A DNA stretch of 51,754 bases, taken from Bacteroidales bacterium. GTDB taxonomy: Bacteria > Bacteroidota > Bacteroidia > Bacteroidales > CAIWKO01. Below the pieces are notes generated by a model. The model was not told the origin of the DNA. It saw only the letters and a list, made by a program, of their open reading frames with translations, and made no database searches. Position 1 is the stretch's first letter. Each line of letters starts with the position of its first letter. A program made the translations under genes and the position numbers. The DNA lies in assembly GCA_035389045.1 (NCBI GenBank), contig DAOORA010000027.1, positions 1 to 51,754 of the forward strand, given 5' to 3'. Shown piece after piece: positions 1 through 51,754 of this stretch.

Positions 1-406
1 CGGTGGCTTCGAGAGCCTCAGCCACCGGGGCTTCGACAGGCTCAGCCGCCGGGGACGACAGGCTCAACCACCGGGGATTTTCAACGGCCCAAGGCCCGAA
101 GGGAGTAGATAATCAAGAATAGCTGCAAGTGATAGGATGACTGCGCGCCGGCCTGACGCTGAAGGCAGTCATGCTATCACTAAAACAGGCGGTGGCTTCG
201 AGAGCCTCAGCCACCGGGGCTTCGACAGGCTCAGCCGCCGGGGATTCGACAGGCTCTGCCGCAGTATTGCAGGGAAAGGAAAATCAATTTGTTGGCCCCG
301 GCCCTAAGGGTGCAAATTGATTTTCGATATGTCTTGATGGATCAGCAAAATAAGCGGTGGCTTCGAGAGCCTCAGCCACCGGGGCTTAGGGAGCCTCAGC
401 CGCCGG
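1..406. repeat. Three clusters of ~24-bp REP-like palindromic units (1-77, 190-262, 355-406)
   Basis: Unit CGG(T/G)GGCTTCGA(G/C)AG(C/G)CTCAGCC(A/G)C in tandem. 1-55 is identical to 190-244. The first unit forms a hairpin (GGTGGCT...AGCCACC). Confidence 0.85.
128..181. repeat. Inverted repeat / stem-loop between REP clusters
   Basis: AGTGATAG-G-ATGACTGC (128-144) pairs with GCAGTCAT-G-CTATCACT (165-181); one G-G mismatch, 20-nt loop. Confidence 0.8.
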
Positions 407-573
407 TTCGTTTACAGTTCGGCAGCCTTCAACTATTAAATTCTATTATCTATGTCATGTTTGCACTAAGTCGCTGTTTTTTCTTTAACCATAAAACCTA
501 TTTTTTACTTTCAGCGACTCAAAAAAGAATCTGCTATTTTATGAAAAATAAATAAGTTATGACCTTAAATTTA

Positions 574-581
574 TATTTTTG
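574..581 (+). promoter_or_regulatory. Putative Bacteroidota sigma-A -7 element
   Basis: TATTTTTG matches TAnnTTTG, 32 nt upstream of ATG 614. Confidence 0.5.
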
Positions 582-613
582 TCTGAGAAATTGTTTCTGA
601 ACAAAAACATCTT

Positions 614-2965
614 ATGCAAATTTCCCGGTCCCGGTTGATAAAAGCATCCCTGATCATCATTATTTTATTTACAGGGTTGATTTACCTGAAAACCGCCTCT
701 TTTGGTTTTGTCAACTGGGACGATGATGAAAACATAAGATCCAATGTTCGTTACAGGGAGTTGAATTATGATAATTTGAAGTATCACTTTCAGCACTCCA
801 GATTTAAGGCTCTGGCAATATGGAGTTTTATGGCTGATGCCCGATTATTTGGCGCAAAGGCCACCGGATTTCACCTGCATAATGTATTACTCCATATTAT
901 CAATATCCTTTTGATATTTTTCATGGTCAGAAAAATCGCCCAAAAAGATACTATTGCAATAGTAACTGCCGCATTGTTTGCCCTGCACCCGGTTTTTGCG
1001 GAGCCGGTGGCCTGGGTTACCGGGCGCAAAGACTTACTTTTTGTGTTTTTTTCATTGTTGGCCATTATATGCTATCTGCAGTATCTTGAAAAAAAACACA
1101 AGCTCTTATGGTTGCCGGCTGTGATGTTGTTGGTATATTTTGCCAGCCTGGCCAAAATACAGGCGGTAACAATTCCGCTCATATTACTTGCTGTTGACTG
1201 GTTTTATAATAGGAAGATATCTTATGAATCAGTGTTTGAAAAATTCATTGTGTTATCGTTAATCCTTGATAAATGGATAATACTATTAATTTTCAGTATT
1301 TTATACCTGTTAATTTTTTCTTATAACAATTTTAAAGTACCCATACGGCAAAAGATATCTCATAAAAACATTCCCGCCTTATTTTTTTGGTATCTGATCA
1401 TCATAACATTTTTTATTTCAGGACTCTTCGTCAAGTTTTTTTACGGAGAACATAAAAATATTTTTCTGGTACCGATCATTTCATATGCAGTTTACGGTAT
1501 AGGATGTATTTATGCATTGAAAAACAAGCAACAAATTATAATGCAAATTTCAAAAGTCAGCTTCAATAAAAAATTACTCATTTTTTTGGGTTTGTTTATG
1601 ATATTTATTTTTGAACTGATCATAATTAGGAAAATTGACACCATAGTTTCGCTGGTTTCCTCATGGCCGTTGTGGACAATAAAACCGGGTTCTGATAATT
1701 TCTTTACTTTCGGAGAACGACTTTTACTTGCCCCAAATTCTTTATGGTATTACGTTTCAAGGTTTTTTCTTTTCAGAATGCAGGATCCCATGATACCCTA
1801 TCCTGCGCGCTCTGATGCAGGGGTACTGCCGGCAGGTATGATAACTACGGGAATAATTGTAACTTTTGTTTTTGCTGTAATCGTTTTTGTGCTGTTCAGG
1901 TATTTCAGGAAAAATAAACTGGTTGTACTAGGATTTCTCTGGTTTCTGGCAAGCATAAGCATCGTACTGCACATTATTCCCATCGAAGGACGTGTTCTTG
2001 CTGCAGACAGATACACTTATCCTGCCTTTATTGGTCTGTTTATGATCGCCGGCGCTTCGGCAGATGCTCTTCTGCAAAAATTCAAGCGGGCCTACATAAC
2101 AGCCGGAGTGCTTATGATTACCCTTTTTCTGGGCATAAAAACCTTTATGGATCTTGATACCTGGAAAAGCTCAAAAAGCTTATGGGAAAGGGCGATTGAG
2201 ACAAACCCGCAAAACCATTACGCCATGTACAGTTTAAGCCTGGCCTGTTTTGCCGAAGAAAAAAATCCTGAAAAAGCGCTGAAATACCTCGACAATGCGA
2301 TCACCCTTAAGGAAGATTTTCAGTATTTTAATAACCGGGGGCGTATCCGGTATGCTGTGAGGGATTTACAGGGCGCCATTGAAGATTTTAACCAATCCAT
2401 TGATTTGGACACTAACAGCTATGCAGCTTACAATAACCGCGGAGCCATAAAACAGCAGTTGTGGGATTTTAAATCTGCATTAGCGGATTATAACAAGGCT
2501 ATTGCCCTGAACCAGCGGTTTGAAGATGCCATCACGAACAGGCACAAGGTTTTGCATCTGATATTTCTTGACAGTCTGCTGAATAATAACCTGGCCATCC
2601 CGCAGGAAATGCAGGGGGATTTAGCCGGATACATTGAAAAAACCAGCCAATTCTATATTAATAAAAAAGATTTTGATAAAGCTTCATTTTATTTGTCGAA
2701 AGGCATACATCTGTATCCGGATCATGTGTCTTTTCATGAAATGCTGGCTGTGATGTACCAATTGAACAAGGAACAAGCAAGAGCCATGGAGGCATACAAC
2801 AGGGGCTTGTTTTACCTGCCCCTCCACCCTGCCCTTTTGCTTGGCCGGGGAATACTTTTTTTGGAAACAGGGGATACCATAAACGCATGTACTGATTTTA
2901 AAATGTCTGCTGCAAAAGGGAATCCAGATGCCGGTAATCTGAGCAGGGAGTTTTGTGGAAATTGA
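614..2965 (+). CDS. TMTC-like GT-C membrane glycosyltransferase with C-terminal TPR repeats
   Basis: N-terminal TM then NWDD acidic motif, FHLHNVLLH, LFALHPVFAEPVAWVTGRKDLL, ADRYTY; many TM segments; TPR-like repeats (YFNNRG..., AYNNRG...A..DYNKAI) at the C-terminus. Confidence 0.85.
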   Translation: MQISRSRLIKASLIIIILFTGLIYLKTASFGFVNWDDDENIRSNVRYRELNYDNLKYHFQHSRFKALAIWSFMADARLFGAKATGFHLHNVLLHIINILLIFFMVRKIAQKDTIAIVTAALFALHPVFAEPVAWVTGRKDLLFVFFSLLAIICYLQYLEKKHKLLWLPAVMLLVYFASLAKIQAVTIPLILLAVDWFYNRKISYESVFEKFIVLSLILDKWIILLIFSILYLLIFSYNNFKVPIRQKISHKNIPALFFWYLIIITFFISGLFVKFFYGEHKNIFLVPIISYAVYGIGCIYALKNKQQIIMQISKVSFNKKLLIFLGLFMIFIFELIIIRKIDTIVSLVSSWPLWTIKPGSDNFFTFGERLLLAPNSLWYYVSRFFLFRMQDPMIPYPARSDAGVLPAGMITTGIIVTFVFAVIVFVLFRYFRKNKLVVLGFLWFLASISIVLHIIPIEGRVLAADRYTYPAFIGLFMIAGASADALLQKFKRAYITAGVLMITLFLGIKTFMDLDTWKSSKSLWERAIETNPQNHYAMYSLSLACFAEEKNPEKALKYLDNAITLKEDFQYFNNRGRIRYAVRDLQGAIEDFNQSIDLDTNSYAAYNNRGAIKQQLWDFKSALADYNKAIALNQRFEDAITNRHKVLHLIFLDSLLNNNLAIPQEMQGDLAGYIEKTSQFYINKKDFDKASFYLSKGIHLYPDHVSFHEMLAVMYQLNKEQARAMEAYNRGLFYLPLHPALLLGRGILFLETGDTINACTDFKMSAAKGNPDAGNLSREFCGN

Positions 2966-3294
2966 TGGAGTACTATTCGTCTGTCCGGATTTTCGGAGAC
3001 TGGTCAAGTTTTTTTTGAGGTGCTGAAACTAATCAATGTTTATCAATAAACATATTTATTTGGAAATAATTATACTGCATAAGTTTAGTGGATGATTTCA
3101 CTTGCTTGTATTTCTGCCCTGACGTATATTTTGTAAAAGGCATAACCCTGTCTAAATATCAGCAGACAGGCAGGCAAAGTATAATATTATTCTAGTGCAT
3201 CTATGTTTCATACTGCCATGGCGGCTTAGGTCACTGGCATGGGCTATCTGGAACTATTATTTGGCATTAATTTTTATTGATGCCACGTTTGACC

Positions 3295-3786
3295 GGTGCA
3301 GAGTACCGCAACATTTGTAAAAATAATTGAAATGAGATATAAGGTACAGCGTACCGAAATATCAAACACCTGATTATGACCGAAACATCAATACTCTGAT
3401 GTAAAACCTATTGTTTTCACACCCCAAAAAGAGGTATTTATACCTGTGATTGTTATGCATCATGAGCATAAAATGTGTACCTATTGAACCATATACGACC
3501 ATTTAAATTAATTAGAGTCTGTCCATGATGTCCGATTTCTTCCCTTCCTGTCCGCCAGCCGGCGGACGGACAGGTTTACTCTTGTCTTGAAAACAGTCGT
3601 CCGCCAGTTAGCGGACTCCTTGATTTTCAAGACTACGAAAACCCCGAACTCGAACATTCTGGTTCAAACTCTGACTTGATAGACAGACACTAATTATGTA
3701 TGTGGCAGATACAATATTACGGTGCTCTGCACCTAACATTTTTTGCGGGGAATTACTGCTTACAAATATTTCGGGGCGCTGCCCCT
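3295..3786. repeat. Pair of inverted REP-like doublets (3295-3362 forward, 3714-3786 reverse)
   Basis: GGTGCAGAGTACCGCAACATTTGTAA and AGGTACAGCGTACCGAAATAT versus reverse-oriented ATATTACGGTGCTCTGCACCT and TTACAAATATTTCGGGGCGCTGCCCCT (17/20 match for the best pair). Confidence 0.7.
3515..3690. mobile_element. MITE-like non-autonomous element
   Basis: Terminal inverted repeats GAGTCTGTC / GACAGACAC, both flanked by TAATTA; internal hairpins (GTCTTGAAAA/TTTTCAAGAC and two TCCGCCAG..GCGGA palindromes); no ORF. Confidence 0.6.
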
Positions 3787-4118
3787 GTTAACGTTAATTT
3801 TCTAAATATAACCCATAGATTCACACAACAACTGCACGTAATTGAATATCATTTTGGTAACAAATTCGCAAACACAGTAGCAGTGAATAATATTATACAC
3901 TATTATACTATATTTTGTATCATTTTTTAATTCACTTAATATCAATGTTTTATTTTGTTGTGTATAAAAGAGGAATGAAACTCAGGTAATTTCCTATATC
4001 TTTTTTTCATGAATACGATGTTTCTTTCCTTACTCATAGTAACAATCTTTTCTTATAGCACCTCAAAAAATGAAATTACCTCGGAGATTTGATAGCACAT
4101 TCTTAGAATATTTATTCG

Positions 4119-4126
4119 TATTTTTG
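4119..4126 (+). promoter_or_regulatory. Putative -7 promoter element for the wzm operon
   Basis: TATTTTTG (TAnnTTTG) upstream of ATG 4194. Confidence 0.4.
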
Positions 4127-4193
4127 TAAAATACCAGTAAAAACTGTTGCTTTTTGCAATTCTTATTAATTACACAAAAAGATTTCAGTCGAC

Positions 4194-4997
4194 ATGAATC
4201 ATCAGTCAGACGTTACCATAAGAAATTACGTAAAGGCGATATGGAACTATCGTTACTTAACATACTCGCTGGGTATTGGTGATATTAAGAAAAAATACTC
4301 TTTGAGAACTTTCGGGGTGTTTTTCAGTGTTTTACAGGTTGTCATTACTTTGGTTGTTTACTGGGCAATTTTTGGTGTTATTCTGGGTGTGGGTGTATGG
4401 GGTATTCCTTATCCCCTGTTTGCCTTGCCGGGAATTATTATGTGGCAGTTTTTTTCTGCTACTGTTGGTTCAATGAACGCATCATTGCATAATTCATCCA
4501 ACTTAATATCCAAACTGTATTTTCCGAGGATCAATCTTCTGATTTCACGTCTTATCATTACACTGCCTGATTTACTTATTGGATTAGCCATTTATTTTTT
4601 GTTACTGTTGTATTACAATCAGTCGTTTATCATATCCTGGCTGTGGATATTGCCCCTGATTTTCTATCTGATTCTGGTAACCTTCGGTGTTGGCCTCTGG
4701 CTTAGTATCGTTTCGCTATATCATAAGCAGACTGGAGATATATTGCTTCAATTGGTCAGTTTTTGCTTTTTCATAACCCCGGTTTTTTATCCGGGAACTA
4801 TCGTTCCGGAACACTATAAAATACTTATGAATATTAATCCCATGGCTGCTGTTATTGATGTGTTCAGGGAGTCTTTTTTTATTAGCTTTCCAAAAGACAA
4901 TGGTTATATTATGGGATTTATACTGGGGTTGCTTTTATTTGCCAGTTCGTGTATATTTTTTATGAGAATTGAAAAAAAGATAGCTGATTTGTTATGA
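4194..4997 (+). CDS. wzm: ABC-2 type polysaccharide/O-antigen export permease
   Basis: ~6 TM segments; motifs YPLFALPGIIMWQFF, NLISKLYFPR, FFITPVFYP, INPMAAVID..R; overlaps the ATPase start (ATGA). Confidence 0.92.
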   Translation: MNHQSDVTIRNYVKAIWNYRYLTYSLGIGDIKKKYSLRTFGVFFSVLQVVITLVVYWAIFGVILGVGVWGIPYPLFALPGIIMWQFFSATVGSMNASLHNSSNLISKLYFPRINLLISRLIITLPDLLIGLAIYFLLLLYYNQSFIISWLWILPLIFYLILVTFGVGLWLSIVSLYHKQTGDILLQLVSFCFFITPVFYPGTIVPEHYKILMNINPMAAVIDVFRESFFISFPKDNGYIMGFILGLLLFASSCIFFMRIEKKIADLL

Positions 4998-6226
4998 CAG
5001 AAAAAGTGGCTGTTGAGATTAAAAATGTTTCTAAAAAATATTCCCTTCAGGGAATGAGAACTGCAAAATTTTTGAATTTTATCAATTTACATATAAAAGA
5101 ACAAGAAGCCTTTTTCGCTTTAAAAAACGTTAATTTAACGATCTACAAAGGTGAAATACTTGGAATTATTGGTCCAAACGGAAGCGGAAAAAGTACACTC
5201 CTGAAATTAATAAGCCAAATCACTTCTCCCTCTGGAGGAGAAATTGAAATAAACGGGAAGGTTGCATCGATACTTGAAATAGGAATTGGTTTTCAGCCTG
5301 AACTATCGGGTCATGAAAATATTTTTTTATCAGGTTATATGTACGGCCTCAGCAAAAGAAAAATTGAACAAAACATTGATAACATCGTTGAGATGTTCGG
5401 ATTCCCTGATTTTATTCATACACCGGTTAAGAATTACTCATCAGGGATGTATATGCGTCTGGCTTTTTCAATAGTTTGTCATATTGAAGCAGATATTTAT
5501 TTATTTGATGAGGTGCTAAGTGTGGGTGACGAAAAATTTCAAGGTATTGCAATTAATGAAATAAGGAAAATCAAAGAAAAAGGTGCAAGTGTTTGCATAG
5601 TAACACATGCACATAAAAGCATTTCCGATCTATGTGATAAGGCCTTGTTGTTAAACAAAGGGGAAGTAGTTTCTTATGGACAAACTCATGAAGTACTGAC
5701 CTCTTATGCCCGATTAATATACAAATCAGATGAGCACGATGATAATCTGTGTTTTGAAATATCAGGAGCGAATCTCGCATCAAAAAATCATATTTTTTTA
5801 AAAACCAATGATTTTGTTTTTGTTGCAGAAGAAATAAGGGTAAAAAATGATCCAAATATTGAGGAACATCTTTATAACAATCGAAAATTAATTATTGAAA
5901 TAATATTTAGTTTACAATCAATTATCCCTATAAAGCTGGTGCTTTTTATTAAAGAAAGGTATGACAATATTTTAACATCGTATTTAAACGATTTTTATCC
6001 GATGCCCATACAAGAAAAATGTAAAATAACCATATCTTATGACGCTAATACGTTTAATCCTGCAACATATACTCTCGACTTAGTTGTTCTGGTAAATGAA
6101 GAATATGCACAATCATATTTAAATATTCTGAAATTTAACCTGATTGATGAAAAAAATATTATAAGTAATAATTTTAATATTGGATATATAAACATTCATG
6201 CAACTTCAAATATTGAAAAAATTTGA
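4994..6226 (+). CDS. wzt: Polysaccharide ABC exporter ATP-binding protein with C-terminal extension (Wzt_C-like)
   Basis: Walker A GPNGSGKST, GFQPELSGHENI, signature YSSGM, Walker B LFDEV, H-loop VTH; ~170 aa beta-rich C-terminal domain. Confidence 0.92.
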   Translation: MTEKVAVEIKNVSKKYSLQGMRTAKFLNFINLHIKEQEAFFALKNVNLTIYKGEILGIIGPNGSGKSTLLKLISQITSPSGGEIEINGKVASILEIGIGFQPELSGHENIFLSGYMYGLSKRKIEQNIDNIVEMFGFPDFIHTPVKNYSSGMYMRLAFSIVCHIEADIYLFDEVLSVGDEKFQGIAINEIRKIKEKGASVCIVTHAHKSISDLCDKALLLNKGEVVSYGQTHEVLTSYARLIYKSDEHDDNLCFEISGANLASKNHIFLKTNDFVFVAEEIRVKNDPNIEEHLYNNRKLIIEIIFSLQSIIPIKLVLFIKERYDNILTSYLNDFYPMPIQEKCKITISYDANTFNPATYTLDLVVLVNEEYAQSYLNILKFNLIDEKNIISNNFNIGYINIHATSNIEKI

Positions 6227-6338
6227 AAAATATATTTAACAGAATTAAAAAAGGTATCTAAATCATTTGAAATCAAGAAAAAAGGTTTTCTTGGGTTTGG
6301 TTTAAATATGGAGTACAATACATCAAAAACTCATTGCC

Positions 6339-7871
6339 TTGCAAAACATCATTGTTTTTTTCTATCCTGATGCCAAAGGAGATTATATAATACCCCCTTA
6401 TGCTTTTTTATATTTAGAAAGGGCCATAAGAGATTTAGACTTAAGAGTAGTAATACTTGATGAAAAATTGGATACTGACTGGGAACAACAGGTAAACAAA
6501 ATGGCGCCTGAAATATTAATGGCAGGAGTCAGCGTGGTGTTGGGAAACCAGATTACAGGAGCCGTTCATTTTTCCGGGATAATTAAACAAAACGGGGATA
6601 TCCCTGTAATTTGGGGTGGCTGGTTTCCAACATGGAAGCCCGAGGTGTGTCTGAATGAAGAATATGCAGACTTTGTTGTGTCGGGGCAGGGAGAAGCAGG
6701 ATTTTCATTTATTGTAAGAAATCTATTGGAAAGCAAAAGCATCGTTGAGGAGATAAATCATACTACTATTAAGAATTTAAAGTTTGAAAACGTCAGGAAC
6801 AAAGTACTAATAAGTCAAGTAGAGGCGCAGGATTTTAACGAATGGCCGGATATCAGATATGATCTGATTGATATTAGAAAATATGTGAGTTATTCTGAAG
6901 GGAAAGGAATACTTCGTTATTTTGCCACTGCCGGATGTCCCAATCGCTGCAATTTTTGTTTTTTATCCAGTTCATGGAAAGGGAAATGGTTTTCCAGGCC
7001 CGTTGAAAAAGTTATTAATGACATACGTTATTTTATTAGTGAATCCTCTGATATACAATATATTATTTTTGAAGACAATGATCTCTTCCACGACAGGAAC
7101 TTTATTTTATCATTTAGTCACGCTTTAATCAATAACAATTTAAATATTCAGTGGAGTGGCTCAGCCCATATCGGGGATTTTTTAAAAACCTATTCAGAAG
7201 AAGATATTAAAATAATGAAACTCTCGGGTTGCAGATCAATTGCTTCGGGCGCTGAATCAGGGGATCAACAGATAATAGACCTTTTAAATAAAAATTTACT
7301 GGTTTCAGATATTGTAAGATTTGTTTTTCTATTAAGCAGATACAATATTACACCTTGTTTTTCATTTATGGTATTGTTTCCCGGGAATCCCCAAAAAGAC
7401 TTGCTGGCAACTTTAAAATTAATAATGAAATTGATAAGGATTGATCCCTCCCTTGTGATTTTTTTAAACATATATGCTCCTTCTATAAATAATATTTTTT
7501 TAAAAAGAGCAATAAAATCAGGATATAGGCCACCTGAAAGTTTGGCTGGATTTGAAAAATTTGAGTTGAAACCCCAAAATATGCCATGGATCACAACCTC
7601 ATTATTAAAAAAGATGAAATATTTTGGGTTGTTTTATTTCCGGTTTTACTCAAAGAATCTTTTCAGATTTTCTTACCGGTATAACAGTCTGCCAGAATAC
7701 ATTATTCATTTCCTGGTATGGCCTTTTAACAAAATAAGATTTTATTTTGGAATTACAAATATAACTTTCCTCGGATGGTTATACTGTAAAATATTTATAA
7801 AAAAAGAAAAAGAATGGCCGGCAAATGACTCCTTAAACAAAAGCATCATTATACAGTACGAAAAGAAGTAA
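6339..7871 (+). CDS. B12-binding radical SAM protein (paralog group A)
   Basis: N-terminal B12-binding-like domain (WGGWFPT, GQGE), CPNRCNFC, GAESGD. The TTG start aligns with the N-termini of the next two paralogs. Confidence 0.9.
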   Translation: MQNIIVFFYPDAKGDYIIPPYAFLYLERAIRDLDLRVVILDEKLDTDWEQQVNKMAPEILMAGVSVVLGNQITGAVHFSGIIKQNGDIPVIWGGWFPTWKPEVCLNEEYADFVVSGQGEAGFSFIVRNLLESKSIVEEINHTTIKNLKFENVRNKVLISQVEAQDFNEWPDIRYDLIDIRKYVSYSEGKGILRYFATAGCPNRCNFCFLSSSWKGKWFSRPVEKVINDIRYFISESSDIQYIIFEDNDLFHDRNFILSFSHALINNNLNIQWSGSAHIGDFLKTYSEEDIKIMKLSGCRSIASGAESGDQQIIDLLNKNLLVSDIVRFVFLLSRYNITPCFSFMVLFPGNPQKDLLATLKLIMKLIRIDPSLVIFLNIYAPSINNIFLKRAIKSGYRPPESLAGFEKFELKPQNMPWITTSLLKKMKYFGLFYFRFYSKNLFRFSYRYNSLPEYIIHFLVWPFNKIRFYFGITNITFLGWLYCKIFIKKEKEWPANDSLNKSIIIQYEKK

Positions 7872-7905
7872 TTCAGGATATTTATCTCAGTTGTTTATTC
7901 AAGGA

Positions 7906-9444
7906 ATGAAGGATACTATAATATTAATTTTACCTGATGCCAAAGGCGAAGGTTTTATGCCGCCATATGCATTCCTTTATCTGGAACGTGCTATCAGAGA
8001 TTTATCACTGAATGTTATTATTATTGATGAACGTTTTGATGATGATTGGAAAGAAATTCTTATCTCAAATGCTCAGCGGTTGATGCTGGTGGGTCTAAGT
8101 GTTGCCATCGGTAATCAGTTAATATCTGCAATAAAAATATCTGATTTTATTAAAAATCAATTAAACGTACCTGTCATCTGGGGAGGGTGGCTGCCAACCT
8201 GGAAACCTGAATTATGCCTGTCGCATCCTTTGATCGATTTTGTGGCTGTTGGGCAAGGTGAGTTGATTTTTTCAAAACTTGTTACCACATTAATAAAACA
8301 AAATTTAAATAATGCTTCAGAAAGTTTTTCCGAAATACCAGGTTTGGGCTACAAGGTAAACGATAAAATGTTTATCAATCATTCCCATAAACATTTAAAT
8401 TATTCAGATTTTCCTCCTGTAAATTTATCATTAATTAATATTAAGCAATATACTCTTTATAGCAAAAATAAAAAGAGTAAAAGTTTTCATTATTTTGCCT
8501 CATATGGGTGTCCGTACCGTTGTAATTTTTGCTTTCCTGAAATGGAGTGGCGTGGAAAATGGTTTCATAATGAAATAAAAATAATCATTAATGAATTAAG
8601 GCATATCGTGAATGAAGCTAATGGAATAAATTATATTATATTTGATGATATTAATTTCTTTGGCAACCGGGCGTTTGTTATGAATTTATGCCGGGAATTA
8701 ATAAAAAATGAATTTCATTTTCAATGGAATGCATCAGGTCATATTAAAAACATATTATATGATTATTCTTATGAGGATTTAGAAATTATTAAGCAAGCCG
8801 GTTGCGAATCTGTTTTTGTGGGTGCAGAATCCGGAGACCAAAGAGTCCTGGATAAACTGAATAAGGATCTTACTGTTGATGAGATTATCGCATTTGTTAA
8901 GAAAATGCATCATGCACAAATTAAAAATTCGTGCAGTTTTATGGTTTTTTTCCCTGAAAACGCATGTACAGATTTTAAACTGACCATTAAACTTGTTATG
9001 CGCTTAATGACTATCAGCCCTTATTTTCATTATGCAATACATTATTACTTCCCGGCAAGAACTAATTATTACTATAAAAAAGCATCAGAATTTGGTTTTT
9101 CAATTCCTGATAATCTCGAGGATCTGTCAGTATTTTTTAAAAAAGATATTAATTATCGGTGGCACAAAGATTATTATTTAAAACTATTCAAATATTATGG
9201 AATGTATTATTTGCGTTTTTATAAACTTAATGATACTAATATAAAAACAAAATATAAGTTTTTAAATAGTCTGATCTATAAAATATCATGGCCATTCATC
9301 CGGGTAAGATTTTTTTTCAACTATTTTGGTTTCCCATTAGGAGGCTGGTTGTATTGCGATGTTTTATTTAAGAATATGGTGGATAAATATTTTTTTACAG
9401 ATCCCAACGATAGGTTTTTTATTGGCAGAATAAAAAACAGTTAA
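7906..9444 (+). CDS. B12-binding radical SAM protein (paralog group A)
   Basis: PPYAFLYLERAIRD, WGGWLPT, CPYRCNFC, GAESGD. ATG 7906 (MKDTII) preferred over TTG 7891 by alignment to paralogs. Confidence 0.9.
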   Translation: MKDTIILILPDAKGEGFMPPYAFLYLERAIRDLSLNVIIIDERFDDDWKEILISNAQRLMLVGLSVAIGNQLISAIKISDFIKNQLNVPVIWGGWLPTWKPELCLSHPLIDFVAVGQGELIFSKLVTTLIKQNLNNASESFSEIPGLGYKVNDKMFINHSHKHLNYSDFPPVNLSLINIKQYTLYSKNKKSKSFHYFASYGCPYRCNFCFPEMEWRGKWFHNEIKIIINELRHIVNEANGINYIIFDDINFFGNRAFVMNLCRELIKNEFHFQWNASGHIKNILYDYSYEDLEIIKQAGCESVFVGAESGDQRVLDKLNKDLTVDEIIAFVKKMHHAQIKNSCSFMVFFPENACTDFKLTIKLVMRLMTISPYFHYAIHYYFPARTNYYYKKASEFGFSIPDNLEDLSVFFKKDINYRWHKDYYLKLFKYYGMYYLRFYKLNDTNIKTKYKFLNSLIYKISWPFIRVRFFFNYFGFPLGGWLYCDVLFKNMVDKYFFTDPNDRFFIGRIKNS

Positions 9445-9541
9445 TTCAAAAGTCATACAAAGTCTGCACATTTAAACAGCTCATTTTTTGAAGTTTGTAA
9501 TATTACCGGCATGACAATGAAAATACAATACCTTTTGTTTG

Positions 9542-9549
9542 TACTTTTG
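9542..9549 (+). promoter_or_regulatory. Putative internal -7 promoter element
   Basis: TACTTTTG (TAnnTTTG) 34 nt before ATG 9584. Confidence 0.4.
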
Positions 9550-9583
9550 TATTATACGTGATACTGTTTGGTGTTATTTGCTT

Positions 9584-11128
9584 ATGAAAGATACCATTCT
9601 CTTTTTTTACCCGGATGCAAAGGCTGGAAATATTATTCCTCCTTATGCTTTTTTATATTTAGAAAGAACCATAAGGGATATAAATTTAAAGATTATCATC
9701 CTTGATGAGCATTTCGATGTCCATTGGAAAGAGACAATTCAGGATGAATTATCCCGAACATTAATTGCCTGTACAACAGTGATGATGGGTGAACAAATTA
9801 CCGGAGCCAGAGAATTTTCGATGTATATCAAACAGAAGAGTGCAGTGCCGGTTATATGGGGTGGCTGGTTCCCCACATGGCAACCGGAAGTTTGCCTGAA
9901 TGAAAGCTATGTTGATTTTATAACTATGGGTCAGGGTGAAGCTGCTTTTGCAGAACTGATCCATATGCTAATTAATGCTCCGATCAGCACCGAACCTCAT
10001 TTATTGAAAGGGATCGGCGGATTGGGATATAAGGTACAATCTGAGATTTGTATAAATCGACATTATAATTTCAAAGATTTTGATAATTATCCGTCTTTGA
10101 ATTTTGATCTTATTGAAATTCCGAAGTACATTGATCATACAAAAGATGGCGGAAAAGTATTTCGCTATTTAAGCAGTGCCGGATGCCCTTATCATTGCAG
10201 TTTTTGTTTTATCCCCCTGGGCTGGAAAGGCAAATGGTTCCCGAAATCTGTTGACACGGTGATCAATGAGGTGAAACAAATAATTTCAAACGCTCCGCAA
10301 ATAAACTACTTAAGTTTTGAAGATTTAAACTTTTTTGTTGATCATAAAAGGGTGATTGATATTTGCAATGGCTTTATTGACAATAATATCAATATATCAT
10401 GGTGTGCCACAACGCATGTTAAAACTTTTTTACAACAATATGATGATAATGATATAGAATTATTGAAAAAGGCAGGTCTTGATTGCATAATAGTTGGTGC
10501 TGAATCGGGAGATCAATCACTTTTAAATCAAGTCAACAAACAATTACAAATAAGTGAAATATTTGATTTTATTCGTATTCTTGATGATCATGAAATAAAA
10601 ACCAGTTGGAGCTTTATGGTATTATTTCCCACAGAACCAGGCAAAGATCTTAATAAAACATTAAAACTAATAATGCAAATGTTTTTAAAAACCCGTAAGT
10701 CTACCTTGCTTTATGTGGCATCAGTATATTGGCCGGCAACAAAAAGTAGTTTTTATCAAATTGCACTGCAAAAAGGGTTTGAACAACCAAAAGATTTAAT
10801 AAGCTATATAAAAATTGCAAATGAAGGTGCAGTATTTCCGTGGCATAAGGCATCTCATTTACGTAAATTAAAATATTTTGGAATGTTTTATTTTCGTTTT
10901 TACAAATATAATAATCCCGGAAAACCTGATGGTAAAGAATGGTTTCTTGAAAAAATTTTTTCGTTAGTATTCAGGCCATTTATTTTGTTGCGTTTCAGAT
11001 TGAAATACGTTGGTTTTCCTTTTGCAGGATGGTTGTATTGTTTGATATTCAAGAATAAAATTGACAGGGAGGGATATTTTACTCCAAAGGCAAACAGGTC
11101 GGTAACATATCAAATACAAAACTATTGA
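9584..11128 (+). CDS. B12-binding radical SAM protein (paralog group A)
   Basis: PPYAFLYLERTIRD, WGGWFPT, CPYHCSFC, GAESGD. ATG 9584 (MKDTIL) preferred over 9539. Confidence 0.9.
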   Translation: MKDTILFFYPDAKAGNIIPPYAFLYLERTIRDINLKIIILDEHFDVHWKETIQDELSRTLIACTTVMMGEQITGAREFSMYIKQKSAVPVIWGGWFPTWQPEVCLNESYVDFITMGQGEAAFAELIHMLINAPISTEPHLLKGIGGLGYKVQSEICINRHYNFKDFDNYPSLNFDLIEIPKYIDHTKDGGKVFRYLSSAGCPYHCSFCFIPLGWKGKWFPKSVDTVINEVKQIISNAPQINYLSFEDLNFFVDHKRVIDICNGFIDNNINISWCATTHVKTFLQQYDDNDIELLKKAGLDCIIVGAESGDQSLLNQVNKQLQISEIFDFIRILDDHEIKTSWSFMVLFPTEPGKDLNKTLKLIMQMFLKTRKSTLLYVASVYWPATKSSFYQIALQKGFEQPKDLISYIKIANEGAVFPWHKASHLRKLKYFGMFYFRFYKYNNPGKPDGKEWFLEKIFSLVFRPFILLRFRLKYVGFPFAGWLYCLIFKNKIDREGYFTPKANRSVTYQIQNY

Positions 11129-11213
11129 TATGAGACTTTAATCAATGTGTTATGATAAAAATCAATCTAATTTATGAACTATATCATTGAGTTGACAAGT
11201 TGTCTGTTTATTA

Positions 11214-11382
11214 GAAATTGTTTTGATCCGCCGGGGCGGATACCTTTTCATATCTTTATGGGTCTTTTTTGCTGCAAATCGTTAGATTTTTCGACATAGC
11301 ATAAACTTTGTCTGCAAAATCTGCCTCGTTTCGCTAAAAAATCCATCATAAATCTTATGTAACATAAAATCAATACAGTTTC
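11214..11382. mobile_element. MITE-like element with a second copy at the window end
   Basis: Imperfect TIRs GAAATTGTTTTGAT / ATCAATACAGTTTC, TTA on both flanks. 11333-11383 is 50/51 identical to the reverse complement of 51704-51754. Confidence 0.7.
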
Positions 11383-11488
11383 TTAATTCTCATCAATGTT
11401 TCCTGATATTAAATTATAAGTGTCAATATAATACCCGATATCTAATACTTACATCAAATAACAGACTTTTTATACTTATAAACGAAAA

Positions 11489-13249
11489 ATGAATAAAATA
11501 TTTGTTCTTGTCATAAAAAACAGAAAAAACTGTCCGGAAATCTTTAATAAAAATCCGGAGGAATTATCTTTATTCGAAAATGTAAACGCTCATACCTATA
11601 ACATTGATGATGTAATTCTTATCACTGCTTCTTCACAGAAAAATGAAATAATTCAAGAAACAAATAATAGATTTTTTGCTTGTTCAGGTTTTTTTTACCC
11701 GGATTTCAATCCAAAAACAACACCGGATCAATCAGAGGCAGAAAAATTAAAATTCCTGGCTGATGAATATGAAAAAAAAGAATATAAGGCAATTATTGGG
11801 ATGCATGGGAAATTTAACCTGTTTGTTTATAATAAGAATGATAATAAATTAATAGTATTAAATGACCGGTTAGGGTTATATCCTTTATTTTTTTATCAGA
11901 ACGAAGATTATGTATTGCTATGCAATGACTATGAACCCATACTCAATTTCGATAATAGTATAAAAAAACAAATAGACACAACCTCTGTTCTTGAATATTT
12001 TTTGTTTGGTGCACCTCAAAACAATAAAACTTTTTTTAAGAGCATAAAATTAATGCCGCCCGGGTCAATTATGACCGTTAGTTCAAAAGGGATTAAGATA
12101 CAAAAAAACTTCCCGGTACTCAAAATACAAAAAAATCAAAAACTCATATCAGAAATTGCAGACGACTATTTTTCGGTTTTTAAAAAAGAGCTTGATTTAC
12201 TGTTAAAATGGTATCCGGAAATGGATGTTACTTTAACCGGAGGTGCTGATACCCGGATGATTTTAGGCGCAATGAGTGAAGAAGAAAGAATGAAAAGAAC
12301 TTTTGTGACCTTTTCCAGTTCCTATGTACCTGATGATTTAAATCAAGATATACAAATTGCAAAACTACTGGCACAAAACTATCATCTAAACCATATAATA
12401 ATTCCTAATGAATTATATGCCATCAGCACGCTTGATAATGATTATTTCAGGAAATTAAGGATTAATTCCCGCTTTTTTATTTCAGGATATTTAGGGTCGG
12501 AAACACTGAGATTTTATTCTCCTTATCCAAATAATATTTCGGAAATTACCAGGGCATTAATTACTTCCGATGAAAACATCTATGACTATTTTTCTGATTT
12601 TTTGATTTTTTTAGAAAAGAATTTAAACTACAAACAAAAATTAAACAAGGGCTTATCCTTTCTTGCTCCATATTTTAATCCAGACATATTCGTGTCTTTC
12701 AGTTCAAAGAACAGCATTAATGAAATACTGAAGTCTGTAGATTTTGTCAAGTCTGCATTTATGGAAATTCCTTATACAAATCAATACATCACCCGTAGTT
12801 TTTTTTCCCGTCATTGTGGTGGTGCCCGAAGCAGTGTTTTAATGCCATGCTACACAACAAGATACATGTTTAGTCCTTATATGTCAGAAAATCTACTGAA
12901 GATCATCTGGAGTACACCTCCTCTCCTGCTGAGCAGCGAACCCGAATGTCTGACTTATTTGATTTTTAAAAAATATTTGCCGGAGTTAAGTAATATTCCC
13001 AGTAATTCCCATTTAGGAGATTATAATAATACAATTTTACCTAATTATAATTTGGGAAAACATGTTGTTTACCATACAAACCCTCAATACCCTGATCCAG
13101 AGAAAATATTTACAGAAAACATACAAAAAAGTTATTCTTATTTATTTAATTTTGAAAAAATAAGCTCAGATTTCTTTGAACAAAACAGTAACAAAAGATA
13201 TGTATGGGCAGATTTGTTTTTATGGTTAAAATATATAAATGAATTATAA
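11489..13249 (+). CDS. Asparagine-synthetase-like protein lacking the N-terminal glutaminase Cys
   Basis: Ntn-like domain motifs (GKFNLFVY, NDRLGLYPLFF, IKLMPPG) and PP-loop variant LTGGADTR; begins MNKIF, not MCGI. Confidence 0.75.
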   Translation: MNKIFVLVIKNRKNCPEIFNKNPEELSLFENVNAHTYNIDDVILITASSQKNEIIQETNNRFFACSGFFYPDFNPKTTPDQSEAEKLKFLADEYEKKEYKAIIGMHGKFNLFVYNKNDNKLIVLNDRLGLYPLFFYQNEDYVLLCNDYEPILNFDNSIKKQIDTTSVLEYFLFGAPQNNKTFFKSIKLMPPGSIMTVSSKGIKIQKNFPVLKIQKNQKLISEIADDYFSVFKKELDLLLKWYPEMDVTLTGGADTRMILGAMSEEERMKRTFVTFSSSYVPDDLNQDIQIAKLLAQNYHLNHIIIPNELYAISTLDNDYFRKLRINSRFFISGYLGSETLRFYSPYPNNISEITRALITSDENIYDYFSDFLIFLEKNLNYKQKLNKGLSFLAPYFNPDIFVSFSSKNSINEILKSVDFVKSAFMEIPYTNQYITRSFFSRHCGGARSSVLMPCYTTRYMFSPYMSENLLKIIWSTPPLLLSSEPECLTYLIFKKYLPELSNIPSNSHLGDYNNTILPNYNLGKHVVYHTNPQYPDPEKIFTENIQKSYSYLFNFEKISSDFFEQNSNKRYVWADLFLWLKYINEL

Positions 13250-14783
13250 AACTGCACATCAGAATAAAATTGTTCTTGTCTATCCTTTAGCCACTAATTA
13301 TTTTCAGGGCCTACCCTACTCTTTGCTTTTTTTAGAAAGAACGCTTCGGGATGAAAGTCTTGACGTCGTTATTTTTGACCAAAAAACAATAGAAGAAGAT
13401 GAAATTATAAAGTATGTAACCGAAAACCAGGAAACTATTTTATTAGTGGGGTTTAGTGTAATGTTGAGTGTTCAGCTGATCTATGCGCATAAAATTGCTG
13501 AATACATTAAAAAAAATTATAATATTCCAACAGTGTTTGGCGGTTGGTTCCCCACCTCATACCCTGAAATATGTATTGATGAAAGTTTTGTTGATTTTAT
13601 AATTCTTGGTCCGGGAGAGAAACCATTTTCAGAACTTGTAAAAAAAATACAGCAACATGAAAATGATTTTGAGAAAATAAATGCATTGGGCTATAAAAAA
13701 AATGACAACATTCATATAAATAAAAATATACACTGGGGAAATAATTTTGCATACCCCCAATTGGATTTTTCAAAAATCAATATTCAGAATTATATAGAAC
13801 GAAATGGGAAAACCCTTCAATACATAGCCACCAGAGGTTGTAATTGCAAATGTAATTTTTGCTCCTTATCATCAGCCAAAGGATTTTACCATGAAACGAA
13901 TTCCGTTGAACATGTAATTTCTGACCTTACGTACTTTAAGAAACTTGCGCCACAGATCGATCAAATAAAATTCAATGATGATAATTTCTTCACAAATAAA
14001 GATTTTGTGCTTAGATTGAGTGAAGAACTGATTAAAAACGAACTTAATATAACCTGGCTTGCCAGTGCACATATCAAACAGTTTCTTTTATTGTACAGTG
14101 AAGAGGAATTAAGAATTATTAAGCAATCAGGATGCGTTTTAATATATTTCGGGGCGGAATCGGGAGATAATAATGTGTTACAAAACATCAACAAAAACTA
14201 TAAAGTCACTGATATCATCAAAGTAACATCGCTTTTGAAAAAACATAATATTCAAACATCTTATAGTTTTATGATCGGATTCCCACCCGATCCTGATAAA
14301 GACACAAAAAAAACCCTTCTTTTGTTCATGAAGTTGTATAGAATCAATCATAATTTACACACGACCATAAATATATACATGCCTCTGAACAATAATATTT
14401 ATATGGATGAGGCTATAAAACTCGGATTTAAAATACCCGAATCCTATTCAGAATTTGAAAATTTTGTGAAAAACGGAGCCAATTTGCCCTGGATAAAAGA
14501 CGACATTATTAATATATTAAACTATTTTGGAAACTTTTATTTTCCGGTTTTTAAAAGAGAATACCCTGTGAACATTAATGATAAAATGAAAAAAACATGG
14601 CGGATTTTTTTTATTATTTTTTACCCCTTTGTTAAAATCAGATTTTTGCTAAATATCATGCAATTTCCCTTTGATGCGGTTATAGGATTAAAAATACTCA
14701 GCTCTATTGAAAAAAAGAAAAACATTACATCTGAAAGGGATTTAAACAATTTTATGATTGGTATAAAAAGAAATGAAAAATAA
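13239..14783 (+). CDS. B12-binding radical SAM protein (paralog group A, more divergent)
   Basis: LPYSLLFLERTLRD, FGGWFPT, ATRGCNCKCNFC, GAESGD. Confidence 0.9.
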   Translation: MNYKTAHQNKIVLVYPLATNYFQGLPYSLLFLERTLRDESLDVVIFDQKTIEEDEIIKYVTENQETILLVGFSVMLSVQLIYAHKIAEYIKKNYNIPTVFGGWFPTSYPEICIDESFVDFIILGPGEKPFSELVKKIQQHENDFEKINALGYKKNDNIHINKNIHWGNNFAYPQLDFSKINIQNYIERNGKTLQYIATRGCNCKCNFCSLSSAKGFYHETNSVEHVISDLTYFKKLAPQIDQIKFNDDNFFTNKDFVLRLSEELIKNELNITWLASAHIKQFLLLYSEEELRIIKQSGCVLIYFGAESGDNNVLQNINKNYKVTDIIKVTSLLKKHNIQTSYSFMIGFPPDPDKDTKKTLLLFMKLYRINHNLHTTINIYMPLNNNIYMDEAIKLGFKIPESYSEFENFVKNGANLPWIKDDIINILNYFGNFYFPVFKREYPVNINDKMKKTWRIFFIIFYPFVKIRFLLNIMQFPFDAVIGLKILSSIEKKKNITSERDLNNFMIGIKRNEK

Positions 14784-16965
14784 AAAATACCGAAAATCAT
14801 TATTTATAGTTCTTTCATCAATTGTTATTGTTGTTTTTTTTGCTTTTTCTTTGAATAGCTACCTGAAAAAAACCATCTATTCAGGACCGGTCAGCTTAGA
14901 ACTATGCGGATTGACAACAGATAAGTACACGATCGAGGCAACTACGCCCCGTGGAAACCATCTTTTTTTTCAACACACCCAAATAACATATTTTGACAGC
15001 AGTTACCGGGCCACAGCCAGTTTAACAATCAAACTTTCTGACAGTATTCATTGTAATGAATCAGGAATACTAATTTACTTAAATGGCAGTAACCTGATAA
15101 AAAAATGTCCTTCCAAAAATGGTTTTATCATCCTTGATAAAGCAGATTTTAATAATCAGAGCTACTGGAAAAAGTTGTATGGCGCTGCTGTTTTTATATT
15201 TCATAAGATCCGCATTTTATTAGCAATCCTAGTTATTATAATTATGATTTTCACTGTTTTCTTTTTTCGAAAGAAATTAAATCAAATAGTTCATACTGTT
15301 TCAAATTTAGTGAAAAAAAACCCTCTTCTGTTTATACTTAACTGGACCATATTTTGTGTTATAATTGTATTGTTAATCAAACCGCCTGATTTCAGAAACC
15401 TTGTTGTTTCCAAACACAATCCCGACCAGATTGATTATCAGAATATGGCTGTTAATTTTTCACTTGGATACGGGATCAATATCAGTGGGAGAATTGCAGA
15501 AATTACGGACTACAAAACATTTTGCTCAGATAAACAAGCGGAGACACAGAATGAGATAAAAGGAAGGCGTTACGATAGATTTCCCGCGTACTCAGTTCTA
15601 GTTGGATGTCTTTACTTCATGGTGGGAAACAACCCCGTTATGATAAAATTTCTACAACTAATTCTTTTGACTTCTGTTGTCATTCTGCTTATTCTATTAA
15701 GCCGGCAAAACTGGGGAAATACTGGATTTTACGGAAGTTTATCCGGGGCGCCTTTTCTTCTGTTTTATTTAAGCGATTATGCAGAAATGATATCGCCGGA
15801 TATAATTACTGTGTGCATAAATATCATCATCATATATTTTTACTTGCGGTTCAGAAAACATATGACTTTAAAATACGCTGTATTATTAGGGGTCGCATCG
15901 GGCATAAGCATGTTGTTCAAAGCCAGCTTGATGTTCTTTTTTGTTTTCATGTTTGCAGATACAGGTATGTTGCTTTTTCGGCGCACCAAAACAAAAAGAT
16001 GGAAATTGTTCATGGGTCTTTATCTATCATTTTTTTCAGTATGGCTGCCATATAATATTTTCAGTATTTATAAATCATATAACAAAAAGCAATCTGCAAA
16101 AGAAATTATCAGCAAGGTCACCAGCAGCAATTGTCATGTAAATGAGATCAACTCTCTAGTATCAGAAATGGAAACATATGATTCAAAATGGGCCATCAAA
16201 GATGCTGATATTACCAGGTTTAACGATGAGGTATTGCCTTTTTTAAAGAAAAATAAATTTGTAAAACTGACTGGTTCCGGTTATAGCAAGGGGCTCGAAA
16301 AACTCATATTAATACTTCATTACTCTGAGTATTCACATATATACTTAATGGTACAATTATTCGGCACTACCGGCCTATTAGATATTAACAATGAGTTTGC
16401 TTCGGATGGTTATTTATCTGACGAGTGGGCCTTTAACCCTTCGAGCCATTACAGCAATGACGGGCTTTCAGGAAAACCAGACCTTTTAAGGGTGCTTAAT
16501 TTTTATTACCATTATCCGTCAAAGATTTTAAGTATAACTTCTGCAAAACTTAATTCCTATTTTTCAAAAAACTTTATATTACCCGTCTTCATTTTATTAG
16601 CTATCAGCGCTTTATTACTTAACTTGTTGTTACAAATAAAGCAAAAAGGCTATGTGTGGAAAAATGTCTTTGTTTTGTTTTTTTTGATAACCACCGGACT
16701 TTTATTTATTATTGATAATAAATATTTACCTCTTTTGTTCATAATGGCATTATTTGCATTAACGGTAACCATTAAATATCGCGTTTATTTTCCTGCTCCG
16801 CTTATCTTTTTATATATATCAATGGTATTATTTCCTGTTATAACATTTGGCAATCCGAGATACCTTATTTACTACGATTCCTTTATTTTTGTACTTTGTG
16901 GAATTTTATTGATTGATTTAATATATTCTGTAAAAACCCTTGTAAAAGTCAAAACTAATTCATGA
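14773..16965 (+). CDS. Polytopic membrane protein, probable GT-C (ArnT/PMT-like) glycosyltransferase
   Basis: >12 hydrophobic segments; PDQIDY acidic loop after a TM, RFPAY, SPD, LFK, GNPRY motifs reminiscent of GT-C enzymes. Confidence 0.6.
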   Translation: MKNKKYRKSLFIVLSSIVIVVFFAFSLNSYLKKTIYSGPVSLELCGLTTDKYTIEATTPRGNHLFFQHTQITYFDSSYRATASLTIKLSDSIHCNESGILIYLNGSNLIKKCPSKNGFIILDKADFNNQSYWKKLYGAAVFIFHKIRILLAILVIIIMIFTVFFFRKKLNQIVHTVSNLVKKNPLLFILNWTIFCVIIVLLIKPPDFRNLVVSKHNPDQIDYQNMAVNFSLGYGINISGRIAEITDYKTFCSDKQAETQNEIKGRRYDRFPAYSVLVGCLYFMVGNNPVMIKFLQLILLTSVVILLILLSRQNWGNTGFYGSLSGAPFLLFYLSDYAEMISPDIITVCINIIIIYFYLRFRKHMTLKYAVLLGVASGISMLFKASLMFFFVFMFADTGMLLFRRTKTKRWKLFMGLYLSFFSVWLPYNIFSIYKSYNKKQSAKEIISKVTSSNCHVNEINSLVSEMETYDSKWAIKDADITRFNDEVLPFLKKNKFVKLTGSGYSKGLEKLILILHYSEYSHIYLMVQLFGTTGLLDINNEFASDGYLSDEWAFNPSSHYSNDGLSGKPDLLRVLNFYYHYPSKILSITSAKLNSYFSKNFILPVFILLAISALLLNLLLQIKQKGYVWKNVFVLFFLITTGLLFIIDNKYLPLLFIMALFALTVTIKYRVYFPAPLIFLYISMVLFPVITFGNPRYLIYYDSFIFVLCGILLIDLIYSVKTLVKVKTNS

Positions 16966-17810
16966 GCCTGATTAAAGCTTTAAGAATTCCTGAGGTTGCT
17001 CTGATGAGTGGCTTTTTTATTATTGGTAGTTTTTTTGGCATTGATGAGTGGAATTATAACATCCTGATAAAACTGGTTATGATCTGTTTCATCTCTTTTT
17101 TTACCATACTTTCAGTATATACCTATAATGCAGCAGCCGGCAAACAAGCAGATGTTTTTAATAAAAGGCTGTCGGCTCTTGGTAAATTCAGTTCATTAAC
17201 CTATAAAATATCAGGTATTATTTTTTTGTTATTTTCAATTGCATTATCCGCATTGATCCACATAATTTTCCCCTTACTGACTTTAATTGTATACTTAATC
17301 TGGCTGGTTTATGCTCATCCGAAATGGGGGCTTAAACACAAAGCTTATTGGGGAACCGTGCTGCATTTCTTTGCGCAGATCCTGCATTTCAATATGTGCT
17401 ATTTTGCATTCAAAGATGTTAGTATTTATTCAATCTCGCTTTCGGTTTTTTTTGCTATTGCATTTTCAGCCGGGCATTTAAATCATGAGATAATAGATTA
17501 TGAAGCGGATAAGCATGCCCAAATCAAAACAACGGCTGTTAAGCATGGGATACATAAAGTTTTATTTACAATAATAGTTTTATGTGCTGTCAATATTTTT
17601 TATTGTTTTGTTTTGAAAAGGATGGGTATCATTGACAATACAATGAGCTGGCTGATGATTATACCTTCATTTTTACACTTATCTCTTTATATTATATATG
17701 CGAAAAACATTCTGAAGAAATCAAAATTAATCAGAAGCTTTTATAGAACGTTTTATTTAATCAGCATACTTTTAATAATTATTGACAAATATTTTAATAT
17801 ATTGACATGA
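16962..17810 (+). CDS. UbiA-superfamily prenyltransferase
   Basis: 282 aa, ~8 TM; second Asp-rich motif NHEIIDYEADKHAQIKTTAV; VYAHP..GLK loop; first motif degenerate (YNAAAGKQADVFNKR). Confidence 0.75.
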   Translation: MSLIKALRIPEVALMSGFFIIGSFFGIDEWNYNILIKLVMICFISFFTILSVYTYNAAAGKQADVFNKRLSALGKFSSLTYKISGIIFLLFSIALSALIHIIFPLLTLIVYLIWLVYAHPKWGLKHKAYWGTVLHFFAQILHFNMCYFAFKDVSIYSISLSVFFAIAFSAGHLNHEIIDYEADKHAQIKTTAVKHGIHKVLFTIIVLCAVNIFYCFVLKRMGIIDNTMSWLMIIPSFLHLSLYIIYAKNILKKSKLIRSFYRTFYLISILLIIIDKYFNILT

Positions 17811-19327
17811 TATTTATAAATTGCGTGGAAAAAAGATCTGTGGGTTTTTTCAGGCCGTTCTTTCCCGCATCACTTCCTTATGGGATTGCATATTTAATGG
17901 CTATGCTCAGAAAAGAAAACCTTCCTTTTGATTTTTTTGACGAACAGGTACACCTGCTTACCGAACAGCAAATAAATAAAATATCAGGTAACTATGATAA
18001 ACCATTGGCGTTTTGTATCAGTTTTCTGACAGAGGCAACACACAGAGCGCTCAGCATCACGAACTGGATAAAAAATCATTACCCGGACTCCGTAACAATA
18101 CTGGGAGGAATTCATGTTACGGCTCTTCCTGAAGAAATTCTTGCCAATACATCGGTTGACTATGTTTTTACCGGCGAAGCTGAAAACGCAATTATTGATA
18201 TATATAATAAAATTCTTAATAAAAAAAGCCTTGCAGATATTAAAGGCATAGGTTACAGGAAAAATGAAAAAAACATTATCAATGAAAGGTGTCCGGTCAT
18301 TAATGATCTTGATGATATCCCCATTATCCCTTACGAAATATTTGCACCTTACAAAAAATACGATTTAGGATATATTACTTCTTCAAGAGGGTGCCCATAT
18401 AATTGCATATTTTGTAACAACAATTTAACGGGTTCAAGAAAATGCAGGTATAATTCAACAAACAAAACAATAGAAGAACTGGATTTATTAATAAATAAAT
18501 ACAATCAGACAGATATTACTTTTTTTGATGATAATTTTTTATCAGAGCACCAACGGGTTTACGAATTGTGTGAACATATAGAAAAAAAAGAATTAAATAA
18601 AAAGGCACAGTTCATGTTTCAAACCAGGGCTAAGGATGTCGATCCGGAAATAATGAAACGTTTATTCACTGTTGGTTTCAAAACGGTTTTTTTTGGAATA
18701 GAAACGGTGTCTGAACACTTATTGAGAACGATTGGTAAAAATGAAAACCCGGGGCAAATTGCTTCAGCAGTGGCTTTAGCAAAAAAAACAGGCTATAAGG
18801 TCATCGCTAATTATTTATATTGTCTGCCGGGTGAAACCACTGAAGACAGAAAGGAATGCCTTCGTTTTTCTATTCAGAACAATATTGATGTTGTTAAATT
18901 CAACAATGTAGTACCCTATCCGGGCACCAGATTATTTAATACGTATAATACGACACCATTTATCAGAACCATGCGGGATTATAGAAATTATAATTCTCAA
19001 CTGATTCTTATTACGCCCTTTTGGAGAAAAATAATTTTTCCTTTTATACCCGCAAAAAACACGAAACAAATGATCATTCATGACACATGGTCGTCATATT
19101 TGAAATTCTATTTCAGGGCAAAAATTTTAAAATCAATAGTCAGGGATAAAAAATGGGGCGGAATACTATTCAGGATGGGCAATGATACGAAAGAAGTGAT
19201 ATATAACATACCGGGTGCTATTCTTTTATTTTTTGATTTAGTAATAAAAATCTTTGGGGTCTTATTGAAATGCTTTACACGTGGGTTTTACAAAAAACAA
19301 ATTGAAACCAATAAACAGGTTTATTAA
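17807..19327 (+). CDS. B12-binding radical SAM protein (paralog group B1)
   Basis: LGGIHVT, GEAE, SSRGCPYNCIFC, FDDNF, FGIET, PYPGT. Confidence 0.92.
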   Translation: MIFINCVEKRSVGFFRPFFPASLPYGIAYLMAMLRKENLPFDFFDEQVHLLTEQQINKISGNYDKPLAFCISFLTEATHRALSITNWIKNHYPDSVTILGGIHVTALPEEILANTSVDYVFTGEAENAIIDIYNKILNKKSLADIKGIGYRKNEKNIINERCPVINDLDDIPIIPYEIFAPYKKYDLGYITSSRGCPYNCIFCNNNLTGSRKCRYNSTNKTIEELDLLINKYNQTDITFFDDNFLSEHQRVYELCEHIEKKELNKKAQFMFQTRAKDVDPEIMKRLFTVGFKTVFFGIETVSEHLLRTIGKNENPGQIASAVALAKKTGYKVIANYLYCLPGETTEDRKECLRFSIQNNIDVVKFNNVVPYPGTRLFNTYNTTPFIRTMRDYRNYNSQLILITPFWRKIIFPFIPAKNTKQMIIHDTWSSYLKFYFRAKILKSIVRDKKWGGILFRMGNDTKEVIYNIPGAILLFFDLVIKIFGVLLKCFTRGFYKKQIETNKQVY

Positions 19328-19332
19328 AAAAG

Positions 19333-20865
19333 ATGATTGTTTTTATAAATTCATATACTCAGAATAAGAGCAATCGGTTTGCTTTGTTTTCTCCTGTATT
19401 TCCGCCTATCGGAGTGGGTTATCTTGCCTCAATAGCCCAAAAAAAAGGAATAAGATTTAAAATCTTTGACCAGCAGATTCACCCGGGAATTGAACGTACT
19501 ATTTGCAAAGAAATTTCCTTTAGCGGAGAACCTGTTGTTTTTGCGTTTAGTGTTGTTACTTCTGCATTTGAATCCGCAATAAAAACAGCTTCTTTTATTA
19601 AACAAAAATACCGCGGATGTTTAATAATTTTTGGCGGTATTCACCCTACCGCCATGCCTGAGGAAGTTTTAGAAAGCGGATCGGTTGACATAGCAGTTCG
19701 CGGAGAAGGAGAACACATACTGTTTGATATTTATGAAAAATATATAAATAATAAACCCTGGACTGACATCAGGGGAATTTCCTATGTTAAAAACTCATCC
19801 TTTATTCATAATCCGGATCGTGAAACTGTTGATTCTCTGGATGATTTACCTGTATTCCCATATGAATTGTTTGAAAATATTCCCAGATATGATTTAGGTG
19901 TGATATTAAGTTCAAGGGGGTGCAAAAAGAATTGTTGTTTTTGCAGTAATCATATTATCAGCAAAAAAAATGTACGTTATATCGCTGCCGGTAAAGTAAT
20001 TGATACCATAGAGCTATTAATTGAAAAGTACAAGAAAAATCATATTCTGTTTTTAGATGATAATTTTTTAGAGGATAAAGTAAGGATAGCAGAACTTGTG
20101 CGTAGTATCAGAGAAAAAAAATTAAATGATAAATGCCGTTTCAGTTTTCAGGCAAGATGCGACCAGGTGGATTACCCCCTCTTACATGAACTTTATTTAT
20201 CAGGATTTCGCACTGTCTTTTTTGGCATTGAAACGCTATCGGAAAATCTGTTAAAAAAAATACATAAAGGACTAAGCCCGTCAGTTATTGAAAATGCTGT
20301 AAGAATTTCATCTGAAACAGGATTTAAGGTGCAGGCAAGTTTTATTTTCGGTTTGCCCAATGAAACGTATAAGGACAGAATCAAAACGCTGAATTTTGCA
20401 GTACAAAACCCTATTGATATCGCAAAATTTAATAATGCAGTTCCCTATCCCGGAACCGCTTTATATAATGAAGGGCTCCAAAAAAACAGGATTTGCTTTA
20501 ATAAGGACTATTCAAATGCTGATACATTGATTGGGCTGACCGACGGCCTGTTTTCAAAAAGAAATCTGCCTTTAAAGCCGGATGATAGAAATAATAAATC
20601 CGTAAAACGGTTTATTATTTTAAGTTATCTGGTTTTTTATCTTAATTTTTCCAGGATAAAGAACATATTTTGCGGTGGAAAAGACACTATTAAATGGATG
20701 TATATAAAGGATAAAAAAAAGAATTTTTTTAGTTTTAAGTTTTTCCCTCTCCTACTGCTCTTTCTTGCGCTTTTTGTTAAATTTTCAGCAGTGTTTTTTT
20801 ACCCTTCAAAAGAGAATTATTTTTACTATTCTGCGATAAAGCATAAAATGAATGCAAAGCCTTGA
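19333..20865 (+). CDS. B12-binding radical SAM protein (paralog group B1)
   Basis: FGGIHPT, RGEGE, SSRGCKKNCCFC, LDDNF, FGIET, PYPGT. Confidence 0.92.
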   Translation: MIVFINSYTQNKSNRFALFSPVFPPIGVGYLASIAQKKGIRFKIFDQQIHPGIERTICKEISFSGEPVVFAFSVVTSAFESAIKTASFIKQKYRGCLIIFGGIHPTAMPEEVLESGSVDIAVRGEGEHILFDIYEKYINNKPWTDIRGISYVKNSSFIHNPDRETVDSLDDLPVFPYELFENIPRYDLGVILSSRGCKKNCCFCSNHIISKKNVRYIAAGKVIDTIELLIEKYKKNHILFLDDNFLEDKVRIAELVRSIREKKLNDKCRFSFQARCDQVDYPLLHELYLSGFRTVFFGIETLSENLLKKIHKGLSPSVIENAVRISSETGFKVQASFIFGLPNETYKDRIKTLNFAVQNPIDIAKFNNAVPYPGTALYNEGLQKNRICFNKDYSNADTLIGLTDGLFSKRNLPLKPDDRNNKSVKRFIILSYLVFYLNFSRIKNIFCGGKDTIKWMYIKDKKKNFFSFKFFPLLLLFLALFVKFSAVFFYPSKENYFYYSAIKHKMNAKP

Positions 20866-22300
20866 TGCAATTTTTATAGCTCCTCCTTTTGAGCATGGTA
20901 ATGAAACCATGTGGAAACAATTTGATTATTTCTTTCCACCCTATGGCTTAGCCCATATTGCTTCCTATATAAGACAATTCGGTTACAAATCCATCATTAT
21001 TGATTGTTTGGTTGAGTCAAAAAACCTGCTTGATTTTGAGAACGTTTTCAGGGAAAAATATTATAATAAAGTTCATTCAAAACTATTTGCAATCACTGCC
21101 GTCACTCCAATTATTGATAACGCTTTATTTATTGCTGATGTAATCAAAAAATTATATCCGGAATCTACAGTTGTTTTAGGCGGGCCTCATCCGAGCCATT
21201 TATATCAAGAGCTGATAAAAAATAAAAATATTGATATAATTGTAATTGGCGAAGGTGAAATTACTTTTAAAGAAATAATTGACGGTAATGAACTCAAAGA
21301 AATTAATGGCATTTCATATAAAGAAACGATAAATGGCAAAAGTACTGAATTTCTCACTCCCCCCAGAGAACGAATAAAAAATCCTGACATTTTACCGATC
21401 CCTGCTTATGATCTCTTACAGATGCAAGCTTATAAGGCACCGAAATATTCAAATCAGAATATCCCCTCAATGAGCATGGTAACCAGCAGGGGATGTATTG
21501 GCAAATGCTCTTTTTGCAGTAAGATATTTCATGAGGTTTATTTTATGTCAGCCGAAAGGGTGCTTGCAGAAATTGAACATCTTTATAACAACTACGGTGT
21601 CAGACAAATTATTTTTTATGATGACACTTTTACTATTGACGTAAAAAGAGTAAAGGAGATATGCGCATTAATTACTGAGAGAAAAATTGATATCAGATGG
21701 ACATGCTTTGCGAGAGTGGATTGTGTTGATTACGAAACGCTGGTTGCCATGAAAAACGCCGGATGTGAACACATAATGTATGGCGTGGAAAATTTCAATG
21801 AAGAAGTACTGAAAAAGGTAAACAAAAAAATAAACATTGAACAGGTATTTCAAGCTGTGCGGCTGACCAAAAAAGCAGGTATAACCTGCAGGGTGAGTTT
21901 GATGATTGGAAATCCCGGCGAAACTAAAGCAATAATTAAGCAAAATATGAGGATGATCCATAAACTGCGTCCCGATTACCTGCAGGTCCTGATTTTTCAT
22001 CCTTTGCCGGGCGCCCCTTTATATGATCATTTTAAGAACAATAATCTTATTACAGCCACAAACTGGAGCGAATTCAACTTTACTAAACCATTGTTTATAC
22101 ACGAAACCTTAAGTCAAAAAACAATACGTAATTATTACATATTAATGTATTTAAACTTTTACCTGAGCCCCTGGTTTATTTTATCACAACTAAGAAAAAT
22201 CTTTATCAAAAATGAAAGAAAGCGTTTGATCTGGGGACTGAAAGCGTTTGTGACCTTTGTTTACAAAAATATGTTGTTAACTGCTAAAATAAAAAAATAA
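20852..22300 (+). CDS. B12-binding radical SAM protein (paralog group B2)
   Basis: LGGPHPS, GEGE, TSRGCIGKCSFC, YDDTFT, WTCFARVD, YGVENF. Confidence 0.92.
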   Translation: MQSLDAIFIAPPFEHGNETMWKQFDYFFPPYGLAHIASYIRQFGYKSIIIDCLVESKNLLDFENVFREKYYNKVHSKLFAITAVTPIIDNALFIADVIKKLYPESTVVLGGPHPSHLYQELIKNKNIDIIVIGEGEITFKEIIDGNELKEINGISYKETINGKSTEFLTPPRERIKNPDILPIPAYDLLQMQAYKAPKYSNQNIPSMSMVTSRGCIGKCSFCSKIFHEVYFMSAERVLAEIEHLYNNYGVRQIIFYDDTFTIDVKRVKEICALITERKIDIRWTCFARVDCVDYETLVAMKNAGCEHIMYGVENFNEEVLKKVNKKINIEQVFQAVRLTKKAGITCRVSLMIGNPGETKAIIKQNMRMIHKLRPDYLQVLIFHPLPGAPLYDHFKNNNLITATNWSEFNFTKPLFIHETLSQKTIRNYYILMYLNFYLSPWFILSQLRKIFIKNERKRLIWGLKAFVTFVYKNMLLTAKIKK

Positions 22301-22303
22301 AGC

Positions 22304-23749
22304 ATGAATACCGGGCTGAAATGCTTATTGTTAGCTCCAAATTTTTTTTATGCAAAAGGAAGTATTTATAAAGAAGTCAGTAAATACGATCCTCCTCTGG
22401 GATTAGCCCATTTATCATCTTTTCTGAATCTGCATGGATATAATACCATCGTTTATGATCTGAATGTTGAAATAAACTCTTCTACAGGGATTGCTGCCTT
22501 TTTAGAGAATTTAAAAAACACTTTTGATTATAAGGATTTAAATATAGGGATACCTTTTTTTACAACATTTGCAAACAACTCATATCATCTTGCTCAGGTT
22601 TGCAGGAAAATATTCCCTGATGCTACGATTATTGCTGGTGGAGCGCACGCAACATTTATGCCTGATGAAGTCCTGAACAATGAAAACATTGATATTGTTG
22701 TGCGCGGTGAAGGGGAACTTAGTTTATTGGATATCGTATCGTTAAAACCGCTTTCCCGGATAGAGGGAATAAGCTATAAAGAATATGATTCCGGCCAAAT
22801 TCACATTAAACATAATAAAGACAGAAGCAGAATAAAAGATTTGGACACGTTACCCATGCCCGCCTACCATCAACTGCATCTTGAAAAATACATGCCGGTA
22901 TTGGGTTCTTATAAAAGCCTGCCTGCAGTAACTATGGTCAGTTCGCGTGGATGCCCCGGGCGCTGTAAGTTTTGTTGCCGCACTATGGGTAATTTTGTTG
23001 CTTACAGGTCGCCCCAAAAAATCATTGAAGAAATAAAATATCTCATTGATAATTATGGAATAAAACAAGTGAACTTTTATGACGATACCTTTACTTTACA
23101 TAAGAACAGAGTGACTGATTTGTGTGATTTAATCATCAGTCAGGGGCTGAGATTTGACTGGACTTGTTTTTCCAGAATAGACTCTGTTGATGAAGATTTA
23201 TTAAAGAAGATGAAAGCAGCAGGATGCTACCAGATCATGTATGGAGTCGAAAATTTTGACAATACCGTTTTAGACGAACTGTCAAAGAAAGTAAATATCA
23301 GCCAAATCGAAAAGATTGTCCGGTTGACAAAAAGATTAAAAATTAATTGCAGAGTATCTTTATTAATAGGGAGTCCGGGAGATACAAAACAAACCTATAG
23401 GACAAACTTAAGGGCATTGAAAAAGCTAAAACCGGATATTGTGGTGATAAATATAACCACTCCGTTTCCGGGAACTGAACTTTACGAATGGGCAAAAAAC
23501 AATGACCGGCTATTGACTAATGACTGGAACCAGTATGATGGGAAACAGGCGGTTATGAAAATAGATGGGTTAACATCCAAAGAAATTTACAAATATTATC
23601 ACAAAATGTACCTGCAATTTTATTTCAGGCCAGCCTATATTATCAGCAGAGTTAAAACTATAAAAAGCTTTACAGAAATAAAAGTATTGTTTATTGGAGT
23701 TTATAAACTTTTAAGTTTTTTATTAAAAAGGTATCTTGCAAGAGAGTGA
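22304..23749 (+). CDS. B12-binding radical SAM protein (paralog group B2)
   Basis: AGGAHAT, RGEGE, SSRGCPGRCKFC, YDDTFT, WTCFSRID, YGVENF, PFPGT. Confidence 0.92.
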   Translation: MNTGLKCLLLAPNFFYAKGSIYKEVSKYDPPLGLAHLSSFLNLHGYNTIVYDLNVEINSSTGIAAFLENLKNTFDYKDLNIGIPFFTTFANNSYHLAQVCRKIFPDATIIAGGAHATFMPDEVLNNENIDIVVRGEGELSLLDIVSLKPLSRIEGISYKEYDSGQIHIKHNKDRSRIKDLDTLPMPAYHQLHLEKYMPVLGSYKSLPAVTMVSSRGCPGRCKFCCRTMGNFVAYRSPQKIIEEIKYLIDNYGIKQVNFYDDTFTLHKNRVTDLCDLIISQGLRFDWTCFSRIDSVDEDLLKKMKAAGCYQIMYGVENFDNTVLDELSKKVNISQIEKIVRLTKRLKINCRVSLLIGSPGDTKQTYRTNLRALKKLKPDIVVINITTPFPGTELYEWAKNNDRLLTNDWNQYDGKQAVMKIDGLTSKEIYKYYHKMYLQFYFRPAYIISRVKTIKSFTEIKVLFIGVYKLLSFLLKRYLARE

Positions 23750-24550
23750 TGCACCGGCATAACATCCGCAAAAACGGCAATCAAGGTCTGAAAAACAGTA
23801 TTTCGTATTAAATTGATAATCAAAATGCAATACATTGCTTCTCCAGTAACAATAATCTGTATGGTCGGGTTTTTCATACCAATGTATCATCTGTCTGGTA
23901 AAAAATAATTTGCCAGGGTATATTGTTTTTACCCGTTTTAGTTCGCTAATTATTTTACATCTTTCTTCCTTTTTTATAATGTCTGTATTTTCATCCGGAG
24001 TTCTGTTCGGCGTAATAATATTACATACCACACCTTTAAAATTGTTTTGATTTGCCAGAAGAATTGCAGATTCCAGATCAGAATAATTATCAGGCCGCAA
24101 TGTAAAATTTATTATAACACGTTTATCCCCTTCGTAATTCGAAACAGCATTTTTAAAGCTATTTATCCCCCTGATTTTATCATTTATATCTTCATTGCCA
24201 TCAATAGACAGAAAAATCCTGCAGGTATACTCCTGAGGTATTTTAATTTGTCCATTAGTAATAATATCTACGTATCTGAATGTTTTTATTGCCTGTTGAA
24301 TAACATCCATTCTCAGGGTGGGTTCGCCGCCGACTAATAAAACATAACGAACACCTTTACCATAGAGTGTTTTAAAAAAAACAATCCATTCACTACTATC
24401 TTTTTCATTTTTATTTCCGATGTTATTATAATAACAATGGCTGCAATGTAACTGGCAACGCCAGGTTGCGTCAACTTCAGCGATGTATTTATCTTTGAAA
24501 AATAATCTTTTTAATTCGTATAATAGCAGATATGCTGGAATATATCTCAT
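23723..24550 (-). CDS. Short radical SAM protein with Cys-rich C-terminus
   Basis: CQLHCSHC, VGGEP, ITNG, SIDG; C-terminal C..(x17)..C.....CRFCGC. Its 3' end overlaps the convergent gene by 27 bp. Confidence 0.88.
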   Translation of the reverse strand: MRYIPAYLLLYELKRLFFKDKYIAEVDATWRCQLHCSHCYYNNIGNKNEKDSSEWIVFFKTLYGKGVRYVLLVGGEPTLRMDVIQQAIKTFRYVDIITNGQIKIPQEYTCRIFLSIDGNEDINDKIRGINSFKNAVSNYEGDKRVIINFTLRPDNYSDLESAILLANQNNFKGVVCNIITPNRTPDENTDIIKKEERCKIISELKRVKTIYPGKLFFTRQMIHWYEKPDHTDYCYWRSNVLHFDYQFNTKYCFSDLDCRFCGCYAGASLSCKIPF

Positions 24551-25902
24551 TTGTTTTTTTTTCTGATCTTGTAATAAAATAATTTATAAAGCAGAGTAAT
24601 TAGCTCAATTAAATTATAAGGTCTGAAGTAAAACCTGAAGTACGCATATATTTTTAACGCTTTGATTTTAAAAAACTGTATTTCAGGGGGATAGAAGTTT
24701 GGCAGTTTTTTAATCCCTTTCATATAAAGACTCCATTCGTTTTTAGAAAGCAATCCGTTATTAAGAGCTATTTCAAAAATAGCAGATCCCGGTAATGCAA
24801 TCATTAAAAAGAATTGAGCATAATTAGATCTTATTTTTCGTGAAAATTTCAGAGTTTCATTTATTTGTTTTAAGGTTTCATTTGGATGACCTAAAATATA
24901 AGAGCAAAGGGTTTTGACTCCAATTCTCTTTGACAGGGCAATTATGTTTTTGTATTGATCGACGGGAATAATTTTATTTTCACTTTGTCTGACATTTTCA
25001 TTACCGGATTCAACACCTAAAATAACATTATACAATCCGGCTTTCTTCATTATAACAAGAAGGTCTTCATCGATTTCATCAGCTCTTGTCAGGCACGACC
25101 ATTTAAAATCAAGATTATTCTCGATAATAAAATTACATAGTTCAATAACTCGATTTCGATCATATGTAAACAGATCATCAATAAACGCAATCCATTTTAC
25201 ATTATATTTCTTTACTAAGGTTAAAACTTGATTCTTAACGATTGACAAATCATATAACCTTAACTTACTTTGACTATAATTGCTACAAAATTTACATTTA
25301 TATTTACATCCTCTCGATGTAATGATTGAAAACCATTTAACTCCTGGATATACAAGATTTGTATAAAGATCCATATTATATAAATCATAATCGGGAAGAA
25401 CATTAGAAATTGAAATGTCATAATATGCAGGTTCATTATATGAAAATTCTTCATTTCTATTTATAATAATACCAGGTATACTATCAAATTGTTCTTCATT
25501 ATTAAAAAACATTTTACAGAATAAAGGGAAACTTTCCTCGCAATCACCCCGAAAACCAAAATCTAAACCTAAATCCATGATTATTTGCGGATCATTTGTT
25601 ACATGAGGTCCGCCTGCAATCAGGATTGTCTTTTTAAATTCTTTTTTTATAGAAGAAGTAAGTTTATAAAAAAAAGGTAATGAGTTTGACATAATTGAAT
25701 ATCCAATAATACATGGATTGTCAGAATGTAATAATTTAATTATTTTATTAATATTTAGGCTGTTAGCATCTACATCATAAATTTTACTGGTAATATTGAT
25801 CTTTTTTAAATATGCAGCTAAATATCCAACACCAAGATATGGATAAACAGACAATTTTAAATTTTTGGAATCGGTTGAAGTGATGAAAACACAATCCGTC
25901 AT
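24547..25902 (-). CDS. B12-binding radical SAM protein (group B3)
   Basis: YPYLGVGYLA, AGGPHVT, TSRGCKYKCKFC, IDDLFT, WSCLTRAD, GVESGN. Confidence 0.92.
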   Translation of the reverse strand: MTDCVFITSTDSKNLKLSVYPYLGVGYLAAYLKKINITSKIYDVDANSLNINKIIKLLHSDNPCIIGYSIMSNSLPFFYKLTSSIKKEFKKTILIAGGPHVTNDPQIIMDLGLDFGFRGDCEESFPLFCKMFFNNEEQFDSIPGIIINRNEEFSYNEPAYYDISISNVLPDYDLYNMDLYTNLVYPGVKWFSIITSRGCKYKCKFCSNYSQSKLRLYDLSIVKNQVLTLVKKYNVKWIAFIDDLFTYDRNRVIELCNFIIENNLDFKWSCLTRADEIDEDLLVIMKKAGLYNVILGVESGNENVRQSENKIIPVDQYKNIIALSKRIGVKTLCSYILGHPNETLKQINETLKFSRKIRSNYAQFFLMIALPGSAIFEIALNNGLLSKNEWSLYMKGIKKLPNFYPPEIQFFKIKALKIYAYFRFYFRPYNLIELITLLYKLFYYKIRKKNK

Positions 25903-25906
25903 GGGT

Positions 25907-27712
25907 TTATTTTTTCTTTTGTTGGCTGCTATTATCAGTATTTCTCATAGTAAAAATTGTTTTTGAGATTTCGTTGGCAACTATCCTATGACCTTTTACT
26001 TTGTAATGTTGATCCCCGGGCCAGAAATAGTCATTAATGTCATCTTTTTTTGTTGTTTCAATAAAATCGGGCAGAACATCAACAACTGTTGCATTTTTTC
26101 CCATAGTATCGATCAGTTTATTGAGAACAATGTAATGATTTAATTTAACTTCTTTCATAAGAGGATGAAAAAGAAAAATGATGTGAATATTATGTTTATC
26201 TGCCAGTGTCACAAATCGCTGACAGACATCCTGCAGTAACATCTGTGCGTTAATGTAAGCATTAATTTGTTCTTTCTTTGATAACAGATGGTAATCATAT
26301 CCCAAACCATTGCTTATAATAAGCCTGAATATAAAGCTCATGGCATATACAGGTTCCCAGCAGGGAGCGTTTTTATACCGTACGCTGCCATCGGGCTGAA
26401 ACCGCTCAAAGCCGCCTCTGAATATCACATCGCTGATATCCGAATTATTAATTGGGACTATAACTATATCGGGACTATAGGCAAGCAATTCATTTTCTAA
26501 AGCATAAAATTGATACACGGGATCGCTGCCTATTACTCCAGCATTAAAAACCTCCCATTTAACAGAGTCAAATGATAATGCCTTTCTCAGTATTGAAATC
26601 CAGCAACTGTCACCGGTTACACCAACACCTTCTGAATATGAATCCCCTAATACAATCAACCTTGTTACATTTTTATTCTTTTTTACCTGGAATTCATTAT
26701 CGCAAAAACCAAGTGAATTCGTTTTCCTGTAGTATTCAAATTCGGAGGTGATGTAATGCACTGTACTGTTGGCTGCCCGTCGCAATAAAGGTTTTGCATA
26801 ACGACTGTCATAATTTGACAAGCCGTAAATCCCCCTTGTACGCTCGAAATAATTGGCATTGAGCCTGAATATCCTCAGTGTTGTTTCTGCTAATAATAAA
26901 ACAATAAATACGGTAAAAAGAGATAACAGTACATTATTCCGCAAATTTGAAGATATTCTAAATAACCAAAAAACAAGGTAAAAAATTGTCAGTAAAAGAG
27001 CGAAAAGGAGCAGATAGAAACAGATTGAACTGATTATATTGATGTGTTCGAGCCCTTTTTTTAATAGTATGTATTCCCTTATCGAAAGAGTAACGACAAT
27101 TATGGAATATAGAATAATGGAAAGGAATAGTACTTTCTGTTTATTTGTTTTGGAATAACAGACTTTTCGTATTTTATCTTTAAAATAAAAAAGTAAGATG
27201 ACAATTATCACCAGCAGCAGCAATAACGCTCCGGGGAGATAAAATGGCCTGACCAGAGGCCAAAAGAAAACAGATAAAAAAGAGTTTATAAGGGATTTTT
27301 GTTTCTCAGGCTTTTTTAACATAAGCACCTGATATTTATCTGTGGTTTGAGTTAACGCCCATGATTGTTTTAAATTATCTGAACTGTAGGAATAATCATT
27401 TTCCCCAATACTTAAGTTTATTTTTACACCACTAATCAGGTAATGGGCTGGCAGTTTTATATAAATTGAATTCAGAAATGAATAATCCAGATGGTACGTT
27501 TGAGTAACCGTATCGAATGGGATATCAATAGTTCTGTTGAACGGGGTTTTTGCATACATTGAAACAGCTCCGGGCTCGTTTACTTCAATGCTTAATTTGA
27601 CAGGTTCAAAATAATTAAGTTTGGGGTATACTATAGTGGCAAACAATATAAATATCAATAATACTAATGAAACAACGATTATTAATATTTTATGATAAAA
27701 ATACAATTTCAT
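25907..27712 (-). CDS. Membrane-anchored SGNH/GDSL-fold protein (possible O-acyl transferase/esterase)
   Basis: Several N-terminal TM segments, then LGDSYSEG (block I), NAGVIG (II), INNSD (III), DQH (V). Confidence 0.8.
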   Translation of the reverse strand: MKLYFYHKILIIVVSLVLLIFILFATIVYPKLNYFEPVKLSIEVNEPGAVSMYAKTPFNRTIDIPFDTVTQTYHLDYSFLNSIYIKLPAHYLISGVKINLSIGENDYSYSSDNLKQSWALTQTTDKYQVLMLKKPEKQKSLINSFLSVFFWPLVRPFYLPGALLLLLVIIVILLFYFKDKIRKVCYSKTNKQKVLFLSIILYSIIVVTLSIREYILLKKGLEHINIISSICFYLLLFALLLTIFYLVFWLFRISSNLRNNVLLSLFTVFIVLLLAETTLRIFRLNANYFERTRGIYGLSNYDSRYAKPLLRRAANSTVHYITSEFEYYRKTNSLGFCDNEFQVKKNKNVTRLIVLGDSYSEGVGVTGDSCWISILRKALSFDSVKWEVFNAGVIGSDPVYQFYALENELLAYSPDIVIVPINNSDISDVIFRGGFERFQPDGSVRYKNAPCWEPVYAMSFIFRLIISNGLGYDYHLLSKKEQINAYINAQMLLQDVCQRFVTLADKHNIHIIFLFHPLMKEVKLNHYIVLNKLIDTMGKNATVVDVLPDFIETTKKDDINDYFWPGDQHYKVKGHRIVANEISKTIFTMRNTDNSSQQKKK

Positions 27713-27740
27713 GAATTGGATGCGTATGTCAACTATTAAA

Positions 27741-27769
27741 CAAATTTACCAAAGAAATGAATAACTTTG
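27741..27769. promoter_or_regulatory. Divergent promoter pair
   Basis: TAAATTTG on the minus strand (27741-27748) and TAACTTTG on the plus strand (27762-27769), between divergent genes. Confidence 0.6.
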
Positions 27770-27793
27770 TAATAAATACAAATATTAAAGACT

Positions 27794-28384
27794 ATGATCA
27801 TTGCCGGAGCAGGCTCAGCAGGAAGGGAAACCTTAGGGATTCTTGTAAAATATTTGAATTACCCCGGAGAGGTTGTATTTTATGATGATAATAAGAATAT
27901 TCCTCCTGTAATAAATGGTGAGTACAAGGTAATTAAAGATGAAGAATCGTTGAAAAGGCATGTAAAAAAAGATCCTTCATTTTGTGTTGCTATCGGTAAT
28001 CCAAGATTACGGGAAAGAGTTTTCAAAAAGTTTGTTCAAATGGGCGCTGAGGCCGTCAATGTTATTTCTTCAAATGTTTTTTGTTTGTCACAAATTGAGA
28101 ATAATGGAACCATAATTCAGCCGGGGGCGGTATTATCCTTTGATGTAAAAATTGGCAAGTCGTGTATGATACATGCTCATTGTACTATTGGACATAAAGT
28201 AGAAATTGGGGATTTCGTAAACACAGGTCCGCTGGTATCCATAATCGGACCGGCTCAAATAGGTGATTTCTGTTATATCGGTGCAGGAGCGGTTATTCTT
28301 CCAAATATCGAAATAGGGAAACACGTAATCATATCTGCCGGAAGCATAGTGAAAAGAAATGTACAGGATTACGAATGCCTGTAA
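27794..28384 (+). CDS. NeuD/PglD-family sugar acetyltransferase (hexapeptide repeat)
   Basis: IIAGAGSAG Rossmann-like start, VAIGNP, IGH and [LIV]G hexapeptide repeats. Confidence 0.88.
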   Translation: MIIAGAGSAGRETLGILVKYLNYPGEVVFYDDNKNIPPVINGEYKVIKDEESLKRHVKKDPSFCVAIGNPRLRERVFKKFVQMGAEAVNVISSNVFCLSQIENNGTIIQPGAVLSFDVKIGKSCMIHAHCTIGHKVEIGDFVNTGPLVSIIGPAQIGDFCYIGAGAVILPNIEIGKHVIISAGSIVKRNVQDYECL

Positions 28385-28411
28385 GGAGTGATTTTAACTT
28401 TTTGGTTTTAG

Positions 28412-29806
28412 CTATGCCATTAACAGAAACTGAAAAGCCAGGATGGTTAAATGATCTGAGATAGTATTTTCGTCTTTTTCAATAAATTCATTAATGATCA
28501 ATGGGTTTGCCAGTTGTTTTAAATAAATCAAAAAATCCTCAGTAAAGAACATTAAAGGCAGTTTTTCCAAAACAATATCCATTTTTCTGTTAACAAGGTT
28601 TGTTTCTGTTTTATTTGTCAATAACGCTAACAATATTTCCTTTGCCATTAATTTATTTTCTATTAAGTTTTTTTGACGAACAGGGTCTTCTTCATGAATT
28701 GATTTCATTTTTATACACCATAACTCTATCAGCTCTATTAATGCGTTATACCTGTTTATGTTTTTCTTTTTTGTTTCGTTTTCAGATGTATCGAAATTAG
28801 TCTTTTGATAATATTCTAATAGTTTCTTAATTTCGTATTCTGCCATTGACCATATGGCAAGGTTCCAGGGTTTCATCAGGGTATTATAAGAAAAGCCCCA
28901 ACCATTATAATTACAATTTTTTACAATATCGGGTATTTCAAATGCATTGATCTGCATTGGGCAAACAGCAATGGAAAATTGTGTTCCTTCTAACTTGCAG
29001 TAGTCAGCAAATTTCATGATATTTTCCATAGTTTTTTCGAATGATGCCCCAAGTCTTATTTGTTCATATGAACTCTTGGTAAAACTGTCAACCGAGGCCG
29101 TGATATTGAACCGCCCCTTGTCAAGAGTTTCTTTTATCTTATCATTCCAAATGGTGGCATTCGTGGTAATATACAAATCCATTTGGGGGTTAATCCTCAC
29201 TATATTGTTCCATATTTTATAATTAGATTCTATCAAAAACGGCTCTCCGCCTGTAAAGACAGCTCCTTTTAAATGAGGAATAAACTCATCAAGTTGTTTG
29301 ATAAATTTTTCATCGTAAACAAAAGATCTTTCTTTTTGGCCAATGTTTTTATTTCGCTGAATGGTTGATGACAAACCGGCGTCACACATGACACACGCCA
29401 GGTTGCATGTGTTTTCAAGCGAAAAATCCATAAATGCGGGATACCTTGATTTATTGGGCGGATAATGATCAAAAGCCAGTGCATTAACATTGGAAAAGTT
29501 TCCGTTTAAATAATTTGATTTACAGAAATTACATGAAGAAGGGATATCGTACTGTTTCATTTTTTTGCGCATCTGCTGCAGTTCGGTTCCAAACCATATT
29601 TCTTTCAGTGTCCTTTCTGATAAAGAATAATAATCGATATGATGGCAACAAACCTGTACAAATCCATTACGATGAAACCTAAGCGAAGTAAAAGGCGCCC
29701 AGCAAAAAGCGCTGTGCTTTTCTTTTGGCCGGCTTTTATTATATGTTTTTTTCAAGGACAAGTCAGTGTTTCTTTTCCTGGAGATTAAATCATTAAAAAT
29801 CCTCAT
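28412..29806 (-). CDS. Radical SAM protein with N-terminal twitch/SPASM-like domain
   Basis: CWAPF...VCCHH...IW...CNFC precedes CNLACVMC; TGGEPF, TTNAT, SVDS. ATG 29806 preferred over 29857. Confidence 0.88.
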   Translation of the reverse strand: MRIFNDLISRKRNTDLSLKKTYNKSRPKEKHSAFCWAPFTSLRFHRNGFVQVCCHHIDYYSLSERTLKEIWFGTELQQMRKKMKQYDIPSSCNFCKSNYLNGNFSNVNALAFDHYPPNKSRYPAFMDFSLENTCNLACVMCDAGLSSTIQRNKNIGQKERSFVYDEKFIKQLDEFIPHLKGAVFTGGEPFLIESNYKIWNNIVRINPQMDLYITTNATIWNDKIKETLDKGRFNITASVDSFTKSSYEQIRLGASFEKTMENIMKFADYCKLEGTQFSIAVCPMQINAFEIPDIVKNCNYNGWGFSYNTLMKPWNLAIWSMAEYEIKKLLEYYQKTNFDTSENETKKKNINRYNALIELIELWCIKMKSIHEEDPVRQKNLIENKLMAKEILLALLTNKTETNLVNRKMDIVLEKLPLMFFTEDFLIYLKQLANPLIINEFIEKDENTISDHLTILAFQFLLMA

Positions 29807-29879
29807 TCTTCTGTTGTTATTAAATACGAAATTATGAATAAAAACCAGAATAATCAATTATTTGTAGTATCTTTTTATT

Positions 29880-30281
29880 GTACTTTTTGTCTTGAAACAA
29901 AAAGTACCAATCCGCCAGCTGGCGGACAAGAAAATATATATCGAACCCTGTCTGCCGCCAGGCAGGCTCCGCACAGGCCACTCCCTGACACCGACATATT
30001 TTCTTGCCAGCGCACTTTGTTTCTGCGAAACAATTCGGCTTTTTCGGGACAGGTTAGCCGATATTTGGCGCGCGGGCAATTCCTGGCGTGCGAGCCGGCG
30101 GTGGCGTGAATCAGAAAACATTTGAAAATCTGCAAAGGCCCCGCCACAGGCGGGGTTTCCTGACGCAGCATAGCTGGTCGGGACTACTTTGCATAGATTT
30201 TCAATGTTTTCTGAGAGCGGGAGGAAGCATTCGCCAGGAGGTCCTTTTTTGATTACTTTTTTGGACAAGCAAAAAAGTAAT
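29880..30281. other. ~400 bp GC-richer structured non-coding element bounded by related hairpins
   Basis: Stems 29880-29907 (11 bp), 29927-30006 (11 bp), 30111-30214 (long, bulged) and 30252-30281 (12 bp). Confidence 0.7.
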
Positions 30282-30403
30282 ACAGAAATGTAATGGCGTT
30301 ACAAGAATCTGCTCGAATTTTATATACCAGCACCTTAAAAAAAGAAATTGCCGGAAAAACTAATTACTATAAAAATCTACCAACGTTTTTCACCTGGAAT
30401 ACT

Positions 30404-30411
30404 TATTTTTG
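30404..30411 (+). promoter_or_regulatory. Putative -7 promoter element
   Basis: TATTTTTG 25 nt before ATG 30437. Confidence 0.5.
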
Positions 30412-30436
30412 TTGTAATTAAAGGATGTTATAAAAA

Positions 30437-31537
30437 ATGTATTTAAATACAATAGTCCCGTTTATGGACTTAAGCAGGTTCTATAAACAATATGAAAAAC
30501 AAATCCTCGATATAACCCGGAGCATTTACGAATCGGGCAGGTTTATGGATGGAGCATTTGTTGACCATTGTGAACACAAGCTTTCGGAAATATATAATTA
30601 TCCGGAAACTGTATTGGTAAACAGCTGCACTGACGCCCTTTTCTTTGCATTACAGACAGCCGGTATCAAACCGGGTGATGAGGTTATTATCACTTCATTT
30701 TCATTTATTGCAAGCCTGACACCCATTTTAAGGGCAGGCGCCATACCGGTATTTGTCGATATTGATCCGGATACCTGCCTGATGGATTATGAAGAAATTC
30801 CTTCAAAAATCAACTCAAAGACCAGGGCTATATTGGCTGTTCATCTTTATGGACAGGTGCTGGATATGAAAAAAATCAATGCGATTGCTGAATCTCATTC
30901 ATTAATTGTAATAGAAGATGCAGCTCAATCCATAGGAATAATTCCAAATTATGGCAACGCCAAAAAATCGGAATTTATTTGTTTGAGTTTTGACCCCACC
31001 AAAGTGGTTCACGCCTTTGGAAGCGGAGGCGCTGTAGTTTGTAATAATAAATATTCTGGAGAAATAAAGCAATTACGACACCATGGAAGGCAAAATAAAG
31101 AGTATGTAATTTTAGGGTATAATTCCAGAATCAGTGAACAACAGGCAGCACTGCTGCTTTTTCAACTTAATATGCTTGACACACTAATTTCAGAACGAAA
31201 ATCTATTGCTAAAACCTATCTCTCTTTGCTGTCAAACACCACCCAAATACAATTACCTGATATTAAAACAGATACGAATTTTCATAAGTTTGTAGTGCAA
31301 ACAGAAGAAAGAGACAAACTAAAAAATCACTTGCTGAGCAATGGTATAAATTGTATGATACATTATGAAAAAGCATTAAACGAACATAAAGTTTTAAGTC
31401 CTATATACAATGAAATAAGCCTCCCCAATACTCAACGAATGACAAAAAAAGTTTTAAGTCTCCCAATATTTTTTCAGATGAATTTTGGGGAAATTGAGAA
31501 GGTGTGCAAAATCATCAGAGATTATTTCTCAGGATAA
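30437..31537 (+). CDS. DegT/DnrJ/EryC1/StrS-family PLP-dependent sugar aminotransferase
   Basis: NSCTDAL, GDEVI, VHLYG, IEDAAQS, SFDPTK (PLP lysine), GYNSR, LSLPI. Confidence 0.93.
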   Translation: MYLNTIVPFMDLSRFYKQYEKQILDITRSIYESGRFMDGAFVDHCEHKLSEIYNYPETVLVNSCTDALFFALQTAGIKPGDEVIITSFSFIASLTPILRAGAIPVFVDIDPDTCLMDYEEIPSKINSKTRAILAVHLYGQVLDMKKINAIAESHSLIVIEDAAQSIGIIPNYGNAKKSEFICLSFDPTKVVHAFGSGGAVVCNNKYSGEIKQLRHHGRQNKEYVILGYNSRISEQQAALLLFQLNMLDTLISERKSIAKTYLSLLSNTTQIQLPDIKTDTNFHKFVVQTEERDKLKNHLLSNGINCMIHYEKALNEHKVLSPIYNEISLPNTQRMTKKVLSLPIFFQMNFGEIEKVCKIIRDYFSG

Positions 31538-32637
31538 TATAATTTGCCGAAATATGCCATTCTAACGTAGTTTCTAAAACTCTTAATGGTTTCTTTTTCA
31601 ATTTTTAAGATTTCTTCTTCGCTTAAATCCGATAAAAAGCAGGTAGGGTCTTCCTCATAAACATCACCCGTATAATAATAGGACATTACTCTGCAACCGC
31701 CGCAGGTATGTGTATATTTACAATTACCGCACTTCCCCTTAAGATTTTTTCTATCTGCTATTTTTTGAAACAAGTCCGAATTGAATAAAATATCTTTAAG
31801 GGGTGTTTTATATACATTCCCTCCGCTTACGTGGTCAAGAAACATCGGGCAGGGAGAAACTTCGCCTTCCGGGTTTATCGCATAATAAGCCCCCACCCAA
31901 CAGCCAATGCTTGGATTTAATGGGATTTGTTCTTGTTTGAGGTTTTGTCCTGAGATAGCCTCATATACGTCAGGAGGCAGCATATATGGAGTGTAGCTGA
32001 CCTGACCATTGAAATACTTTTGCAACACAGGATGAAAATATTCTTTGAGGGTTTCTTTATTGAACATGAGTTGAGGCATATTACAACTTCTTGGAACAAA
32101 CGGAATTCTGTTTAATGGTAACTGAAGTTTATAGATGTATTCAACAGTCTTATCAAAACTATTTTTATTGAAATCGCCTATGGTTACGCTTATATTAATA
32201 CGGAAGTTATATTTATTAATACGTTCAATCACCTCAAGGGTATGCTCTACTTCCATATTCCTTGTTTCTTTATTGGAAAAATCGAATGAATTTATACCCA
32301 GAGAAATGATCAGATTTTCTCCGACAGCGGCCTTTATCATTTCGAGGTTTTTATCTGTTAGCAGCAATCCGTTGCTTGCTATGCCAATATTGAAACCGAT
32401 ACGGTTTGCTTCTGCAAGCAGATCAGCATAGTCCTTTCGAAGTAAAAATTCTCCTCCGGAAAAATCTATGAGGCGTGTGCCAAGAGCATATGCCGGAACT
32501 AAAACTTTATCAATAATATCAGAAAAAGGCCTGTCCTTAAAGATTTTGTTCTTCGATGACCCTGACGAACAATACATGCAACTCAGGTTACAGTTACGTG
32601 TGGTTTCAAAATATAAGGTGTGAAATTTTTTTAACAT
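31522..32637 (-). CDS. Radical SAM protein with canonical C-terminal SPASM domain
   Basis: CNLSCMYC, SGGE; SPASM C..G....INPEGEVSPC...CGNCKYTHTCGGCR...DPTC; no N-terminal RRE-sized extension. Confidence 0.92.
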   Translation of the reverse strand: MLKKFHTLYFETTRNCNLSCMYCSSGSSKNKIFKDRPFSDIIDKVLVPAYALGTRLIDFSGGEFLLRKDYADLLAEANRIGFNIGIASNGLLLTDKNLEMIKAAVGENLIISLGINSFDFSNKETRNMEVEHTLEVIERINKYNFRINISVTIGDFNKNSFDKTVEYIYKLQLPLNRIPFVPRSCNMPQLMFNKETLKEYFHPVLQKYFNGQVSYTPYMLPPDVYEAISGQNLKQEQIPLNPSIGCWVGAYYAINPEGEVSPCPMFLDHVSGGNVYKTPLKDILFNSDLFQKIADRKNLKGKCGNCKYTHTCGGCRVMSYYYTGDVYEEDPTCFLSDLSEEEILKIEKETIKSFRNYVRMAYFGKLYYPEK

Positions 32638-32659
32638 ATATTATAGTCATAGTATTATT

Positions 32660-32687
32660 CAAAAATAGAACTTTCTTTTTATATTTG
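32660..32687. promoter_or_regulatory. Divergent promoter pair
   Basis: TATTTTTG on the minus strand (32660-32667) and TATATTTG on the plus strand (32680-32687) in a 58-bp gap. Confidence 0.55.
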
Positions 32688-32695
32688 TTGAAAAA

Positions 32696-33154
32696 ATGAT
32701 GTCTGATAAAGAATTGAGTTTGAGTGATAAAATAATCCAGCGCTTACCGTATCTTGATTATTTCTGCTTTGTGGATGAAATAAGCGATATAAATGAATAT
32801 TCAGTTACCGGACATTATACATTCCCCGAAAGTTCTTTTTTTTATAAGGCCCATTTTAAACATATACCTGTAACTCCGGGGGTAATCCTGCTCGAAATGA
32901 TGGGGCAGATCGGATTGGTTTGCCATTTAATATTTATACATGGTTTATATAAAAACGAAGTCCCCTTTCACCCGATATTATCGAATGTTGATGCCACTTT
33001 TCTAAAGAAAGTAAATATAAATGACAGGCTTACTGTTATATCCAAAAGGATTTATTACAGGCATGAAACTCTTAAATCAGACGTTGAATTGTACAATTCA
33101 TCCAACGAACTATGCGTTATTAAAAGAGCTCAACTGAAATTAGTATATGATTGA
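32696..33154 (+). CDS. FabA/FabZ-like 3-hydroxyacyl-ACP dehydratase
   Basis: LPY...F.FVD, HFKHIPVTPGVILLEMMGQ hot-dog active-site motif. Confidence 0.88.
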   Translation: MMSDKELSLSDKIIQRLPYLDYFCFVDEISDINEYSVTGHYTFPESSFFYKAHFKHIPVTPGVILLEMMGQIGLVCHLIFIHGLYKNEVPFHPILSNVDATFLKKVNINDRLTVISKRIYYRHETLKSDVELYNSSNELCVIKRAQLKLVYD

Positions 33155-33156
33155 TT

Positions 33157-34440
33157 ATGGCTGAAAAGAAAGTGGTAATAACCGGAATGGGCGTTGTATC
33201 TCCCAATGGCTTAGGTGTGGAGGAGTTTAAAAAAAGTCTGTACATTGCCCGATCAGGCATTGTATGGATTGAAGAATTAAAAAATCTTGGATTCAATTGC
33301 CAGGTAGGTGGTTTATGTAATATTGATGAAAATATTATGAGGAGTAAATATCCTGTATTAAACACCCCGCTTGTAAGCAGAAGTACGTTTTTGCTCATTT
33401 CATCTTGTTTTGAAGCAATTGAAAATGCCGGATTACTACATACTTTTGATTTTGAATCGACTAAAGAATATGATTTAATTGTTGGCTCAACCATCGGTGC
33501 CGCTGACTTATGGGGAAGTAAAGTTGTGCACAGCGTTGATAACGGACAGCACCTTAAACTTGGCAGTTCGGCTTTTGAACAGGTAATTAACTCAAGCCCT
33601 GCAGCCATGCTTGCAGGGATACTCGGACTCTGTGGAAGGGTTATTTCTTTATCTTATGCCTGTGCCAGTGGAACAGAAGCCATTATTGAAGCAACACACC
33701 GAATAACGTATGAAAATAAAAAGGTGGTGATTGCATGCGGCGTTGAACCTTATTCAAAGTATTATTGGGCAACGATGGATGCCATGAGGATTACAAATCC
33801 CCACTTTAATGAATCGCCTGCAAAAGCAAGCAGACCTCTGAGTTCTTCTGCAAGAGGGTTTGTACCGGCCGAAGGAAGCGCTGTACTGATTATTGAAGAT
33901 TATGAACATGCTGTTAAAAGAGGTGCCTGCATTCTGGCAGAAATAATTGGCAGCCACATAAACTGTGGAGGACAACGCGATGGTGGTAGTATGACAGCTA
34001 CCAATAAAAACAAACTCATGGAATGTCTTTCGCTGGCTATTCGTGATGCTGGTATTGCCACAGATAGAATAGATTATATTTCCGGACACCTGACAGGAAC
34101 AAAATCCGACCCTGTAGAAGTTGAAGCATGGTCAAAAGTATTATCAGACAGGACAAAACCGTTTCCAGTTATAAATGCAACCAAGTCTTTGACCGGTCAT
34201 ACCGTTGGCGCATGTGGCACAATTGAATTAGTGGCAGCTGTTTTACAAATGAACAACAGCTTTATTCATGCATCTGTGAACTGTGAAGATTTGCACCCCC
34301 AAATAAATAATACCATTGGCGGTAATTCTATTCCGCACCATCGGCTGGATGATTTTAAAATTGACTATCTGGCCAAAGCAAGCTTTGGTTTCGGAGATGT
34401 GAATGCCTGTTTGATTTTAAAAAATCCATATGCCAGCTAG
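33157..34440 (+). CDS. Beta-ketoacyl-ACP synthase (FabB/FabF-like) 1
   Basis: VVITGMGVVSPNG, ACASG (Cys), SGHLTGT (His), KSLTGH (His), SFGFGD. ATG 33157 (TTG 33151 is an alternative). Confidence 0.93.
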   Translation: MAEKKVVITGMGVVSPNGLGVEEFKKSLYIARSGIVWIEELKNLGFNCQVGGLCNIDENIMRSKYPVLNTPLVSRSTFLLISSCFEAIENAGLLHTFDFESTKEYDLIVGSTIGAADLWGSKVVHSVDNGQHLKLGSSAFEQVINSSPAAMLAGILGLCGRVISLSYACASGTEAIIEATHRITYENKKVVIACGVEPYSKYYWATMDAMRITNPHFNESPAKASRPLSSSARGFVPAEGSAVLIIEDYEHAVKRGACILAEIIGSHINCGGQRDGGSMTATNKNKLMECLSLAIRDAGIATDRIDYISGHLTGTKSDPVEVEAWSKVLSDRTKPFPVINATKSLTGHTVGACGTIELVAAVLQMNNSFIHASVNCEDLHPQINNTIGGNSIPHHRLDDFKIDYLAKASFGFGDVNACLILKNPYAS

Positions 34441-35707
34441 GGTTGTAATTACCGGTCTGGGTGTTGTTTCCCCAAATGCATCAGGTATACGTTCTTTTAA
34501 GACCGCATTGGAGGAGGGTAAATCGGGAATAAGGTATATTGAAGAACTCGAGCGATATAATTTTACCTGTCATTATGGAGGAGTACCTGAAAAAATAAAT
34601 GAAGAACAACAATCCATCCTGGATAAATACAGTCTTGATGAAGCAGATGATTCTATAAAATACGCTGTTCTGGCTGGGCTTGAAGCATGGACTGACGCAG
34701 GGTTTACTATTCCTGATTTTTTCGAAAACAATACCCTTGATGATGCAGGTTGTATAATAGGTACAAGTCTGGGCGGGACAGAAATATTCATACGCAAAAT
34801 GTATCCTGTGATTACGATGGGCAATGTCAGACGTTTGGGAAGCCAGATCGTAGAGCACTGGATGCCCAGCGGGCCCGCCGCATCACTTTCAAAGATTCTG
34901 GCTTTAGGTAATCAGACAACTGCAAACTCATCTGCATGCTCTACAGGCCTTGAATCAATCATAATGTCTGCAGACAGAATACGAAACGGGAAGGCACAAT
35001 TTATGCTGGCAGGAGGTACTGACCCATATACGCCATATTGCTGGGCAGGATTTGATGCTATGCGGCTTTTATGCAGGAATAAATACACAGATCCGGCCAA
35101 AGCAAGTCGTCCGCTTAGTGTTACAGCCAGTGGGTTTGTTCCATCAGCAGGTGCAGGAGTTGTTTTACTTGAAAACCTTGAACATGCCGTTAAAAGAAAT
35201 GCCAGAATTTATTCAGAAATAGCAGGTTCAGAAATAAATTCCGGTGGTCACCGCAATGGTGGTAGTATGACGTACCCTAATCCCGTGAAAGTAATAGAAT
35301 GTATTAAATCTGCGTTATTTAATGCCAATATAAATCCTCAAAAAATCGATTTTGTAAGCGGACATCTGACAGGCACCAAAGCAGATGTACTTGAGATTTT
35401 AAACTGGAAAAAAGCTCTTTCATTCGGAAACAATATGCCCTTCATAAATGCTCCAAAATCAATGATCGGTCATACCATCGGCGCCGCCGGGGCCATAGAA
35501 CTTATTGCAGCAATTCTTCAATTAACATACAACTTTGTACATCCCTCAATCAACAGTGAGGATTTACATCCCGAAATCCAACAAATGGTAGACCGGGAGA
35601 AAATACCTTTATCCGTTGTTAAAAATGTGTCATTAAACTATATTGCGAAGGCTAGTTTTGGCTTTGGCGATGTAAATTCCTGCATAATTCTAAAAAAATA
35701 TGTATAA
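34430..35707 (+). CDS. Beta-ketoacyl-ACP synthase (FabB/FabF-like) 2
   Basis: VVITGLGVVSPN, ACSTG, SGHLTGT, KSMIGH, SFGFGD; clear paralog of the upstream KS. Confidence 0.93.
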   Translation: MPARVVITGLGVVSPNASGIRSFKTALEEGKSGIRYIEELERYNFTCHYGGVPEKINEEQQSILDKYSLDEADDSIKYAVLAGLEAWTDAGFTIPDFFENNTLDDAGCIIGTSLGGTEIFIRKMYPVITMGNVRRLGSQIVEHWMPSGPAASLSKILALGNQTTANSSACSTGLESIIMSADRIRNGKAQFMLAGGTDPYTPYCWAGFDAMRLLCRNKYTDPAKASRPLSVTASGFVPSAGAGVVLLENLEHAVKRNARIYSEIAGSEINSGGHRNGGSMTYPNPVKVIECIKSALFNANINPQKIDFVSGHLTGTKADVLEILNWKKALSFGNNMPFINAPKSMIGHTIGAAGAIELIAAILQLTYNFVHPSINSEDLHPEIQQMVDREKIPLSVVKNVSLNYIAKASFGFGDVNSCIILKKYV

Positions 35708-35724
35708 ATTTGTAATAAAAATTT

Positions 35725-35970
35725 ATGGAAAAAATAAAAGAAACCATTGTTGAGATTTTACAAAAATACACGTTCAACAAATCTGTATGGGATAACTTTT
35801 CGGGACAGACGAAATTAATGGCTGATTTAAAGATCAATTCTGCACGAATCGTGGATATCATTTTAGATGTTGAAGAAAAGTATAATATTACCATTGAAGA
35901 CAATTTGCTTGAAAAACTTATTACTATAGATGATGTCGTAAAAATGATTGAAGAAAAAATAAAAGAATAG
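35725..35970 (+). CDS. Acyl carrier protein
   Basis: 81 aa, acidic, DLKINSARIVDIILDVEEKY with the Ser at the phosphopantetheine position; TAAATTTG at 35705-35712 upstream. Confidence 0.88.
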   Translation: MEKIKETIVEILQKYTFNKSVWDNFSGQTKLMADLKINSARIVDIILDVEEKYNITIEDNLLEKLITIDDVVKMIEEKIKE

Positions 35971-35973
35971 AAA

Positions 35974-36579
35974 TTGGGAGACATAAAAATTGCTCATGAT
36001 TTAGTCAGCTTAAATAGTTTTTCTTCATCTTTTGATTATTTTAAAAAAATTTCCTCTTTTGGTGAAGCACAGCAGGTTTTTGCCCTGGAAAAAAAACTTC
36101 ACATTAATGCCTTTCTTTTTTCAATCAAAGAAGCAGCCTATAAAGTGATGACGAAATCAGGTTTTAATAAAGCCTTCGCCCCGCGAAAATTCAGGATATT
36201 ATCAATCAATGGAAAAAAGGACTTTATAAATGAATTTGAAGGTATCGTCTTATATGAAGATGTGGAAATTTTTTTTACCACTATCCCTGATCAGGGATTC
36301 TGCTTAAGTATTGCAGGTTCTGAACAATTTATCCGTCATAAACTCATTATTAATACCACATTTTATGAAGAATTAACTGCTGAAAACCAATCTGAAATTG
36401 CAAGACAACAGCTTATAACTATGTTTACAGGACAAAGTACTTATTCAAATAACATCAGCATTATAAAAAGCAATAATGGAGTGCCTTATGCCTATGCAGG
36501 CCAAAATGCGATCCCTTATGAGATTTCAGTAAGTCACGACGGACAATATGTTTCAACCCTGATATACAAGAATGAATAA
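35974..36579 (+). CDS. 4'-phosphopantetheinyl transferase-like protein
   Basis: IAHDLV (G.D-like motif), FSIKEAAYK, GVP...ISVSHDG; directly follows the ACP; TTG start. Confidence 0.7.
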   Translation: MGDIKIAHDLVSLNSFSSSFDYFKKISSFGEAQQVFALEKKLHINAFLFSIKEAAYKVMTKSGFNKAFAPRKFRILSINGKKDFINEFEGIVLYEDVEIFFTTIPDQGFCLSIAGSEQFIRHKLIINTTFYEELTAENQSEIARQQLITMFTGQSTYSNNISIIKSNNGVPYAYAGQNAIPYEISVSHDGQYVSTLIYKNE

Positions 36580-37549
36580 GCCAGTACTGAGTATCGGAAT
36601 CATTACATGCAATCAGGGTCGTTTTATTGAAAAGGCCATTCAATCTCTGTTGGCGCAAAAAACCTCTTATGAATATGAAATAATCATTTGCGATGACGCC
36701 TCGGAAGACGATACTGCTGAAATTATTGATTCTCTATCTTCAAAACCAACCCGTCCGATACAATTTATAAGGAACGAAAAACGCTTAGGACCTATTTTTA
36801 ACGGTAAAAACTTTTTCGATCAGGCAAGAGGAAAATACCTTTGTTATCTGGAGGCTGATGATTATTGGATTAATGAGAATAAAATACAAACACAAACTGA
36901 TTTTCTGGAAGTCAACCCAGACTATGTTGGATGTTTTCATGATGCTGAAATCATCAGCGATATAATAATCTCAGAGCAAACTCCCGGACAGCTATTAGAA
37001 CAAACCCACGGAATATGGAAGTATTATTCTCAGTTTAACAAATACACCCCCGACATGTACCCCTGGGATATTTTACAGCGAAAAATTGTTCCTACGGCCT
37101 CATTGCTTTTCAGAAATATCTTATCAGAAGATTTTTTTGAACGTTTCAGCGGCAACAAGCTTTCCATTAGCTGGGCATTGCATCTTGAACTTATTAAAAA
37201 CAGTAAATTCAGATATTTTAATGAGCCCTGGTCGGTTTATCTTGATCATGAAGATGGTTTTTCAAAAAGTATTGATTTATTATCCTATAAGTTAAACAAT
37301 ATCGATATCCTGCAGAAATTCTCAAAAGACGATTATTACAAAACCATCATCAAAGATGTGTACAAGGCAATCGCCAATGAATATTACTTTCTTTTGCATT
37401 GCAACGAGGCCAAAAAACTGGATAAGAAGCAATACAAATACTATTGCTCTGAATATAAAAAATGGACGGAAAGATCTCTGAAAACAGAAATTAAAAGTTT
37501 TCGAATTCATCACAATCAGCCCGGAGGCATGAAGTCATGTGCGGAATAA
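36572..37549 (+). CDS. GT2 family glycosyltransferase
   Basis: SIGIITCNQ, IIICDDASED, GKYLCYLEADDYW. Confidence 0.9.
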   Translation: MNKPVLSIGIITCNQGRFIEKAIQSLLAQKTSYEYEIIICDDASEDDTAEIIDSLSSKPTRPIQFIRNEKRLGPIFNGKNFFDQARGKYLCYLEADDYWINENKIQTQTDFLEVNPDYVGCFHDAEIISDIIISEQTPGQLLEQTHGIWKYYSQFNKYTPDMYPWDILQRKIVPTASLLFRNILSEDFFERFSGNKLSISWALHLELIKNSKFRYFNEPWSVYLDHEDGFSKSIDLLSYKLNNIDILQKFSKDDYYKTIIKDVYKAIANEYYFLLHCNEAKKLDKKQYKYYCSEYKKWTERSLKTEIKSFRIHHNQPGGMKSCAE

Positions 37550-39306
37550 TCGGAAAGGTAACTCAAAAAAACAATCTTGATGTTGATGAATTCGTGCTGC
37601 AACGTGATGTTATGTATAACCGCGGGCCTGACAACCCGGGTTTATTTATTGATATAAAAGAGGGCGTTGCTTTAGGATACAGAAGGCTTTCTATTGTTGA
37701 TCTAAGCGAAAAAGCCAATCAGCCCTTTGCAAATGAAAACGGTACGATTTTCCTGGTATGTAACGGTGAAATTTACAACGCCCCAGAATTAAGGAAAACT
37801 CTTTCAGCAAAAGGGCATATATTCAAAAGTTTTTCCGATAATGAAGTGATATTGCACGGATATGAAGAATGGGGCAATGACATTGTTGGAATGCTTCAGG
37901 GAATGTTTGCCTTGGGCATCTGGGATGCAAATAAAAGGCAGATGTTTATTGCCCGTGATCGTTACGGCATCAAGCCCTTATACTATGAACTGTCTGACAA
38001 CACGTTTACCTTTGCATCGAGTATAAAGGCCATAACCAGCTGTAAAAATCACCAAAAAAATATCTCTTTAGAATCCGTTTGTAATTATCTGACATATAGA
38101 TACGTGCCGTCGCCGGCAACGATTTATGAACATATATATAAAGTTGAGCCGGGATGTTTTTTAATACTGACTTCAGATTTTCATTTATCATTTGCCGACT
38201 ATTGGTCGCCGGTTTATAATCCTGTTAAAATAACAAAAGAGGAAGCGGAGGAACAGGCTTCGTTTTTACTTAAAAATGCTGTAAAAAAACATCTGCTGAG
38301 TGATGTCCCGCTTGGATGTTTTCTTAGCGGAGGCATAGATTCTTCGGCACTTGCTGTAATTTTAAAAGACCTGAAATACAACCCTCAAACATTTAGTATC
38401 GGGTTCGATGGCTGGGGGGAGAGTGAGCACTTAAGGGCAAATAAAACCGCATCAATGTTGGGATTCAGTAACGTTTTTAAAGTGTTAAATGAAGAGGATT
38501 TTTTGCCCGGAGATGTGGTTAAGGCTTTGGAGGAGCCTATTGCAGATATTTCAATCGTGCCTACTTTTTTTGTCAGTAAAATAGCATCAAATTCGGTTAA
38601 AGCCGTTTTTTCCGGCGAAGGCGCTGATGAACTTTTTGGCGGCTACGATTGGTACTACAGCACATATAATAGTTGGAGAAAAAGCAGCTTTTTCAACAGG
38701 GCTTTTGTCAACCCCAACCAAAAGGCTTGGGATGTCTATAAAAAATACATGGAAATGGGGCGTTTTGATAACAAAGAACTGAAAAAATTATTTAATGAAG
38801 ATTATCATAAAATTATTCCGGAAGATTCGGACTGGTTTTACAGGAAACACTTTGACAACAGCCTGCCCTTTCCCAAATCCTTACAAAAGCTGGATGTCAG
38901 ATGTTTCATGGGAGAACTCGTTTTAAATAAGGTGGATAAGGCTTCCATGGCGAATTCTTTGGAGGTGAGAGTACCCTACCTGGATAATAGTTTGTTTGAT
39001 TTTGTTTTTAATTTAAAACCACAGTTTTATTTTACCCCTCCCTTAAGAAAACCACTGCTGGCAACTATCAGCAATATAAAAAAATTCATACCTGATATCG
39101 CGGAAAGAAAAAAGCAGGGATTTGTTGGCCCCGATTCATATTATCATCGCTCAGAATTTTTTTCTACTGTCTTAAATCATTCCATTTTGGTAAAGAAAGG
39201 GATTTTTAATAAAAAGCATATAGATTCGTTAATTGAGGGGAACGATTACTGGCGGATATGGAAATTAGTTATTTTAGATTTATGGCTAAGAGAAAATATA
39301 AATTGA
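37537..39306 (+). CDS. asnB: Asparagine synthase (glutamine-hydrolysing)-family amidotransferase
   Basis: MCGI N-terminus, RGPD, RRLSIVDL, NGEIYN, ARDRYGIKPLYY, LSGGIDSS, SGEGADELFGGY, SLEVRVPYLD. In this context probably a glycan amidotransferase. Confidence 0.92.
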   Translation: MCGIIGKVTQKNNLDVDEFVLQRDVMYNRGPDNPGLFIDIKEGVALGYRRLSIVDLSEKANQPFANENGTIFLVCNGEIYNAPELRKTLSAKGHIFKSFSDNEVILHGYEEWGNDIVGMLQGMFALGIWDANKRQMFIARDRYGIKPLYYELSDNTFTFASSIKAITSCKNHQKNISLESVCNYLTYRYVPSPATIYEHIYKVEPGCFLILTSDFHLSFADYWSPVYNPVKITKEEAEEQASFLLKNAVKKHLLSDVPLGCFLSGGIDSSALAVILKDLKYNPQTFSIGFDGWGESEHLRANKTASMLGFSNVFKVLNEEDFLPGDVVKALEEPIADISIVPTFFVSKIASNSVKAVFSGEGADELFGGYDWYYSTYNSWRKSSFFNRAFVNPNQKAWDVYKKYMEMGRFDNKELKKLFNEDYHKIIPEDSDWFYRKHFDNSLPFPKSLQKLDVRCFMGELVLNKVDKASMANSLEVRVPYLDNSLFDFVFNLKPQFYFTPPLRKPLLATISNIKKFIPDIAERKKQGFVGPDSYYHRSEFFSTVLNHSILVKKGIFNKKHIDSLIEGNDYWRIWKLVILDLWLRENIN

Positions 39307-40517
39307 AGAATATTACAATTCTTTTTTTATTATTATTAACTTTTGGGAATATTTTATCATCACAAAATTTTTCTTATGATTCATCCAAAGGTAATTTCCA
39401 CAAGTACAGTATTAAAATTGAAAACACAAGTAATCATCCCTTAGAAATTACAAACATTTGGGATTCTGTTTTTTTTACTTCAGAAAATGACATAATAACT
39501 TATATTAACAAGAAATACTCTGAAATAAATGAAGATTACATCAGAGCATGGAGTTTTATGATAGATTACACCTGGAATGTTGGCATGCCTATCACTGCTG
39601 ATGAATGGTATCATGATCCCTTACTCTTTATTAACTCCTTTGGTTCGGGTTATTGTTATGACAGATCGGTTGTATTAGCCAAAATATGGAATTTTATGGG
39701 GTATAAATCAAGATTGTGGAATTTATCAGATGTACATAGCGTTCCGGAAATTTATATAGCTGATCATTGGGAAATGTATGACCCTACATATCGTTGTTTT
39801 TACAGCGATAGTTCAGGAAATGTTTTAGGAGTATCCGATGTTGTTAAACAGCCAGATTATATTATTAAACCGGGTTTTCATAATCAGAGAGAAAAATCGT
39901 TTTGGTCGAAAATGATGGGGTATTCAAATAAAACAAAAAATATATATCTGAAAAACGAAAACAAAGCCGTTGAAGTTTCTTTACATGATAAAACCGCTAC
40001 AGACCTCCATCCATCAATTATTTTACCACAAAATTCGTATATTATCCTACCAGTTTACTCTGGCTTGCCTGCAGAGAGAAAATATCCTAATAATGAAGAT
40101 AAATCAACCATTGCTTATGCCGACCTTGCTTTTTATTTACCTGCCGGACAAACAGGAGATGTCATTTTTCCGTTGATTTTTCACGGAGCTCGATCTAAAG
40201 ATGCCGTGTTTGAATTTATTAATGAGAAAGTTCATTTAACTTCTGAATCTGAAAGATATTTGCCTGGCAGCTACGAACCCAATGTGAAAATCAAAATTTC
40301 AGAAAACAAAGACGGCATCTGGTTTTATTACTATGTAAATCCGCTTTTACTTGAAAAAGAACCCATTAATATTATCTGGGACAGTACAGATGTTGTTATT
40401 CATAAAGTAAAACTCCCCCCTGCTCAAAGGGTTGTAGTTCCATATTTGGAAGACATCAATAAACCGTTGGAACAGGTGCTGATAAAAATGGTTCGATATT
40501 TAATAAGAATGATATAA
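39303..40517 (+). CDS. Secreted transglutaminase-like (Cys-His-Asp) protein
   Basis: TTG 39303 overlapping the asnB stop gives a signal-peptide-like N-terminus (LKNITILFLLLLTFGNILSSQ); GYCYDRS, HSVPE, WEMYDPT triad motifs. Confidence 0.65.
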   Translation: MKNITILFLLLLTFGNILSSQNFSYDSSKGNFHKYSIKIENTSNHPLEITNIWDSVFFTSENDIITYINKKYSEINEDYIRAWSFMIDYTWNVGMPITADEWYHDPLLFINSFGSGYCYDRSVVLAKIWNFMGYKSRLWNLSDVHSVPEIYIADHWEMYDPTYRCFYSDSSGNVLGVSDVVKQPDYIIKPGFHNQREKSFWSKMMGYSNKTKNIYLKNENKAVEVSLHDKTATDLHPSIILPQNSYIILPVYSGLPAERKYPNNEDKSTIAYADLAFYLPAGQTGDVIFPLIFHGARSKDAVFEFINEKVHLTSESERYLPGSYEPNVKIKISENKDGIWFYYYVNPLLLEKEPINIIWDSTDVVIHKVKLPPAQRVVVPYLEDINKPLEQVLIKMVRYLIRMI

Positions 40518-40549
40518 TGTAATCAGGGCTAATATAACATCAGGATGAA

Positions 40550-41920
40550 ATGATATTTAATATTTACAGTAAGCAATATGGGGATTATAATTCTTTCCGG
40601 GCAGAAAAAGAGAAAAAATATCTGTGCCATGCCCCTTTCAGAAACATCCTTTTTATTCAGGGTGGGAATATAATGGCCTGTCATTTCAACCGCAGTTATA
40701 TTTTGGGGAATTATCCTTCTCAAACCCTCACAGATATTATCAACGGCAACACATTAAAGGCATTAAAAAACAAATTAAAGAATTATCATTTTCCTGACAG
40801 TTGTTTTTTCTGCAAAAACGAAATTGATAACAACCGCTTTTACCAGGCAGGTTGTAAAAAATATGATTATTTATCTGAGTTTTCAAGGAAGAATAAAATC
40901 ATATCCATGGAATTTCAAACTTCTAACGTCTGTAATCTGGAATGTATTATGTGCAGCGGAGAGTATTCTTCCCTGGTAAGAAAAAACAGGGAGTTAGGGC
41001 CGCCCTGTTCCAATCCCTATGATGATAATTTTATTAAACAATTAATTCCATATCTGAATCAGTTGGAATTTGCAAGTTTTACGGGAGGAGAGCCTTTTCT
41101 AAATCCATTGTATTATGAAATCTGGAAAAAAATAAAAGAGACAAATCCGCACCTTCATATTACCGTTTCAACAAACGGAACTGTCCTTAATAACAAAATC
41201 AGGCAGATTTTTGATTCATTATATATGGAGTTGACTGTTTCCATAGATACGCTGGACAAAGACACATATAACAAAATAAGAATCAATGCAGATTTTGATG
41301 CAACGATGGATAACATTAAATGTTTTTTAAATGAATCTGTTAAAAAAAACCGAATCTTTTCGGTCAAAAGTGTTATCATGAAACAAAATATTCATCAGAT
41401 CCCCGAACTATTTGAGTATTTCAATGAAAGGAATGTACAGATATACCCCAAACTAATATGGGCTCCTGTGGATTTATCTTTGCGGTATGCAACCGCCAAA
41501 GAATTTGATGAATATATAGCTGTATTAAAAAAATGTGTTTTAATATCAGGCTCTGATATGCAAAAATTCAATTGTATACGATATAATGAAATTATTGCAA
41601 CACTTGAGAAATGGAAAGAAGATGCAACGGGAGTGAGCAGAGAAAAACTTTTGAAATGCACGTTTGAGGAACTCATCGTTCAGCTCCGTCAATTATTGAC
41701 TGATTTTGTAACCCATGATGAGATGACTGGTTATGAAAAGCGTAACGAACTGCTTAGCCATATTGATAAATTACATTCTTTCATTCTTTCATTGAATAAA
41801 TCTCCGGAAGATAACAAAGAACTATTATCGGGAATTTTAAGCCTGCCGAATCATATGATAGTCAATGAATTTTATCGGATGAACCCTGAAATGTTTATTA
41901 ACCGGTTGATGAAAAACTAA
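40550..41920 (+). CDS. Radical SAM protein with N-terminal twitch/SPASM-like domain
   Basis: CHAPF...AC...CFFC then CNLECIMC, TGGEPF, STNGT. Confidence 0.88.
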   Translation: MIFNIYSKQYGDYNSFRAEKEKKYLCHAPFRNILFIQGGNIMACHFNRSYILGNYPSQTLTDIINGNTLKALKNKLKNYHFPDSCFFCKNEIDNNRFYQAGCKKYDYLSEFSRKNKIISMEFQTSNVCNLECIMCSGEYSSLVRKNRELGPPCSNPYDDNFIKQLIPYLNQLEFASFTGGEPFLNPLYYEIWKKIKETNPHLHITVSTNGTVLNNKIRQIFDSLYMELTVSIDTLDKDTYNKIRINADFDATMDNIKCFLNESVKKNRIFSVKSVIMKQNIHQIPELFEYFNERNVQIYPKLIWAPVDLSLRYATAKEFDEYIAVLKKCVLISGSDMQKFNCIRYNEIIATLEKWKEDATGVSREKLLKCTFEELIVQLRQLLTDFVTHDEMTGYEKRNELLSHIDKLHSFILSLNKSPEDNKELLSGILSLPNHMIVNEFYRMNPEMFINRLMKN

Positions 41921-41926
41921 AAAAGT

Positions 41927-43246
41927 ATGTCTTTTTTAAGCAAAATAAAAAATAAAAACAGCATACGTTCCTATCAATCCTGTAAGGCTGCCGAAAAAAG
42001 TATGCGTTTTGGGCCCGGAGGCAGGGTCTCCGTTTGTTGTCATAACAACCGCGATATCATCGGAGTGTTTCCTGCGGATCGTATTATGGAAATATGGAAT
42101 GGAGATAAAGCGTTGGCATTGCGAAAAATATTGTTAAAAAAATTTGCTGAGGGGTGCGATTACTGTAAATACGAAAGCCTTTCAGAACACAGGTACCGGA
42201 GTGCGGCATTATACGACAGGTACGAACCAGACCCAGACTATCCTGTTATTCTGGATTTCAAGGCCGATAATCGTTGTAATCTTGGTTGTATTATGTGTTC
42301 GGGATTATCATCATCTAAATTGCTGAACGATGAAAAAATGCAAAAAACAAACCCTTATGAAACTCCTGAATTTATTCAACAACTGAAAAAACTGATACCA
42401 AAAATTAAAGAAGCCCGTTTCAGTGGCGGCGAACCGTTTTTGTCTGAATTATATTACCAAATCTGGGACCTCATCACAGAATTAAATCCTGAGTGTAAAA
42501 TTGTAGTTCAGACCAACGGCACCATTCTTAATGACAGAGTCAGGGAGCTATTGAACAGAGGAAATTTCCACATAAATATCTCTATTGATTCTTTTGAAAA
42601 AAACACGTATGAAAAAATCAGAATTGGCAGTTCATTTGAAAACGTATTAAGCAATATTAGTTTTTTTCAGGAATACTGCCTCTCTCAGAATCGTTTCTGG
42701 GGTATGACTGCCTGTGCGATGATAGAAAACATGAAAGAATTTAATAAGATCATTACAACATGGAATAATTATAAGGCATTTGGATGGTTTAGCGTTGTTT
42801 GGTTTCCTCCAAAACATGCAATTTGGACATTGAACACGAATGAAATAAAAGATACAATAGCCTTGTTAAATTCTATGAATAGTCCTGCTGAAAATGGTTT
42901 TGAGATCAATAATAAAAATGCCGGAATGGTTTTAAAAAACATGCTAACACAACAGTTATCGATTTCCGGGTCTCAAAATGATCCAAAGAACTATATCAGC
43001 AGTGAAAACTTTGAAAAATTAATCATTTCAGGCTTTTCAGCATCAGTAAAACAAAACCCTGTTTTCAAAGACCTGCAGGTTCGTATTATGGAGTATTTTG
43101 CAGATAATCAGCAAAGCATGTATAGTAAAGAGAGTTACAAAAAAATTCGTAATTTTACTTCTGATGAGTATTTTTTAGAAATTCTTGAATTAATGGACCA
43201 AAATAGTATTAGCAGTTTATTTGATTGTTTTAAAGTTCCCCGCTGA
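41927..43246 (+). CDS. Radical SAM protein with N-terminal twitch/SPASM-like domain
   Basis: CKAA...VCCHN...CDYC then CNLGCIMC, SGGEPF, QTNGT. Confidence 0.88.
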   Translation: MSFLSKIKNKNSIRSYQSCKAAEKSMRFGPGGRVSVCCHNNRDIIGVFPADRIMEIWNGDKALALRKILLKKFAEGCDYCKYESLSEHRYRSAALYDRYEPDPDYPVILDFKADNRCNLGCIMCSGLSSSKLLNDEKMQKTNPYETPEFIQQLKKLIPKIKEARFSGGEPFLSELYYQIWDLITELNPECKIVVQTNGTILNDRVRELLNRGNFHINISIDSFEKNTYEKIRIGSSFENVLSNISFFQEYCLSQNRFWGMTACAMIENMKEFNKIITTWNNYKAFGWFSVVWFPPKHAIWTLNTNEIKDTIALLNSMNSPAENGFEINNKNAGMVLKNMLTQQLSISGSQNDPKNYISSENFEKLIISGFSASVKQNPVFKDLQVRIMEYFADNQQSMYSKESYKKIRNFTSDEYFLEILELMDQNSISSLFDCFKVPR

Positions 43247-44706
43247 TGCATCCCGGATTTAAAAAAAATATCGCCAACCTAATTAAAGCCGGAAATAATT
43301 TCGCATACCTTTTTCGTAAAAACACTTCTGATAAATCTGATTACCAACCGATTCCCTATAATATTATTCATTCATTTAATAAAACAAGAACGTTAGGAGC
43401 TCAGCGCTATTTATGTTACGCTCCCTTCACGATGATGTATTTTGCTTTTAATGGCGAAGTAATTGCATGTTGCCATAACCGCAAGCATATTTTAGGAAAA
43501 TATCCCGGACAAAATATCAAAGAAATCTGGGAAGGAACAGAATTTAATAAATTAAGAGAATATATCCGGAATGATGACCTCTCTTTTGGTTGCGATGTCT
43601 GTAAATATGCCTTACTGGCTGAAAATTTCGACGGAGCTAAAAACGGGCTTTATGACCGCTACCGTGTAAAAAAATATCCGCAAATAATGGAGTTTGAATT
43701 GGATAACAGGTGTAATTTATCATGCATCATCTGTAACGATCTTTTCAGTTCTTCCATTGAAAAAGAAATGCATGGCAATAAAACGGAATCACCATACGAT
43801 GAGAATTTTGTCAAACAGATTATTCCATATTTAACTCATCTTAAACAGGCAAAGTTTTACGGCGGTGAGCCTTTTTTGATAAACATATATTATGACATCT
43901 GGGAAAAAATGCTTGAAATAAATCCGAAGATCGAAATTGTGATACAAACCAATGGTACTATTCTGAATGACCGTATAAAAAAATTAATGGAACGGGGCCG
44001 TTTTCATATTAATATTTCCATTGACTCTCTGAATAAGGAGAATTTTGAAAAAATCAGAAAGAATGCCGATTACAAACAAACAATGAATAATGTTGCCTGG
44101 TTTAAAGAATTTTCTGAACACAGCCATACGCATATTGGTATCATACCTACTCCCAACCGGCTTAATTGGCCGGATCTGCCGGAACTGGTCAATTGGGCAG
44201 GTTCAATAGGGGCAAAAGTTTATTTCAACACCCTGATCACTCCTTTGGATCTGGCCCTGTGGAATTTGCCTTCTTCTGAACTGGAAATTTTATATAATGA
44301 ACTTTCAAACAGGTTAATAGATACCAACAGCAGAATAGCAAAGGAAAATGCCCGTCATTATAATGACTTTTTAAAACAAATTCAGGCCTGGGGAGTAAAA
44401 AATAAAGCGGTTGCCTCTAATAAAACAAAAATAAGTAGTAACCAACTCAATGAAATCAGGGACCAGTTTTTAATACATCTTCAAAATGCACTTAAAGCAC
44501 AAAACCAGGCCGATTTGTTTTCCTTGTTTGAACAGGTGTACTTATCCTTAGACGACTATAGAAATAAAGAGTTTTTTTTCTTAGCCATAAATAAAGCGCC
44601 CATGGAAAAAGTCATTGAAGAACTGGCCACAAGAGATGTTGAGCATTTAAAAAAACTTATGGGGAAGAAAATCTATGAGGGTTCCAATGAATTTGAATTA
44701 ATATAA
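43246..44706 (+). CDS. Radical SAM protein with N-terminal twitch/SPASM-like domain
   Basis: CYAPF...ACCHN...CDVC then CNLSCIIC, YGGEPF, QTNGT. Confidence 0.88.
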   Translation: MHPGFKKNIANLIKAGNNFAYLFRKNTSDKSDYQPIPYNIIHSFNKTRTLGAQRYLCYAPFTMMYFAFNGEVIACCHNRKHILGKYPGQNIKEIWEGTEFNKLREYIRNDDLSFGCDVCKYALLAENFDGAKNGLYDRYRVKKYPQIMEFELDNRCNLSCIICNDLFSSSIEKEMHGNKTESPYDENFVKQIIPYLTHLKQAKFYGGEPFLINIYYDIWEKMLEINPKIEIVIQTNGTILNDRIKKLMERGRFHINISIDSLNKENFEKIRKNADYKQTMNNVAWFKEFSEHSHTHIGIIPTPNRLNWPDLPELVNWAGSIGAKVYFNTLITPLDLALWNLPSSELEILYNELSNRLIDTNSRIAKENARHYNDFLKQIQAWGVKNKAVASNKTKISSNQLNEIRDQFLIHLQNALKAQNQADLFSLFEQVYLSLDDYRNKEFFFLAINKAPMEKVIEELATRDVEHLKKLMGKKIYEGSNEFELI

Positions 44707-44769
44707 AAATTCACTGTTGTCCGGTAAAAATATTTTAAATATGCTGAATAGCTTTATTTTCAAAACATT

Positions 44770-44926
44770 TACAACATATCGCCACCTACGGGGCTTTATT
44801 TTTCATTGTAATGTTTTTTCTACCAATATGCCGCCTCTAACGGTGCTAAAAAAGTTCCAAAGGTCTATAATATTATCATAATGAATAATTTACCAATTTA
44901 TGAAAGCGTCGCAGGTACGAAATATT
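44770..44926. repeat. Degenerate REP-like doublets in opposite orientations
   Basis: TACAACATATCGCCACCTACGGGGCT and CTACCAATATGCCGCCTCTAACGGTGCT, followed by reverse-type units ending in AATATT (44852-44874, 44904-44926). Confidence 0.5.
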
Positions 44927-44932
44927 ACATAT

Positions 44933-45079
44933 GGGCACCTCTAAAAACTTCAAATTTCTTCGTTCATCTTCGTTCTTCAAATCCTCATGTACGCTCAGTA
45001 CACTGCGGTTTTCAGAACTTCGACTGCCTCGAACTTTTTTGTTTTTAGAGGCGCCCGATCAAGGTTATTAGAGATGCCC
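44933..45079. mobile_element. MITE-like element with duplicated right end
   Basis: Left GGGCACCTCTAAAAAC; right copies GTTTTTAGAGGCGCCC (45041-45056, 15/16) and TTAGAGATGCCC (ends 45079); ATAT on both flanks. Confidence 0.7.
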
Positions 45080-45117
45080 ATATTTAAAAATTAACCGGAC
45101 AATAATGATAAAAATTA

Positions 45118-46497
45118 ATGATGATCACCTTCATAAATAAAATAATCCGTAACTCTTTACATAAAAAAAACAGCTTAAGCAGGATAAAACGCGGGTTTCA
45201 TTGTAAAGCGCCTTTTAACACCTTGTTTTTTTCAGTTACAGGAGAGGTTTTTCTTTGTCTTAGTAATAGGAATGATATTGTTGGGATTTATCCCCGTGAT
45301 TCCGTAAGGGAAATTTTCGAAGGAAATAACATTACACAATTACGCAAAGATTTCAGAAAAAATAAAGGATTACCGGGATGCGGATATTGTAAGGAACAAA
45401 TAAGTCTGGGTAATTACGATGCTGCTTTTACCCAGTTCAGCGAAGTAAGTTCACCAAAGGGAAAAATCACTGTTGTTGAATTTGAACTTTCAAACAGGTG
45501 TAATTTATCATGTGTAATGTGCAGTGATTTGTATTCTTCATTACACGATATCAATAAGAGATACCTATCTCCTTATGATGATGATTTTATTGTTCAGATT
45601 AAACCTTATTTAAGAGATATTAAACATGCAAATTTCAGAGGCGGAGAGCCATTTGTCATCCCTTTATATTACAAACTATGGGAGCATTTGATCTCGGAAA
45701 ACAAAAATGTAAGAATAGGCGTAACAACCAATGCCACTATCTGGTCTGAAAAAATTGAAGACTTATTGAAGAGTGGAAAATTCAATATTAGTATCTCTGT
45801 TGACACATTTAATAAATTTTTATATTCAAAAATCAGGCAGAATGGAAGTTTTGAGCATTTTACGGAAAACATCCACAAATTTATTCAATTCAGGAAAGCA
45901 GGATACTGCAATTTACATATTTGTACCTGCATCATGACAAATAACTGGATGGAAATGCCTGAAATATTCCGTTATTGTGAAAAAAATAAACTAAGAATAA
46001 GAATAAATTATGTGGAGAGTCCGGAATCACTTTCAATTAAATATGCCCCAAAACCATATATTAAAGAAATAATTCATTCTTTATCAGGATATAAAAATGA
46101 ATATCAATTTAATTTTTCTGTTTTTAATTCGATATTATCTATATTGGAACGATGGTATCTCTTGCCTGCCCGGGAGAAAAGCAGATGGGATGAAATGGAA
46201 GTAAGCAGCATTGCCCGGCAGCAATTTGAAAAGCAGAAAGACATTTTTTACATTAATTTACAAAATCGCGTTTGTAATGATACGTTTAATGAAGTAAAGC
46301 ATATTCTGGAGCCCTGCGAAACAAATCTTACCGGAGACGATGATTTGTTTTATTTTTATACCCTGTTGAATAAATTCCCAACTCAGGAAATAGTTGATAT
46401 TATAGATAAAAACTCGTTTAATAAGTATGAATTAGAAGAAAAAGTCGGAAAACTGATCGAAATTAGCAAACAGAAATTTACTATTAATAATGGCTAA
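45118..46497 (+). CDS. Radical SAM protein with N-terminal twitch/SPASM-like domain
   Basis: CKAPF...LC...CGYC then CNLSCVMC, RGGEPF, TTNAT. Confidence 0.88.
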   Translation: MMITFINKIIRNSLHKKNSLSRIKRGFHCKAPFNTLFFSVTGEVFLCLSNRNDIVGIYPRDSVREIFEGNNITQLRKDFRKNKGLPGCGYCKEQISLGNYDAAFTQFSEVSSPKGKITVVEFELSNRCNLSCVMCSDLYSSLHDINKRYLSPYDDDFIVQIKPYLRDIKHANFRGGEPFVIPLYYKLWEHLISENKNVRIGVTTNATIWSEKIEDLLKSGKFNISISVDTFNKFLYSKIRQNGSFEHFTENIHKFIQFRKAGYCNLHICTCIMTNNWMEMPEIFRYCEKNKLRIRINYVESPESLSIKYAPKPYIKEIIHSLSGYKNEYQFNFSVFNSILSILERWYLLPAREKSRWDEMEVSSIARQQFEKQKDIFYINLQNRVCNDTFNEVKHILEPCETNLTGDDDLFYFYTLLNKFPTQEIVDIIDKNSFNKYELEEKVGKLIEISKQKFTINNG

Positions 46498-47941
46498 CAA
46501 AGCATATAAATCCATTCTAAATTTTATTAAAAAAACAAACAAACAAGAAAAATTGCTTTGTTATGCCCCGTTTTATAGTTTGCTTATTGAACAACAGGGA
46601 AACCTTAAAGTTTGCTGTCATAATGTTTCCTATATACTTGGCAGATATCCCAATGACACGATTGCTGATGCTTGGTTTGGAAAGCAAAGAAAAGACATTA
46701 TCGATTGTATCAAACAGGATATCATTCCTGATTCATGCAAAGATTGTATAAGAAATGGATTAAGTATAAATCTTCCAGAAATACTTACCGAAAAAAAAGC
46801 TAAAAGAGCAATAATGAATTTTAATAATTTCCCTTTGCAGATAGATTTCATGATTGATAATACATGCAATCTGGACTGCATTATGTGCAATCCGCATGTG
46901 TCCAGCTCATCAACCTATCCAATGCCTTTTTATTCGGAAAAAACAAGATTTGAGGATGGCTTTTTTGAACAGATCAAACCTTTTTTAAAAAACGGAAAAT
47001 TTTTTGTATTTTCAGGAGGAGAACCATTTCTGATCCCAATGTATCTGAGCATGTGGGCGTATATTTCAGAAACAAATAAAACAGCAAGCATTTATGTTCA
47101 AACAAATGGAACTATCCTCAATGAGAATATTCGTAGTATAATAAAAGAATACAATCTGAGCATTGGAGTATCTATTGATTCATTGAAAAAAGAAGTTTAT
47201 GAAACAATCCGAAGAAATGCATCATTTGAGAAAACTTTCGAGAATTTGAATTTTTTTATTCAGCATTCACACACTATCGGACAGCCCATGACAATTATCA
47301 CAACCCCGATGATTTACAACGCAACAGAAATTCCCGGTATTGTTGATTTTTGTAATAAAAATAAAATAACTTTCACACTAAGTCTACTGGAAAGGCCTGC
47401 CCATCTTGCAATTTGGTCTTTACCTTCAATAGAAATCAATAAAATCATTGTTTCCAATCAAAGAGCCACATTCCCTGGCGCAGCTGATTCGCCAATAATT
47501 AACAAAAATATCGCAACATATAATAAGTATATCAAAATTTTACAAAACACTGCTAAACAAAAGAAATATCTGGAAGACAATTCCGTCGTTATTTTAAAAA
47601 ACATAAAAAAAAGAACAACGTATGTAAAAGAAAATTTTGAAAATTATATCAGATCTAACATAAATAAATACAGCCTTTCAGAAGAAGAAAAAAAAAGATT
47701 ATTCAATAGAATAATGTCGATTTCCAATAGTGTTTTTCAAAAACACTCACTACTTTTTAAAGAACCGGACATGTTATATTCTTATTTCATACAAGATAAC
47801 AGGTTAAATGGTCTTAGCAATTTAAGCAATCATAGTGATGAAGAAATTGAAATACTTTTGGATATCAAAATGAAAGAACTAAAGGTGTTATTTGATACAA
47901 ACTCCTACGATCGCATAATAGACATTGATGTTAATGAATAA
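46490..47941 (+). CDS. Radical SAM protein with N-terminal twitch/SPASM-like domain
   Basis: CYAPF...VCCHN...CKDC then CNLDCIMC, SGGEPF, QTNGT. Confidence 0.88.
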   Translation: MANKAYKSILNFIKKTNKQEKLLCYAPFYSLLIEQQGNLKVCCHNVSYILGRYPNDTIADAWFGKQRKDIIDCIKQDIIPDSCKDCIRNGLSINLPEILTEKKAKRAIMNFNNFPLQIDFMIDNTCNLDCIMCNPHVSSSSTYPMPFYSEKTRFEDGFFEQIKPFLKNGKFFVFSGGEPFLIPMYLSMWAYISETNKTASIYVQTNGTILNENIRSIIKEYNLSIGVSIDSLKKEVYETIRRNASFEKTFENLNFFIQHSHTIGQPMTIITTPMIYNATEIPGIVDFCNKNKITFTLSLLERPAHLAIWSLPSIEINKIIVSNQRATFPGAADSPIINKNIATYNKYIKILQNTAKQKKYLEDNSVVILKNIKKRTTYVKENFENYIRSNINKYSLSEEEKKRLFNRIMSISNSVFQKHSLLFKEPDMLYSYFIQDNRLNGLSNLSNHSDEEIEILLDIKMKELKVLFDTNSYDRIIDIDVNE

Positions 47942-49424
47942 ATTTCGTAACATAATTAAGGGATGCGCCTTGCCATTAATACGCATACTTAGATACAAAT
48001 CGGTTGTTCCTGTTAAAATGCGGGATGGCTACATGCAAAACAAAAACCTTAAGTACAATAACAACCGTTTTTACGGCCCTAAAAAGTATTTCTGTTATGC
48101 CCCCTTTGGCAGCATGTTCATCAGCTACAACGGCAAAGTTTCCCCTTGTTATGCCTGTAAAGCCGAAGAAAATTTAAACAACAAAACGTTACAGGAAATA
48201 TGGACCGGTGCTGTTTTTACCGGTTTAAGAAAACATTTTCAAAACGGGGAAATACCTGATGCCTGTTCTTTTTGTAAAAACCATTTATTGCAGGGGAATT
48301 ACGGCAGCATATTAGCTAATAAATATGACCATTATTTACTGTCACCCACCGGTAAGCCCGTTATTGCAGAACTTGAGCTGTCAAACAAATGCCATTTAGA
48401 GTGTATCATGTGCTCGGGCAGCCTGTCATCTTCTATCCGGGAAAAAAGAGAAAAACTGCCGCCTGTTACGCGGATGCTGCCGGATGATTTTATGAGGCAA
48501 TTTACCCCCTTTCTTGAAGAATTAAAATCGCTGGAACTGACCGGAGGTGACCCGTTGCTTATTGATGACTATTACCAAATACTATCAATTGCTGAAAAAA
48601 TAAACCCGGAGCTGGATATTCTTATAACAACAAACGCCAATACTTTTACACAAAAAGTTAGGGAACTTCTTAATAAAAAACTACGTTTAAGCTTTAATGT
48701 ATCCCTTGATTCCTTAAATGAAGAAACCTATGCTCAGATACGCCGTAACGGATCGTTGCAAAAAGCAATCGAAAATATTGACAGGTTTGCAGAATATGTG
48801 AATGAGCATAACACATCGCTGGGTTTTCTGGTTTGTCCATTGAAATATAATTGGAAAGAATTACCGCATTTTGTTGATTTTGCAAACAAATACAAAGCAA
48901 CATTAAGCTATCATGTGGTTTTTAAACCTGCAGAACACGCACTCTGGTCTTTTTCTTCTGAAATATTAAAAGAAATAGCATTATATCTGAAATCATTTAA
49001 ATTCAGCAGTTATGATTTTAACAGCCGGATTAATGTCAGGAGTTATAAGGCATTGGTAACCCTTATTGAAACGTGGCAATTAAAGGCATCGGCAAGAGAA
49101 CAAAAACAACAGCAGCTTCACAATGAAATGATGAAAAGCATTGATCTTGCGAAAAAGAAAGTGAAAGAAAACCTTAATGACGACCTGATGTTTGATACTT
49201 TAGAAAAAGCCATAAAAAACATGAAAGTGTTAGAATATGCAGGTTTAGTGTATATTGAACTTGCAAAAAAAACCAAACAAGAAATTACTAATGGTATTAA
49301 AACTTTTTCGCCTCTGGAATTAGAACGAAAAATGCAGCAATACCATTCTGATGTGCATGCCGGCTTTTTATACCAGGTGAATTTGAGTGATAACGACAAA
49401 TACATGAATAATTTAGCTGAGTGA
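47925..49424 (+). CDS. Radical SAM protein with N-terminal twitch/SPASM-like domain
   Basis: CYAPF...PCYAC...CSFC then CHLECIMC, TGGDP, TTNAN. True start may be ATG 47934. Confidence 0.88.
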   Translation: MMLMNKFRNIIKGCALPLIRILRYKSVVPVKMRDGYMQNKNLKYNNNRFYGPKKYFCYAPFGSMFISYNGKVSPCYACKAEENLNNKTLQEIWTGAVFTGLRKHFQNGEIPDACSFCKNHLLQGNYGSILANKYDHYLLSPTGKPVIAELELSNKCHLECIMCSGSLSSSIREKREKLPPVTRMLPDDFMRQFTPFLEELKSLELTGGDPLLIDDYYQILSIAEKINPELDILITTNANTFTQKVRELLNKKLRLSFNVSLDSLNEETYAQIRRNGSLQKAIENIDRFAEYVNEHNTSLGFLVCPLKYNWKELPHFVDFANKYKATLSYHVVFKPAEHALWSFSSEILKEIALYLKSFKFSSYDFNSRINVRSYKALVTLIETWQLKASAREQKQQQLHNEMMKSIDLAKKKVKENLNDDLMFDTLEKAIKNMKVLEYAGLVYIELAKKTKQEITNGIKTFSPLELERKMQQYHSDVHAGFLYQVNLSDNDKYMNNLAE

Positions 49425-50629
49425 TGAGCAAACAAAACGCTTATGTTTTTATAGTTTGCGGCGACAACGATTTTATCAGTACGCTGAACTTATCTTTGCA
49501 TGCCTTAAAGAAATTTTCAAAAAACAAAATTATCGTAGTCACCGATCTATCCAGAAACGCATCGGAAATAGAACATGATACTATTATTGACGTAAAAACA
49601 AATTCTTCATACAGCCATCATCAGGCAGCCATTTTTCTTAAAACTTCTATCCATAGATATTTGGATATGGATAATTTCCGGTATTGCTATCTGGATAACG
49701 ACATTTTGGCGATTAGCAGTGATGTTGACGGCGTTTTTGAACAAGCATTTGAAATTATTGGCTTTTGCCCTGATAATATAACATTTGACTATTTCAGCCC
49801 TTATGCTGTCCATTGTGAATGCATCGAAAAAGCGGCCGGACACCGGAATGTGCTGAATAATGCTATTCAGGAGTATTCAGAAATCCATGAAAAATGGGAA
49901 TCTGTATGTAACAGCCCTGATGGCAGAAAACTTGAACAAAAACTGAATATTGTAGAAAGAAAAAAATTCAAACATTGGGCTTCTTTAGTAAAATATGTTT
50001 TTCAAAAATATAATCCCTTTACAAAAAATATTTTTCTTTTTGATTGTAACCAGGAAAAACAAAGCGGGAAGTGGTTCAATAAGCAAGGAGAATTAATATT
50101 GTACCCCATAAAAAAGTACAAGGATTTTGTAGAAAATAAAACGGGATTTCGATATAACCATATCGAAAAATGCTGGACTTTACCCGGCGGCACCTTTGAT
50201 GTTACCAAACCCCGGTGCCGCCATCTGCATGATGAAATAAAAAAACAATTTAATATAGAAATAACTCCCGAAAACTGGCAGCACCCCAACGGAGGATTAT
50301 TCTTATTTGATAAAAACTCTGTTTGTTTCCTGGAAAGGTGGCATGAATTATCACTAAAGATATTTACTTTCAAGGAATGGAAAGTCAGGGACCAGGGATC
50401 GCTTGCAGTGACGTTCTGGGAATATGATCTGCATCGTCAGAAATTAATTCCCGAAACATTTAATTATATTCTTGATTATAATTGTGAAAAAACCGCCTAT
50501 CATCCTGAAATGGGCTATACAAAAAATAATTTCCAATCATATTGTTGGCCAAAATTCGTTCACATATTTCATCACTTCGGTGATAAAGACTGGCCACTCT
50601 GGAATGAAACAGAAAAATTTATCCGATAA
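49421..50629 (+). CDS. GT8-like / GT-A fold nucleotide-sugar transferase with a long internal insertion
   Basis: YLDND (DxD), PNGGLFLF, RDQGSL, FVHIFH motifs; ~150 aa insertion between the DxD and NxG motifs. Confidence 0.6.
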   Translation: MMSKQNAYVFIVCGDNDFISTLNLSLHALKKFSKNKIIVVTDLSRNASEIEHDTIIDVKTNSSYSHHQAAIFLKTSIHRYLDMDNFRYCYLDNDILAISSDVDGVFEQAFEIIGFCPDNITFDYFSPYAVHCECIEKAAGHRNVLNNAIQEYSEIHEKWESVCNSPDGRKLEQKLNIVERKKFKHWASLVKYVFQKYNPFTKNIFLFDCNQEKQSGKWFNKQGELILYPIKKYKDFVENKTGFRYNHIEKCWTLPGGTFDVTKPRCRHLHDEIKKQFNIEITPENWQHPNGGLFLFDKNSVCFLERWHELSLKIFTFKEWKVRDQGSLAVTFWEYDLHRQKLIPETFNYILDYNCEKTAYHPEMGYTKNNFQSYCWPKFVHIFHHFGDKDWPLWNETEKFIR

Positions 50630-50698
50630 AAGGATATACTTATATTTGGCGGGCTTTGGTGAAATTTGTATCCGAAGTGATTAAATAAAATTCTATGT

Positions 50699-51655
50699 TT
50701 AGGCATATCCATATCGATCATACCAGGTAAGGAATTTTCCAATTCCCGTATTTATATCAATACCTGGATGAAAACCCAGTAACCGGCGTGCTTTTGATAT
50801 ATCAGCCCAGGTCATTTCAGATTCACCCTTAACTTTTTCAAGAAAATTAAGTGTAATTTTTTGGCCGGATTTTTCTTCAAATAATTTAATAATATCAATC
50901 AAAGAAACCGGATTCCCATAACCAAGGTTAAAAATATCAAATAGATTTCCATCATAAGATAAGGCTTTTATCACTCCGTCAACAATATCGTCAATATAAG
51001 TAAAATCGCGCAATGCATCACCATTTCCCAATATCTGCAAAGGCTTGTTGTTCAATAGACTTTGGGCAATTTTTGTCATGATAAGATCCGGCCGCAAACG
51101 GGGTCCGTAAACAGAAAACAACCTTAAAGAAATGAAGCGTAAATCATATTTTTCTGAAAACTCTTTCCCGATCTGCTCTGAAATAAGTTTTGATTTTGCA
51201 TACGGGTTTAAGGGGTTGAGTTCTGTTTCATTCTCAATGAAAGGAACCCTTTTGATACTGCCATAGATACTTGACGAAGACGCGAAAATAAACCGCGGGA
51301 TATTCAATTTTACTGACAATTCAAGCGCCCTGGTTATACCCGTGATATTGTTTTCCTCATACCCTTCCGGATACAGTATCGAACTCCTCACTCCCGCTTT
51401 AGCAGCCAAATGTATTATGGCATTAATATCTGCAGGTAAAATTTTAAAAAGATCATGCAGACTACAAATATCTGATTCTATAAACCTGAAGTTCGGCTGA
51501 GACAGCGCATCCGAAATGTTTTTCTGTTTGATTTCCCTTGCATAAAAATCATCAAAATTATCAATGCCAATAACCTTAAAACCCAAATTGAGCAATTTGT
51601 CGGTAAGGTTACTTCCGATAAAACCCGCCGCACCGGTGATAAGGATGGTTTGCAT
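50699..51655 (-). CDS. NAD-dependent epimerase/dehydratase, UDP-glucuronate 4-epimerase-like
   Basis: ITGAAGFIG, HLAAKAGVR, ASSSSIYG, YAKSK, VYGPRLRPD, RDFTYIDD. Confidence 0.9.
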   Translation of the reverse strand: MQTILITGAAGFIGSNLTDKLLNLGFKVIGIDNFDDFYAREIKQKNISDALSQPNFRFIESDICSLHDLFKILPADINAIIHLAAKAGVRSSILYPEGYEENNITGITRALELSVKLNIPRFIFASSSSIYGSIKRVPFIENETELNPLNPYAKSKLISEQIGKEFSEKYDLRFISLRLFSVYGPRLRPDLIMTKIAQSLLNNKPLQILGNGDALRDFTYIDDIVDGVIKALSYDGNLFDIFNLGYGNPVSLIDIIKLFEEKSGQKITLNFLEKVKGESEMTWADISKARRLLGFHPGIDINTGIGKFLTWYDRYGYA

Positions 51656-51704
51656 ATAAATAAAGCATAAAAATAAGAAAATTATGCTACACGGTTTTTC
51701 TTTA

Positions 51705-51754
51705 GAAACTGTTTTGATTTTATGTTACATAAGATTTATGATGGATTTTTTAGC
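51705..51754. mobile_element. Truncated second copy of the 11214-11382 MITE-like element
   Basis: Starts after TTA with GAAACTGTTTTGAT; reverse complement matches 11333-11382 with one mismatch; cut by the window end. Confidence 0.7.

Follow-up and report, generated by a model that had tools for sequence, protein, structure and literature searches.

A conserved, radical SAM-rich locus of Bacteroidales and its possible role in tailoring a surface glycoconjugate

What does a bacterium make with 18 radical SAM enzymes encoded beside the genes of a glycan exporter? The question is raised by the window, i.e., the whole stretch of 51,754 nucleotides analysed here, which is an entire contig of G000, a member of the Bacteroidales that comes from sludge and has not been cultured (runs from sludge and digester). 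The window contains 37 CDSs, 36 of which lie within the locus. The motif CxxxCxxC occurs in exactly 18 long ORFs of the window; all 18 genes are intact, and all exceed the gathering cut-off of Pfam Radical_SAM. Nine have a B12-binding domain that exceeds its cut-off (6339, 7891, 9539, 13239, 17807, 19333, 20852, 22304, 24547-), seven an N-terminal SPASM/twitch match (28412-, 40550, 41927, 43246, 45118, 46490, 47925), one a C-terminal SPASM domain (31522-) and one, of 275 aa, neither (23723-). Motif scan and Pfam thus agree with the tally of the first-pass annotation, whose named neighbours were also recovered by profile searches of the window. Genome-wide (4.46 Mb), a stricter motif scan found 52 radical SAM-motif ORFs, of which this 52-kb contig carries 17; the scan misses 43246, which has Ile at the aromatic position of its motif. 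If each ORF is taken at its longest, neighbouring genes overlap or are at most 32 bp apart at 24 of the 29 co-oriented junctions; the genes form several blocks on both strands and not one operon. The contig bears the host's own interspersed repeats, which occupy the large intergenic gaps, and when the interval of 31.5-51.5 kb is split into 30 bins, the contigs of either of two other DNA runs reach 29 of them, with no single piece spanning this interval among the matches listed; these observations speak against a chimeric assembly.

All 18 radical SAMs have reciprocal best matches in at least one of three relatives (G014, G018, and G021), and 17 of the 18 have them in another genus. In a quick tree, each of the seven twitch proteins (Tw0-Tw6) pairs first with its copy in G014, a member of the same genus as G000, and then with the G018 and G021 copies (SH-aLRT 86-100 for the window-G014 pairs), and the order of Tw1-Tw6 is identical in G014. 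The closed genome G018 holds its twitch, B12, SPASM, FAS, glycosyltransferase and Wzm/Wzt genes within ~58 kb. Moreover, a core of amino-sugar aminotransferase, PglD-like acyltransferase, one SPASM enzyme, ketosynthase/dehydratase/ACP, GT2, AsnB, twitch array, GT8-like protein and Wzm/Wzt recurs in other Bacteroidales families (G130, G235, G401, G316, G213, G332, G414), and the blocks do co-occur elsewhere. Of 401 genomes screened, 20 were positive for twitch genes and 18 for the core SPASM gene, and 16 had both; 10 of these 16 contributed no seed to the SPASM profile, but the genomes are partly kin, and the overlap is thus no independent test. Twitch genes without the core SPASM gene occur in G010, G114, G262, and G375. 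The near one-for-one retention in another genus points to an ordered pathway that would remodel a cell-surface glycolipid or glycan. No published description of this system was found in the literature searched. The earlier proposal is thus supported in part, as an undescribed and conserved envelope glycoconjugate pathway of Bacteroidales. A GT32 gene is additionally present in relatives, as is a carbamoyltransferase gene, which G000 carries on another contig (C91).

On present evidence we slightly favour (probability roughly 0.55) the reading that the product is a glycoconjugate of the cell surface, linked to a lipid and bearing an N-acylated amino sugar, on which each radical SAM paralogue would tailor its own position. 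The exporter comprises the ABC-2 permease Wzm (4194..4997, +; PF01061; reciprocal best matches in G014, G018, and G021) and the ATPase Wzt (4994..6226, +; Wzt/TagH matches below cut-off), whose C-terminal extension of ~160 aa is probably a Wzt_C-like glycan-binding domain. In profile searches the protein itself has no Wzt_C match; five of its 11 homologues do, one over cut-off. Glycan loci of the E. coli O9a type are ABC-dependent and combine Wzm and Wzt with a C-terminal glycan-binding domain. The locus resembles them in its permease, tailed ATPase and adjacent glycosyltransferases, but no WbdD-like terminator was identified and tailoring is dominated by radical SAMs. Membrane functions are represented by a GT-C-like glycosyltransferase (14773..16965, +; PMT_2 at cut-off; homologues in G014, G018, and G021) and a UbiA-family protein (16962..17810, +; PF01040; PDB matches AfUbiA and DGGGP synthase), the first Asp-rich motif of which is degenerate in the alignment. 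An SGNH/GDSL protein (25907..27712, -; Pfam), which adjoins the carbamoyltransferase in relatives, is a probable O-acyl transfer enzyme or esterase. Further genes encode a GT2 glycosyltransferase (36572..37549, +; 61, 49 and 41% in G014, G018, and G021), a GT8-like (GT-A) glycosyltransferase (49421..50629, +; Atlas features 0.95, TM 0.51 to GT8 clusters) whose N-terminal 138 aa are 43% identical to a Methylomagnum GT fusion, and an NDP-sugar epimerase/dehydratase (50699..51655, -; Pfam and NCBIfam matches). Two AsnB-type proteins are present: one is a complete amidotransferase with Cys2 (37537..39306, +; TIGR01536 over cut-off), the other an amide ligase that lacks the N-terminal catalytic Cys and keeps the ATP-loop GGxD (11489..13249, +). 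The product of 39258..40517 (+), with an N-terminal hydrophobic segment and a Cys-His-Asp set (invariant C124, H151, and D166), is only weakly assigned as transglutaminase-like (Atlas 0.88; PNGase E 1.5; TG2 Foldseek E 0.008). A compact twitch-AsnB-UbiA-GT8like-Wzm-Wzt operon also lies among glycosyltransferases on a plasmid of the cultured Methylomagnum ishizawai.

Six of the seven twitch genes form an array: Tw1 (40550..41920, +), Tw2 (41927..43246, +), Tw3 (43246..44706, +), Tw4 (45118..46497, +), Tw5 (46490..47941, +), and Tw6 (47925..49424, +), with Tw1, Tw2, and Tw4-Tw6 supported by Pfam, tree and reciprocal best match. The seventh, Tw0 (28412..29857, -), occupies the same position in G014 (55%) and sits between the PglD-like acyltransferase and DegT aminotransferase genes. 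It alone meets the NF033640 cut-off of 170 (171.6 bits; the others 135-169). Known twitch radical SAMs, BtrN among them, include sugar dehydrogenases and epimerases. Across 85 sequences the four Cys of the twitch domain never vary, and they align with those of BtrN, the best PDB match; unlike in BtrN, the twitch domain is N-terminal and precedes first the barrel and then a helical domain of ~120 aa, and arrays reach 15 genes. As a point against the favoured reading, the modelled structure of Tw3 (pLDDT 94, helical C-terminal domain) resembles viperin, SkfB, and BlsE no less than it does any sugar enzyme (Z 13.6-13.7). Fusions of twitch proteins to GT32 (P0214) and to a sulfotransferase (L074), on the other hand, tie the family to glycans. 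The single-copy core SPASM enzyme (31522..32637, -) has seven conserved SPASM Cys, is 48-61% identical across families and adjoins FAS genes in most loci.

The cobalamin-domain enzymes are a1 (6339..7871, +; orthologue in G021, 48%), a2 (7891..9444, +; G021 48%), a3 (9539..11128, +; G021 60%), a4 (13239..14783, +; G014 47%, grouping with a G021 copy), b1 (17807..19327, +; G018 43%), b2 (19333..20865, +; G021 45%), c1 (20852..22300, +; G021 54%), c2 (22304..23749, +; G018 51%, G021 50%), and d (24547..25902, -; G018 46%, G021 42%), accompanied by the short radical SAM (23723..24550, -; G014 42%, G021 44%). They share their domain combination, the GG motif and the Glu of the GE motif with HpnJ, calditol synthase, OxsB, AprD4, MgmA, and TokK (PMC13459092, PMC9204698), but score far below family cut-offs (for c1 and c2, the HpnJ profile gives 202 and 224 bits, respectively, vs. 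578; for c1 this is the best NCBIfam match) and lack any hopanoid or archaeal lipid context. Methylation had been expected of such class B enzymes; the TokK-type Y-x-W or the Cys-loop Trp known from TokK/CysS occurs in none of them, and the expectation finds no backing here. CobS and CobQ were absent in a search of the G000 genome, and cobalamin must therefore be scavenged, which counts against the reading favoured above.

An amino sugar is suggested by a DegT-family sugar aminotransferase (30437..31537, +), whose PDB matches rank QdtB and WbpE ahead of perosamine synthase, WecE, and ArnB, and by a PglD/VioB-type N-acyltransferase (27794..28384, +; PglD_N plus hexapeptide; best PDB matches VioB, PglD, and PerB), in which the His that we take to be catalytic aligns with these three. 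Next to them lie genes for a FabZ/FabA-like dehydratase (32696..33154, +; Pfam and NCBIfam), the ketosynthases KS1 (33151..34440, +) and KS2 (34430..35707, +), both with Cys-His-His intact, a dedicated ACP (35725..35970, +; invariant DLKINSAR with Ser39), and a probable phosphopantetheinyl transferase (35974..36579, +; ACPS E 0.004, below cut-off). The G018 counterpart of the latter at the same position is over cut-off, and KS1 is the sole gene without a reciprocal best match in G014, G018, and G021. These five genes are the whole cassette: FabD, FabH, FabG, and FabI are missing from the window, and the "dedicated FAS-II cassette" of the first-pass annotation is thus incomplete. In Flavobacterium psychrophilum, wfpC-G encode two ketosynthases, a dedicated ACP and a PglD homologue, for which the authors predict amino-sugar N-acylation of the O-polysaccharide (PMC6519341). 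The likeness is one of gene content in a Bacteroidota surface-glycan locus; that system is Wzy-dependent instead of Wzm/Wzt-dependent and has a ketoreductase, and the available text of the study mentions no radical SAM genes, against 18 here (PMC6519341). Other Bacteroidota SDR-FabZ-KS-ACP-PPTase cassettes share the gene order (identities to the window proteins: KS 44-49%, FabZ 35-47%, ACP 34-38%) but adjoin either a type III PKS, a methyltransferase and an FAD oxidoreductase or GT2 plus GNAT, rather than the amino-sugar pair and SPASM gene.

From these parts a route can be proposed. Tw0 or the SPASM enzyme would oxidise a sugar hydroxyl to a ketone without NAD, in the manner of BtrN, and the DegT enzyme would aminate it. 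The ketosynthases, FabZ and ACP could, together with housekeeping FAS enzymes, supply a special acyl group, probably modified by the SPASM enzyme, which the PglD-like enzyme would transfer to the amine. GT2 and GT8-like enzymes (plus GT32 in relatives) would build the chain, the two AsnB proteins adding amides; at fixed positions, Tw1-Tw6 might then oxidise or epimerise and the cobalamin-domain enzymes C-methylate or ring-contract it. Finally, Wzm/Wzt would flip the product out, to be finished or anchored by the GT-C, SGNH, and transglutaminase-like proteins. The order of these six steps is wholly inferred; gene content, motifs, orthology, co-occurrence and fusions are observed.

Alternatively, though with considerably lower probability, the arrays could tailor a hydrocarbon, each paralogue methylating, desaturating or cyclising one carbon of an ACP-borne acyl or prenyl chain, as a radical counterpart of the Fe/2-oxoglutarate dioxygenase arrays of aerobes, with an exported glycolipid as product. 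In most loci the SPASM gene directly adjoins the SDR/FabZ/KS/ACP genes, and twitch genes of aerobic relatives are paired with PhyH dioxygenase arrays, FabH and acyl-CoA ligase, which suggests acyl-chain substrates: in G698, 14 tandem PhyH matches lie next to genes for twitch, B12, SGNH, and carbamoyltransferase proteins, the fetched stretch of G498 has five, and G000, G014, and G018 have none. The Methylomagnum twitch gene is flanked by polyprenyl synthase and UbiA, and a second UbiA type occurs in those twitch loci that lack the FAS core (G010, G114, G007); G010 and G007 keep its first Asp motif intact. In addition, B12 radical SAMs acting with FAS genes have been proposed for ladderanes, and in the anammox clusters, too, they are accompanied by genes for FabZ, two FabF homologues and a dedicated ACP (PMC13459092); TIGR04072, however, scores 67-121 here vs. 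a cut-off of 360, and the window genes are embedded in a glycan-export locus. Against acyl or prenyl substrates, the fusion partners found are a glycosyltransferase and a sulfotransferase, not ACP or KS, one short KS cassette seems insufficient for 18 positions, and the PhyH pairing amounts to two genomes of one genus and one plasmid gene. Furthermore, G014 has COX1-family oxidases and no PhyH. The same oxidases qualify the suggestion of an anaerobic host, with which the absence of COX1 from G000 and its origin in sludge or digester material are consistent.

It is less probable still that the locus is a variable envelope island of independent modules, with many paralogues redundant, diversified under phage pressure on the surface, or joined in a hetero-oligomer of one activity. 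Its GC content is low (34.4% vs. 40.9% in the host genome), blocks lie on both strands, their order is shuffled among relatives, with a transposase in G018, presence is patchy (among 22 family genomes, 8 are positive at E 1e-60), and duplications are recent in G010, G015, and G213. Some observations also count against the favoured reading: twitch genes are spread over several contigs in G045, three Chitinophagales loci have single twitch genes without glycan genes, and fetched loci contain 1-15 twitch and 0-16 B12 copies, a variability that, with the duplications of G010, argues against a single fixed assembly line. The fetched G010 stretch has 15 twitch and 16 B12-type genes, and the radical SAM number in the window is therefore no record. 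The window paralogues, however, are mutually at most 40% identical and, by this measure, old; 17 of 18 are kept one-for-one across two genera with all motifs intact. Redundant copies should hardly have survived at identities of 31-61%, and in the favoured reading the paralogues would be non-redundant tailoring enzymes, each acting at a separate residue or carbon.

A secreted phosphoglycolipid or aminoglycoside-like metabolite, made in the manner of moenomycin, appears improbable. AprD4 and BtrN are among the PDB matches, and the system shares with moenomycin synthesis the enzyme classes of AsnB-type ligase, class B radical SAM, prenyltransferase, carbamoyltransferase and ABC exporter, but the exporter here belongs to the Wzm/Wzt type and has a Wzt_C-like tail, and steps outside the inner membrane are implied by GT-C, SGNH, and the probably exported transglutaminase-like protein. 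That the SPASM and twitch proteins are maturases of a RiPP-like peptide or metalloenzyme, with AsnB and its transglutaminase-like neighbour recalling lasso-peptide C and B proteins, is very unlikely despite PqqE and SkfB as best PDB matches of the SPASM enzyme, since the large intergenic gaps are filled by host repeats and not by candidate precursor genes, no family reaches a maturase cut-off and the transglutaminase-like protein has its hydrophobic N-terminus. The flanking membrane-TPR protein (614..2965, +), outside the locus and with a GC content of 39% nearer the host average, is probably not part of the pathway.

Eighteen long ORFs of the window contain a CxxxCxxC motif, and all 18 exceed the Pfam cut-off for Radical_SAM (PF04055). 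A B12-binding domain is present in nine of the encoded proteins and an N-terminal twitch domain in seven; of the remaining two, one has a C-terminal SPASM domain and the other none of these. This is exactly the count and class split that the first-pass annotation had given. The main result is the long, one-for-one retention of these paralogues. Identities within the window are low, 28–39% among the twitch proteins (Tw0, 28412..29857 on the minus strand; Tw1 to Tw6, within 40550..49424 on the plus strand) and 22–40% among the B12-type proteins. A quick tree built from 75 twitch proteins pairs every one of Tw0 to Tw6 with a copy from G014, a genome of the same genus, and groups it with copies from G018, a closed genome of another genus, and, Tw4 excepted, with copies from the relative G021. 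The B12-type proteins a1–a3, c1, c2 and d pair with copies of G021 or G018 (FastTree). Against the fetched stretches of G014, G018 and G021, the 18 radical SAM proteins have 11, 12 and 15 reciprocal best hits, respectively; all 18 have one in at least one of these genomes, and 17 of the 18 in another genus. The order GT2-AsnB-Tw1-Tw2-Tw3-Tw4-Tw5-Tw6 is kept in G014, and parts of it in the loci L050, L054, L060 and L061 of other MAGs. Recent tandem duplication is ruled out by the low paralogue identity, the trees and the cross-genus reciprocal best hits. Since many divergent, intact paralogues have been retained for so long, each presumably has its own job, and the fact that they are conserved one to one between genera points to a large number of different, undescribed reactions on sugars or lipids. 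The original observation is confirmed and emerges stronger than first put: the array has proved to be old and conserved, its core is recognizable, and a cultured organism offers an entry point.

By analogy, the locus appears to combine the workings of a Wzm/Wzt glycan locus and of an N-acyl amino-sugar module of the wfp type. The adjacent ABC-2 permease and Wzt-type ATPase (wzm/wzt, 4194..6226) score under the equivalog cut-offs of the named subfamilies. The window ATPase has no match to Wzt_C, which five of 11 homologues match at E < 0.05, one of them over the cut-off. A fold search with the protein encoded at 39258 gave no match at E 0.001 (model pLDDT 65). An aminotransferase, a PglD homologue, ketosynthases (KS) and an acyl carrier protein (ACP) lie together at 27794-36579, an arrangement also found in relatives; judged by gene content, the window seems to carry a module of the wfpC-G type, with acyl transfer predicted to proceed from the dedicated ACP. 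In a comparison with PDB entries, the DegT aminotransferase (30437..31537) scored higher with QdtB and WbpE, which we take to be 3-aminotransferases, than with perosamine synthase, WecE or ArnB. The acyltransferase (27794..28384) is of the VioB/PglD/PerB type. In the FabZ/KS1/KS2/ACP/PPTase cassette (32696..36579), Cys-His-His is kept in both ketosynthases and the Ser in the ACP. The earlier term "FAS-II cassette" holds for KS, FabZ and ACP and fails for a complete type II FAS, as no FabD, FabH, FabG or FabI is encoded in the window. The cassette of the relatives has one extra FabL-like SDR, for which the genome under study, G000, has no match at E 1e-15. A prediction of the complex between the ACP and the core SPASM protein (31522..32637, minus strand) scored 0.02 and is uninformative either way. 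The accessible part of PMC6519341 predicts that an O-polysaccharide amino sugar of Flavobacterium psychrophilum is N-acylated with a 3,5-dihydroxyhexanoyl group by a set consisting of two ketosynthases, an ACP, a reductase and a homologue of PglD. Elsewhere in Bacteroidota the same SDR-FabZ-KS-ACP-PPTase cassette works with a type III PKS or with a pair of GT2 and GNAT genes, and it can therefore be regarded as a portable acyl module. Two such cassettes from a different class of the phylum have GT2 and GNAT genes as neighbors (L115:5335-16096, with a BioF/SPT-family gene, and L116:7164-11333) and possibly represent an unusual amide-lipid pathway.

The first step towards the amino sugar would use a radical rather than an NAD-dependent route to the keto sugar. 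This is suggested by three features: no NAD-dependent sugar dehydrogenase is found beside DegT, Tw0 is flanked by the acyltransferase and DegT in both the window and G014, and the four twitch cysteines (C57, C75, C116 and C119), invariant in 85 of 85 sequences, align with those of BtrN. BtrN is a radical alcohol dehydrogenase, and with this BtrN-type four-Cys feature present, oxidation of a sugar or cyclitol alcohol is predicted for the twitch proteins. Their best family is NF033640 in all seven cases, with one protein over the 170-bit cut-off and the rest at 135–169 bits, and in all seven the twitch domain precedes the barrel. The Tw3 model (pLDDT 94) adds a helical C-terminal domain to the barrel; used whole in a fold search, it retrieved generic radical SAM barrels only. 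Two more distant, tandem N-terminal-twitch-like radical SAM genes with a host repeat between them occur at C108:112-2997 of G000.

The evidence on whether the radical SAM enzymes act on the glycan or on a lipid points both ways. Pointing to the glycan are two fusion types, a twitch domain joined to the GT32 of the locus (P0214, 797 aa, 54% identical to the G014 protein; source named Paludibacter sp.) and a sulfotransferase-twitch protein of G291 (L074:2072-4393, 773 aa), together with the Wzt_C-like tail of the exporter homologues. A plasmid of the cultured methanotroph Methylomagnum ishizawai (NZ_AP019784) speaks for both: twitch (37% identical to Tw3), asnB, ubiA, a GT8-like fusion, wzm and wzt form one run among glycosyltransferases, which favors the glycan, and a polyprenyl synthase heads the run, which favors the lipid. 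The lipid is further favored by twitch and B12 genes beside arrays of PhyH dioxygenases. Such arrays, tandem and adjoining twitch, B12, SGNH and carbamoyltransferase genes, were seen in two oxidase-bearing genomes of another order, with ten PhyH genes at L105:670-9686 and five at L103:10613-16034 in the fetched stretches and 14 on one contig of G698; none of that kind is present in G000, G014 or G018. The resulting oxygen contrast between radical SAM and PhyH arrays is a lead only, because G568, a third genome of the PhyH-array family, has twitch genes without PhyH in its fetched stretch and G014 has oxidases without PhyH. L103 additionally encodes two Asp/Asn beta-hydroxylases, a WelO5-like protein and a reductive-dehalogenase-like Fe-S protein. 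A double-twitch protein (P0121, 981 aa) was also found.

A sphingolipid pathway was considered because the G018 and G021 loci contain a GNAT gene, presumably akin to bacterial ceramide synthase, that resembles a gene adjoining this FAS cassette in other genomes. This pathway was dropped, since serine palmitoyltransferase (NF047600) is over the cut-off in none of five family genomes (321 bits vs. 640 in G000) and the G000 homologue lies on a separate 3-kb contig.

By domains and motifs, the nine B12-type proteins appear to be cobalamin-dependent (class B) radical SAM enzymes, with cobalamin binding predicted. PF02310 is over its cut-off in all nine; of the GG and GE motifs described in the accessible part of PMC9204698, GG and the E are invariant and the G preceding the E is kept in seven of nine. 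No NCBIfam family with a functional name is matched above its cut-off by any of the 18 radical SAM proteins of the window. Best family matches of the B12-type proteins include HpnJ and BchE, and the best structures are MgmA, AprD4 (aligned through the barrel only) and OxsB, so that they may equally catalyze ring contraction, dehydration or methylation (PMC13459092, as far as accessible). A ladderane or hopanoid cluster is rejected by window scores far under the equivalog cut-offs (HpnJ TIGR03471, 224/578; ladderane TIGR04072, 121/360), and BchE (TIGR02026, 190/481) likewise stays below its cut-off. A set of TokK-type methylases is dismissed, as the TokK/CysS/ThnK signatures (S-x-Y-x-W downstream and a Trp after the Cys loop; accessible part of PMC9204698) occur in none of the nine. 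G000 would scavenge cobalamin, since methylmalonyl-CoA mutase and a DUF5074 protein are encoded and CobS and CobQ were not found in the genome, which also has LpxB. Elsewhere in G000 there are additional B12 radical SAMs and ketosynthases, along with another three wzm/wzt pairs (C1:13283-19697, C42, C63, C64, C65, C70 and C11).

While the scaffold of Wzm/Wzt export and N-acyl amino sugar is familiar, the radical tailoring is unfamiliar. The full-text literature searched, mostly outside subscription journals, contains no description of such a radical SAM array, nor do the accessible parts of PMC10352776 and bioRxiv 10.64898/2026.06.07.730766; the earlier statement that no characterized envelope locus is known to have so many radical SAMs agrees with this search, in which none with ordered radical SAM arrays was found. 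No function was found for the N-terminal-twitch family, and the chemistry of the locus is putative. A new class of ordered, position-specific radical assembly line, in which up to about 18 enzymes (more than 30 in a relative) would each alter a different position on the same envelope glycolipid, is a tentative idea that we consider rather unlikely. If true, uncultured Bacteroidales would possess a new, heavily methylated, oxidized or ring-contracted class of surface molecules, and the arrays would be the oxygen-free equivalent of the Fe/2-oxoglutarate dioxygenase arrays at related loci of aerobic Bacteroidota. The reactions implied by the conserved paralogues would benefit enzymology, glyco-engineering and the study of lipid biomarkers in anoxic environments; the locus offers the single-copy SPASM gene as a marker and the glycosyltransferase and sulfotransferase fusions as handles, and the one-twitch version of Methylomagnum is the place to test a first function.

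A chimeric or misbinned contig is ruled out as far as the data go. The window is a complete contig of a 4.46-Mb assembly (96.3% complete, 1.65% contaminated), with a GC content of 34.4% vs. 40.9%. It contains several families of non-coding interspersed repeats (1-613, 2966-4193, 11129-11488, 29858-30436, 44707-45117 and 51700-51754) that share 82–98% identity with copies found on as many as 67 G000 contigs. The large intergenic gaps, considered also as possible sites of a RiPP precursor peptide gene, and the contig end are occupied by repeats present in 25 to 67 contigs, which ties the contig to this genome. One family also terminates many G000 contigs, and Rfam gave no match to the window repeats. 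Contigs of two other DNA runs cover 29 of 30 bins each (31.5–51.5 kb) with nearly no differences, though no listed piece spans the stretch, and the same blocks lie together in synteny in the one-contig genome G018. Near-identical DNA occurs in activated-sludge and digester runs; the RNA-library contigs X6 and X8, which alone cannot show transcription, cover 23/30 and 10/30 bins, ACP and PPTase included. The locus probably continues beyond the contig, since C131 of G000 encodes an eighth twitch protein grouping with the G014 copy that follows Tw6 (quick tree) and C91 a carbamoyltransferase 66% identical to that of the G014 locus. The probable continuation is C91:3514-13573 (GC 36%), with this gene, SGNH and SxtJ-like genes.

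Twitch homologues (E 1e-60) were detected in eight of 22 family genomes and, G000 counted and three candidates scored per genome only, in 20 of 401 order-sample and four of 401 phylum-sample genomes. The core SPASM gene is present in 18 of 401 order-sample genomes, a sample that judged by its handles appears identical to the twitch sample. Both genes occur in 16 genomes, which are related to one another and of which six seeded the SPASM profile; several of the ten non-seed genomes have them on different contigs. The core common to the loci comprises DegT, the PglD-like gene, the SPASM gene and the SDR-FabZ-KS-ACP-PPTase cassette, as well as GT2, AsnB, twitch, transglutaminase-like, GT8-like and GT32 genes and wzm/wzt. 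Per-locus gene counts refer to fetched stretches, those of G316 being partly doubled by overlap. Twitch genes number only one or two in the smallest forms (G401, G332 and G414), and an array larger than that of the window (G010:C22:27000-102000, L019-L023) comprises 15 twitch plus 16 B12-type radical SAMs, wzm/wzt pairs and two UbiA genes, with SPASM and KS absent from the fetched stretch. Any single pathway is argued against by Chitinophagales, where twitch genes stand alone, and by G045, where the copies are scattered. The N-terminal-twitch family has at least 716 relatives in a protein search, and a plasmid search gave one close match among 11. Phage records (45, mostly Vibrio) contain distant homologues only, among them large Vibrio phages (OZ195935.1:176674-177489 and related records, H1-H15) with a homologue (26%) spanning twitch and barrel. 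Two giant proteins, one named Candidatus Kaelpia, are likewise distant matches (23–25%).
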